IMG/VR virus record: IMGVR_UViG_3300033420_000012
Coordinates: 1 to 42,170 of that record
From: a virus
Lineage: Duplodnaviria > Caudoviricetes
Strand: one strand, 5' to 3'
DNA length: 42,170 nucleotides
The translations under genes were made by a program, and so were the position numbers. Below the pieces are notes generated by a model. That model saw only the letters and a list, made by a program, of their open reading frames with translations, made no database searches and was not told where the DNA came from. This document shows, one piece after another, positions 1 through 42,170 of the stretch; the first letter of the stretch is position 1, and the number at the start of each line of letters is the position of its first letter.

Positions 1-186
1 TTTTTTCCTTCCTCGGACTCACTCCTTCCTCGCATCCTCAGATGCACGCCTTTTTTTCCTTCCTCGGACTCACTCCTTCCTCGCATCCTCAGATGCACGC
101 CTTTTTTTCCTTCCTTCCTCGCATCCTCAGATGCACGCCTTTTTTTCCTTCCTTCCTCGCATCCTCAGATGCACGCCTTTTTTTCT
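1..186. repeat. Tandem repeat array (51-bp units, then 38-bp deletion variants), continuing from the window end
   Basis: Core CTCGCATCCTCAGATGCACGCC at 29, 80, 118, 156; bases 1-94 are identical to 42077-42170. Confidence 0.95.
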
Positions 187-189
187 CTC

Positions 190-620
190 TCCTTCCTTTG
201 TACGTCCATCGAGCAGTCTTTGATATGATTGTCTATTTTGTAGTACACGAGCAAAGGGACAAAACGTGATAGCTTCTTTTGTCTTCTGCTTTTGTGTTTC
301 GTCCATCGAGCATTCTTTTTATGTCTGGCTATGATGACGCCGACGAGTAAAGGTACAAAACGTGACAGCGTAAGGTATTCTTGTTTGATGCGACGGCTCC
401 GTCCGTCGTTCTCCCTTTCTTGCCGTGATGTAGTATCCTGACATGATACTGTTCTTCGTGATTTCGTAGTGTTGTCTTGATTGGTAGCTTCTTTGTTACG
501 CACATCGAGCAGTCTATATATCTCTGGCTATCTGTCGGTCCCGAGTAAAGGTGCATGACGTACTTGGCGTACTTCTTTTCTGTTGCTTTCTCGACGGCTC
601 CGTCCGTCGTTCTCCATTGA
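190..620. repeat. Degenerate ~100/200-nt repeat units
   Basis: CATCGAGCA at 207/304/503; CGAGYAAAGG at 248/344/542; identical 24-mer CGACGGCTCCGTCCGTCGTTCTCC at 391 and 592. Confidence 0.8.
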
Positions 621-1635
621 GGAATCCTTTACGGTGAACCTGTAGTAGCAAACAATCATGGGATTCGTAGTACGTGATTCACTGTGAGGGTGGGTGGTGG
701 GCTGACTGCGGATGCAGGCAGGTACTGCGTCCCTGCTGTGCGTGATTTCTGGTTGCGATGGAAGGTGAGATCGAGATGTCTTGTCTTGTGTTCATCTCGA
801 GATCTCCATCGCTAGCGTACGTGACAGGGACATACGTGTTGCATGACGATGCAATTCGTAGTGAATAGGTCTGCATACATAGCAGGTCTTGTCTTGTGTT
901 CCTGCTGTGTATGCAATCCGCTGGCTTGCATTGATAAGATTGTCTTGCAATCTGTCCTTCTTTGATTATACTTGGATTGTCTTTTAGTCGCACAACTCTG
1001 TTCGACCTGCGATCTTTTCTTTTCAAATGACCAATGGAATACTTGATAGTATTTATTCTATGGCTGTGTGTGTATCTCGATTCGTAGTGTTATGTATGTG
1101 TATAGTAATAGGTGTATCTGTGTGTGTATGATGATTCATTGGATAGCTGGTTGCTGTCTTGATTCTTTGGATAGTGTATGGTTGTCCAAACAATTAAAGA
1201 TTGTTTTGCTTTCTTCTGTTGGATCTTTCATGTGTTGCACATGACACGCTCTCTATTCTCCACGCACAGAACTGTACGTATGTGTGTGCATGATGTGTGT
1301 TAGCTGGCTTTCGTAGTATATATGTGTATGTTATATATAGGTATACATACATGTATCGTGCTGTGATTGTTTTATTGTAATTCTTTTGAATTAAATCTTG
1401 AAAAGATTTTTGATTTTGTTTTTTTGAAATTGTTTTTGATAAAACTTTTGGAAAAGTTTTTTTGTTTTGAATAAAATAAATAATTATTTGTTTGAACTTT
1501 GATTTGAATTGAATTTGTTTTGTGTATTTATTATTATATTATTGTTTACACATATATGAGGAGGGAGTGCAACCCCAATGAGTACACACATATATATATC
1601 TACCACCCCTCACACAATTTTTCCTCAAATCGCCA

Positions 1636-1706
1636 AGCCACATAGTGGCTTTCTCTTCCATGCCAGCCACTCGTGGCTCCTTCTCTACTCCAAGCCACTC
1701 GTGGCT
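1636..1706. promoter_or_regulatory. Three AGCCAC-N2/3-GTGGCT inverted repeats (candidate protein-binding sites)
   Basis: Palindromes at 1636-1650, 1665-1678, 1693-1706, spaced 28-29 bp, just upstream of the packaging operon. Confidence 0.55.
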
Positions 1707-1730
1707 TTCTCTTTAGTTGTCTCCTCTCCC

Positions 1731-2030
1731 ATGTTTTTTAAGAAGTGACATCCCCATGCCCCCAGAATTAGAGGCCCTGAGAAGGCGAAGCCTTTTTTTC
1801 TTCATATCTACGGGCAACGTGGGCCGATGGACCCTGTGAGGATTGTTGGGGATTTCGAGAGTTTGAAGCTGTTGCATAGTGCCATTGGGTATGCGATCAG
1901 GGATGAGGCCTTTTTGCAGTATCCTCGTACGAATGTGAACACGCAGTGTTCTGATGGGGTTGGGTTTTCGGTTGGTGTTGAACTTTCTAAGGACGGGGCT
2001 GGGCTCTTGTTACCTTATTTTATTTCTTAG
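1731..2030 (+). CDS. Hypothetical protein upstream of terL (99 aa, MFFKKGHPHAP...)
   Basis: ATG after a pyrimidine-rich leader; one in-frame TGA joins it to ORF 1827-2030; TAG stop. Confidence 0.65.
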
Positions 2031-2041
2031 GTTGTTTCTTT

Positions 2042-3598
2042 ATGGGTGATATTTCTGTTGGTGATGATGGATTGGCCATGCTTGAGTTTGGCAAGAATAT
2101 GGCTGATAAGAATTGGAGGATGACGAGTGGGATGCTCTATAAGGTGAAGAATAAGAGCGGGGAGATTGTCCCTTTTATTCCTAATATGTTTCAGGCTTGG
2201 TATCTCAAGACGAAGCATAAAAGGAACTTGTTTTTGAAGGTGAGACAGGTCGGGGTGAGTACGGTTATTCAGTTGGATTATTTTGATGATATGGCTTTTA
2301 GTTGATTGAATTTGATGTGTGGTGTGATTACGCAGGATAGGGAGGCGACGCAAAGGTTGTTTGAGGATAAGATATTGTTGGCGTTTAATAATTTGCCGTC
2401 GTTTGTAAAGGAGCAGTTTACTGCGGATACGGATAATGCGAATCAGTTGACGTTGACGAATAGGATGACTGGGGCTACTGGAACGTTTAGGGTGGCGACG
2501 TCGTTTAGATCGGGTACGATCCAGAGGTTGCATGTATCGGAGTTGGGACCTATTGCCACGGCTGATCCTTTGAAGGCGAGAGAGATCAATAAGGGATCTA
2601 TCGAGGCTGTGGCTATTGATGGGATGGTGAGTGTCGAGAGTACGTCGTCTGGGGATAGTGGATTGTTTTATGATATGTGTGAGATGTATAGTAAGAAGGA
2701 CCCGAAGACGTTATCGCCTTTGGATTTCAAGTTTTACTTCTTTCCTTGGTATTTACAGAGTGAATATGAATATAGTGGGTTTGTCCATATTACGGATGAG
2801 TATGTGAAGTACTTTGCGGATTTAGAGAGGGATTGGGGTGTTGTTTTGTCTGATTCGAAGAAGAAGTGGTATGTCTTGAAGTCTGAGCAGAAGAAGCTGA
2901 CGGGGAAAAATGATATGTTTCAGGAGTACCCGAGTGTCTATAAGGAGGCGTTTTGGGCGAGCGTTGAGGGAGCGTATTTTGATCAGAAGTTTGATACGAT
3001 TATGGCACAGGGGAGGATTAGTAATGTGCCGTATGATCCCGCAGGGTTTGTGTATACGGTTTGGGATTTGGGTTGAGGTGGTTGAGGTGATGACACTGTT
3101 ATTTGGTGGTTTCAGGTATTCGGGAATGAGATAAGGTGGATAGATTATTGGGAGGGGAACGATCAGGATTTGCTCCAGACTATCAATTTCCAGGTTAAGA
3201 CGAAGCCATACAGATATGGGAGGCATATTGGGCCACATGATTTGATGGCACATCATGGGTATCAGCAGACAAGGTTTCAGCTGGCTAGGAGCAATGGGAT
3301 TGAGTTCTTTGTCGTTCCGCAAGTGGGGAAGTCGGAGACAATCCAGTTGGCGAAAAATATACTGTCGCAAAGTTGGTTTGATAAAAATAAAACTTTGACT
3401 TGATATTCCAGATTAAAAAGGTATAAGAAAAAATACGATAGGGGTTCTGGGAAGACATTGAACTTTCCTGATCATAATGAAGATAGCCATGCGTCCGATG
3501 CTTTTCAGTACGGTTCTTGGCGAGTTACACATGTTTTGGGTTTTAAGCCGAAGGCGTCGGTTGCTCCTGTGTCTTTTCTTGGTGCGAAGTATAAATAG
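2042..3598 (+). CDS. terL: Terminase large subunit (518 aa)
   Basis: LKVRQVGVST Walker A, LHVSE Walker B, ESTS motif III, WDLG and PDHNEDSHASDAFQY nuclease motifs; continuous when TGA=Gly. Confidence 0.95.
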
Positions 3599-3621
3599 TT
3601 TTTATTTTCTCTTCTTTGTCT

Positions 3622-5502
3622 ATGGCTTGATTCATACAACTTTCTAGCAATGATGCTGTTCTTGCTGGTGATCAGATCAATTATGAGTGGGCATTGTCGA
3701 CGGCACATGCGAATCAGAAAAAGATTGAGTTTCAAGAGAGGAAAAAGGATTTTTTCCTTTGACCTGATCTGACTGACCCGATGAAGTCGAGGATAAATTT
3801 GGTCTATGAGAATGTGAATAATCTCATGGGGTTTTTTCTTATGAATAAAATGTCTGTGGATTTTAGAGGCAGGGCATCTGACGAGAAAAGACTTGACCTT
3901 GTAAATAAGAAGGCGGAGTCTGATTATAGAAAGATGAAAATGGACAGAGTGGAACACGATAGTCTATTTGATATGTTTTTGTGTGGTCCTGGTATTACGA
4001 TGTTTGATGGATATTTGGTTGGTAGGAATTGTCCGATCGTTTCGTCTCGTGATGTGACGACATTTAATCCTGATCCCGTAGGGCGAGGTGATATTGAGAA
4101 CTTTAGATTTTTTGGGTTTGATGGATATATGACGAAACAGGAGATGTTGGATAGGAAATATGTGAATTTGGAAAATCTTGTACTTCCGAAGGATAGAAAA
4201 GATTTGTTGAAGGATTACACGGAGAATACGTTGATGTCGTCTGCGTATTATCAGGTGTATCATCATTATTTCAAGAAGAATGGGTTGAGGTATTTGGCAA
4301 CTGTTACTCGTCCCGATGGGGAGAAGTCGAAGACGTTGTTAGTACACAATTTGGTACAAATTGATGTGAAGGTTGATGGTGAGTATGTTTGGCCTGGTGT
4401 TATTGAGTATTTTTTTCCGCAAAGGAATAGCTGGCATGGATGATCTGTTTACGATCTGACATATGATAAACAGACTGCTTTGTCTTGTCTTTTCAATTCT
4501 GCTATCTACAAGACTGTTAGGGCGAGCGTTTGAGCGAGTGTCTTGGTTGATGATTCTTTGACCAATTTGGAGAACTTTAGGAATCTGACGCTTGATCCAA
4601 AGGTTATTCCTGTTGATACATCTGGTGGGATTAAGAAGCTCGCTGATATGTATCATGAAGTTGAGAGAAATGTCGCTCCTGATGATACGTATACTTTACA
4701 GGATAGGCTTTACAAACGTGCTTTCGCTGAGTCTGGTACAGAGATGGGTGAAGTTGGTGATCGTGCGACATCACAAGAAGTGAAAGTTGCTAATGCTCCG
4801 CAGGAGGCTCGTATGTGATTGATCGACAAAAGGAGATATCGAGCGAAGGGAGATTTTTGGCAGAAGTGGTATGCTTTGACATCTTGTTTTATGTCAGAAT
4901 ATAAGATAAACGCCGAGTTTTCTTTGCCTTGACGTTATAGAAGTAGATATTTCTCTGTGGATAGTAGTACTTTTAAGGAAAATGATTGTCTGGATGTCTT
5001 TGTTGTGTCTAAACGTGATGAGGATGCGGAGAATGATGCTATTTTGATCGATTACATGGCAATTTATGCTATTATCTCGGAGATTGCGAAGGATAAGTTG
5101 AACTATACGTCAGAGATTAGGAAAGCAGCTCGTTATATGTTGAAATTGAAAGGTTTTGGATCTGACGAGGTATCCGAGTTTGTCCCCTTATCGTACGATG
5201 AATCGAAAGCGTCCGAACAGGCTCGTCTTTTGAAGGATGGTGTCGATGTTACTGGGTCGAAGACTGATTTATGGCAAGATCATGAGGCGTATTTGTCAGA
5301 GTTTTGACAGCTTAATCCTACGATGTTGGTCCAGAAAGCTATTGACGAACGTAGTAAGATGCTTTCGAATAGGATACAGGAGGAAAAGAGAGTTGAGCTC
5401 GCTTCTTTGAAGTCCTGAGGGACGAAAAAGAAGACTGGCGATACATCGAATGCTATAAAGAACCAGCTTGTGTCGAGTACGATTGCGAAATCTAAAAAAT
5501 AG
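3622..5502 (+). CDS. Portal protein (626 aa)
   Basis: Directly after terL and of typical size; fragments 3781, 4543, 4957 share one frame joined by TGA; TAG stop. Confidence 0.8.
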
Positions 5503-5533
5503 TATATTTTTTTTATCTCTTTCTTTCTTTTCT

Positions 5534-5992
5534 ATGGCAAAACATAAAGTGAAAGTCGCCGAAGGCGATTTGTCTATTGAACAATCTCCTATGAATGGTC
5601 CGAATCCAGAATTCGTTCCGATGGAACTTCCCCAGGTCGCCGAAGGCGATTTGTCTATTGAGCAACCAGCTATGGTTGATGGCCAGCCTGTTCGTGCTGA
5701 TGGTGGTTATGGTTCTCCTGAAGCTAGCGAAAGCGTCCCGATGGAGCTTCCCGAGGTCGACGAAGTCGACAAAAATTTTGAGGATGCTGTTATTGGTGTT
5801 GATCCTGCTGAAGTCGGTGGTGATGAAACTGTCGTCGAGTATGAAAACCTAGTTTTCGATAATCGACACGTGAAGCTCGCTGTTGGTTTAGTACTTCGTG
5901 GGTCTCATGATGATATGGTTATCGAGACAAACGATGGTATCACCTTGTGTTCCATCTCTGCTCCCGCTAGGACGTTCCCTGCTTTTGTGTAG
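5534..5992 (+). CDS. Acidic hypothetical protein with internal repeats (152 aa)
   Basis: VAEGDLSIEQ x2 and VPMELP x2; ATG after pyrimidine leader. Confidence 0.75.
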   Translation: MAKHKVKVAEGDLSIEQSPMNGPNPEFVPMELPQVAEGDLSIEQPAMVDGQPVRADGGYGSPEASESVPMELPEVDEVDKNFEDAVIGVDPAEVGGDETVVEYENLVFDNRHVKLAVGLVLRGSHDDMVIETNDGITLCSISAPARTFPAFV

Positions 5993-6027
5993 TTTATTTG
6001 TTTTTTATTTCTTTTTTTCTTTCTACC

Positions 6028-6483
6028 ATGCTAGAATTTGTTTATCCTATTAAGGATCTCGCCGATGCAAACTATGCGAGGCGTCTTGATTGTCTGCCAG
6101 AGCTCTATGATCTCTCTTTTGATGATGAGCTTCTGACATCTACCTCTTTGGATGTATTAAAGGGTTTTCTTCTTGCGTTGCAAGAAAAGCATATCACTCT
6201 TGTCACTCCTATTACGGCCACGCCGTTTGTCGTTGCGACAAACAATTGTGCTATTGTGGACATCGATACGAAGTGATCGTTTGTCCATGTTGATGGTGTC
6301 ATCCATACTGATAAGAAGGATGTCGCCGAGAAAAGAAAGGCGTTAGTTAGTATGAATGAGTCGCTTTGGACAAAGTGTGATGAGAATTATTATGTCATGA
6401 AGCAGTACGAGGCGATGATCGCTTTCGTAAAGAAAGCTATCCGTAAAAAACAGAATTTCTTCCAGAGACTTTTACCTCTTTAA
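6028..6483 (+). CDS. Hypothetical protein (151 aa)
   Basis: Open with one TGA; pyrimidine leader; TAA stop. Confidence 0.75.
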
Positions 6484-6496
6484 CCTCTTTTCCTCC

Positions 6497-7042
6497 ATGC
6501 CTGGTTTTTGACAAACAACTTCTCTCGGTTGAGCTTCTGTGACTATTGATTTGGATGGTGGTGATGGTTCGCAAGAGCTCAAGAGAGCGATGCAGAAAGA
6601 TAGGGTTGACCGTATTATGGAAAAGTATGGTATTCGCCCTATTGATAAGACTGACCATCACCGTTTTGTCCTTTATAATATCCAAGAGTCCGATCGACCT
6701 ATTTTGACACAGCATTTCAAGCAGTGCAAGATGCAACAGTGAATGCCTTATGAAGACTTTGATTTTGGCGTAGCCCAGATGAGATATGTCGAGATGAATG
6801 GTGACAAGCCTGTTTGACTTTCTCCTGATATCAATTATGAGAGATTTCTCGCAGAAGATAAAGAGAAACATCCTGAGGCGTACAAGAAGAAGGAGGATTG
6901 AGAGACTGAAAGGTCTTCTGACAATTCTCAGATGATGGACATGATGAAGACGATGTTGACCGAGATTACTGGTTTCAAAGAAGAGTACGACGCCGATAAG
7001 GCGGAGACTATGAGAAGACTCAAACTGTTGGAGTCAAAATAA
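6497..7042 (+). CDS. Hypothetical protein (181 aa)
   Basis: Open through several TGA; pyrimidine leader; TAA stop. Confidence 0.75.
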
Positions 7043-7066
7043 TTTTATTTCTTTCCCCTCTTTTCC

Positions 7067-7459
7067 ATGGCAAAAGTTTTAGATAGCGACGAAGAAGAAG
7101 TGGCAACGCCCGATCTTCGTGCTTTACTTGCTCGTCTTCATAATGATATCCTACCCAAGATTCTTGAGGTAGATAAAAAATGTGATTTTTTGATTTCTAA
7201 TAATGGTCTCGATGAGACATATAAGAAATTTCTCGCTAAAGGTAGCGATGATAGTTTTCTAAAGCCTGCCAAGGCTGTTTGTGAGTTTTATGGGTATCCT
7301 CTTTGTCAGTTAGAAAATGTCCATTTCTGGGCTGGTATCAACGTTAGGAAGCAAGAGCATCTTGATATCTTGTTCGCTTATTGGGATTTTAAGTCTATTT
7401 CGTATTCTGTCGATAATTTTACCGTTACCCCTTTTGAAAAATGACAAAAGAACAAATAG
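7067..7459 (+). CDS. Hypothetical protein (130 aa)
   Basis: ORF-track ORF extended through TGA 7442 to TAG. Confidence 0.75.
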
Positions 7460-7728
7460 ATGCCGTCGATGCAATGTGCAAGATGCCATGATGGGCGGTT
7501 CTTTCGTCTGTGATTAACGATACACTCCACGACGTGGAGAAGATTATTTTGAATGGTATGGTCCCCGAGGAGGAAAAGATGTCTTTCATCGCTCGTCGTC
7601 GGTTTCTAAAGTATATGCTTTCTTTGCCTGCTGATCTTTTTAAGAGTTACAAGAATTTTATGAATACTCCCCTTCCTGGATCTTCCACGTCGAATGCGGA
7701 TTTTGTGAAACAATATAAGTTGTACTAA
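7441..7728 (+). CDS. Small head-module protein (95 aa)
   Basis: MTKEQIDAVDAMCKMPGWAVL...; lies between portal and scaffold. Confidence 0.7.
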
Positions 7729-7764
7729 TTTTCTCTTGCTTTTTATTTTTTTTCCCTTATACCC

Positions 7765-8457
7765 ATGCCAAATCAACTTCCGCCAGTTCCAGGCATAAAC
7801 GGATCGCCTACTTGAGGCACAAATCAAGGCTGACAAGTCGTTACTCCGAATCAACAATGACAAGATGGAATGAATGGACAGGCACCTGCATGACAGCAAC
7901 CCTCTGGGACTGATCGACTGCAAGCATTGTACGCTCAATCTCCACAACTCGAAACTTACTTAAAACATTTGGAATCTGAAGCTAGAAGACCCCTTTTGGC
8001 AAAGGTCAACATCCTCTCGGAGGAATTGAACAATGCAAAGAAGGGTGGTACTCCTCAATGACCACAGTCTGGTGACGATCAACAGAAAGGGAAAGACAAG
8101 CCCTTGACGTTGTGAGACCTTGATGCGTATTTCAATAATAGGCAAAATGCTGAGAAAGAAAGTGCTGAGAGTCAAAGAGTCGAACAGGAAAAAGGTGCAT
8201 TCGTGCAAAAGTTTCCCGAAGCGATTCCGCATCTCGAAGTCCTTCCTAACATACGCAAGATGCTTGGGCTTTCCTATGAGTGAGCTTGGAAGTTTTTTCA
8301 AAATAATATACTCCCACAATGAAATATACAAGGCGTCCCCGCATGATCTCAAGCTAGCAACACCAATACATCCACTGCATGAGCAGGTGGTGTGCCTGGT
8401 GCGAAAGGTCCGAGTCGTGACGATGCTGAAAAGGTTTTTTGAGCAAAGTACCTATAG
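7765..8457 (+). CDS. Capsid scaffolding protein (230 aa)
   Basis: Absent from the standard-code track (about 10 TGA); Q/G/P-rich N-terminus and charged helical core; immediately upstream of the capsid gene. Confidence 0.75.
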
Positions 8458-8493
8458 GGTACTTTTTTTTTATTTCATTTTTTCTCTTTTCTT

Positions 8494-9459
8494 ATGCCTA
8501 CTTACAATTGACTTAAAGCGAGTACGTCCACTTCTGCGGATGCTTTTACAGATTTCTTGAATAGGAAAGTTTTAGATAATTTTGAACCAAGCCTTGTGTT
8601 TAGTCAATTTTCTGAGACACCTATTTCTGATGCTGGTACTGATGAAGTTATTTGGGCAAAAATGCCTGCTTTCAATGCTTCTCCTGCACAGGTTGAGCTT
8701 CTTGATGGCGAAACGCCTCCTCCTATTTCCTACACTGTTGACACGATCAAGACTACTTCGAAAGAATATGGTCTTTACGCTGTCATCACGAAGAAAATGA
8801 ATAAGAAAGTTGCATTTAATCTTACGGAGAAAATTGCAATGAATCTTGGAGAGAACATGGCGAGAATTATCGACACTGTCTATCAAATGGAAGTTGTTGA
8901 TAACGCTACAAATAGAATCTATGCGTCAACGACCTCAGGTGGTACTAGAGCCGCTAATAGAGCCGCTATGACTGGTATTACTTACAAAATGTTTACGTAC
9001 GATATCGCAGCTGCTGTTACGACACTTCGTGCTCTTAATTCTCCAACCTTTATGGGTGGCCATTATGTCGGTATCCTCCATCCTTTGGTTGCTCACCGAA
9101 TTTCGACAGATGTTGGTACTGGTGGTCGGTTGGCTATCAAACAATATACTGTTGAAGGTCAAGGAAGCATCTATCGTGGTGAAATTGGTATGATCCACGG
9201 TGCGAGAATTATCGTGTCATCTAATATCAAAACATATGCGTCAACGACTACTGTTTATCCTTCTGTGTTCCTCGGAAAAGGTGCGTATGGTGGTACAACG
9301 TTAGAAGCTCTTCAAACTATCGTCAAGCCTTTTGGCTCAGGTGGTACAGAAGATCCTTTGAACCAAAGAATGACTGAAGCTGTTAGTGTTTCTTTTGCTT
9401 GCAAAATCTTACAACAGAACTCAATCGTTGTATTTGAATCTGCTGGTGCAACTCCATAA
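8494..9459 (+). CDS. Major capsid protein, N4-gp56-like (321 aa)
   Basis: YVGILHP, GEIGMIHGARII and GSGGTEDPLNQR motifs; position after scaffold. Confidence 0.9.
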
Positions 9460-9510
9460 CAAACGGCAACCCTCTAATGTTTCCTTTTTATCTCTTTCCC
9501 TTTCTTTTTT

Positions 9511-10296
9511 ATGACTCCTAATTTAACTGATAGTCAGACTTCCTTCAAGTCTAATAGGATTGCAAGACAAATGCAAGAAAACTATATGATCGAAAATTTC
9601 AAAAACCTTCCTATGGGTTCTTTGATTTCTGGTAAAGGTATTCCTGTTGTCACTGATGCTACGTATAATCTTTTGTATGTAGGTGCAAGTGTCCTTTATA
9701 CATGGAATATCAATGCACAAGCTTTGATTATCCCTGCATATAATGCGAATGGTTTGGATATTTCTATGGACCAAACTGCTGGTGATGGAATCGAAATCTC
9801 TCCTGCTTATGGTGTCAATGCGAATACAAGATTTGGTTTCGTTATCGATACTGCTCCTAAGGGTTTCTTCGTAAGAGCAAAGATTTCTGTATCTGATGTG
9901 TCTGATGTTGCTGAATTGTCTGTTGGGTTTAGAAAGAACGCTACTGCGGCTAATGCTCTTTCTTCTCATACTGATTATGCTCTTTTGCAATTGATCGCTG
10001 GAGATATCAAGACAGAAACTAGATTGAATACTGGTACTGCTAGTACTGTCGATACAACTCTTAATTGGGCTGATGCTGGAACATACACTCTCAGAGTTGA
10101 TGTTGCTGTGAATGGCAAAACTACGTTTACCGTTCTTGATAGTAATGATGTTGTTGTTTCTACTGGTTTTGTTTCTCAAGATTTCCAATTTGACACTGGT
10201 GATACAGTTATCCCTTGTATTAGACAAATTCTCGGAACTGATGGGACTTGTTCTATCATCCTTAAAGAATTTGAATGTGGATACCAACATGTGTAA
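9511..10296 (+). CDS. Putative virion structural/decoration protein (261 aa)
   Basis: Beta-rich ORF right after the capsid gene; no TGA; codon usage similar to the capsid gene. Confidence 0.65.
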   Translation: MTPNLTDSQTSFKSNRIARQMQENYMIENFKNLPMGSLISGKGIPVVTDATYNLLYVGASVLYTWNINAQALIIPAYNANGLDISMDQTAGDGIEISPAYGVNANTRFGFVIDTAPKGFFVRAKISVSDVSDVAELSVGFRKNATAANALSSHTDYALLQLIAGDIKTETRLNTGTASTVDTTLNWADAGTYTLRVDVAVNGKTTFTVLDSNDVVVSTGFVSQDFQFDTGDTVIPCIRQILGTDGTCSIILKEFECGYQHV

Positions 10297-10308
10297 TTTT
10301 TCCAATAC

Positions 10309-10350
10309 GTGGGGGCGGTCGCATGGGATCGTCCCCATTATTAGATCTTT
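10309..10350 (+). terminator. Hairpin after the capsid genes
   Basis: TGGGGGCGGTC/GATCGTCCCCA stem followed by T-rich sequence. Confidence 0.5.
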
Positions 10351-10377
10351 TGCTTTTTATCTTTTTTCTTTTCTTTC

Positions 10378-11337
10378 ATGGCTTTTACTACAGTTCAACA
10401 CATTGTCGATTATGCAAAATCTCTCGCTGGTGTCGATGCCGTTCAAGGTATAGACAATTTCTGTTTGGAGCTTTTGAATGATGCCCATCAAGTCCAGATG
10501 GAAAAAACCAAGCTTCTCGAAGAGAACTATATCGAGACACAACAGGTCATAAGTGCACAGCCGTATACGAATGAGTATACGCTTGCGACTGATGTCGATA
10601 AGGTTTTGTTGGTCAATGTTTTGTATTCTGTCCCATCTGATTCTGCTTGGGTTACTGGTACTGCGTATGCGAAAGGTGCGAAAGTTACCGAGAGCGGTAA
10701 GAGATATATTGCTATGTCTGCGTTCACGTCGAAGACTACTTTTTTGAAAGATCTCGCTGGGTCTGAGACCGCTACTGCTTGGCTTCCTACTACGTCATAT
10801 ACGATCACTACGTCATATGTCTATTACAATGGCAAAGGATATCAATGTGCATCGACACACACGTCTGGGACTACTTTTGATGAGACGAAATGGACAGAGT
10901 TGTTTGTCGGTCGAAGACAGATTTATGAGGGGTATGTGCCCGCAAGAAAGATCAACCGAGAGAATAAGGCTGTTTCTGCTTACAACCAATATGTTGTTGA
11001 AAGCCCTGTCTTTATGTTCCAGAATAACAAGATCAAGATTTTCCCATATCCTACTGTTGCCGTTACTGAATGATTGCTTTTGGTATATTCCCAGAAGGTC
11101 ACTGACTTGACGCTTGCGTCTGCAACATCGTTGCTTGGGTTCGATCAGAGATATTGGAGATTGCTTGCAAGTGCGATTGTACCTGGTATATTCCAAAGTC
11201 TCCAGCAAGATCAGAGAATGCAAAATGCTATTGTGACCTACAATAACAAATTGCTTGAATATCTGAAATATACAAACAATCGTTATGAGACTGCGGAAAC
11301 ACAAATCTTGCCTGATCTTTCACATTATGCTAAATAA
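10378..11337 (+). CDS. Head-tail adaptor-like protein with inserted carbohydrate-binding-like modules (319 aa)
   Basis: Adaptor-like N-terminus (LELLNDA) and IKIFPYP C-region; internal AWVTGTAY..G..V and AWLPTTSY..VYYNGKGYQC..THTS repeats. Confidence 0.65.
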
Positions 11338-13613
11338 TGGCAAAATCTACCTGAATCAATCGAAATGCAACGACATATAGCCCCACTACTTCCGTAGGTG
11401 CTGGGGCTGTTTCTGGTTCTGGTATGAAGACATTGAATAGGGTGACACGTGGTGGCAAGAAACTTGGCACTGGTTCGATTCCTGCGAATATGACTGAGAG
11501 TGGTTTTAACACGATGCAAGCGTTTTATCCTGGGCAAGATGCTTTGGCTCTTGGTGGTGTGGTTGCTGGGATGCCTAATAAGTTTGTCCCTGTGACTGAT
11601 GCCCCTTTGTTGAAACAGTTCGCTGGCCCTAATAAGTCCTTGCCATTGAATCCTGCTTTGTGAATCTGACAAATGAGTTATCTTGGTTGACCTTCTACGA
11701 CTTGAGCTGGTGAGTCTTTGTCTGTTGAGTGAAAGGTATTTATTCCAAAGACGACAAAGTCTGGCAAGAAATGATTCTATGTTGATGCCGAAAAGGCCGC
11801 TAAATATGGAGGTTGATATATTCCTGTGACACAGAAAGCTCCTGTTGTTGGCAAGAAAAAGAAGGAGTTCCCTGATATCCTGACCTCGATCGACAGTGTT
11901 TTGACGTCGGCAATCAATGCCGAGAACAAACGTAGTGCGAAGAGCAAGAAAAGCTTGCCTGCTGGTTTGATTTCTGACTCTGGCCAATCGTCTTATGTCC
12001 ACGTATCTGATCCGAAGGTGAAGATATCGAGAGAGAAGAAGACATTGCCCGCTGGGCTGGTTCCTGATGCTTGATCGTACACTTCCGTGTCTGACTCTCC
12101 TGTCGTTTCATCTGTAAAGGTAAATAGGAACTCTGCGGATACGCAAATCCTAGTTGCTGACACTCCTGCAATGAAGTCGACGAAGTCGAAGAATTGGGTT
12201 GTTGATAAGTTTTATGGGTGATTGTCTGATAATGATTGGGTTTCTAATACGACAAACTTTGCTGTTTCTGATGGGATCGATATACATGAGAATCCAAAAT
12301 ATATTACGTGTGCGAAAGGATTCACTGCTTCGGCTGTGATCTCCGATGGGATTATCATGAAGAAGTTGCTTTTGCCTTCTTCTGGTGGCCAGTATTACTA
12401 TTTTACTGCTAATGGTAAGATTTATGATGGAACCTTTACTTTGAAAGCCACACTGACTGGCAATTTGAAAATACTAAACGCCGAGATCTTTGGGAATGAT
12501 ATTTTTGTTGTGACTGCTGGCAAGATACATCGTATCACGTTTACGGGGAATGATTTCTCGACATTTGGTGCTTTGACGATGGACTATATATCTTACACTG
12601 CGGATACGCAGTGATTTGCTTCTGATAAAGCTTTGGAACGTCCTTGCTATAACGCTACTGACTCTATATTTTATCGAGGTGCTGGCAATAAGTTGTTTTC
12701 TGTTTTGGCATCTGCTCCTACGGTTGTGATCACAAATCTGACATATCAGAGAGGTACAAAGATTGTCTCACTTCGCTTTTTCAATGGTGATTTGCGTGTG
12801 TATTGTAACTATATGAACGAACAATGATTTTTGACATATTATGGTCCGAATGGAGAAAGTACGTCAGTTTTCAAGAACAAGTACTTTATTGCGACTACAT
12901 CGGATGGTATTTTGGATTATGCTTTGATGAATGACGGTATTTACCAACTTCGTGGATTCCAGTTAGAAAGGCTTTTTGCTCGTTCTTTTGAATGATATGG
13001 ATATCGAGGTAGTACGAATCTTCCCGCTCATAATCTGATTGGGACGGGGAAAAACTTCTTTTACTTTTTGGACTGATACTCGATTTATTCATACTGACGT
13101 ACGTCTGTATCTCTTCCCTATGCTTTGTGTAAGGTAGCGACATTGGCAACATATACGTCTTGCATACCTTCCTCTTTTGGTGCTAATCCCTTGAACGTCT
13201 TGGGTTTTGATTTCAAGAATTATGTGCAGGATTCCACAAGTTATCATGGTGTCGGTACGATAGAATCTATCTATTTTTATGGCGGTGGGAACGAAGAGAC
13301 TGGTAAAAATAAGGATTTTCCCGAGACGATGAAGTCATTGAAGAAGGTTATTTGACAGACATTATATTCTCTTATCCCGACTGGATGTTCTGTGAAATTG
13401 GAGTTTTCTGTGGATGGTGGTGCGTATGAGACGATCGGAACGTATGTGACGGCGAATACTGGTTTGGTGCATATTTCATCTGTGAGCTATCCAAGGACAT
13501 ATCATCGATGCAAGATAAAGTTGACCCTGACTCCCTTGACGACTGCTTCTCCGAAAGTGTTTGATTATACACAGTTTTATGATATTATTACTCAATGGGT
13601 CAATGCTAATTAA
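11337..13613 (+). CDS. Tail nozzle/stabilisation-like protein with low-complexity N-terminus (758 aa)
   Basis: Six track fragments fall in one frame joined by TGA; beta-propeller-like C-terminal part; position after adaptor. Confidence 0.6.
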
Positions 13614-15225
13614 AAACAAACTTACAAAGACTTTGATTGGCGAGCAAGGTTGAAAGGACTTGTCCGTTTTGGCTACTGATGAGGTCATTCCTGACACTCC
13701 TCCTGTTACGATTCCTGTATCTCAACAGTGATTTCCTTTGCCTTTGTGAGAAAACTTGCCGTTTGGCCAGGCTGTACAGGTGGGGAATGACAACGGTGTT
13801 GGTAAAGCATATAATGTGTGATCTTCCGTCACCTCTGTTTCTGGTCCTATTCTTCTTGAAGAATTACCTTGATATTATACAGATTCTATTGTTTATGACG
13901 ATTCTACTATATTTTCCACGTATTGAAATTCTGTTTTCGTCAAAAAATATAATTCTTCTTTAGATGATGGTAGCCAGACTTCTCCGTTTGTTTCTTCTAC
14001 CACATATACTATTTCTTGAGTTACTGCCTGAGATAATTTGAATAAGTTTTGCAAATCTTCCGACTGAACTATCTTTATTTTTTATAAAAAGACATATTTT
14101 GAAGTTACTACTCATGTTTACTGTCGTCGTGTGTTCTATGATGGTACTACCTTAACTTTTTCTTCTGAGTATGATTTTAATGCATGAACTCCTATTTGAT
14201 GATCTCCCGAATCTTTTACCGTCTGACCTTGACCTGCTGGCAGTGTTTACTTATATTATTGCTATAAGGTCACTACAGTTTGATATCTTGGTTGTTCCGC
14301 TATTTCTTATAATTGATCTGCTGTTGTTGCGTCTTCTCCTGTCTCTTTTACGCTTACCCCTTTTTACAACTCTCCTGCTTTTTATGCGAATTTTTCTTAT
14401 GCATCTACTTGATATTATGATTCCGTAAATTGATATCATTGATGTCTTTTTTCTTATGCTGATGTTGTTGGTAATGCTAGTACTCCCCTTGTGTATTTTG
14501 TTTCTATGACTGGTGGTGCCTTTACCCCTTCGTCCGCTTTCTCTTCCTCTGTCACAAGTTTATGATTCAAAAAAGATAATAATACTTATTGATCAGTTGT
14601 CTGTATTGGTTTTGACCCCGATAGTCTAGTTTATTTTTTTTGTAGTAGGTATTCCCCTTCTTTTATTTATTATACTCGTTTATCTTCTTCTTGATTTTGA
14701 TTTTCTACTGTTTCCTCTCCATATAATGTTTGAGCCAATAATTATTGTTTTTATGATACCTATAATAAAAAGTCTTATTTTTCCTGATATCATAATTTCA
14801 TTACTCAAAAGATTGCACAAATTACCTTTTCCGCATCTGTATTTTTTTCTCTTTTATACTTTATCACGGTTCATACTTACAACTACAATAATGCCAACTA
14901 TACTTTTCTATTTACTCCGTACTGATTTATCTTAAACTGATTCTGATACTCTGGTAGTTCTGGTGAATGATCTATCCGAACTTCTTACAGATACTTCGTT
15001 CTTGATTCTCTTTCTGCTGTAGTTGGTCTTCTTTCGCAATGATGACAGGCTGGCGATATAAGGTATATCTTCCCGACTGGTTCGATCCTTGAGTGATTTA
15101 CTGGTAAAGTTTCTTGATCTATTTGATACATACAGTCTAATTGAACTATCTCTTGAATTATAACTCAATATCCGTATTGACGCTTTATATCCTCGACAAA
15201 GTTCCTTGTGGAAAGAATGTTTTAG
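13603..15225 (+). CDS. Tail/receptor-binding virion protein (540 aa)
   Basis: No TAA/TAG over 1.6 kb but many TGA; S/Y/F/G-rich beta composition. Confidence 0.7.
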
Positions 15226-15243
15226 TTTTTATCTTTTGTTTTC

Positions 15244-15816
15244 ATGCCTAAACAAGTCAAAACAGACTACGATATCATTTCCCAGAAATACTTACATAGC
15301 GACTTCGATACGCTGTGAAATGCTTTTTTTCGTGGTGACTTTCTTTTTGTTGGTGGATATTGTTGGGAAAAGTTTCCTCCAGAATCTCGTTTTGCTTTGA
15401 TGGATGATTTCAAAACTTTTATTGAAAACTTTGTGAGCTCATACGTGTATTCCAATGCGTGTCTGGATGTTATGAAGCCACTGGAGAAACAGTCGACAGC
15501 TAAGCTCGCTGTGTATCCATTACAAGCCATTTTGGAGAATTATTATATGAAGATGTTCTGATCGTTACCTGTTGATGACGAAATCAAGTTGCAACAAATG
15601 AGATTGCAATCCCAATGGAATAAAGTAAAAGCTAGTGCGAAGCAAATTATGGATGGAATAGATAAATACAAGGTCTCTTGTTACCGTCTTTCTGCTCCGC
15701 TCCCGATTAGTGCTATTTTCTATGATATTTCTACTCAGATTGATTCTTTTGTGAAAGATTATATTGATTACTCGTCCATGGTCGGATCTTATGAAAAATC
15801 TCTTTTTAGCATATAA
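15244..15816 (+). CDS. Hypothetical protein (190 aa)
   Basis: Open with two TGA; pyrimidine leader. Confidence 0.7.
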
Positions 15817-15827
15817 CCTCTTTTTCT

Positions 15828-16487
15828 ATGACAAACTACATTTCATTGTCTCTGTCTTTGTTTTTACAGATTCCTCGCTCGTACAAGACTGGTGATCGTG
15901 TCATCGACATTACCCAAAATACGACACGAGAGTATCAGAATGATCATTGGGTCGATCTCGAATGCCTGTATCTTCCGCAGGGAGAGAAAGGAGAAAAAGG
16001 CGATACTGTTCCTTCTAACGATATTGTCAATGCTCTCATCGGGTCTGATGCTTTTCTTGCTCTTGTAAAAGGTGCGAAGGGAGAAAGGTGATTGAAAGGT
16101 GAGAAAGGTGATACTGGTACTGACTGTGTTTCTCCGTCTGTCGATGAAGTTGCTACCAATCTGTATCCCAAACTTCTCGATAGCGAAATCCTTCTTGAAA
16201 AGATAAAAGGGGAGAAATGAGAGAAGTGAGAAAAGGGCAATGATGGCGACACTGGTCCACAGTGATTGCAATGAGAGAAAGGCGAGAAGTGAGAGCCTGG
16301 TGTTTCTCCAAAAGTTGACTACAGCACGCTTGCACTTTCTGTCGTCCAGATGTTGAAGAATGACAAAGGGTTTATCGAGCTTTGTACTGGGCCACAAGGG
16401 CCACAAGGCGAGAAGTGACCACAAGGAGAGCAGTGAAGATCTATAAAGGGTGACAAGGGCGATGCTGTTTTAGTTCCTACTTCTTAA
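15828..16487 (+). CDS. Collagen-like (Gly-X-Y) fibre protein (219 aa)
   Basis: GEK/GPQ triplet runs in which TGA falls on the Gly positions. Confidence 0.9.
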
Positions 16488-16491
16488 TTTT

Positions 16492-16755
16492 ATGGCTCAA
16501 GTTATGTCACAACCTGAAGAAGAACTTTTGTCGTCATGACAAATGCTTTTTCGTAAAAAAAGATATTGGGACGCTATCAATAGCTTGGAATATATTTGCC
16601 ATGCTCGTGCTGGTTCTAGTTTGAATGATTTGGCGTGGAGAATCTACAAAACGCACTATGATGCTGATTGAAATCTTGAAGAATCCCGAGTCTCGGAAAA
16701 TTTTAATTGTTCCATCCCCGACATTTTGACGGTGGCTGGGTATACTTACATCTAA
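16492..16755 (+). CDS. Small virion-associated protein (87 aa)
   Basis: EYICHARAGSSLNDLAWRIYK; stop overlaps the next start (TAATG). Confidence 0.7.
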
Positions 16756-18824
16756 TGCCTCCAATCTCCAAAATCAATCCGTATACTGGTCAGCCCGATT
16801 TGGTCTGATCTTCTTGAGGTAGCGCCGTTGCTGGCACTGTTGTTTTTATTGGCAATATAAATCTACCATGAGATTTTCCAACTTCTGCTCTTGTTAAAAA
16901 ATGATATACGTATTATATCGGGACTGATGTGACTGATAGTGATGGGACGAAGACAGCTACAGGTTTGTCTTTCAAAGTCGGCGATATTATTATGCGGAAT
17001 GGTGCAACGTGGATAAAATATGGATACTTCGATATTGCTTCTCATCAATTCATTACTTGACTTGCAAATCCTGCTCATTCCGAAGGTCTTATTTTCTACG
17101 ATAGTACAAAAAAGGCTGTTTCATACTATAATGATGAGGCAGACGTTACGATAAATATTTGACAGGAGACTATTATTAGGGTAAAGAATGAAACAGGAGC
17201 AATAGTTCCCAATTGATCAGTTGTTTATCCTACTTGATCCGATGGTACTGATATTTTAATATGACTAGCAAATGCTAGTGAAAAACTTAAATGTCGTTTG
17301 ATATGAGTTGCCACACATTCCATCGAAAATATGACGACGTGATATGTTACAAAGTTTTGAGAGGTCGGTGGTCTTGATACGTCGATGTATACGAGTGGTG
17401 ACATTCTCTATTTGTCAAATGCTGATGGTCAAATTACTACTACAAAGCCCACATGATGATCTTTTATTACACAAGTCTGAGTTGTAAAAATTATCCATGC
17501 AACTGCATGATCTATTTTTGTCGATATAAGTACAACTGAGTTTTCTGTTGAGGCATCACAAGTAGTCTGACGAAGTCCTACTGATAAACCTACTATTTCT
17601 TTTAGTGATGCTACAAGGACACTTACAGTGACTCCAACTGCTACAACGTTTAGATTTTACCAATTTGGTGATAAATACACGAAATTGACGGATTCTATCC
17701 AGATCCCAGACGAAGAAGGTACTTTTGTTATTTACTACAATCTTGGGACAATAACGTATGTTAAAAATCCTACGTCTGCACAGATTGCCGTTCTTATACC
17801 AAATAATCCTCTTGTTGCATATGTTTATTGGAATGCCGTTGATAATAAGGCTGAATATATCTGAAACGAATTACACGAGATAGGTATGTCTTGAGATACA
17901 CATCTTTACGCCCATTTTGCTTTTGGTGCTAGATATATTTCTGGAATACAACCAACTTGATACAATGTCACTGGTAACTGATCATCCGATGCACACGCTC
18001 AAGTTTGATTTACTGCTTGATGAATTTCTGATGAAGATATTTATCATCCAACTCCTGCCATAGCTTCTACTGTTTGACTTCCAATCGCTTACATAGCTGG
18101 GACAGACGTTGCCCCTACTTTGAGATTTACAACAAATGCTTGATTTGCTTTTCTTAATACTTGAACTGGTAGGGTTGCGTATAATAGGGTTGTTGCATGA
18201 AATCGGGTGTTGTCTGAAAGTACAAGTGATGACTTTGTCTTGCTCCATATCATAGCTATCAATGAGAATAATCAAAATAAGAGAGTAATTGCTTTAGTAT
18301 GACAAGCAAACTATACAACCACAACTTTAGCAAGGGCTGGTGCTAGGTTAGAACTGAAAACACTTTATACAACTGGTCTTTTCCCGCAGGAAAAGGTGAA
18401 TATAGCAACGTTTATTATCCAAACAAACATTTCTTATACGAATTCTGTCAATGCTAGGTTTGTCCAGATTTCTGCTACGGAACCCTATATCGATCGGACT
18501 GAAACTTCTATTTGAAACCCATGAAGTACATCCGTTACAAGCACGTTTGATGACGCACAGTTCGAGGTCTATGATGATGGTGATATCTCCAAAAAAGTAT
18601 GATTTGAAGTTTCGGGAGTCACGACAGGGACAAAGAGAATAATCACCGTTCCAGATGCTAATAGTACAACGGTCACTACGTGAGCACAGACATTTGGTTG
18701 AGTAAAGACTTTCACCGTGTCGCCTATCGTTCCGATACCTACGACACCAACACAATCTGCCAATAAAGAATATGTTGATGAGGTAGACGATAACGCTTTC
18801 TTTTATGCTTTAGCTTTTTGATAA
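16755..18824 (+). CDS. Tail fibre protein (689 aa)
   Basis: GD..WNG..W, GAQTFGGVKTF and ANKEYVD fibre motifs; open with TGA=Gly. Confidence 0.85.
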
Positions 18825-18825
18825 C

Positions 18826-19821
18826 ATGAAACAACTTATCTGAGTAAACATTGGCTCGTATGCCTTCGATAAGACAGCGAAGACTGTCACAATTTCTGGT
18901 ATTACTGATACGATAAGGCTTGAGTGGCTTTACGCTATCGTGAACACCAATACTAACACTATTATTTACCAGCCGAATAAGGTTGGTAAGGGTGCGACGT
19001 TGGCGTGATATGTTTTTACGTTGGACTATGATACGTCCGCTATGACGAATACTGACGAGCTTATGATCATTATGGATTTGCCAGAAAGTTCGAATGTCGC
19101 CTCGACTGCCGTTACTTCTCCAAACGCTGAGTACAAAAGCCCTTTTGATTTTACTGCAGTATTTACAAGCGGGACGACTATTACTTTATCTGTTCTCCCG
19201 ATCTCGATAACTGATAACTCTCAAATTTCCTACATAAAAGTTGTACCTGCTTCTTGAGAGTCGAAAATATGGCAAAATGGGATAAATTGTACGTTGAGAA
19301 TATCTGGGTCCGTTGTGACAATTTATAATTACACTGGGACACCTTTTGTGACGTGAGATGTGTATGAAGTTGGAATAAACGGTGCAATGAAGGCTTTTGA
19401 GTTAAATCTAAACGCTTTGCTTGCCCTCATTCAGAATCCAGATGCTTCATACTATCAACCTGTAGATCTTGCAGGCACAACGAATGTACCAGCTGCGACA
19501 AATTACTATCCTTCTGCAACTGGTATGTCTATTGATTCTTTCAAAAATCAGTCTTTGACTTTTGATATGATCGATGCTGATGGGACAATGACTTTGACGG
19601 TTGAGGTTAACAATGATCAAGCTCTTTTATCATCTAATCCCATACAAATTTATATGTTTGATGATAAAGCAAACGCAAAAGCGAATAGCCGAGCAGTGAC
19701 AAATGGGACTCTTTCTGGTGCTATTTCTTTTACTGATTTCAATTATCAGTTTTTCAGAATAAAGATGGTCAATAGTGGTGCGACAAACACGTTTAATCTT
19801 AAATGACGTCAGGTTTATTAA
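18826..19821 (+). CDS. Tail/virion protein (331 aa)
   Basis: YAFDKTAKTVTI..IRLEWLYAIVN N-terminus; fragments 19021 and 19360 in frame. Confidence 0.7.
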
Positions 19822-19843
19822 TTTTATTTTTTTCCTTTCTAAA

Positions 19844-20119
19844 ATGACAACAGAAAAAATCCAAGAAATTGCACAGCTATTTATAGCGAATCCACACCTT
19901 AATCCCACTGGGGTGATGTATGGATACATTTTTGGTATCTATGCCGAGAATGAACACTATAGTGTCGAGGAAATAAGAGCCATAAAAGACACCGTCGTGA
20001 CACTTACTGCTCCAGTCGTTACTGACCCTCCTATGGAGTTTCCTGTTATAGGTGAAGAGCCAGTAGTCCAACCAACCATGGAAGAGATAGTCCAATTACT
20101 TTTACCTATTGCCCCATAA
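19844..20119 (+). CDS. Hypothetical protein (91 aa)
   Basis: ATG after pyrimidine leader; coupled TAATG with the next gene. Confidence 0.7.
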   Translation: MTTEKIQEIAQLFIANPHLNPTGVMYGYIFGIYAENEHYSVEEIRAIKDTVVTLTAPVVTDPPMEFPVIGEEPVVQPTMEEIVQLLLPIAP

Positions 20120-21381
20120 TGAAAGAAAGTCTTTACTCACAATGAAAACCTGTAGAGAGATATACTTTCAACTCAGAACAGGATACAAGAAGGCAGGGGA
20201 CTGTTGTAGGTACTCCTACTTTTTCTAATTGAACTATGACAACAAGTGCTGTTTGAAATTATATAAATACTAGATATGATTTTTCTTGAAAGACAAAATT
20301 CACAGTAAGAATAAAGTGATCGCCTATAGCTAATATTTCTATTTCTCAATGAGACGATAATAATAACAGAGTAGATTTTAGAATATGAAATAACGCTGTG
20401 AACTGAGAAGCTTTTATCATTTGCAATGCGTGAAACTCTTTTATGTTTACGCCACCTAATACAACAAGTACTACTCGTAATGTATTTTTTGTTTATGATG
20501 GAGCGTGAGCTACAAATGAAGATAGGGCAAAGGTATATGTAAATTGAGTTTTGGCTACACCATCATTTACTTGAACTATACCATCTTCTTGCCCTAAATT
20601 AACAAGTAAAAACGCTAGGATATGAAATACATATTCTTGATGATATTTGACTAATAATTGAACTATCGAATTTGCTGAAATCTACAACTACGCTTGGACA
20701 GCCTCACAAGTAGCGAACGACTATAACAATTCTACATACAAAGACATAAGAAACTGACTTGTATTGGATATTGATAGTAGGCAAGGAGTGATTGAGGATA
20801 AGATTGGGAATACTTTCACGAATACGCTAGTGAAATTAAAGAAAAAATGACCATATCAGCATATGTCTTTCCCTATAGCTTGAACTTGATTCTTGAACTT
20901 TTGAGATAACATAAAGTACGAATTAAACGATATGACTATATTCTTTTGGATAACACATAGTTCTTTAGCAACGACAAATATAATTTGGGCGAAGTACAAT
21001 ACTGTATGAGATAAGAGGGAGTATCAATACGCGGTAAACTCAACAAGTATAAATTTCGTAAAAAGTTCCGATTGAACTGTAGCAAACGCACAATCTGTAC
21101 CGTATGTTTTTGCACCAGTAGTTTGAAAAATTTATTGTTTTTGATTTACTAAATCTTGAGTAAATTACGCACATTACATAAATTGAGCAAGTGTTGCAAA
21201 TTGAACTTTTACGAACGCTACTATATTTCATTGAGACGCTATTTCTGAATTGAGTTGACAGAATACTTGAACATCAAACCTAATTAAATGAGATATGCCC
21301 ATATTCAGACTCTACAACCGTGCATTATCAGCAAATGAGATTATGAATTTATATACATCGCAAAAGCCTTACTTCTTATAA
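20119..21381 (+). CDS. LamG/ConA-like jelly-roll protein, two domains (420 aa)
   Basis: VYVNG, IYNYAWTASQV and RLYNRALSANEI motifs; absent from the standard-code track. Confidence 0.85.
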
Positions 21382-21389
21382 AATAAACC

Positions 21390-23291
21390 ATGGCAAAAGT
21401 TTTTTCATTCAATCCAGAATTATGAAATTTCGCTGATCAAGTCAGTGGGAATCTTTTGACATATTCTTGAAGTTTGAAAAATGTAAGGCTTGGTAATTGA
21501 TATGCTGTAAATTCATTAGCACAAGATTGACACGCTACAGGATGAACAATATCTTTGGCTTGAGATTTTACTATGTATTGCGGTTTCTATTGAAGAGGTT
21601 TTAAGAGTTCTGCAAGTTCAGCAAATATTTTGTTCACACTATGAAGCTTTTGAGGTGGTTGAGGTTGATTTTGATTCACAATAAACTCATCAAACAATAT
21701 GCAATTTTTCCAATTACTACCACTAATAAATAGAACATTCACATCAACAAATATAAAAGACTGAAGGTGGCATTTCATATCAGTAAAGAGAGTATGAACG
21801 ACACTTACATATATTATAGATTGAGTTTCACAATGAGTAACGAACACTTCATCATACGCTCCGAATCTTACTGTGAGAATACTTTGAGATTCCAATATAT
21901 ACAGATGGTTTAATTGAAGCGTGAACTTGGCAGAAATGCACAATACCGCCCTATCAGATACACAAATAAAATCAATTTATAAGGCTTGGCTTAATAGACA
22001 GCCACTCCTAGAAAAGAAAACAAACTTTGTATATCCCAAACCAACAACACTTACAGAGCCTTGACTTGTAGGAGCTTGGAATATGAAACCAAACGGAAGG
22101 ACACTTGTCGACATTAGTGGGAACTGAAACAATGGTACGATAGTTTGAGCATATCCAAACAAAGAATGAATGGTGTTTGATTGAATAAACGATTATGTAT
22201 TTGTTTCTGATAATGTTTCGTTAGATATAACATCAAATGTGACACTTATGGCACGTATAAAATTAAATTCTTTTTCGTGAGATATGTCTATAATCGAAAA
22301 AGGGAATGCAATTCCGAATATAAACTATTCTATGCGTGTTAATTGATGAAAGCTTCGTTTTATTATTTTTAATGTTTGATATAATACTTCACAATCTAAT
22401 GATATTGTTATAACTACATGAGTTCCGCATACTTTGTGTATTACTTACAATAATACATCGTGTAAAATGCTAGTCAACTGAATATTGGTAGCTAGTTCTT
22501 TTGTATCTGGTTCTGCCAAAACTATGTTGCAAAACAATAATTATCTTGCTATTTCTAAAGCATGAGAAAATAACTCATGATATATAAACTGAGAAGTTAT
22601 AGAAACAAGAGTATATAATCGTGTGCTTACAGACCAAGAAATCAAAAACTACCACAACAAATGGGCAAGACAAATAGTATTCAAAGAAACGTTTGCATAC
22701 GATAAGGCAGATTGAAATACTGTTGTCACACAAGGGTGGATAAGCTTTACATGATCGTCAAAACTCGTAACGAATACAGCAACAAACGCCATAGTAAAGA
22801 AATGAGAAAAATACTACGAAAGCATAAATCAACATAACTACGCATACCCATTACAACAAGCATATTGAACTTTTGAGTTTAACGTTTACAAGATAGCTTG
22901 AAATGAGATAAGGGTATCGTTCATAAACTGAACAGTTAGGATGTTGTTCTCTGCCTCGTATACTTTCTTTTTCAATGTAGACAATCGTTTGATGTTATTC
23001 AAGGATTGAGCGATATGAGCTGACTTATTTTGGTACACAAATAAAAACTACTTGGCAAATAGTACTCGATATAGAATAAGAATAACTAGAACTACCACTT
23101 GAGTGTTTACTGTATATGTAAAATGATGAGCGTTCGCAGACTACACTCTTGTATCAACGGCATGATGAAATGGTACAAATCCAGTCACAAACAATGTGAA
23201 TACCGTTTCAAAGTCATTTGCTGTCCAGCCTTCGACTTGAGCATGAAACAGAATATCAAACATAGTAATCAAACAATGAGTAGAAGTTTAG
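21390..23291 (+). CDS. Multi-LamG receptor-binding-like protein (633 aa)
   Basis: LVGAWNM, DISGNGNNGT, FDGINDYV and RVYNRVLTDQEI motifs; dozens of TGA, no TAA/TAG. Confidence 0.85.
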
Positions 23292-23371
23292 CTTGAAATT
23301 TATAAAAAAAAGTGTATAGCAAAATATGTGTGGGGTAGGTCTTCGATCCACGTCTTTATTTCTTTCTTTAT

Positions 23372-23644
23372 ATGTCACGAATGTATATCACCCAATCAGT
23401 AATAAATATGATACTTTCCGCAGTTGGGTGAGTATTGACGGCTATTGTAGCAACTGTTCGATACGCTAGGTGATTCAAAGAAATTGTCTATGGTCTCAAA
23501 AATGACTTCGACAAACACTGCGACGAATCCAATGACTACAGAAGAAGGACCACCAATAATGAAGTCATGCTTGAAGCGGTCAAGACAGATCTCGTATGGA
23601 TCAAAACAATGCTCCTAAAAATAGACGAAAGAATGCAATCATAA
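23372..23644 (+). CDS. Membrane protein, TM plus coiled coil (holin-like, 90 aa)
   Basis: Hydrophobic N-terminal helix; first gene of the lysis cluster. Confidence 0.6.
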
Positions 23645-23666
23645 TTTTATTTCCTTCCCTTTTTCC

Positions 23667-23873
23667 ATGGAATACTGATGTCATAATTGTCTCCGCTCTT
23701 GTGGTGTTTGAAAGCAATGTATTGATTATGAGTTTGCTACGAAAGAGCAAATCAAGATTAACCTCGAGGAAAAAAAACAAATAGCCTCCAGTGTTTGCGA
23801 CATATCTGAGTACGATGAGAGCGACGCACTTTTACGTGCTATGCTGTCGAGAAAATCTATTTTGGACAAATAA
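23667..23873 (+). CDS. Small Cys-rich protein (68 aa)
   Basis: CHNCLRSC...C; pyrimidine leader; TAA stop. Confidence 0.55.
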
Positions 23874-23897
23874 CTTTTATTTCCTTCCCCTTTTCCT

Positions 23898-24095
23898 ATG
23901 AATGAATCAATCAACTGGCGAGAAAGTACAACTCTTCAAGGTGCTATTATTACTCTTGTGTCTTTTAGTGTCGGCTTTGTCACTGATAAACTTTCTCCAT
24001 CTGATGTTGCGACAGTCATCACGTCCATCTTTACTATTCTAGGTATCGTAATGACAATCTATGGTCGTTCTGTAGCTACTAAAACAATTAAATAA
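23898..24095 (+). CDS. Holin (65 aa, 2 TM)
   Basis: WWES-T-LQG N-terminus (CGA=Trp), two hydrophobic helices, IYGR..A tail; adjacent to endolysin. Confidence 0.8.
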   Translation: MNESINWRESTTLQGAIITLVSFSVGFVTDKLSPSDVATVITSIFTILGIVMTIYGRSVATKTIK

Positions 24096-24565
24096 TGGCA
24101 CCAAAAAAACAAACTGATCTAAAACTCCTGAAGAAGGTGATGCTTGATAAGGTCAAGGTATTTATGGCGATATGTAAAGCATACGCCCTTCGTGTCTTTG
24201 TGACTGAAACACTTCGTACAGCAGAACGTCAGGCTTATCTTTGGTCTGTCGGTCGCACAATATCTATCACAAGTAAGAAGGTGACATGGACCAAAGTATC
24301 CATGCACCAATCTGGGCTTGCTGTCGATCGGGCTTTTGTTGGTACGATGTATAAAGGCGATCGGGATGCGTTCCGACATTTCGCAAAACATTGTGGTCTT
24401 ACTAAGATTATACAAGAGCAATGCCATACACAAGATAATTGCTATACTGTCGAGGAAGTGATGGCAAGGAATAGTAGACTTTGGGAGTCATCTGAATGAG
24501 ATGTATCTTATAGAAAACTATTGCATAAGATAAATGATGAGTTTAGAAAGCTTTGATACAAATAG
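24095..24565 (+). CDS. Endolysin, M15-family peptidase (156 aa)
   Basis: ETLRTAERQAYL, VTWT..SMHQSGLAVD and E..H motifs. Confidence 0.85.
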
Positions 24566-24590
24566 GCTCCCGAAAGGGGGTTTTTCTTTT
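24564..24590 (+). terminator. Intrinsic terminator of the late operon
   Basis: AGGCTCCC-GAA-GGGGGTTT followed by a T run. Confidence 0.75.
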
Positions 24591-24634
24591 GCAGAAAAAA
24601 GTCCAAAAATCAGAGAAAAAAGTCCAAAAATCTC

Positions 24635-24664
24635 TTGCAATTCTACAAAAAAAGAATATAACAT
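24635..24664 (+). promoter_or_regulatory. Promoter for the replication module
   Basis: TTGCAA-N16-TATAAC preceded by duplicated AAAAAAGTCCAAAAATC. Confidence 0.6.
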
Positions 24665-24866
24665 CCTTGCAACGTTGGGAAAGATACGCTTTGCAGGCGT
24701 TCGGTATCCGTAGCGATACATTTGATCCCAATATCGGTGTGTGTATAAGTGATGGTGAGTTTATGGAAAACCTTCCCTTGTGGATAACGCTCCTGTCTTT
24801 GCTAATACGTTTCTGATCAAACGGCGTGCGGACGCTCATTATCATCTATACATACGCTTGCTAGTC
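24665..24866 (+). ncRNA. Candidate structured RNA / 5' leader (~200 nt)
   Basis: Stems 24737-24760/24834-24857 and 24674-80/24726-32 with G-U pairs; no leader-associated ORF. Confidence 0.45.
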
Positions 24867-24892
24867 TTTACCCTCTAACCTCTTTTTTCCCC

Positions 24893-25897
24893 ATGCTCTT
24901 AATTTGAGACATCCACTTGGACGTCAAACGAGAAGACCGTATTATGGAGAAACTTCGTTGACTCCCTAGGGAGGAAAACATCGTGTTTCTCTGAGATTAT
25001 TTGCCAGGCTTTGTCTATAATAGACACGTCATGGCTGAGTTTTATGATTTCCTGCTCGAACTCTCGAAGAAATCAAACGTATATGTGATGGCTGGCAATC
25101 ATGATTGGCTTGGTGACAAGTTTGTATTTGATGAAGCACAAAAGACTATCCTTGAACTTGGTGATGACGAGCCACGCAGTCATTGACTTACTTTTATTAC
25201 AGAACCAATTACTTATCTGATAGAGTGAAAACACTGTCTATTTATTCCATTTGAAAATATGGGTATAAAAGGTGAGTCTGCTAGTGATTACGTTAATTCT
25301 CATCTCGCCGATCTTGAAAATGTCGACGTCGTTTTCTTCCATCATTACATCGCCGACTTTGATTATTGAGATGGGCTTGTATTTCGTAAGGATGACATTG
25401 CTATAGATCCCAATATCATCTCTGCAAATCCAAATGTACAATTTATATCCTGACACGTCCACCGTCATTGTCAGAAAGACAATTATTTTTGTACTGGCTC
25501 TTTTTGGGCTACCAATCAATCGGAGACAGAAGACAAATTTGTTTGGAATTACTTTGATGGCAAATTTAGTAAAATTCCTGTCGATGTGAACAAGTATGTG
25601 GTAATTGATGGCGATGCCCTGGAGAAAAATCTCCCGCTAGGTGACAAGCGGACTACGCTCGTTATATATGCCACTGATGTGCTTTCAATACCTACGGAGA
25701 AACTGAAGTGAGACTTTTATGATGTAGTTTTGAAGAAAAAGTTTTGAGATAGTATTGCTTTGTCTCAAAAGATCGTCCGCGAACTCCATGCGGAGGATTG
25801 CAATTGGAGATCTAAAATAGGTTTGATTATATCAGATAAGTGTGCTGAAAAGACGGAGTTGGCGATGAATGTTCTTCGTGAGTGCAAAATCCTTTAG
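24893..25897 (+). CDS. SbcD/Mre11-like metallophosphoesterase nuclease (334 aa)
   Basis: GDIH, GD, AGNHD and GHVH motifs (several Gly encoded by TGA). Confidence 0.9.
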
Positions 25898-25917
25898 TTT
25901 TTAATCCCCTTTTTCTC

Positions 25918-26178
25918 ATGTCCAAAATTGTTGTAAATTGAAATGAAATTATCATCATTTGACAAAACATAACATCTGTATACTGTAATTGAGTAGAAGT
26001 CTTTCTTTATCGTAAGTGATTTCTCAATCGTATTTTGTTTTTCATACGTTGTGTCGTAAGTGAGTTCAAAAGAAGGAAATATCTTACTTGATCCCTTTCT
26101 ATGGATATCAAAGATTTCAAGACTTGGGATGTTGTCAAATCTCCCGAAAAAATCAAATCTTTTTACAAGCTCAAATAG
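25918..26178 (+). CDS. Hypothetical protein (86 aa)
   Basis: Fills the gap between the sbcD- and sbcC-like genes; pyrimidine leader. Confidence 0.6.
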
Positions 26179-26201
26179 TTTTATCTATTCTCTGTTTTCC
26201 T

Positions 26202-28382
26202 ATGCAACTCCTCTCGCTCTCTATAAAAAATATATGACCATTTGTCGGTGAAAAGTCTTTTGACTATCGCAAAGGGAAGTATTTGATTTCTGCCCCGATT
26301 GGGTCAGGTAAAAGCTTTTTGTTTTTTGATGCCCCTTTGTATGGGCTTTACAAGTACTCTACGAGAAACATGGTAAACGTAAACTCTACGTCGGCACATA
26401 TAAAGATCACCTTTTCGGAATGATCGAAAACGTACCGTGTGGAAAGGAAATTGAAACCTTGAAAAGTGAAAGATAGTTGCGAGACCTTGATATACCTTGG
26501 AGATGAACTCCAACCTTTCAAGAATGAGATAGATCAGCAAGCGTTCCTCGATTCTATTTTACCACCGAAGGAAGTCTTTTTGTCGACGTGCTTTCTGATG
26601 CAAGACAGCGACAACATCTTTGACGTGACACCTAAAGAAAGGCTTGATATACTGCGTGATGTGTTTTGACTTTGAGATTTCGAGCAATACAAAGATGTAT
26701 TGTCGGCAAAAAGGATAAAGGAAAAAACAAAGTTAGAGATCGATACACAGATTAAGACCCAGCTTTCCGAAAAGATCGGACAACCGGAAAACAAACTTAC
26801 GTCGATATCCTTGGATTATGTTACTGGGACATATAAGTTTCCTGATGACAAACCCCTAGTTATGTCAAAAATTGACGCAGTGAAGGCATTACAGACCGAA
26901 AACAAGTTGATTAGAGATGATGTTGTGAAGTTGGACCGTGATATCGTTGAGTTGGTGAATAAGTGAAACGATTTGGAAAGACAGAAGTCGTCGATACAAG
27001 CAAAATTAGATGCACTTGATCCAAAGAAGCTGGAAGATCTTATTGTCGAGAAATGAGCTATACTTGACGACCAAAAGTCATTGTACGAAAGTATGAACGA
27101 AAGTCTGAAAGCAGTCTGATCTTCTTTTCCTGATTTGGTTTTGTATTTGTCGGAGATGAATGGTAAGATGAAAGCCAACACCACAAAGATAAATAACTTG
27201 GAAAAAGAGAAAAAGACTATCACCACAACGTTTATACGTGAGAAAATGCAGTATGATTTGGCTTGTGCCCCATTAGGTGATCTCAAAAAGAGATTAGAAG
27301 ATATTGAAAAAGGAAATCGAAGTGAACGCCCATATATCTGCGATCGTGGCGATGGTGATTGTAAAGGTACAAAGCTCGCTAACGATAACTATTATGAGAA
27401 CATAGAGACGAAAAAGAGAGATATACAAAGACAAATTGACACGATCAATAACTTGCAAAGACCTGTATGACCTGAGTTTCACACAATAGACAATGACCTC
27501 GTTTTTCTGACAACAGAACTCAATATCCAAGGCGAAAGCCGAAAGTGATATGACATTGACCTCTTCAAGCACAACCATGCGGAGTACAAAAAACACGAAA
27601 TACGTCTTGCCCAAATATCGGACGCGATATCTGGATTTGACAAAAGCTGATTGGAGAAACTGACACAGGAATTGACTGATTGCAATGTGCAACTTTCATC
27701 TACCCTGTTGCAAAAAAAGCATTTAGACTCGTCTTTGGAGACGAAGAATGCACGCCGGACAGAGATAAACGGGTTGATTAAACAATCCCCCAATCTGGAT
27801 GGGTTACAGAAATTTGTCGAAGACTGTGATACGTATTGGCGTTATCAAACCGAACTCTCTAATGCCTGTATTGAATTTGAGACTCACAGAGCGAAGCGAA
27901 AGGAACAGAAACAGTTGGTTGATGTCTGCAATACTTTGTATGATTTGTTTTCTCGTGATTTGTTGTTAATCTTGCTAGGTAACACCTTGCAATCGTTGCA
28001 AGATATCATGAATGATTATCTTTCGCAGGTTGTAGACTATCAATTGAAATTTGAGCTTGTACAAAAGGACACTGGAAAGGTGGAGCTTGATATATCTGTG
28101 TATGATCAAAGATGAGAAAGAAATGTGAAATCTTTGTCAGGATGACAAAGGGTGATACTCCGCCTTGTGTGGATGTTGACTGTCGTAACTTACACGCAAA
28201 GCCCATTGTTATTTCTCGATGAGACGATCAACAACCTCGATCAATCCACGGTCGGGAAGGTATCCGAACTTTTGGAAGCATTTACAAAGAAAAATGACTT
28301 GATGTTTTACTGTGTCACACATAGCGAGGCAATCCAACAAATGAGTATCTGGGATTGACGTATTGATGTGCAAAATCTTTAG
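26202..28382 (+). CDS. SbcC/Rad50-like ATPase (726 aa)
   Basis: Walker A APIGSGKS, coiled coil, signature LSGGQ, LFLDE Walker B and VTH switch. Confidence 0.92.
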
Positions 28383-28401
28383 CTTTTAACCTTTTTTTAC
28401 T

Positions 28402-28581
28402 ATGGAAATTCTTGACAGTATACGGTTTTGAAATATTTGAATTGTTAAGTGAAGAGGTTCGGTGTGAGAAGTAAAGTTTTATATTTGAGAATGCAACTGA
28501 GTTAGTCAAGAAGAAGATGAAAAAACTATAAGTAGTGTATGAAAAAAGTTTATACTTCCCGATTGATTTTATACTAATTAA
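28402..28581 (+). CDS. Small phage protein (59 aa)
   Basis: MEILDSIWFGNIGIV..KFYIG..G...ED; open only with TGA=Gly. Confidence 0.65.
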
Positions 28582-28613
28582 TCCATTTTTATCCTTTCCC
28601 CTTTTCCCCTCCC

Positions 28614-29237
28614 ATGCTTCTCGATGAAAAACTTTTTGCTTTTGTAAAGCAAATGATGTCCTGATTGGACGTCGAACGTAACTTTTGATTTGTAAATATG
28701 ATCAATTGTACCCCCGAAGAAAAGATCTCGCGTCCTAAAGGAATTAAACGAAAACAGTCTTTTCTTTACTTTATATCTCAGTCTAATTGAACAACAAAGA
28801 TTGTTTGAACTGATGGTGATAAGTGATTTGAGCTATTTAGCCAAACCTTATGCAACTTTGATATTGGTATTGCCTTTGATAAAATTAAACATTTGTCTTG
28901 CGTTGCAGATATCCAAGAATCTTCTGTCTCTGATGCTTATATCGTTTTATCCCCTGACTCATACACAATCGTCGATGATGTTATTTCTGACACAATGGTC
29001 CCAGAGCGTATTGAGCAAATGTTTACAAAGTCTCTCGCTACTGAGAATCTATTTTGAGAAGCTGAGGAGGTTTTGTCTTCTGTTGCTAAATGGATGAAAG
29101 AATTTGATACTGCTGTTTTGAAACTTTGATATCTGCACAAAAAAGTTATTTCAAAAAACTATGTCACAGTTGAGTGAGAGTTTGATGATACAGAATTTAG
29201 AGCCATTGCAAAAAACTATGGCGTTTCGACTGATTAA
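28614..29237 (+). CDS. Hypothetical protein (207 aa)
   Basis: Open frame with TGA; pyrimidine leader; TAA stop. Confidence 0.7.
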
Positions 29238-29247
29238 ATCTTCTTCC

Positions 29248-30429
29248 ATGTACACTCTCCGCCCATATCAAGAAAATGCCGTGCAGGCTTGAATATCGTT
29301 TTTCAAACAAGATAAGATCAAGGGGGGGCTTTTGGTCCTCCCGACATGATCGGGAAAATCTTTGGTGATTGCTGGTATAGCAAAAGCCCTATCGTGAAAC
29401 ACGATTGTATTCCAGCCCTCAAAGGAAATCCTAGAACAAAACTATAAAAAGATCAAGTCGTATGGTATCGAGGATGTCTCTATATACTCGGCAAGTGTAG
29501 GGGAAAAAATAATCAGTAAGATCACCTTCGCCACTATTTGATCCGTAGTAAACAAACTAGACCAATTCGCACACTTTGACAATATCATTGTGGATGAGTG
29601 TCATGGAGTGAATGCCGAGGCGTGAATGTATCACAAATTTATCAAGGCAAGCAAGTGCAATGTGTTGTGACTTACTGCGACACCCTATCGTTTGATTTCC
29701 TTTTTGAAGGACGACAAAAATGTGTCGATGTTGAGATTTTTGACAAGATCACGTCCAAGGGTATTTGAAAAGGTTTTGCATGTGACGCAGGTGTCTGATC
29801 TTTATAAGCAAGGCTTTCTTGCGAAACTCCAATACTTCGATGTGGATTGTATCCGCCCGGGTGAACTCAAGATGAACTCATCAGGTGCTGACTTCGATGA
29901 TAAGGTCTTACAGATGTACATGGATGGTATTTGATATTGTGATCGTGTCGTGCAAGTCATAAAAAGATTGATGGTTATAGGTAGGAGAAAAGTTTTAGTG
30001 TTTACAAAGTTCGTTGCGGATTCTGAAAAGATACTTGAAATGCTAAAAAGTGAATATGTCCCTGCTTGTACTGTATCAGGAGAAACACCAAAAAAAGAAA
30101 GAGAGGGTATACTGGAGGAGTTTCAAGATATGGGTAGCGGTATGAATGTTGTAATCAATGTAGGTGTTTTGACTACTGGCTTTGATTTCCCTAAGCTCGA
30201 TACCGTGGTCATAGCTCGTCCTACGATGTCCTTGTGACTGTACTATCAAATGGTTGGTCGTGGCTTTCGTATCCATCCTAACAAAGAGAACTGTATGATC
30301 GTCGATATGGCTGGTAATCACAAGAAGTTTTGACCTGTCGAAGAATTGACTGTCCGAGATAGTGGCAATGAAAAATGGGTGATCCATAACAAGCGTGGCA
30401 AGATCCTGACAAACGTAATAATGTGATAG
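29248..30429 (+). CDS. Superfamily 2 DEAD/DEAH-like helicase (393 aa)
   Basis: LRPYQ, PTGSGKS, DECH, TATP, TGFD and QMVGRGFR motifs. Confidence 0.95.
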
Positions 30430-30453
30430 ATTTATCTTTTCAAATTTACTTTT

Positions 30454-31221
30454 ATGTTCCAAATACAACTCGATCCTGCATGGAGATCCATGCTATCTTC
30501 CTTATCAAAAGATGATAAATGTGATTTTTATGATTTACTTTTTGATTTATCTGATTATTTACAAGTTCCACGCTCTGAAACGTTTGTCTCACCTTTGTTA
30601 TCTAACCCCATATTGAAGGTTTGCTATGACACAATCTTACCACTGGTAACGCCACGTAGCCAGTCGTATCGACTGGTATGCGATAGGAACAAAAAAAACG
30701 TCATAGAGAGACATAGAAAAGAGAGGATTGAGATGCTAAAGCCAAAAAGTGAACGTTTACCAGTCGTACCAGTCGTAGCCAGTGGTAGCGGCGGAAAAAA
30801 AGACATATATAATACTTCTATATCTATAAGTAATAATGTATCTATATCTGCGAAAATTCTTTTTAGAAAAACTATAGTAGATTGTATTCATGGCGTAGAA
30901 AACTATCAACTACTTTTTACCCCATCTCTCCTTGACAGTTTTTATGATCATCGAACTGAGCCAGATAAAAAATGAAGGATGAGATATGAACTACAAAAAA
31001 CTTGGGATATAAAAAAAAGACTTTTTACTTGGCTAGAAAACAAAGTGACTAACTTTTGAAAAAACAATGTTGATTTTGGAAAACGGAAAGCCGAACAACT
31101 TGCTAAAAAGAAAATTGACGATAACGGTATGGATGCGTATGATCGTGCAATCAAACAATCTTTAACTTCTCCTACTCCTTCCCATGGCTTGAATTGAAAC
31201 AATACAACTTCCGCCACATAA
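30454..31221 (+). CDS. Replication initiator-like protein (255 aa)
   Basis: C-terminal FYDHWTEP..G.MRYELQKTWD...RL.TW; upstream of DnaB; internal short repeats. Confidence 0.75.
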
Positions 31222-32551
31222 TATCGACGCCGAAAAAGGCGTGCTTGGTGGTGCGATGATTGACCAAAATCTTTTGTTCTCATATGAATGACTTTTATTA
31301 TCCTATGCGGATTTTTACAAAAGAGATCATCAAATAATCTATAAAGCAATTTGTGCTGTACATAGTGAAAACAAGGTTGTTGACTCTGTCACTGTTGCCG
31401 AACAACTGGTCAAAATGTGAGAGATTGAAAACATCTGACAAGACTATTTGTTTGATCTGCAAACGCATCTTTTGACTACGTCGTCTTGTGGTGAGTATGC
31501 CCAAATCGTAAAAGAATGCTCTATCTACCGTCAAACTCTCAACAATTTGAGGAAATTATCTTGCTATTGTATGGAACAAAGACCACTCGAAGAGATACAA
31601 AGTTTTATGGAAAAGTCGTATACCGAGATGATTTGAACGAATAATGAGCTTGATTTCTGCGATGAAATACCTACATTTCAAGCCGAACTCTATGCTGAGA
31701 AAAGATCATCTTTGTCTTCTGGTTTTGGTCTGATTGATACCATGCTGACTGGTGGCGGCTTTAAGCGTGGACAATTAATTTGTGTTGCTGGGAGGCCATG
31801 AACTGGTAAGAGCTCGATCATGACGTGCCTTGCTATGGAACAGATTGAAAAGTACAAGGTCGCTATGTTTTCGTTAGAGATGGGCAAAATGGAAATTGCT
31901 TATAGGCTTGTGTCTTATAAAAGCCAAATATCATATCATATCATCGACACTGGTGTTTCTACTCGGGACGATTATCAAAAGGAAATCATCCCCCTTACTT
32001 TCGATCACATCAAAGAAACTTGACTAAAGATTTATGATAAAAAGTTTACTATCCAGGATATTAAAGGCACGATCAGAAAGTTGAAACTCACAAAAGGGCT
32101 TGATATCGTGTATATTGATTATTTGCAATTGATAAAGCAGGTTGATAGTAGGGAAATGAGGTCTGCGTTTATCGGTTCCGTGACTAGGGAATTGAAAAGA
32201 TTGGCAAAGGAAATGGATATTGTTGTTGTTATTGGCTCTCAATTAAATAGGGAGGTTGAGAAAAGGGTCGAGAATACACCCAAACTTTCCGATCTTCGTG
32301 AGAGTTGAGATATCGAACAGGATTGTGACATTGTGGTTTTTCTCTCAAACGAGGAAGAATGCAATGACCCGATCCAGCAAAAAAACGTTATTGTCGCCAA
32401 GCAAAGAAATGGCCCTAAGGGTTCTATCCCTATGAGTTTTGTTTGTAATACTATGACGTTACAAAATAAAAAGTTTGCATATCGTCCACCTGTGTCTGTT
32501 GTTGTATCTTGAAGAAGTCAGTCTATCGACAACTCGTGACGGTGAAAATAG
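31184..32551 (+). CDS. dnaB: Replicative DNA helicase (455 aa)
   Basis: PPHNIDAE, AGRPGTGKS, FSLEM, IDYLQL, SQLNR, DLRESGDIEQD and KQRNG motifs. Confidence 0.95.
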
Positions 32552-32580
32552 TCAGTTTTATTATTTTTCTTTTTTTTCTC

Positions 32581-33018
32581 ATGCTCCATGTTGTCACTTC
32601 TCCGCTCTTTGTTCGTACTGCTAAAAAAGAGACAGGGAAAAAATACCGGATAAACCTAAACAACTTCAACAAACGGAAAGGTTATGGATATAACAATATC
32701 AAGAAAGCATACTGTGATCAGATAGCTAAACAACTTGTCTGATTGAAAATTGACTGATCTCTTGAGATCTCGTACCAACTAATCCGCTATTACAAAGTTG
32801 GTAAGGGTAGGAAAGATAAATGAAATGTTTTGTCGGCGATCCAGAAGTTCTTTTTGGACTCTCTCGTCGAGTTGTGATACCTTCCCGACGATAATGATGA
32901 AATGATAGACAAAGAAATCTTTCCAAAACCCGCATATATTCAAGACAAGCTAAAGACTGCTGACGATAGTGTCGTCGTTATTACACTTACTACCAAAGAC
33001 GATATTCGACGTGTCTAA
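32581..33018 (+). CDS. RusA-like Holliday junction resolvase (145 aa)
   Basis: D.GN.....K...D.L...G...DDN catalytic pattern. Confidence 0.8.
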
Positions 33019-33074
33019 TTTGAGACCTTGCTTATCGTTTCACCTATGTTTTATTTTTCTATCTTCTTTTTTTC

Positions 33075-34142
33075 ATGGTCAAAACCCAAAAAAATGGCGT
33101 AGTCGCCGAACCTGTCGAGACTGTTGTGTCTCAAGAAACTGTCGAACCTGTTTTCGATGTTGATGCACGAGATGAGTGAGATTTGCCGTCAAGCATGGTC
33201 AAGTCGCTTGTGCCAAATGCTCCGTATGAGTGAGCTGTTATGAAATCAAACTATGATCTTGACGCCTCTTTTGAGACTGACGACATGGACGATTTCGAAA
33301 GAACATTGCTTGCAATGCAAGGATGATCGACCTCCTCTGTCGCCACTCTTCGCTACAAAAGAGAGACTGACGATCAATGAGTTGTTACCTTTCAGGGGCT
33401 CATTGCTTCACGCCAAGGTGAGAAGACGAGAATATCCTGAGTTGAAAAAGTACAGTCAGGTCCAAACGCTCTTCCGTTGGAAACTCCTGTCATTATTCTT
33501 TTTAGAACCGAGAAGTATGATTTATGGGAAAAGGTAGGGAAAAAGAGCGATGCTCGTGGCAATTCTACCGAGTTCTTTCCAAGTATGAATCAGGTCGTTT
33601 TCACACATTATCCAATGTGACCATCGCCAAAGATGCCAAACGGTGAGTATATGCCGAAAGAGGATGTCCCTTTTGAAAACAAACATTTCAAATCGTTTAC
33701 TGATCTCAAGGAATATATGAAAGCTTTGAGGGCCGACGATTCTACTTTGAAACCTGATTGGATTATCGTTGTGTATCTCCTTTTCAAAAATGAGTTTAAC
33801 GAACGAGAACCTGCAAAAATGTATCTCAAATATACACAGTCCGCAGGTGCCAAATATGTTGGCGAAAAGGTAGTTGCTTTGCTTAACGATCCATTGCCTG
33901 GCACTTTGAAGAAACTTGATCGTGTCTATCGTACGCCTGTCCATATTCAAAAAACTTTCTCGATGAAATACGGTTGTTACAAGATGGGTGATACAAGTTT
34001 TGTCTCGTATCCTACCTTTGAAGCCGTAAACGCTACCGATCGTCCTAGTAATGACGTTTTGAAGTGACATTTGAGAGACATAATGGTTGATCTTACAACG
34101 AAATTAAAGACAAAACTTTCTGCTCCTTTTTTACCTGCTTAG
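33075..34142 (+). CDS. Hypothetical protein (355 aa), possibly ssDNA-binding/recombination
   Basis: Long open frame with TGA; function inferred from context only. Confidence 0.65.
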
Positions 34143-34152
34143 TTGTTTTCCT

Positions 34153-34605
34153 ATGTTACTTTATCGTATCGAGCCAAAAAAACACATTGTCCCTCTAACG
34201 TGACACCTGACTTGGTCTTGGTTTTGTGAGGTGTTTGATATAGTTCCAACGATAAAGCGTCTAAATTGGTATCGCAAGACGTGGGGGTTGCCGTTTATCC
34301 GTCTCCCCCACCCTCGCGAGCTATCTGATCATTTCGCTGACTTTTATGTTATGGATGCTCCAGAATTCAAAACGTGGCTTCATGAAAAAGCCCCTAATCT
34401 TTTACCTTTTTTCTCTTTTCGCAAATGCCACATCAAATCCCAGAGGGTCTTGAGTGATCTGCTCTTACAGATCTTGACCAAGCAATTACACAAGTTAAAG
34501 ATAGTCTTGCCGAAGCCGACAAATTCGCCTGACGTATTACCGATGGTGACTTCTCACCAAACACACACGGTTTGTTGAGTTTCCACAACAGGAGACTTTT
34601 CTTAG
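34153..34605 (+). CDS. Hypothetical protein; 3' end uncertain (overlaps next gene)
   Basis: Fills the gap after 34142 but runs 180 nt into the next ORF. Confidence 0.35.
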
Positions 34606-34916
34606 CATGATATGCAATCAAAATGAAGATGATCGAAGCCGAAAGGCTTTTGAAACATAAAAGGGTCGAGCTATCCGCATACTTTATGTCCGATGCTTAT
34701 ATTGTCGAGTCTCTTTGAAAGCCTTTGGCGAAGACTCCTGCGGACCAGAAAGCCAAAGACGATACTATTGATGAGCAAGCGTATATCGATCGCCTCGATA
34801 ATAATCATGAGTTATTGACTGGGTTTGCTAAACTTTACAATGAATCCTTGCAAATGGCTCGTGTAGCGATGGCAAAGACTGATGTTTCCCCTCGTGGCGA
34901 TATGGCTAGTATTTAG
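34425..34916 (+). CDS. Helical hypothetical protein (163 aa)
   Basis: Pyrimidine leader; in frame with track ORF 34725-34916. Confidence 0.7.
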
Positions 34917-34936
34917 TTTTTAACCCTCTTTCTTTT

Positions 34937-35185
34937 ATGATCCTTTCTCTCATATTTATTATTTCTGGCGTTCTTATTTGATACGTCGCTGGTAATGTCT
35001 ATCCCTACTATTTCTATGATTATGATGACGATGATGAAACAAGAGCTTTATTGAAAAGCTACGTTGCATTGTCAAACCGTCTTTTGAGACACTTGAGAAA
35101 CCTAAAAAAGCTCCTTGCTGATCGCAAACAGGATAATGATGATTTACTTGTTAAAAAGCTTATTGATGATTCCACATCGAAATAA
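34937..35185 (+). CDS. Small membrane-anchored protein (82 aa)
   Basis: Hydrophobic N-terminus; pyrimidine leader. Confidence 0.6.
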
Positions 35186-35498
35186 CGATCGTGAGTTGGT
35201 ATGGTTTGAGGGGGTATTCATGCAAAAGCATGTTGCCTCCATTTTCTTTGATCGTGGTTTTCATCCTGGGGAGATTGTGACATGCGAGTGTTGTTATAAA
35301 CGTCAGGCTGTTGATGTCGCACACATATACTGACGTCTAGGTGATAACTACATAGATCCTGCCCATCTGATATATATGTGTCGCTCTTGTCATTACTCTT
35401 TCGATGTTCGCCATAGGTGGTCACGTGATGATATCGCCAAACGTGTTGCCGATACAAGGGAACGTAGGAAAGAAGTTATTGCTTTACTTGGTAGATAA
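35166..35498 (+). CDS. HNH-like endonuclease (~110 aa)
   Basis: CECC...VDVAH....L..MCRSCH pattern. Confidence 0.7.
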
Positions 35499-35531
35499 AA
35501 AGAAAAGCCCCCTTAATTGGGAGGCTTTATA
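35497..35531. terminator. Bidirectional terminator between convergent operons
   Basis: A run, then AAAGCC..GGCTTT hairpin, at the convergence of + and - genes. Confidence 0.65.
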
Positions 35532-35897
35532 TTATCTTAAATCTCTATTGTCCGTTGTATTTCATACTATTTTCATTTCATCTACATCTATTATATCGAA
35601 TGAATCCTCCGACGTTAGCGTATTTATTTCAAACCTTGCTCGCGTCTCATCTCGTCTTACTTCGTATAGTGTATAACATCAACAGTTTCCAAATTCTTCT
35701 CTTAAAATGTCTCCAAAATATATCTCTTGTTCTTCTTTGTCTAAAAGTCATATAAATTGTCAAATTGAGTCTTCTTCTACTTCCGTTTTTGTTTCTGTTT
35801 TTCGATCGTGTATGTATGTTTTTTTTTGTTCTCCCATTAGACTTCCATAAACTCGTTTCCCCTTCTTCGTCTTTCATCTGAATTTTATTGTGTGCAT
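35532..35897 (-). CDS. YopX-family protein (121 aa)
   Basis: IKFRGK...GKWVYGSL, IGQFIGLLDK..EIY.GDIL and IVGN..DN motifs (require TGA=Gly and CGA=Trp). Confidence 0.85.
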
Positions 35898-35917
35898 TGT
35901 AAAAAAAAAGTAAAGAA

Positions 35918-36154
35918 TTAAAAAGGTCTTTGGACCTGGTACATTGTGATTATTTTCTGTTTGTCTTCGCTCAATATGTAGGTTCTCCATCATTTGGTCC
36001 ATATCCTGTATTTTCCATCATCTAGCTTTTTGATTGATACGACATTTCTCAAGTCTTCTTTAGCCTGCTCGGTATCTCCGAACTCTGCCATGGTTCTTTG
36101 ACACAGTTTAGCTTTTGCGTGTCCAGTAAATGAAATACTATCTATGATGCTCAT
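35918..36154 (-). CDS. Small protein resembling DUF4258-type folds (78 aa)
   Basis: FTGHAK.KL.QR N-terminus and IIT.Y C-terminus. Confidence 0.55.
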
Positions 36155-36234
36155 CGTAGTTTTAAAGTGAAGAAGTAAAATAGCCGTCACTTGGCAAAGG
36201 GTGGGTGGTGGGCTGATCCGCCTGGCGGTCAGGT

Positions 36235-36483
36235 CTATCCAATATATCTTTCTTCGCGATCCCCGCTTGGTACGTCCTCCCAAGTTTTGTACCCAAATTT
36301 TCCCAAGATCATAGTGTCCCATGGTTTCAGGTCTTCGCCTGGGCGTTTTCGTGGCTCTTCTTTAAGCTCCTGTTTGCTAATTTCCGCAAGCCTTCTTTGG
36401 ACGTTTGATCGGCTGTAAGGCTCCTTCTCGCCATAAGCCAACCTTTCGATTGATTGGTTTTCTGTTTGGATTGTTTCATACAT
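36235..36483 (-). CDS. Hypothetical protein (82 aa)
   Basis: ATG with conserved leader; TAG stop. Confidence 0.7.
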   Translation of the reverse strand: MYETIQTENQSIERLAYGEKEPYSRSNVQRRLAEISKQELKEEPRKRPGEDLKPWDTMILGKFGYKTWEDVPSGDREERYIG

Positions 36484-36507
36484 GAAAAAGTTGTGAAAAG
36501 ATAAAAA

Positions 36508-36672
36508 CTAAAAACATTTTCAACAAATACAATTTTTAATCACTCATCATTCTACATATCATTCACATACTTCTTCTATTATGTCTCTCAATTGTCCTTC
36601 TGATATTATATATCTTCATTCCATCATTGAGAAGTTTCTCAATTTCTCTATTATTTTTTTTGTGTAGTCCAT
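36508..36672 (-). CDS. Hypothetical protein (54 aa)
   Basis: Leader identical to that of 36483 (TTTTTATCTTTTCACAACTTTTT); open with TGA. Confidence 0.6.
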
Positions 36673-36690
36673 AAAAAAGTTGTGAAAAGA

Positions 36691-36717
36691 TAAAAAAGGC
36701 GAGTTTTTCGTACTCGC
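36691..36717 (-). terminator. Possible intrinsic terminator
   Basis: GCGAGT/ACTCGC stem followed by a T run on the - strand. Confidence 0.45.
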
Positions 36718-36779
36718 ACGCTTACGAGGCGACGCTGTCCTTTTGATTGGGGGATAGAAAACCATGAGGAAAAAATATA

Positions 36780-37772
36780 TTAAATCAATCTTCATGTTGT
36801 CCCATTGTTCTTTGCTTTCGCCAATGGATATATAGATGATCCCTTTGTCTCTTCGATTTCTCTCATAAAGTCTTGTATGTCTTTTATGTCTGATATTTTT
36901 CTGTTGATATCTCTGACCTTGTTTTCGATTGCTCTATCTTTTGCCCTGTCTTTCCTGTCTTGCCGTCTTTTCATTTCTTCCTCGTTGACTTCAATTTGTT
37001 CACTCATTATCTCGATCATATTTCTGCCGTCATATTCTAGCTCTGCAAGTTCTTGTCGTTTGTCGTTTTGTACCAAAATTAATCTTCTGCCAAGTTCCGC
37101 TTTTTCTTCTTCAAATTCCTTGATTGCAAGTTTCCCTTTTCTTCGTGCTTCTCTTGTTTTATTTTTTAGGTATTCCAAAGCTCCACCTTGTCAGAAGTCG
37201 ATCTTGATTTTTGCGTTTTCCATTCTTTCCATTTCGTATCGTGTGGCTTTTTGTCCTCCGTATTGCATCAACAAAAAAGCCTCCATTTCTCGTTTTTCTT
37301 TTTGTTCGTTTGGGCGGGTTCCGCAACCTTCGGTAATAATAAACTCTTTGTTATGATAGCCAAGTTTTACTTGTCGTGTTTTGTACATCTCGATTTCGTG
37401 ATCGTGTGCTCTTGCTTCTTTTTCGACTGTTTCGATAAAGTCACAAGTTCCATATAGTCGGAGTGTGCAAGACCCGCAATATCAAGACTTTTTTTGACTG
37501 TCTCTCTCTCGTTGTGACATTGATGTCTCCGCTCTTGTATAGCAATTTTCACCGTGTGTTACTTCTTGCCTAAGTTTGAGATTTCCAAGATTTATTTGCT
37601 CGGTGTCTATTCCTTTGATGTCGTAACGTCCAAAATTCTTTTGTCCGCCTCCGTTGAAATTGATCAGATGGACGAACCGCCTTTTTTCTGCGATGATTTT
37701 CTCGCCGTCTCTTTCTTGAATGATCAGGTCGTGTCCGTTGCCTGTGAGTGTTGCTGTTTTGATTGATGCCAT
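36780..37772 (-). CDS. Hypothetical protein with CxxC and C-terminal coiled coil (330 aa)
   Basis: Track ORFs 37482-37772, 37191-37388 and 36792-37178 form one frame joined by TGA. Confidence 0.75.
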
Positions 37773-37806
37773 GTGAAAAAAAAAGTGAAAAGAAATAAAA
37801 AGGTTT

Positions 37807-37974
37807 TTAGTTTATAGGTGCAAGCTCTGTTTCTCGAAATATGTGCCCACTTATTCGATACGCTGGCTTATTGTCTTTGTCTTTTATTATGCCTTCGATT
37901 TTTCCTTGGTTGTTCCGCTTTTGTAGACATTTGATTTTTACTATTTGTCATATTTTGAATTTTGCTTGTGTCAT
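37807..37974 (-). CDS. Small SH3/KOW-like protein (55 aa)
   Basis: KFKIGQIVKI..G.I.GI pattern; conserved leader. Confidence 0.6.
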
Positions 37975-38001
37975 AGGAAAAGTAGGGGGAAAAAATAAAG
38001 G

Positions 38002-38313
38002 TTAGTCTCCGACGTACTGTGCAAGGTTTTCTCTTACCATGATAAGATGACCATGGTTCTCTTTTGCTATTCTTGCCTCTTCGATGTTAGCTGTCACCTG
38101 TGAGCTTTTGGACAAGATCCGCATTTCGCCCTCGATGTAGTATTTGCCGTTTTTGGTGTCCCAAAGTCGACCCCATCCATCATAAAGCTGGATTGGTTCG
38201 AGAAAAAGCCGTTGTTCTGCCCCTGATTTTGGGTTTTGGCTTTTTATATAAAATAATCCGTTGTTTTGTGCTTTTCTTAATTCTTCTTTGGTGCAAGTGA
38301 TTGTGCCTTTCAT
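38002..38313 (-). CDS. Hypothetical protein (103 aa)
   Basis: Track ORF with leader; TAA stop. Confidence 0.7.
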   Translation of the reverse strand: MKGTITCTKEELRKAQNNGLFYIKSQNPKSGAEQRLFLEPIQLYDGWGRLWDTKNGKYYIEGEMRILSKSSQVTANIEEARIAKENHGHLIMVRENLAQYVGD

Positions 38314-38342
38314 GTGAGAAAATTGGTTAAAAAATAAATTTG

Positions 38343-38684
38343 TTATATTGTTGATATTTCTAGTTTTTCTGCAAATTCGTTTAATTCTATTAGTTGATCT
38401 GCAAGTTCTTCATGTGATGTCCGGTTTAATTGGTAGCCTGTCGCAAATTGTGCAAACACGTTGCGTCATAATATTCTCTTGTGTATGTAAAATTTTAAAT
38501 CTTCGGGATCTTCGTTTCATGTGTCTCTGTCGCAATAATACTTTAATGGTAGCATATCTTGTTTATCATTATTAAACATAAAATCTATACTTTCTATCCG
38601 TCTATACGCTTTTTCTCCTTTGTTGCTTTTTATTACTTCGTGAAATACGAGTGTTTTGATTATGTTTTGCTTTTGTGTTGTCAT
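38343..38684 (-). CDS. Hypothetical protein (113 aa)
   Basis: Conserved leader TTTATTTTTTCCCCCACTTTTCC; open with two TGA. Confidence 0.65.
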
Positions 38685-38712
38685 TGGAAAAGTGGGGGGA
38701 AAAAATAAAAAG

Positions 38713-38826
38713 TTATATCATCTTCTGTAATCTGTATCTATACTCCTTTATGTCTGATCTGCGTTTGTCTTCTCTCAATATGAGGAATGCCAACACTGGC
38801 ACCCCCAACAATAGAATCATAAACAT
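38713..38826 (-). CDS. Small membrane peptide (37 aa)
   Basis: Hydrophobic N-terminus; coupled TAATG with the upstream gene. Confidence 0.5.
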   Translation of the reverse strand: MFMILLLGVPVLAFLILREDKRRSDIKEYRYRLQKMI

Positions 38827-39260
38827 TATATAGTGTGGTTAGGAGATAAAAGGGTCATTTCTTCCGTCTGGTATTGTGCAAAGAATGCCTTGAAAGTGAA
38901 ATTGAAAGGCTTGTCTTCATCTTTCCCAAACATTGGTATTGCTAGGTAGCAACCTTTTGATCCTTTCTTTATTTTCCTTCCTTGGTTTCTCCATTGGTTG
39001 CTGGTGCCGTAGGTGCTGGCTGTGTATCATACGCCGTTCTCGTCTCTTTGCTCTATGAGTGTTTTTATGTTGTTTATGGAAAAGTCTTTGCCTCATACCT
39101 CGGAAATCTTAAAAAATCCCCCTGCAAGTATGCCCTGTAACATTGCCAGATTGTCCCCATCTAGCTCGGCAAGCTTTGTTTTTGCTGATCTTTCGGCGAT
39201 GATCCTGTTTTCTGTTTTCTCAAATACTTTCTTTTCTTCTTTTTTTTGTGCGTAAATCAT
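38826..39260 (-). CDS. ArdC-like ssDNA-binding domain protein (144 aa)
   Basis: FS..N...L..Q and YGTSNQWRNQGRKIRKGSKG motifs. Confidence 0.75.
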
Positions 39261-39343
39261 GATAGAAAAAGTGTTAATAAATAAAGAGTGGCATGGTCTC
39301 GTCAGAACGAACCCCCTGCGGGGTGCTGGTCTAGGTGTAAAGT

Positions 39344-39439
39344 CTAATCTGATGTGTAAAGGTCGATCATGTCTGGGTCTCAATCTCTGAGATCATCGAC
39401 ACAAATCGCCTGTAGCTCTGTACGTAATAACTGCGACAT
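39344..39439 (-). CDS. Acidic peptide (31 aa), first ORF of the leftward operon
   Basis: Canonical pyrimidine leader, ATG, TAG stop. Confidence 0.45.
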
Positions 39440-39576
39440 GAAAAAGTGAAAGGAAAAAATAAAAGAAGCAAGCTGTCTGGATGGCGAGTGACTGGATGAC
39501 TAATGCACCCTATGGCGTGGGTCTCCCCCGAGTCGTCTAACTCGTCCGCCGTCTCTCTCTATCTGATGACCCCCAG

Positions 39577-39604
39577 ACTATAATCAAAAAAGTCTAAAAA
39601 TCAA
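39577..39604 (-). promoter_or_regulatory. Leftward early promoter
   Basis: TTGATT-N16-TATAGT on the - strand. Confidence 0.6.
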
Positions 39605-39624
39605 GGGAAAATGTCGAAAAAAGA

Positions 39625-39652
39625 TAGACAAAAGGTATCAATGTGATATAAT
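39625..39652 (+). promoter_or_regulatory. Rightward promoter
   Basis: TAGACA-N16-TATAAT. Confidence 0.5.
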
Positions 39653-39715
39653 ATGCAAACAATGAAACCGTAGGTCACAAGCCAAAAGAAAATGCAAAAA
39701 AAGTCCAATAATCCC

Positions 39716-39743
39716 TTGCAATCTCAAGAAAAATCAGTATATA
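39716..39743 (+). promoter_or_regulatory. Rightward promoter
   Basis: TTGCAA-N16-TATATA preceded by AAAAAAGTCCAA, as at 24.6 kb. Confidence 0.5.
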
Positions 39744-39787
39744 GATGATGAACAAAAAAACTCTCTATCTCCTAACCCTCTAACACC

Positions 39788-40042
39788 ATGTCACAATCTG
39801 AAACAATCAAAAACCTCCAAACACAAATCGAGCAAGTCAAGGGCTACCTCCCAAAGATCAACGCCGAACGTCGTCAGCTCCACATGTCAGTCAAAAACGG
39901 TACGACTGCCGATGAACTCCCAGTAAGATACTGGGAACTCACCAACATCAGAAAAAGAGGTGAGAGTATCATCGAAAGAAATACAAGACGAATCAAGGAA
40001 ATCATAAACAATAAAATGCAACCTATGGCACTCTGGGCGTAA
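39788..40042 (+). CDS. Helical hypothetical protein (84 aa)
   Basis: Track ORF downstream of promoters; TAA stop. Confidence 0.75.
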   Translation: MSQSETIKNLQTQIEQVKGYLPKINAERRQLHMSVKNGTTADELPVRYWELTNIRKRGESIIERNTRRIKEIINNKMQPMALWA

Positions 40043-40219
40043 TGGTCACGCTCCGCTCTGTCTCTCCTCGTCAGGCTGTCGGAATGGTAGCGACCAGCTA
40101 AAAACAAAAAAACGGGCGAATAGCCCGATGACCGCCTGTGCTGTGGTCTCTGTCTCTGACGGATGAGATATAAAAACGAGATAACAAATAAACTCACACC
40201 CCTAAACAGTTGTTAGAAT

Positions 40220-40355
40220 TACGGAATCCTGACCGCTGTCGTACCCCAAAACAATCTGAAAGTGGCTCGCCCCCCAACGTGATAGCTACGGAATCCTGAC
40301 CGCTGTCGTACGTTGAGACAATCTGAAAGTGGCTCGCCCCCCAACGTGATAGCTA
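40220..40355. repeat. Two 67-nt tandem units differing only in a 6-nt window
   Basis: TACGGAATCCTGACCGCTGTCGTAC-[CCCAAA/GTTGAG]-ACAATCTGAAAGTGGCTCGCCCCCCAACGTGATAGCTA. Confidence 0.95.
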
Positions 40356-40399
40356 AATTGGCTTTATACCTTGTTTTATTTCCTTACCTCTTATATTCT

Positions 40400-40441
40400 A
40401 TGGCAAAGAAAACAACCAAGAAAGGCTGAAAAAAATGCTAA
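40400..40441 (+). CDS. Basic micropeptide MAKKTTKKGGKKC (13 aa)
   Basis: Canonical pyrimidine leader, ATG GCA start, TAA stop. Confidence 0.45.
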
Positions 40442-40447
40442 TTGCTC

Positions 40448-40475
40448 TTGCAATTTGGGACTAAATCATTATAGT
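40448..40475 (+). promoter_or_regulatory. Promoter
   Basis: TTGCAA-N16-TATAGT. Confidence 0.6.
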
Positions 40476-40479
40476 CCTG

Positions 40480-40545
40480 TTGCGATCTGTTAGAGGGTTG
40501 CAAGCTGTTTTCCCTCCTCGTGCGTCTACATGGGAGGGTTTTCTT
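40480..40545 (+). ncRNA. Candidate ~65-nt small RNA
   Basis: Starts after the promoter; hairpin TTGCGATC/GGTTGCAA, then CCCTCC/GGAGGG hairpin plus T run. Confidence 0.4.
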
Positions 40546-40780
40546 ATTTTACGAGAAAATGTCTACGTTATGCCAAACTTGTATTTGATTCCGACATTGA
40601 TGTCCCCATGATAGGGAAAAGTGGGAGGAAAAAATAAACTGTATTCTCCCCAATGAGTGTAATGAGTGTCTTCGCCGTCTTCTGTTTTTTCTGCTATTTT
40701 GTTTTTTGTTTTTTTCTCGCCCGCACGGAGTGCGGGAGATCCCAGTCTGTGAGCCAGCTTTGAGGCTTGCCGAAAATGCC

Positions 40781-40808
40781 TTGATTTTATTGTAAAAGTT
40801 CGTATGAT
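40781..40808 (+). promoter_or_regulatory. Promoter upstream of terS
   Basis: TTGATT-N16-TATGAT. Confidence 0.6.
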
Positions 40809-40846
40809 AGATAAGGTGAGAATTTTATCCTTAAAAACCCCTTTTT

Positions 40847-41257
40847 ATGCCTATTTTAGAGAAGTCCCGAAGGGATGACCCTGTCAAATGTACGAGAGTG
40901 GAGAGCGTGCTCGCCCTCATCTCCAATGGGTATTGTGTAGGTGACGCCTTCATTAGAGCGAAGTTGCCGAAGACAACTATGAGGGGGCGAGTCGGTACGG
41001 AATATGAGGAATTGATTAAAGAGGCGGTTGCAAACCGAAGAATGCAGGTCAGCGACGTAGTTTCTGAGAAGATGAAAAAGGATTGATCCCTTGCTTTTAG
41101 AGTTCTCCAAAAGCTTGATAAGCGTTATTCCACCAAGAAAGAAGAGGCTCCCGAACAGAATCACCTAGTAAACATCTTTGTCAACTCTTATAGACAGACA
41201 ATGTGACTTGCTCCACTGCCAGAGGCAGGGATTATGGATTGAGATTTGGTGTCATAA
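40847..41257 (+). CDS. terS: Probable terminase small subunit (136 aa)
   Basis: HTH-like AF.RAKLPKTTMRGWV, then D..LAFRVLQKLD..Y; upstream of terL on the circle. Confidence 0.65.
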
Positions 41258-41345
41258 AAAGTCAAGCTTTGTATGGCGAAGCCAAAAAGGGAACTTTGCC
41301 CCAGCGTGCGGATGCACTCCTTTTTGGGCGGAGCCCACTTGACAA

Positions 41346-41372
41346 CCTCCCCAAAGGGAGGCTTTTTATTTC
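41346..41372 (+). terminator. Intrinsic terminator downstream of terS
   Basis: CCTCCC-CAAA-GGGAGG followed by CTTTTTATTT. Confidence 0.65.
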
Positions 41373-41374
41373 TT

Positions 41375-41936
41375 CCGAATTGGGCGAGCAACCGCATAGG
41401 ATAGCTAGAAAAAACGTGTCGATGCCCAGTATCTACACATTGTGGCACGATTTCCCATACGGCGTGCCCCCCGAAAGGCGAGGGGGGATACGACGCTCGT
41501 GCCTACGATGGATAGAAAACAGAAAATCCGCTGAAAAACATCTGCACGACGGTGCAGGTCATCATGAGATATCTCCTATCCATCCAAACTCATGGTCTGA
41601 CCTAAGGGGACGCTCGGAGGGATACCTTGCACAAGCCTCGTTGCCGACCCCTTGTGGGCTTGGGGGTGGTCGCCACCCCTTGGCAATGCGGACTTGTGCC
41701 AGAGAGAGGGAGTTTTGGCAGGTCTTGCCTTGTGTTCCTGCCAAAGGCGACCGAACGTGTAGACCTTCGATGCACTCGTCCCCTCCTGACTGTCCGAAAT
41801 GACGTGATTTAGGGTCTCGCTGGAGACTTCCGATGAAAAGTCAATGATGGCTTCTGACGATGCTTTGAGAAAAAATGCCCCGCGGGCGGAATGAATTGGG
41901 CTTTGCCTTCGCCCGCTTGACAATGCTTTGCATTGT
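41375..41936 (+). ncRNA. Candidate large structured RNA (~560 nt)
   Basis: GC-rich island with about 10 nested stems, a GAAA-capped hairpin and a possible pseudoknot; no ORF with the genome's leader. Confidence 0.5.
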
Positions 41937-42002
41937 TTCCTCGTATGTCTTTCTTCTTTTGGCTTCTCACCTTGCTTCCTTTTTTTTCCTCACCTCCCTC
42001 AC

Positions 42003-42170
42003 CTCGCATCCTCAGATGCACGCCTTTTTTTCCTTCCTCGGACTCACTCCTTCCTCGCATCCTCAGATGCACGCCTTTTTTTCCTTCCTCGGACTCACTC
42101 CTTCCTCGCATCCTCAGATGCACGCCTTTTTTTCCTTCCTCGGACTCACTCCTTCCTCGCATCCTCAGAT
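42003..42170. repeat. 51-bp tandem repeat, continuing into position 1
   Basis: Core at 42003, 42054, 42105, 42156. Confidence 0.95.

Follow-up and report, generated by a model that had tools for sequence, protein, structure and literature searches.

A likely complete, predicted short-tailed phage with a probable Absconditabacteria host that reads TGA as glycine and probably CGA and CGG as tryptophan

The 42,170-nt window (the whole analysed stretch, IMG/VR record IMGVR_UViG_3300033420_000012) is probably the complete genome of a predicted short-tailed, likely lytic phage with Absconditabacteria (SR1) as its likely host, in which TGA is read as glycine, CGA and CGG are likely read as tryptophan, and two giant genes kept by the relatives have been lost or replaced. 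The phage belongs to an undescribed family of recoded phages, whose other members (G143, G144, G145, L113 and G044:C8, from IMG/VR and metagenomes) are 37-43 kb long and share its head-gene order and code. The capsid and TerL identities with the first four are 55-61% and 41-42%, respectively, and G044:C8 stands at 32%. The features are collected in Table 1.

Table 1 Features of the 42,170-nt window
Feature	Position	Strand	Evidence or remarks
51-nt tandem array (2.3 copies), then related 38-nt array (3.2 copies)	1..197	.	bears the 94-nt overlap
T-rich gene-poor stretch	198..1730	.
Predicted host-type promoter	944..970	+	TTGCAA, 17-nt spacer, TATA
99-aa ORF just ahead of terL	1731..2030	+	positional TerS candidate; no family match
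TerL, 518 aa	2042..3598	+	PHROG 2, E 4e-17
Portal, 626 aa	3622..5502	+	position and homology to relatives
Six head-region ORFs, including likely scaffold (7765-8457)	5534..8457	+	two common to most relatives
HK97-lineage major capsid protein of the N4-gp56 family, 321 aa	8494..9459	+	TIGR04387, 113.9 bits (cut-off 60)
Family-conserved 261-aa protein behind capsid gene, likely decoration	9511..10296	+
Likely head-tail adaptor	10378..11337	+	CBM5/12 carbohydrate-binding inserts
Tail hub, 758 aa	11337..13613	+	residues 280-758, P22 gp10-like fold
Nine likely tail/surface genes	13603..23291	+	collagen-repeat 15828-16487; LamG 20119-21381, 21390-23291
Lysis region	23372..24565	+	small membrane proteins, candidate holins
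Peptidase-type endolysin	24095-24565	+	PHROG 6523/465
Predicted host-type promoter of replication operon	24634..24660	+
SbcD (24893-25897) and SbcC (26202-28382)	24893..28382	+	SR1-type
SF2 helicase	29248-30429	+
Likely initiator	30454-31221	+
DnaB	31184-32551	+	SR1-type
RusA-like resolvase	32581-33018	+
ORFs closing replication operon	33075..35185	+	no family match
Likely early operon, nine ORFs	35532..39260	-
YopX	35532-35897	-	early operon
ArdC-N anti-restriction protein	38826-39260	-	early operon
Predicted promoter	39715-39741	+
84-aa ORF divergent from early operon	within 39715..40042	+
Predicted promoter ahead of 136-aa ORF	40447-40473	+
136-aa ORF, second TerS candidate	40847-41257	+	protein search returned only itself
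Right-end copy of 51-nt tandem array (3.3 copies)	42002..42170	.

Open reading frames of at least 150 aa cover 82% of the window when TGA is a sense codon, as compared with 23% under table 11 and 32% with TAG as sense. TAG and TAA were rejected as sense codons. The reading of TGA as tryptophan (table 4) was also rejected, as the collagen score fell from 41 to 18 bits, the LamG match was lost, and the helicase, DnaB and SbcD scores dropped. In alignments in which TGA, CGA and CGG were blinded, 82 of 118 aligned pairs placed a window TGA opposite Gly or TGA. Judging from these comparisons, TGA is read as glycine in all gene classes of the phage. Arg or Lys was never opposite a window CGA or CGG in the relatives' alignments (0/73 pairs in 8 columns, comprising 51 pairs in 7 columns for CGA and 22 pairs in 1 column for CGG), where the residues were Trp or aromatic, while the control codon AGA was opposite Arg/Lys in 215/285 pairs. 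The capsid CGA (residue 202) and CGG (residue 212) both fall in Trp/aromatic columns, and family-wide, 24 of 55 CGA/CGG columns hold Trp by alignment.

Reading CGR as Trp raised the profile scores of YopX (37 to 44 bits) and the capsid (PHROG 1357, 110 to 119), and added 6 in each of two endolysin families and 6 for the initiator. It slightly lowered those of RusA (by 0.1 to 1.0), PHROG 98 (2.3), PHROG 267 (2.1) and SbcD PHROG 100 (1.6); five CGR positions of SbcC and SbcD lie in columns that are variable among the host homologues. As controls, CGA corresponded to Arg in 50/56 conserved columns of dnaB from the Gracilibacteria order, and to Arg/Lys in the phage genes of G287 and G042:C7; G287 was ruled out as an intact prophage. 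Taken together, CGA and CGG are likely read as tryptophan in the phage genes, so that 68 of the 146 Trp codons would be written with them and mistranslated by a code-25 annotation. The same three reassignments (UGA to Gly, CGA and CGG to Trp) are predicted for Absconditabacteria by Shulgina and Eddy (2021, PMC8629427); in the available portion that prediction concerns bacteria, whereas the present readings come from phage genes, and thus back it independently of host genomes. Their paper also describes two tRNA-less AGG=Met phages that match a recoded host. Since two CGR codons reside in the abundant capsid protein, the code could be tested by metaproteomics without host culture.

The preliminary description held that the packaging, structural, lysis and replication modules were all present. 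TerL, the capsid, the endolysin, SbcD/SbcC, the SF2 helicase, DnaB and RusA were confirmed, but TerS was not identified in the window, the portal and adaptor Pfam scores were below the cut-offs (SU10_portal, 15 bits against 30; SU10_adaptor, 25.5 against 27), and two giant genes had no counterpart. The TerL is 35-37% identical to annotated TerL proteins and at most 37% to those of GenBank phages. Scans of viral contigs with TerL, a 190-aa ORF and SbcC detected no close relative, and a scan with P0001 gave one match at 29%.

The tail hub predicts a podophage. Its structural model (pLDDT 71; a single-sequence model was poor, pLDDT 36) had podophage hubs as the best Foldseek matches, with E values of 2e-13 to 2e-11 and TM scores of 0.53-0.60 for residues 280-758, and a wide VIA search gave generic beta-propellers only. 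This part shares the fold of the P22/Sf6/Pam1-type hub (gp10) and likewise lies behind the adaptor, but the identity is ~10%, the first ~280 residues form an S/G/K/A-rich N-terminal extension without homologues, and ejection genes are not recognisable downstream. Every relative checked carries two giant genes there (836-994 and 878-2548 aa), which likely encode ejection proteins. The relatives' giant proteins had no blastp match (E<=1e-3) in the six frames of the window, in a search that would miss divergent small substitutes; the window contains no tape-measure-sized ORF or long helical virion ORF, and comparing the hub extension with the first of a relative's giant proteins gave no match (E 5). 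Podophage ejection proteins are described as required for infectivity (PMC8954989), and a phage that is both complete and autonomous would hardly be expected to lack them.

The ends were earlier taken to overlap, and they do so by 94 nt, alternatively 43 nt. However, the same 51-nt tandem array makes up both ends (1-115 and the right end), and the overlap lies wholly within it and includes no unique sequence; it therefore lends no support of its own to circular closure. A coding origin of the array was rejected because the 38-nt unit breaks the frame. The stretches 198-1730 and 41258-42170 together leave ~2.6 kb without a convincing ORF. The array might occur twice in a genome with the same SR1 host and code, with a missing segment between the copies holding the ejection genes, as would fit the repeat-internal overlap, the absent giant genes, an array k-mer depth ~1.7-2x that predicted by the minimal join, and the CheckV completeness estimate of 55%. 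We regard such an incomplete contig as unlikely. A second assembly was identical to the window over 156-22000 (0 differences), and the depth arithmetic for the 11 contigs matching 1-12000, a set from which a filter may have withheld records, allows only one entry to the array and one exit. An additional 8-10 kb would yield a 50-52-kb genome, yet the capsid shares 61% identity with its counterparts in relatives of 42 kb, and relatives measure 42,203 (with a terminal repeat) and 42,680 bp. Furthermore, the relatives' giant genes adjoin the hub, where the contig is unbroken, and the CheckV estimate may have been misled by the recoding. The apparent completeness claimed earlier thus stands as a good probability.

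Alternatively, the genome could be complete but defective or helper-dependent, with ejection proteins supplied by a co-infecting family member. The loss of both giant genes despite a P22-like hub is compatible with this, but we consider it rather improbable, as the remaining virion genes are all intact, the adaptor-to-hub and hub-to-next-gene junctions are bridged identically in a divergent relative that a separate study recovered, and a 90%-identical DnaB was found on another contig.

In the reading that we favor, that of a complete SR1 phage, host tRNAs (UCA-Gly and UCG/CCG-Trp) would decode the phage genes, host RNA polymerase would fire the four sigma-70-type promoters (four copies of the motif were found versus 0.02 expected), and the leaders, which lack a Shine-Dalgarno sequence, would suit the host ribosome. 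The DNA would be copied by the host polymerase with the phage initiator, DnaB, SbcCD and RusA, TerL would fill a ~42 kb capsid closed by the P22-gp10-like hub, and the endolysin would lyse the cell. The 8-10 kb freed by the loss or replacement of the giant genes may have been taken by replication and surface-protein genes; the family members lack the SbcCD/DnaB/helicase module that this phage has. DNA delivery might then depend on smaller proteins, including a putative role of the 280-aa hub extension. If the genome is complete, this is a podophage without large ejection proteins, raising the question of how its DNA crosses the CPR envelope. A bolder version, which we advance only tentatively and hold to be doubtful, is that of a complete autonomous SR1 podophage lineage that discarded ~3,000 ejection residues, delivers its DNA by the flexible hub extension, and is locked to one order by writing close to half its Trp residues with reassigned Arg codons.

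As for the host, the preliminary description had recognised no tRNA, release factor, integrase or polymerase, and this was borne out: in the window, ARAGORN detected 0 tRNA/tmRNA, Rfam gave 0 matches at E<=0.5, and PF00472 (RF-1), PF00589 (integrase) and PF00476 (PolA) had 0 matches each in six frames. With the code readings and no detectable tRNA, only a cell of the Absconditabacteria would be able to translate the genes. TGA=Gly is common to SR1 and Gracilibacteria and alone cannot tell the two apart; SR1 is preferred because CGA is likely read as Trp and because SbcC and DnaB are SR1-type. The SbcC N-terminus matched 58/61 SR1-order genomes (best E 9e-29) but only 3/151 Gracilibacteria-order genomes (E ~1e-4); SbcC, SbcD and DnaB are all nearest to SR1 genomes, and DnaB clustered with 34 SR1-order rows in a quick tree (SH-aLRT 100), on a very long branch. 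The extended promoter motif was found in 27/51 SR1-order versus 8/51 Gracilibacteria-order genomes, and the circular 37-kb relative G044:C8, with the same code, was binned in an SR1-order genome. The host is thus likely SR1, as proposed before. A Gracilibacteria (BD1-5) host, which shares TGA=Gly, and in which some members read CGG as Trp (PMC8629427), seems very improbable: a capsid homologue was detected in 3/204 genomes of the order, but CGA is Arg in the order and its phage-like genes and Trp-like in the phage, and SbcC and DnaB indicate SR1. CGA acts as a host barcode that separates SR1 from Gracilibacteria phages in one family and exposes misbinned contigs.

The CRISPR spacer match suggested earlier as a check gave no link. 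Segments 1-20000, 20001-40000 and 40001-41990 were compared by BLAST with 141 incomplete SR1-order genomes, and no spacer or integrated copy was found among the best two candidates scored per genome; the matches were only low-complexity sequences, promoters and sbcC/sbcD/dnaB. None of 15 selected short matches lay in a repeat array.

TGA was present in 37 of 42 classed genes, namely 21/25 late, 12/12 replication and 4/5 early-side genes, in agreement with the earlier view that early and late genes share one host-matched code. A code-switching phage of a standard-code host, with TGA timing the late genes, could be seen in the lower TGA share of Gly codons on the early side (0.21 versus 0.38-0.42) and in the frequent failure of searches to detect suppressor tRNAs (Borges et al., bioRxiv 2021.08.26.457843), but is highly implausible as long as the CGA/CGG reading holds. 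Early-side and replication genes need TGA read-through, CGA/CGG are most frequent in the early operon, and CGA as Trp would be unreadable for such a host. In phages known to switch codes, TGA stands for Trp or TAG for Gln (Borges et al., bioRxiv 2021.08.26.457843). Neither a suppressor tRNA nor a release factor was detected, and the capsid gene avoids TGA (1/27 Gly codons) rather than being enriched in it. The adjacent 261-aa protein gene has none (0/20). In five genomes, EF-Tu contained 3-18 TGA versus 13-25 in dnaB, a weak hint that host genes for abundant proteins may shun TGA to the extent seen in the capsid gene.

Phages of CPR bacteria were previously called rarely described, which was overstated, because the survey of Liu et al. 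(2023, PMC10746230) contains 50 phages predicted for Absconditabacteria, along with 15 prophages; code-25 SR1 phages are already published there and by Borges et al. (bioRxiv 2021.08.26.457843). These phages likewise use host-matching TGA=Gly genome-wide, with ~90% of genes recoded, but are assigned plain code 25 and linked by spacers or host prediction, whereas the present phage has no spacer link. The main text of Liu et al. contains neither 'CGA' nor 'CGG', and as far as that text goes, the phage or its relatives may already be among those phages. RSA-ATP1, as described, resembles this phage in its ~40 kb length, code 25, lack of an integrase, and endolysin plus holin, with an Absconditicoccaceae host; its text contains no 'CGG'. 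It differs in carrying four tRNAs, including tRNA-Gly(TCA), and lambda-Red/Nin-like genes, none of which were found here. The prophages in the same account lack tRNAs and rely on those of the host, as this phage would.

The window record is a single-contig virus of 42,170 bp with 39% GC, and it probably represents a real and complete phage of an SR1 (Absconditabacteria) host. With TGA read as sense, ORFs of at least 150 aa take up 82% of it; the figure falls to 23% under table 11 and to 32% when TAG is the sense codon instead. The 48 genes finally annotated occupy 85%. Across 44 of the ORFs, TGA provides 324 of 862 Gly codons, and the stops are TAA (29) or TAG (15). What is new in this phage is that its dependence on the host code, a known pattern, is extended here to two sense codons, and that it lacks giant genes carried by its relatives.

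The residues facing each codon were counted in hits with 30% identity or more, after the window and its relatives had been translated with TGA, CGA and CGG masked. Of 118 pairs with TGA in the window, 82 had Gly or another TGA on the other side. CGA faced Tyr (15), Trp (9), Ser (8), CGA (8), Phe (4), CGG (4), Asp (2) and Val (1) in 51 pairs from 7 columns, and CGG faced Trp (11), Leu (4), CGA (4), Phe (2) and CGG (1) in 22 pairs from 1 column; these counts include near-duplicate loci, and the pairs are not independent. Neither codon ever faced Arg or Lys in these 51 and 22 pairs, whereas the comparison codon AGA did so in 215 of 285. At the TGG columns of the window, relatives carried CGA or CGG in 39 of 189 pairs. 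Counted by distinct column (nine genes of the window and of 20 recoded relatives, after removal of six near-duplicates), CGA fell on Trp 15, Phe 7, Tyr 3, Leu 3, Arg 3 and Lys 2 (n = 37) and CGG on Trp 9 and Tyr 3 (n = 18), with all three Arg columns coming from one contig, G042:C7. Reading CGA/CGG as Trp raised the profile scores of YopX (37.2 to 44.3 bits), three endolysin families (+1.3, +6.0 and +6.4), capsid PHROG 1357 (+9.3), the initiator (+6.3) and a 689-aa protein (+3.4), and lowered those of RusA (-0.1 to -1.0), PHROG 98 (-2.3), PHROG 267 (-2.1) and SbcD PHROG 100 (-1.6). Shulgina and Eddy (PMC8629427) predict both codons to be Trp in Absconditabacteria, and CGG only in some Gracilibacteria. 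Consistent with that report, 50 of the 56 CGA cases in 19 Gracilibacteria-order dnaB genes fell on conserved Arg columns; in 34 SR1-order dnaB genes, CGA or CGG never occurred in a conserved column.

The preliminary description took the code to be shared by early and late genes and matched to the host, not a regulatory switch. Both points are borne out: TGA is present in 21 of the 25 late genes, all 12 replication genes and 4 of the 5 early-side genes, the capsid gene is TGA-poor and the early side is rich in CGA/CGG, which make up 16 of its 19 Trp codons, the highest frequency in the window. A standard-code host would be unable to translate the early-side genes at entry. According to Borges et al., code-switching phages recode structural and lysis genes, with TGA as Trp or TAG as Gln. 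The window phage shows the reverse pattern, in that its capsid (1 of 27 Gly codons) and decoration (0 of 20) genes avoid TGA, as in six of seven relatives checked, which suggests that UGA is ill suited to proteins made in large amounts. The TGA share also rises with the AT content of a gene (rho -0.51 versus GC, p 0.008, 26 genes). Near-exclusion from these two genes was seen in G143, G144, G145, L113 and L096, with the exception of L114; in G143, TGA provides 0 of 28 and 1 of 20 Gly codons, versus 26 of 34 in terL.

The proposed SR1 host is very probable, from the closest relatives of DnaB and SbcC and the reading of CGA, although no CRISPR spacer link was found in 141 incomplete SR1-order genomes, with the best 2 candidates per genome scored. 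The best named DnaB matches among the 120 listed were SR1 (38-40% identity), and a search of 401 genomes of the class placed its 55 top matches entirely in the order to which G001, titled Absconditabacteria, belongs. In a quick DnaB tree (84 rows, none dropped), the phage joined 34 SR1-order rows with an SH-aLRT of 100, on a long branch of unsure position. The SbcC N-terminus matched in 58 of 61 SR1-order versus 3 of 151 Gracilibacteria-order genomes, the latter weakly. A Shine-Dalgarno core was present in 0 of 47 gene leaders and in 2 of 149 sampled SR1 genes; the leaders are 81% pyrimidine, with starts partly picked by that feature. Four promoter-like sites were found, versus 0.02 expected, and the extended motif occurred in 27 of 51 SR1-order versus 8 of 51 Gracilibacteria-order genomes. 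We count the best-matching cellular homologues and the codon readings, like the gene content, as established. By a mechanical start rule, the leaders are 69% pyrimidine versus 48-57% in relatives and sampled SR1 genomes, which may point to a host subgroup.

Capsid homologues occurred in 4 of 141 SR1-order genomes. G044:C8 (L140-L141) is a 37,385-bp circular phage with a 55-nt end repeat, TGA as Gly, CGA/CGG as Trp and no tRNA, and G091 contains two recoded fragments. G042:C7 (L139), a fragment with TGA as Gly whose capsid groups with Gracilibacteria-order copies, reads CGA as Arg/Lys and is likely misbinned; G045:C20 (L144-L145), a 40.5-kb phage that uses the standard code and has Shine-Dalgarno leaders (11/16), is likely a contaminant. 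Given these two, binning alone is a weak host link. The TerL and capsid homologues in Gracilibacteria-order contigs G287:C1 and G199:C21 are interspersed with housekeeping genes, and no portal match lies between the two; they appear to be dispersed remnants or domesticated phage genes.

The scan of 48 ORFs identified TerL, an N4-gp56-type capsid protein, collagen and LamG proteins, an endolysin, SbcD, SbcC, an SF2 helicase, DnaB, RusA, YopX and ArdC-N. As first described, no tRNA, release factor, integrase or polymerase was recognized: ARAGORN and Rfam detected no tRNA, tmRNA or Rfam family in the window, and a six-frame search with the integrase, RF-1 and PolA profiles had 0 matches; the same profiles hit 14, 10 and 10 of 14 control genomes. 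No tRNA with a UCA, UCG or CCG anticodon was found in 30 sequences scanned. Host tRNAs and ribosomes would translate all phage genes from entry, and host RNA polymerase would drive the early leftward operon, with its ArdC-type anti-restriction protein, and the replication and late operons. The host replicase would act with the phage initiator, DnaB, SbcCD and RusA, packaging would fill ~42 kb, LamG, collagen and CBM proteins may bind the cell surface, and the endolysin would serve in lysis. Since no integrase was found, the phage is likely lytic.

Features of the window and of related sequences.
Feature	Sequence	Position (strand)	Observation
Packaging, head and probable tail genes	window	2042-23291 (+)	
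Capsid and decoration genes	window	8494-10296	near-exclusion of TGA
Adaptor-to-extension junction	window	11231-11405	spanned by X2 phage
Hub gene	window	11337-13613	podophage hub fold, residues 280-758
Hub-to-next-gene junction	window	13455-13671	spanned by X2 phage
Lysis genes	window	23372-24565	
Replication genes	window	24893-33018	
Probable early operon	window	35532-39260 (-)	
Tandem pair	window	40220-40355	67-nt copies, 92% alike; non-coding, between two small ORFs; no Rfam match
Gene-poor stretch	window	41258-42170 and 1-1730	~2.6 kb without convincing genes; several repeats; between 136-aa ORF and terL
Run X1 contig matches	window	156-18818; 18795-22000	0 differences
Giant gene	G144:C1 (L149)	11000-18646	2548-aa protein with ART-PolyVal ADP-ribosyltransferase domain; G143 counterpart without
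Single tRNA calls	G144:C1; L113 (relatives)	41622-41711; 3088-3161	Ile, Phe
TerL and capsid homologues	G287:C1 (L311, L308)	~21.9-23.5 kb; 47.0-47.9 kb	window's family
TerL and capsid homologues	G199:C21 (L307)		window's family

Packaging, structural, lysis and replication genes are all present, but the initial statement that every module is there does not extend to the giant genes behind the hub, whose absence is the unusual point of this phage. The hub fold resembles those of Pa223, P22 gp10, Sf6 and Pam1 (model pLDDT 71; Foldseek E 2e-13 to 2e-11). In G143, G144, G145, L113 and G044:C8, which are all the recoded relatives sequenced that far, the hub is followed by two giant genes of 836-994 and 878-2548 aa. 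From their size, place and helical make-up, we infer that the products are ejection proteins; proteins of this kind are described in PMC8954989 as required for infectivity. The giant proteins of G143, G144 and G044:C8 had no match at E<=1e-3 in a six-frame translation of the window. The window hub carries instead a 280-aa extension, which had no homologue beyond its own fragments among 1.84 billion representatives; full-length hub homologues in that set are 468-496 aa. Misassembly of this region was ruled out by comparing run contigs. A diverged phage in sequencing run X2, from another study, has both junctions, and the layout is therefore characteristic of a lineage and not the product of a single broken genome. 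DNA entry would, as a best guess, use the extension and small unannotated proteins. The complete relatives lack the SbcCD, helicase and DnaB of the window phage. A literature search, itself a thin check, turned up no podophage without ejection proteins among the 10 papers listed of 29.

The genome is likely complete, as first proposed. The ends share 94 nt, and also 43 nt, two lengths that arise because both ends lie in a 51-nt tandem array; the overlap is thus not independent evidence of a closed circle. The record falls in the terminal-repeat class, yet CheckV estimates it at 55%. Relatives whose capsids are 61% identical are 42,203 and 42,680 bp long, and CheckV rates both at 100%. The second-assembly check, in run X1, possibly the source of the record, covers only 156-22000 of the window. 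A contig of this run that carries right-hand sequence of the window stops within the array, at 155, and by our calculation the depth over 1-400 leaves room for only that one extra piece, so that the graph of the contigs retrieved, possibly not all, has one entry and one exit. The k-mer depth was 350 for the shared 31-mer and 180 for the 51-nt loop versus 30, ~1.7-2x that of a minimal join (6 copies); a longer array, a terminal repeat or GC bias (50-53% GC) would each explain the excess. Relatives carry a 161-337 aa gene directly before terL, where the window has its gene-poor stretch, a candidate origin or genome end.

The remark that CPR phages are rarely described overstates the case, since code-25 SR1 phages are in print: Liu et al. 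(PMC10746230), whose phage tables may list this contig or its relatives, report 50 spacer-predicted phages and 15 prophages, and bioRxiv 2024.03.08.584096 reports RSA-ATP1 and two tRNA-less prophages. A literature search, mostly at listing level, found no publication on CGA/CGG as Trp in a phage. The nearest GenBank phages are distant, with no more than 37% identity in TerL and 30% in the capsid protein, and none is a close family member.

Follow-up and report, generated by a model that had tools for sequence, protein, structure and literature searches.

Codon usage of the phage genome

How many codons has this phage reassigned? The window, by which we mean the whole 42,170-nt stretch analyzed, is a tailed-phage genome (Caudoviricetes; IMG/VR record IMGVR_UViG_3300033420_000012), and an initial annotation had proposed that CGA and CGG are read in it as Trp in addition to TGA being read as Gly. 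PHROG matches show genes for the major capsid protein, the large terminase subunit, lysis, and replication, which identifies a tailed dsDNA phage. The recoded coding genome extends over 2042..41257 on both strands and was represented by 47 curated ORFs (11,930 codons), the starts of which were picked by hand. Stop-to-stop frame coverage rose from 0.60 to 0.98 when TGA was read through, compared with only 0.80 for TAG and 0.88 for TAA. TAA or TAG ends all 47 ORFs because the ORFs were defined that way.

The curated ORFs contain 330 TGA, 87 TGG, 51 CGA, and 21 CGG codons, with in-frame TGA in 41/47 genes and CGA or CGG in 34/47. Trp makes up 0.73% of residues if encoded by TGG only and 1.33% once CGA and CGG are added. 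Recoded codons are found in genes of both the early and the late phase, among them genes for structure, lysis, and replication and the leftward accessory genes. CGA and CGG account for 24/77 Trp codons in the structural genes versus 18/23 in the leftward module, a skew that may reflect selection on expression level.

Codon-to-residue assignments

Codon meanings were scored with a home-made, Codetta-like pooled profile, which evaluates homolog columns per codon and is not Codetta itself. TGA fell into 40 columns with Gly, and neither stop nor Trp, as its meaning (Gly best by 53.5 nats), and code 4 (TGA=Trp) was rejected. CGA was assigned to Trp on 11 columns, 12.3 nats above Tyr and 33 nats above Arg. 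A Codetta-type check, which the initial annotation had put forward, was therefore positive for TGA=Gly and CGA=Trp, while CGG was represented by just two columns, in which Trp scored best at a posterior of 0.38 and Arg was 5.9 nats worse. The table-11 residue was recovered for 58/59 other sense codons; AGA, AGG, and CGC scored as Arg and CGT as Lys, so the pooled profile can err. Invariant arginines of the helicase and DnaB are encoded by CGT, and CGT, CGC, AGA, and AGG stay Arg. The Arg motifs named in the initial annotation use CGC, CGT, or AGA, as it had stated, and CGA and CGG were absent from all 24 motif arginines checked in the window.

A site-level swap table was compiled between the window and 16 related phage loci, with each site counted once. 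The window's own record (L013), the distant loci L001 and L002, and duplicates or near-duplicates (L006, L007, L009-L012, L021, L022, and L025) were dropped before counting, and L004/L014, L005, and L008 were replaced by G001-G003. The initial annotation had named alignment of CGA/CGG mainly to Arg or Lys as the pattern that would speak against it; the relatives carried TGG at 6 of the 13 CGA/CGG sites of the window and Arg or Lys at none. At window Arg sites the relatives carried Arg or Lys at 68/111 and TGG at 0/111. In the opposite direction, CGA or CGG of the relatives lay opposite TGG of the window at 14/35 sites and opposite Arg at 0/111 (Fisher P = 2e-10); the corresponding counts were 12/35 and 0/111 for CGA and 6/35 and 0/111 for CGG (P = 1.3e-4). 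Aligned homologs exist for a minority of the 72 CGA/CGG codons of the window, and some CGA sites are opposite neither Trp nor Arg (S/T, N/I/T, V, and D). Two CGT/CGC codons of the window were found opposite CGA in distant, unfiltered alignments to phage contigs in metagenome-assembled genomes (MAGs).

Translation of CGA/CGG as Trp rather than Arg raised HMM scores for the capsid (+9.3 bits), endolysin (+1.3 to +6.4), YopX protein (+7.1), and initiator (+6.3). For fragments holding the CGG sites only, Trp gained +1.2 to +4.1 bits in 4/4 endolysin families and +3.0 bits in the capsid. Other models slightly favored Arg: Metallophos (37.3 versus 34.6 bits), DnaB_C (224.6 versus 223.7), phrog_100 (59 versus 57.4), phrog_267 (38 versus 35.9), phrog_98 (56 versus 53.7), and four RusA-like families, in which Arg was ahead by 0.1 to 1.0 bit. 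The reading of CGG as Trp is supported by the capsid codon at 9127, the endolysin fragments, and the family-level swaps, and is less thoroughly tested within the window than that of CGA.

We regard the recoding as confirmed at the sequence level and estimate a probability of roughly 0.86 that TGA means Gly and CGA/CGG mean Trp across the entire genome, the decoding tRNAs likely being supplied by an Absconditabacterales (SR1) host.

Structural and lysis genes

The seven codons cited in the initial annotation (capsid 9127, fiber 16995, holin-like 23919, 28423, 30952, the YopX codon, and 40988) are all in-frame CGA or CGG. Aligned homologs were available for three of them (capsid, initiator-like, and YopX), each of which is opposite Trp, and homolog searches gave nothing usable for the other four. 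The terminase large subunit (2042..3598, + strand; PHROG phrog_2, E value 4.5e-17) has six TGG sites opposite CGA/CGG in relatives, and its CGA at 3521 is opposite Y, Y, Y, and CGG. Downstream lies a portal-like protein (3616..5502, +), named by position with no family match, in which CGA 4084 is opposite TGG in two relatives and CGA in four, and CGA 4840 falls in a variable column.

The N4-gp56-like major capsid protein (8494..9459, +), assigned by PHROG and homolog alignments, contains CGA 9097 (residue 202), which falls in an aromatic column, and CGG 9127 (residue 212). Residue 202 is opposite W14, Y11, R3, F2, H2, and S2 among 34 close homologs. Residue 212 occupies a Trp column, as had been claimed, with W23, R8, and L3 among the 34 close homologs and Trp in 31/49 distant capsids (W, F, or Y in 48/49). 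In the DNA of 13 related loci this column reads TGG in nine, CGA in two, CGG in one, and Leu in one. Database Arg residues at the capsid columns are likely mistranslated CGA/CGG codons, because the DNA there is never AGR or CGY. The database protein of the capsid itself carries Arg at both sites, in agreement with the earlier statement that code 25 alone mistranslates the genome.

A structural protein (11337..13613, +) has CGA 13506 opposite TGG (three relatives), CGA (two), and CGG (one), CGA 12675 opposite F (four) and CGA (two), and CGA 13005 opposite S/T. The tail-fiber-like protein (16755..18824, +) contains CGG at 16995, 18204, and 18495 and CGA at 17571; the latter is opposite T and T, and a homolog search gave no aligned homolog for the N terminus with CGG 16995. 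A holin-like small membrane ORF (23898..24095, +; CGA 23919) has a weak match as its sole PHROG match (E value 0.06), which appears with Arg and not with Trp, and its homolog search gave no usable homolog. In the L-Ala-D-Glu peptidase-like endolysin (24095..24565, +; CGG 24329, CGG 24362, and CGA 24374), Trp beat Arg in 4/4 shared PHROG families, also for the fragment holding the CGG sites alone. The putative terminase small subunit (40847..41257, +; CGA 40868, 40988, and 41036) was named by position only; two weak PHROG matches (E values, 0.033 and 0.057) were seen only with Trp, and no usable homolog was found by homolog search.

Replication and accessory genes

An sbcD and sbcC-like pair of the Absconditabacterales type, identified by homology, is located at 24893..28382 (+). 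At SbcC W657 and W717, both TGG in the window, host genes contain TGG/CGA/CGG in 45/24/5 and 42/26/2 cases, respectively. CGA 24929 of SbcD is opposite I11, Y7, H4, F2, K1, and V1. A 59-aa ORF follows (28402..28581, +; CGG 28423), for which a homolog search found none. The motif arginines of the SF2 helicase (29248..30429, +) are encoded by CGC, CGT, AGA, or AGG and never by CGA or CGG. Upstream of DnaB, an initiator-like protein (30454..31221, +) has CGA 30952, which is opposite Trp, as proposed, in 2/2 GenBank phage records. In DnaB (31184..32551, +), CGG 31964 is neutral, Trp and Arg scoring within about 1 bit with either sign. The YopX protein (35532..35897, - strand) contains four CGA codons and scores 44.3 bits against its Pfam model with Trp versus 37.2 with Arg; its codon at 35855-35853 (-) is opposite Trp in 3/4 homologs, again as had been noted.

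Related phages

At least 16 related phage loci were found, with capsids 54 to 62% identical. Two complete related genomes have the head/neck module in common with the window, but not the replication genes. We consider it probable that these phages belong to one widespread and as yet undescribed family of Absconditabacterales phages with genomes of about 42 kb, all of whose members would use the three-codon-reassigned code. In single-protein scans of viral contigs, the capsid returned just two distant loci, and the terminase, helicase, and two relatives' proteins returned none; alignment of the capsid against genome contigs gave no match. Besides the window's own proteins, homologs numbered two for the endolysin, four for YopX, and three for a 330-aa leftward protein. 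Arg residues of the homologs P0086 and P0130 at CGA/CGG columns are uninformative because both were visibly translated with TGA=Trp, and they were set aside as evidence for Arg. A PDB match was at chance level only and was discarded. The nearest GenBank matches of the initiator, YopX, fiber, and endolysin are in phages of unrelated hosts.

Host and decoding machinery

No tRNA genes were found in the window, an Rfam search of it was likewise empty, and no synthetase or release factor was detected among the 28 of 47 ORFs scanned in PHROGs. The SbcC Walker-A motif had 104 matches across the whole genome collection and was present in 105/141 genomes of the order holding SR1 RAAC1, to which it is essentially confined. 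Window SbcC is only about 30% identical to the host matches, and SbcD matches 39/41 genomes. Host SbcC genes contain in-frame TGA in 102/104 cases and the same TGG/CGA/CGG swaps as the phages. The earlier proposal of three reassigned codons is backed by homolog columns together with swaps in related phages and Absconditabacterales SbcC genes. By rules for Trp-type versus Arg-type tRNAs (G73, no A20) taken from PMC8629427, all 10 tRNA(UCG) found in 25 host loci read by eye look Trp-type, with G73 and without A20; these features were described in that paper and are seen again here. The two tRNA(GCG) seen in the same loci have A20 and A73.

Capsid-family genes occurred on phage contigs binned in 4/141 genomes of the SR1 order, which reflects binning rather than demonstrated integration, and no host flanks were seen in the MAG phage contigs examined. 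No CRISPR spacer-like match was obtained for window positions 1-40000 against the 141 genomes, with the best two candidates per genome scored; the search returned short AT-rich matches and sbcC/sbcD similarity only, and the two best short matches (28/29 nt, A-rich) were inspected and not accepted as spacers.

The lack of a phage tRNA, the SR1-type SbcC, and the Trp-type host tRNA(UCG) together indicate that the host's code is most likely in use, and the recoding is most likely that of the host, not an invention of the phage, which likely infects Absconditabacterales (SR1). UGA would be read as Gly by host tRNA(UCA), as is known for SR1. Host tRNA(UCG) (G73, no A20, A/G1:U72) would be charged with Trp and read CGA, as well as CGG by wobble, perhaps helped by tRNA(CCG), and CGU/CGC would be kept as Arg by tRNA(GCG). 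Coevolution of the phage family with the code would have lasted long enough that conserved Trp sites now interchange TGG, CGA, and CGG as synonyms. Its members would be confined to hosts with the same code, because a standard-code cell would truncate and mistranslate most of their genes.

Alternative explanations

If only code 25 applied, CGA/CGG would still be Arg and the Trp-like sites would have been chosen by eye. The small Arg-favoring HMM differences in SbcD, DnaB, RusA, phrog_98, and phrog_267 and the Arg of database homologs at some CGA/CGG columns fit this reading, which is nevertheless very improbable and, in terms of sequence, refuted by the swaps in related DNA: CGA/CGG are opposite Arg/Lys codons at 0/13 sites, Arg sites are opposite CGA/CGG at 0/111, and the codons seen in the capsid columns are TGG, CGA, or CGG, never AGR or CGY. 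It is also unlikely that CGA alone means Trp while CGG is Arg or ambiguous, or that both codons are part Arg and part Trp in a transitional code. The pooled profile has just two CGG columns, the DnaB and RusA CGG sites are neutral, and decoding ratios are not measurable from sequence; against this, the capsid CGG occupies a Trp column, CGG lies opposite window TGG at 6/35 sites and Arg at 0/111, two Trp columns of host SbcC contain CGG, and neither codon occurs at the 24 motif arginines.

A similarly small chance is given to the same code being used in Gracilibacteria (BD1-5) or another bacterium, with sbcCD acquired by an old transfer. CGG=Trp has been predicted for some Gracilibacteria (PMC8629427), the spacer comparison with the 141 SR1-order genomes gave no link, and several genes have their closest GenBank relatives in phages of unrelated hosts, but in the available text of PMC8629427 CGA=Trp is reported solely for Absconditabacteria, and the SR1 order by itself gives as many SbcC motif counts (105) as the entire collection (104). 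Least probable of all is that no codon is reassigned and CGG becomes UGG through C-to-U editing, a modified base, or a T/C miscall, or that a standard-code host is recoded by machinery carried in by the phage. A single C/T change does separate CGG from TGG, and phage code switches are known for stop codons (PMC10746230). Editing or miscalling was rejected because CGA would become TGA, which is opposite Gly (40 columns), yet CGA is opposite Trp; the same columns moreover hold CGA/CGG in independent assemblies and host genomes. A phage-borne switch was rejected because a tRNA is missing and recoding affects early genes as well as late ones; the 28 ORFs scanned in PHROGs likewise contained neither a synthetase nor a release factor. 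Decoding of CGA/CGG as Trp by an Absconditabacterales host remains our preferred reading.

Comparison with known recoded systems

The code with CGA/CGG=Trp and UGA=Gly was, as the initial annotation stated, earlier predicted for Absconditabacteria (Shulgina and Eddy 2021, eLife, PMC8629427); according to a 2026 paper (PMC13695967), the reassignments are not experimentally verified. The window has the same three codons and residues, with CGA likewise commoner than CGG. Host frequencies per 10,000 codons were <37 for CGA and mostly <7 for CGG in Pfam-aligned codons (PMC8629427), versus 43 and 18 in whole genes of the window, two figures with different denominators. In its available text PMC8629427 covers bacteria, and its only phages use AGG=Met; the window is a phage that very likely uses CGA/CGG=Trp. 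Those phages of recoded Bacilli resemble it in following a host sense reassignment without a tRNA of their own, but involve another codon, residue, and host, with no added stop-codon change.

The code-25 phages predicted to infect Absconditabacteria and Gracilibacteria (mBio 2023, PMC10746230) are, like the window, TGA-dense and share the host's code. As far as its available text goes, that study compared code 11 with code 25 by coding density only, and its main text has 0 mentions of CGA, CGG, or arginine; its hosts were linked by spacers, whereas the search with window positions 1-40000 gave no such link. The supplementary tables of PMC10746230 may include this contig or related ones. Stop-recoded phages with codes 4/15 in standard-code hosts (bioRxiv 10.1101/2021.08.26.457843) are, like the window, unreadable in code 11. 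Such phages often carry suppressor tRNAs (PMC10746230), while the window has none and recodes early and late genes and sense codons. A literature search turned up no published phage in which CGA/CGG are read as Trp.

No new code or mechanism is revealed by the window. The TGG/CGA/CGG swaps in the phage family come from another type of genome than the host data and back the host prediction independently. For assigning phages to uncultured bacterial hosts, the code is a near-diagnostic mark. Standard software mistranslates the proteins of the window, and databases mistranslate these phages, with Arg for Trp and with Trp or truncation for Gly. Test peptides are supplied by the capsid, which holds CGA and CGG ten residues apart, and if the reading is true, abundant virion proteins would be the easiest route to a first proteomic proof of bacterial arginine sense-codon reassignment. 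Phages would then have followed the CGA/CGG-to-Trp sense reassignment, a point we have not found in print, and the code would be a natural host-range barrier.

Codon content and placement of CGA and CGG

The genome, which spans the whole 42,170-base virus record, has a GC content of 39.4%, and its stop-to-stop frame coverage rises from 0.60 to 0.98 when TGA is read through, compared with 0.80 for TAG and 0.88 for TAA. In 47 ORFs curated by hand (11,930 codons), we counted 330 TGA, 87 TGG, 51 CGA, and 21 CGG codons; TGA occurs in 41 of these genes and CGA or CGG in 34. Tryptophan accounts for 0.73% of residues with TGG alone and for 1.33% after CGA and CGG are added. The initial annotation had placed CGA and CGG at tryptophan positions in seven genes, and all seven codons proved to be in-frame CGA or CGG: capsid CGG 9127, fibre CGG 16995, holin-like CGA 23919, small-ORF CGG 28423, initiator-like CGA 30952, YopX CGA 35855-35853 (minus strand), and putative terS CGA 40988. 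Its observation that conserved arginines avoid these codons was also borne out: of 24 arginines examined in motifs of the helicase, DnaB, endolysin, YopX, RusA, and HNH proteins, not one is encoded by CGA or CGG.

Usage is uneven. Of the tryptophan codons, CGA and CGG account for 24 of 77 in the structural genes (2042-23291) versus 18 of 23 in genes of the leftward module (35532-39260; Fisher P = 8e-5, for a split chosen post hoc). The TGA fraction of glycine codons is lowest in the head/neck genes (0.17) and highest in the tail/fibre genes (0.58). Differences in expression or in the age of the genes may underlie this skew; alternatively, part of the leftward-module CGA may represent unadapted arginine codons.

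Codon exchange in related phages

Related phage DNA was fetched via the capsid alignment and then widened to the full sequences of two 42-kb genomes and the greater part of a 21-kb record, giving a test set of 16 loci after removal of the window's own record and duplicates. Among 83 unfiltered pairs aligned at window CGA/CGG codons, the relatives carried TGG in 19, CGA/CGG in 19, Tyr in 11, Phe in 5, and other residues in the remainder, with Arg or Lys in none; CGA/CGG stood opposite window TGG in 40 of 203 pairs and opposite window Arg codons in 0 of 716. With each site counted once, CGA/CGG in relatives faced 14 of the 35 TGG sites of the window and none of its 111 Arg sites (P = 2e-10); taken separately, CGA faced 12 of the 35 and CGG 6 (P = 1.3e-4). 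Conversely, TGG was found opposite 6 of 13 window CGA/CGG sites and Arg/Lys opposite none, the predominance of Arg/Lys that would speak against reassignment being absent, while Arg/Lys faced 68 of the 111 window Arg sites.

Protein homologs and family models

In the capsid set (84 proteins, including the window's own entry with R at both sites), the CGG column held W23 R8 L3 in 34 close homologs and W31 F14 Y3 P1 in 49 distant ones, and the CGA column W14 Y11 R3 S2 F2 H2 in close homologs and mostly D (37/49) in distant ones. Tryptophan was opposite the initiator CGA in both GenBank phage homologs and opposite YopX CGA 35855 in 3 of 4; the remaining three YopX CGA sites lie in badly aligned stretches. 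Public collections give the proteins of these phages truncated or translated with TGA as W, and with CGA/CGG as R (e.g., proteins P0020, P0025, P0086, and P0130); therefore, false W and R contaminate the homolog columns.

Reading CGA/CGG as W rather than R raised scores for the capsid (phrog_1357, 119 versus 109.7), YopX (Pfam, 44.3 versus 37.2; phrog_8684, 51.5 versus 44.4), the initiator-like protein (39.3 versus 33), and the endolysin in four of four families (+1.3 to +6.4). CGG-only fragments gained +1.2, +2.4, +4.1, and +2.3 in the endolysin and, in the capsid, +3.0 in the best family, with -0.3 and -0.1 in two weak families. W scored modestly below R for Metallophos (34.6 versus 37.3), phrog_100, phrog_267, phrog_98, DnaB_C, and four RusA-like families. 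For the holin, the one weak match was present only with R.

The proposed Codetta check was run as a home-made, Codetta-like profile, with homologs' recoded codons masked and assumed background frequencies. It assigned TGA to Gly (40 columns) and upheld CGA as Trp (11 columns; lead of 12.3 nats over Tyr and 33 over Arg); for CGG, on 2 columns, Trp was the best residue (posterior, 0.38). Of 59 other sense codons, 58 received their table 11 residue; the exception was CGT, scored Lys, which we read as K/R exchange at variable sites, since invariant motif arginines of the helicase and of DnaB use this codon. RNA editing or T/C miscalling was rejected as an explanation because it would make CGA equal to TGA, which is Gly.

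The three reassignments (TGA to Gly, CGA and CGG to Trp) are supported by homolog columns and codon swaps, and the occurrence of CGA/CGG at Trp-type sites is confirmed at the sequence level. Judged from sequence, CGA almost certainly encodes Trp and CGG very probably does so.

Probable host and its tRNAs

Neither ARAGORN nor Rfam found a tRNA gene in the window, and no translation factor was found among 28 ORFs scanned. Single ARAGORN calls in two related phages, tRNA-Phe GAA (L023:3088-3161) and tRNA-Ile AAT (L035:3622-3711), are not for recoded codons. The window contains an Absconditabacterales-type sbcD and sbcC-like pair (24893-28382); the pair was found in neither of the complete related genomes and was likely captured from the host lineage. 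The SbcC Walker-A motif gave 104 matches in a species-level genome collection, where the named ones among the 80 titles listed were Absconditabacteria, SR1, Peribacteria, Gracilibacteria, or Patescibacteria. Within the order that includes SR1 RAAC1, 105 of 141 genomes carry the motif, whose matches are therefore essentially confined to this order. SbcC homologs are encoded at every one of the 104 loci, the best full-length ones being ~30% identical to the window's, and 102 of the 104 genes have in-frame TGA. At two window SbcC TGG sites, host genes carry TGG/CGA/CGG in 45/24/5 and 42/26/2 cases. SbcD was matched in 39 of 41 sampled genomes.

Four of the 141 genomes contain capsid-family genes, with portal or terminase neighbours in three; the contigs inspected resemble phage contigs binned with the genome more than prophages flanked by host DNA. 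Phage contigs of 37-40 kb lie within two SR1-order genomes (L167-L168, G048:C8; L169-L170, G049:C20); that of G048 has in-frame TGA, has CGA/CGG at what look like Trp positions, and encodes both an M23 peptidase and a C5 methyltransferase. No spacer-like match to window 1-40000 was found in the 141 genomes, the top two candidates per genome being scored.

By eye, host tRNA(UCG) from 25 fetched loci has G73, lacks A20, and pairs A/G1 with U72 in 10 of 10, features that Shulgina and Eddy (PMC8629427) take as criteria for a Trp tRNA; two tRNA(GCG) genes keep A20. With no tRNA gene found in the window, no translation factor among the ORFs scanned, an SR1-type sbcCD pair, and a Trp-type host tRNA(UCG), the phage likely uses its host's tRNAs passively, their charging and decoding being presumed. 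An Absconditabacterales host is highly probable.

Gene leaders and genome organization

Gene leaders (e.g., 8454-8493, 10338-10377, and upstream of 36780-37772) carry TTTA and a pyrimidine tract before the start, without Shine-Dalgarno (SD) sequences: TTTA lies at -30 to -11 in 86%, pyrimidine content is 80%, and SD-like motifs precede 0 of 42 starts, whereas the full set of 992 ATGs gives 13%, 52%, and 8%. TTTTATTT is common to leaders of related capsid genes. In host sbcC leaders (n = 70), SD is also scarce (1%) and the TTTA/pyrimidine motif rarer (44%).

A 51-bp tandem array, decaying to a 38-bp unit, extends across both contig ends (42002-42170 and 1-197), and the assembly may be unreliable at this junction. 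Positions 40220-40355 contain a 67-bp duplication, and the ~2.9 kb between putative terS and terL, without a convincing gene, may serve in packaging or as an origin. The best GenBank match to the initiator-like gene and the DnaB gene after it (30454-32551) comes from a Riemerella phage with the two genes in the same order, and the head/neck module is all that related phages have in common with the window; the genome is therefore a mosaic.

Relation to published codes

The UGA/CGA/CGG code has been predicted for Absconditabacteria, and CGG as Trp for some Gracilibacteria (PMC8629427). A 2026 paper gives the Absconditabacteria assignment again (PMC13092985), and another describes the arginine-codon reassignments as still without experimental verification (PMC13695967). 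The phage cases presented in PMC8629427 concern AGG as Met, unlike CGA/CGG as Trp here. Code-25 SR1 phages have been published (PMC10746230), in a main text that nowhere mentions CGA/CGG; the consulted text of a Gracilibacteria proteomics paper (PMC11452946) is likewise silent on them. Among the main texts covered, few of them from subscription papers, we found none describing CGA/CGG as Trp in a phage.

We place the probability that CGA and CGG both encode Trp and that the host is Absconditabacterales at roughly 0.86. The phage and its family of relatives follow the code already predicted for their likely host, a match that a specialist would expect, and the family provides independent support for that code and a route to its proteomic test.

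What the first reader, a model, noticed from the sequence alone, without database searches (positions are those of the whole stretch)
41375..41936. Candidate novel large structured ncRNA beside terS
Seen stems: 41379-85/41424-30; 41438-50/41497-510; AGGTCA..CATGAG/CTCATG..TGACCT (41556-41603), whose loop CTATCC can pair with GGATAG 41510-15 (pseudoknot); AGGGGACG/CGTCCCCT (41605/41777); GCACAAG..TTGCC/GGCAA..CTTGTGC; GGGGTGG/CCACCCC; GTCTC/GAGAC; GCGGGCGGA/TTCGCCCGC; ACAATGC/GCATTGT. The region is much more GC-rich than the genome. Known: phages carry large RNAs such as ROOL, GOLLD and pRNA, but I cannot assign this one to a family.
Basis: partly seen in the sequence, partly recalled or inferred. 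Interest (0 to 1): 0.75.

Follow-up and report, generated by a model that had tools for sequence, protein, structure and literature searches.

The report
New large folded phage RNA
A phage that uses the recoded genetic code of Gracilibacteria-type bacteria carries about 640 bases of strongly folding sequence, shared with relatives in lakes and microbial mats and matching no catalogued RNA family; it is likely a new large non-coding RNA that likely works as a protein-binding, possibly self-assembling scaffold late in infection.

Summary
The window is a complete code-25 (TGA=Gly) phage. The flagged stretch is real and probably larger (about 41300-41940): fold z -4.75 for 562 nt, -5.77 for 641 nt, GC 54% against 39%, no Rfam match. 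Sixteen short contigs from 8 lake, mat and freshwater runs (7 studies) and one ENA-derived protein show relatives. Listed changes give four compensatory pairs in four helices and favour the + strand. Two first-reader features fail: the 41556-41603 stem and the 41510-15 pseudoknot are not kept. Its 14-nt U-rich loop recurs twice downstream on covarying stems. The 41203 frame is not conserved as protein (changes 15/17/15 over codon positions; a 30-residue frameshift) but stays open more often than expected. 'terS' is unverified: that ORF has no relatives. A related complete code-25 phage lacks the RNA. Best reading: a new family of ROOL/GOLLD-like ornate phage RNA (function inferred, 0.45); rival: cis-acting late-operon leader (0.25). 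Expression is untested. The scan earlier noted a similar-sized folded stretch in another code-25 phage (e1-8186071), with no sequence look-alike.

The parts
41300..41940 (+). candidate large structured ncRNA (ends inferred)
   Evidence: fold z -5.77; relatives' contigs laid over 41300-41972; P0123 spans about 41203-41650
41300..41347 (+). 5' element resembling 41878-41924; can pair with the 3' strand of that element and close the whole fold, or with 41527-48
   Evidence: 29 of 55 columns identical; MFE closes 5' on 3'; alternative 41305-14/41539-48
41346..41371 (+). intrinsic-terminator-like hairpin plus U tract; weak competing antiterminator strand at 41317-24
   Evidence: P(hairpin) 0.95-1.0 in all 10 prefixes tested; forced antiterminator -21.3 against -23.7 kcal/mol
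41438..41522 (+). dispensable peripheral domain (helices 41438-50/41497-510 and 41463-72/41482-92)
   Evidence: 85 nt replaced by 13 in X9 record 8; X5 record 2 leaves the window at the same point
41542..41557 (+). tetraloop hairpin; a second copy lies near 837-856
   Evidence: 41547/41552 change together in X8; second copy
41562..41596 (+). segment rich in self-complementary words (10-nt palindrome 41566-75; tetramer 41591-94) around the loop 41572-90; candidate intermolecular contact (inferred)
   Evidence: palindrome; 41567 change keeps it through G.U in 3 contigs; 41591-94 switches to another self-complementary tetramer in 4 contigs of 3 runs and by translation in P0123
41605..41784 (+). 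central multi-helix domain closed by 41605-12/41777-84
   Evidence: p 0.96; compensatory 41644/41683 (X5) and 41666/41676 (X2)
41706..41796 (+). most conserved core: purine-rich strand, hairpin 41714-22/41737-45 with 14-nt U-rich loop 41723-36, and following strand
   Evidence: identical in X4 over 91 nt; no listed change at 41727-72 in the 7 contigs that cover all or part of it, some rows hidden
41882..41940 (+). 3' hairpin 41882-90/41908-16, then hairpin 41919-37 and a U-rich tail (likely 3' end)
   Evidence: last hairpin weakened in X7
42002..42170 (+). tandem repeats (51 nt, then 38 nt) continuing at 1-197 across the circular join; six copies of a 5-bp hairpin plus U tract are flagged, one of them counted twice because of the 94-nt overlap
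196..570 (+). three copies of a second motif of about 75 nt; follows the RNA directly in relative X7
   Evidence: loose end after 41971 in X7; no convincing consensus fold
640..960 (+). second folded domain with two more copies of the 14-nt loop (779-792, 887-900) and a copy of the tetraloop hairpin
   Evidence: z -4.46; 3 copies against 0.07 expected; 11 of 14 pairs change on both sides
41203..41802 (+). overlapping open frame (199 aa in code 11; 381 codons to position 272 in code 25); not conserved as protein
2042..3598 (+). terminase large subunit, first gene of the head module
   Evidence: phrog_2, E 3.9e-17

Best explanation
The stretch 41300-41940 folds far better than shuffled sequence and is conserved with compensatory base changes in related phages; it is likely a + strand non-coding RNA of a new family that likely acts, like ROOL and GOLLD, as a multi-helix scaffold late in infection, displaying repeated U-rich loops that would bind a host or phage protein and a self-complementary segment that would let copies associate. 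Shown: the fold statistics, the relatives, the paired changes, the modular build (conserved core, removable 85-nt domain, variable 41811-41915), and three copies of the 14-nt loop on unrelated stems. Inferred: transcription from + strand promoter-like sites at 40448 or 40781 by read-through of the 41346 terminator, or from an unrecognised promoter; a 3' end at the hairpin and U tail near 41940; late timing, from its position ahead of the head genes; protein binding by the loops. A guess at the partner: this phage's gene leaders are U-rich (T fraction 0.4 or more before 15 of 17 gene starts checked), so the U-rich loops might bind whatever host factor reads such leaders. Oligomerisation is inferred from one tetramer switch.
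For: Fold z -4.75/-5.77 and best of 18 genome windows. 16 contigs from 8 runs of 7 studies at about 84-98% identity plus P0123. Among the listed changes, read by hand against the and folds: 4 compensatory pairs in 4 helices (41547/41552 X8; 41644/41683 X5; 41666/41676 X2; 41791/41804 X7, with X6 the same variant where listed). 4 one-sided changes keep a pair as or from G.U on the + strand (41438, 41681 in X2, 41773, 41811), and 2 add a pair (41700, 41800). The loop copies show 11 of 14 pairs changed on both sides, 0 of 500 shuffles as high (only 3 paralogous rows). Size is like ROOL, 581 nt on average (PMC5737381, passages). A palindrome-to-palindrome tetramer switch marks symmetric kissing loops in OLE and GOLLD (PMC12286853, passages). 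The RNA is dispensable for the head module: the complete code-25 phage G003 (capsid 61%, terL 45% identical) has no match and no GC-rich gap.
Against: No expression data. Several predicted helices are not kept: 41556-68/41589-603 is broken in X8 and P0123, and probably in X5 record 1; 41716 makes a C.A pair, which would be G.U on the minus strand; 41681 breaks a terminal pair in X5; 41785-89/41809-13 is remodelled in X6 and X7; the last hairpin is weakened in X7. For 4 changes the partner lies too near a contig end to see. The tables hide 15 and 29 rows, and the relatives are short, close fragments, so no full alignment or covariance model of the RNA could be built. No tRNA genes nearby, unlike ROOL and GOLLD. 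The tetramer switch is a single event. The element encloses a strong terminator hairpin and lies ahead of the head genes, which suits a cis role. The overlapping frame is open for 381 codons (chance about 0.03 for one frame, 0.08 for any of three; 0.006 against local base shuffles).
Confidence: 0.45

Rival explanations
1. A cis-acting leader of the late (head) operon: an attenuator or RNA-based processive antiterminator, working like HK022 put, that lets polymerase pass the 41346 terminator and the array of hairpin-plus-U-tract repeats on the way to terL.
For: Position at the head of a 2.8-kb gene-poor zone before terL. Terminator-like sites are enriched: 15 against 2.9 expected in 39500-42170 and 8 against 1.8 in 1-2100. 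An antiterminator strand exists within 2.4 kcal/mol. The 5' element has alternative partners. The terminator region is conserved in X9 and P0123. Repeated loops would suit a nut/put-like site. put acts as RNA alone on the elongation complex (PMC9378689, abstract).
Against: The terminator hairpin dominates in all 10 prefixes folded (P 0.95-1.0), and most of the RNA lies downstream of it. Promoter-like sites at 945, 1448 and 1509 could drive terL without read-through, though 4 sites is what chance gives. G003 expresses a related head module with no such leader. 640 nt with an invariant core is more than a simple attenuator needs (inference).
Confidence: 0.25
2. Dual function: the overlapping frame is translated (as a C-terminal extension of the 40847 ORF or from GTG 41203), and ribosome passage, not the peptide, controls the terminator or the fold.
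For: The frame is open for 381 codons. In P0123 the 40847 C-terminal frame joins this frame. Net indels keep the frame in X5 record 1, P0123, the 72-nt deletion variant and X5 record 4.
Against: Changes fall 15/17/15 on codon positions 1/2/3 (47 listed sites). About 30 residues are read in another frame in P0123. X5 record 2's loose end puts a TAG in frame. X6 and X7 record 4 have net +1, X7 record 5 +1, and X9 record 9 -1. Codon log-odds -0.09, below the 11 other ORFs scored (-0.01 to +0.36). No family. No U-rich leader before the GTG.
Confidence: 0.12
3. A DNA-level element: packaging (pac) or replication site whose repeated hairpins and loops are recognised as cruciform or single-stranded DNA.
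For: Lies between the putative small and the large terminase genes. Repeated short motifs and tandem repeats. Folds as DNA with z -3.88.
Against: One-sided changes keep G.U pairs on one strand (4 on + against 1 on -). The multi-junction, 170-nt-span helices and a removable domain are typical of RNA (inference). G003 packages with a related terL and lacks it.
Confidence: 0.1
4. A pRNA-like component of the packaging motor.
For: Next to the terminase region; possible self-association; the small terminase is not verified here. phi29 pRNA binds the portal vertex (PMC5850374, passage).
Against: terL is of the ordinary phrog_2 type. G003, with a 45% identical terL and an adjacent upstream gene, lacks the RNA. 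No Rfam pRNA match.
Confidence: 0.04
5. A self-splicing intron or ribozyme (group I or II, RNase P-like, small self-cleaver), or its remnant.
For: Size, a near-invariant core and variable peripheral domains.
Against: No Rfam match at gathering level or E up to 10. It interrupts no gene: terL aligns from about residue 20 to its relatives. No maturase, reverse transcriptase or homing-endonuclease family among the 37 ORFs scanned.
Confidence: 0.04

Closest known systems
ROOL RNA (Weinberg 2017, PMC5737381; Kretsch 2025, PMC12286853)
   Same: About 600 nt, multi-junction, phage-encoded, variable linker or peripheral parts, no protein partner gene beside it.
   Different: No match to the Rfam 15 library; no tRNA genes in this genome; ROOL's six junctions, three pseudoknots and nanocage were not shown here; code-25 host group.
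GOLLD RNA
   Same: Large phage RNA found in lake samples; one part better conserved than another; symmetric kissing loops marked by palindrome switches.
   Different: Shorter (about 640 against more than 800 nt for many GOLLDs); no Rfam match; no tRNA island; three copies of one loop spread over 1.7 kb.
HK022 put RNA and other cis antiterminator leaders
   Same: Structured phage RNA ahead of an operon, near terminators.
   Different: Far larger (put's small size is recalled, not checked); no sequence match; read-through untested.
phi29 pRNA
   Same: Structured phage RNA near packaging genes, possibly oligomeric.
   Different: Ordinary terminase; absent from a related phage; no Rfam match.

Membership tests
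ROOL | match to the ROOL covariance model | tested here: not met
   no match at gathering level or E up to 10 against all 4227 Rfam 15 families; that ROOL and GOLLD are in Rfam is stated in 10.1101/2024.12.08.627333 (passage)
ROOL | about 580 nt, several multistem junctions | tested here: met
   560-640 nt, multi-junction MFE
ROOL | three conserved pseudoknots | tested here: inconclusive
   the proposed pseudoknot is not conserved; an alternative 41399-404/41576-81 is kept and gains a pair in P0123 by inference from its translation
ROOL/GOLLD | often next to tRNA genes | tested here: not met
   0 tRNA or tmRNA genes in the window
ROOL/GOLLD | homo-oligomeric RNA cage; high abundance in infection | not testable with these tools
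   no RNA run listed; no structure tool for RNA oligomers used
GOLLD | match to the GOLLD model (conserved 3' half) | tested here: not met
phi29 pRNA | match to the pRNA model; phi29-type motor | tested here: not met
group I/II intron | catalytic core match and an interrupted gene | tested here: not met
tmRNA | tRNA-like domain and tag frame | tested here: not met
   ARAGORN found none; no Rfam match
transcription attenuator / put-like antiterminator | terminator with a mutually exclusive antiterminator | tested here: inconclusive
   overlapping antiterminator strand exists but has P of 0.045 or less
transcription attenuator / put-like antiterminator | read-through of downstream terminators in cis | not testable with these tools
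   needs in vitro transcription

The most novel reading that the evidence does not exclude
A new class of large, modular, self-associating phage RNA of code-25 Patescibacteria phages: the first domain of a non-coding transcript of up to 1.7 kb that displays the same U-rich loop three times as a multivalent decoy or scaffold for the host factor that starts translation on U-rich leaders, shifting the host's translation to phage late genes.
Probability: 0.15. Interest if true: 0.85.

Novelty: new variant of a known kind. Interest (0 to 1): 0.6.

Why it matters
Only a few classes of large ornate bacterial or phage RNAs are described (OLE, ROOL, GOLLD; PMC12286853), and two of them turned out to build RNA-only cages of unknown use. 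A further unrelated family, in a phage of a reduced-genome, recoded host, would give an independent test of whether large phage RNAs converge on oligomers or on regulation. It can be made in vitro for probing, cryo-EM and pull-downs without culturing host or phage. The repeated covarying loop and the natural deletion variant are ready handles for such tests.

Tried and rejected
Full-length relatives were not found. Doubled hits in L417, L419 and L421 are coding repeats. terL and the 40847 ORF found no viral contigs as single proteins. The terL alignment gave 80 loci, of which 1 (L307 = G003) reads in code 25 and none holds the RNA. blastn of phage and plasmid records: nothing beyond E 0.06. 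0 of 401 phylum-level and 0 of 401 class-level Patescibacteria genomes matched the DNA, and 0 of 151 matched the loop model; I could not identify a code-25 host among them, so these blanks say little. No RNA holder was listed, which is no evidence either way. In one search no contig covered 40800-41624; a gap in cover proves nothing, so I do not claim that the RNA is better conserved than the ORF before it. Runs were found by shared 31-mers, which biases them towards holding some identical stretch. The three-copy motif at 196-570 gave no supported consensus fold and no Rfam match. The single-sequence model of the 40847 ORF was too poor for a fold search, and the ORF matched none of 6702 ORFs from the 80 terL loci. 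An ESM Atlas look-up of that ORF is missing, so remote look-alikes remain unchecked. Literature: searches showed no paper on this RNA by title or abstract start. A core 17-mer was absent from 6 searched supplementary files of PMC10690425, but files 1, 2 and 4 could not be searched and may hold it; bioRxiv supplements were closed.

Full report
Genome context. The window is a whole phage genome with a 94-nt terminal overlap. ORFs of 150 codons or more cover 28% under code 11 and 88% with TGA read as sense, so it uses code 25; that this points to a Gracilibacteria or Absconditabacteria host is established knowledge (PMC10746230 seen as a search listing), not tested here. terL is at 2042-3598, the major head protein at 8494-9459, and helicases and a resolvase at 28801-33018. 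The flagged stretch opens a gene-poor zone of about 2.8 kb that runs across the join from the 136-aa ORF 40847-41257 to terL. That ORF is an orphan (model pLDDT 42), so 'terS' is a guess from position. The join lies inside a tandem repeat, but relative X7 also places the motif found at about 200 directly after the RNA, which supports the adjacency.

Observation. The 562-nt stretch folds at z -4.75 on + and -3.99 on -, and 41300-41940 at z -5.77. It was the best of 18 equal windows; the second best, 601-1162, is in the same zone. GC is 54% against 39%. Rfam has no match and ARAGORN finds no tRNA or tmRNA.

Relatives. The run index listed 9 holders, one probably the source. Laying the other 8 (7 studies; mats, lakes, fresh water, one organism-labelled run) gave 16 contigs of 151-390 nt, all within 41300-41972: 1 at 95-99% identity, 8 at 90-95% and 7 below 90%. 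A protein search with the overlapping frame returned the window's own and one more, P0123, from a 747-nt ENA contig, 67% identical over 139 residues. A 78% identical terL fragment shows that kindred phages exist. None of these DNAs could be fetched whole, so the analysis rests on difference tables that show 40 rows each (15 and 29 hidden) and omit changes near contig ends; pairs were read by hand. No full-length relative was found in viral, metagenome, genome, phage or plasmid collections (see Tried and rejected).

What the changes say. For structure: four double changes keep a pair in four helices (41547/41552, 41644/41683, 41666/41676, 41791/41804); four single changes keep a pair as or from G.U on the + strand (41438, 41681 in X2, 41773, 41811); two add a pair (41700, 41800); many others fall in loops and linkers. 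X4 is identical over 41706-41796. Whole modules vary: 41438-41522 is replaced by 13 nt in X9 record 8, X5 record 2 departs at the same point, 41811-41915 is replaced by 117 nt in X5 record 4, and 41647-41680 is remodelled in X5 record 1. Against: the stem 41556-68/41589-603 is broken in X8 and P0123 and probably in X5 record 1; the 41507-15 strand of the proposed pseudoknot is mutated (X5 record 1, P0123) or deleted; 41716 gives C.A; 41681 breaks a pair in X5; the outer stem at 41785-41813 is remodelled in X6 and X7; the final hairpin is weakened in X7; four changes have unseen partners. The loop at 41572-90 shows no listed change; its best-kept partner is 41399-41404, where P0123's translation implies one added pair. 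The tetramer 41591-94 is self-complementary in the window and switches at all four positions to another self-complementary tetramer in four contigs and in P0123. The 10-nt palindrome 41566-75 survives its one listed change through G.U. In OLE and GOLLD such switches mark symmetric intermolecular kissing loops (PMC12286853, passages). Here it is one event, with about 1 in 9 chance given four changes (my estimate), so it is a lead only.

Internal repeats. The 14-nt loop at 41723-36 recurs at 779-792 and 887-900 (3 matches against 0.07 expected) on stems of different sequence: 11 of 14 pairs change on both sides. The tetraloop hairpin at 41542-57 recurs near 841. This shows selection for a hairpin that presents a fixed loop, and ties the domain at 640-960 (z -4.46) to the flagged RNA. 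The 5' element 41300-47 resembles 41878-924, and the two can close the fold.

The overlapping frame. It has no family. Listed changes fall 15/17/15 on the codon positions (47 of 70 listed sites lie in it), P0123 reads about 30 residues in another frame, and one X5 contig has an in-frame TAG. The protein sequence is therefore not conserved. Yet the frame is stop-free for 381 codons, four of eight indel-bearing variants keep it, and in P0123 it is continuous with the C-terminal frame of the 40847 ORF. Translation as a regulatory act is not excluded.

Mechanism. Best reading (0.45): a trans-acting ornate RNA made late, a scaffold or decoy that presents U-rich loops and may self-associate. Its absence from G003, a complete code-25 phage with a related head module, makes it accessory and argues against a packaging RNA. 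Main rival (0.25): a cis leader that controls passage through the 41346 terminator and the downstream hairpin-and-U repeats; put is the precedent (PMC9378689, abstract). Then a translated leader (0.12), a DNA site (0.10), pRNA-like (0.04) and ribozyme or intron (0.04). I put the probability that it is a functional structured RNA at all at about 0.85.

Comparison and novelty. It works most like ROOL and GOLLD in size, build and phage context (PMC5737381, passages; 10.1101/2024.12.08.627333, passages) but fails membership: no model match and no tRNA neighbourhood. It is a new family within a known kind. The literature searches listed under Tried and rejected showed no description, and three supplementary files of PMC10690425 could not be searched. 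An earlier scan note (e1-8186071) reports about 550 folded non-coding bases with a switch-like start in another code-25 phage; the sequence look-ups found no look-alike, and I did not test that note. Interest 0.6: real and conserved, easy to test in vitro, but expression, full alignment and function are all missing.

Noticed in passing
window 40220-40355: Two 67-nt tandem copies (92%) whose last 11 nt recur at the ends of two of the three motif copies at 263 and 359.
   Followed up: partly
window 196-570: Three copies of a motif with two invariant blocks; copies 2 and 3 share a further block to about 417 and 618; conserved in relative X7; no Rfam match, no relatives among 18 pattern hits in viral contigs.
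   Followed up: partly
window 1633-1713: About three 28-nt repeats, each with a small hairpin, 330 nt before terL; local fold z down to -5.7 on the minus strand.
   Followed up: no
window 41339-41344 and 41917-41922: A perfect -35-like hexamer ends both related flanking elements; in X7 the listed changes put TA 17 nt after the second one, as in a sigma-70 promoter (inference).
   Followed up: no
window gene starts: Leaders are pyrimidine-rich; T fraction 0.4 or more before 15 of 17 starts checked.
   Followed up: partly
window 37976-38010, 38686-38720, 39435-39463, 40615-40649: A repeated 29-35 nt purine-rich motif near the minus-strand early genes (families D11 and D17); possibly leaders read on the minus strand.
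   Followed up: no
L307 (G003): A complete code-25 phage with a related head module and a gene directly before terL; useful as an RNA-less comparator.
   Followed up: yes
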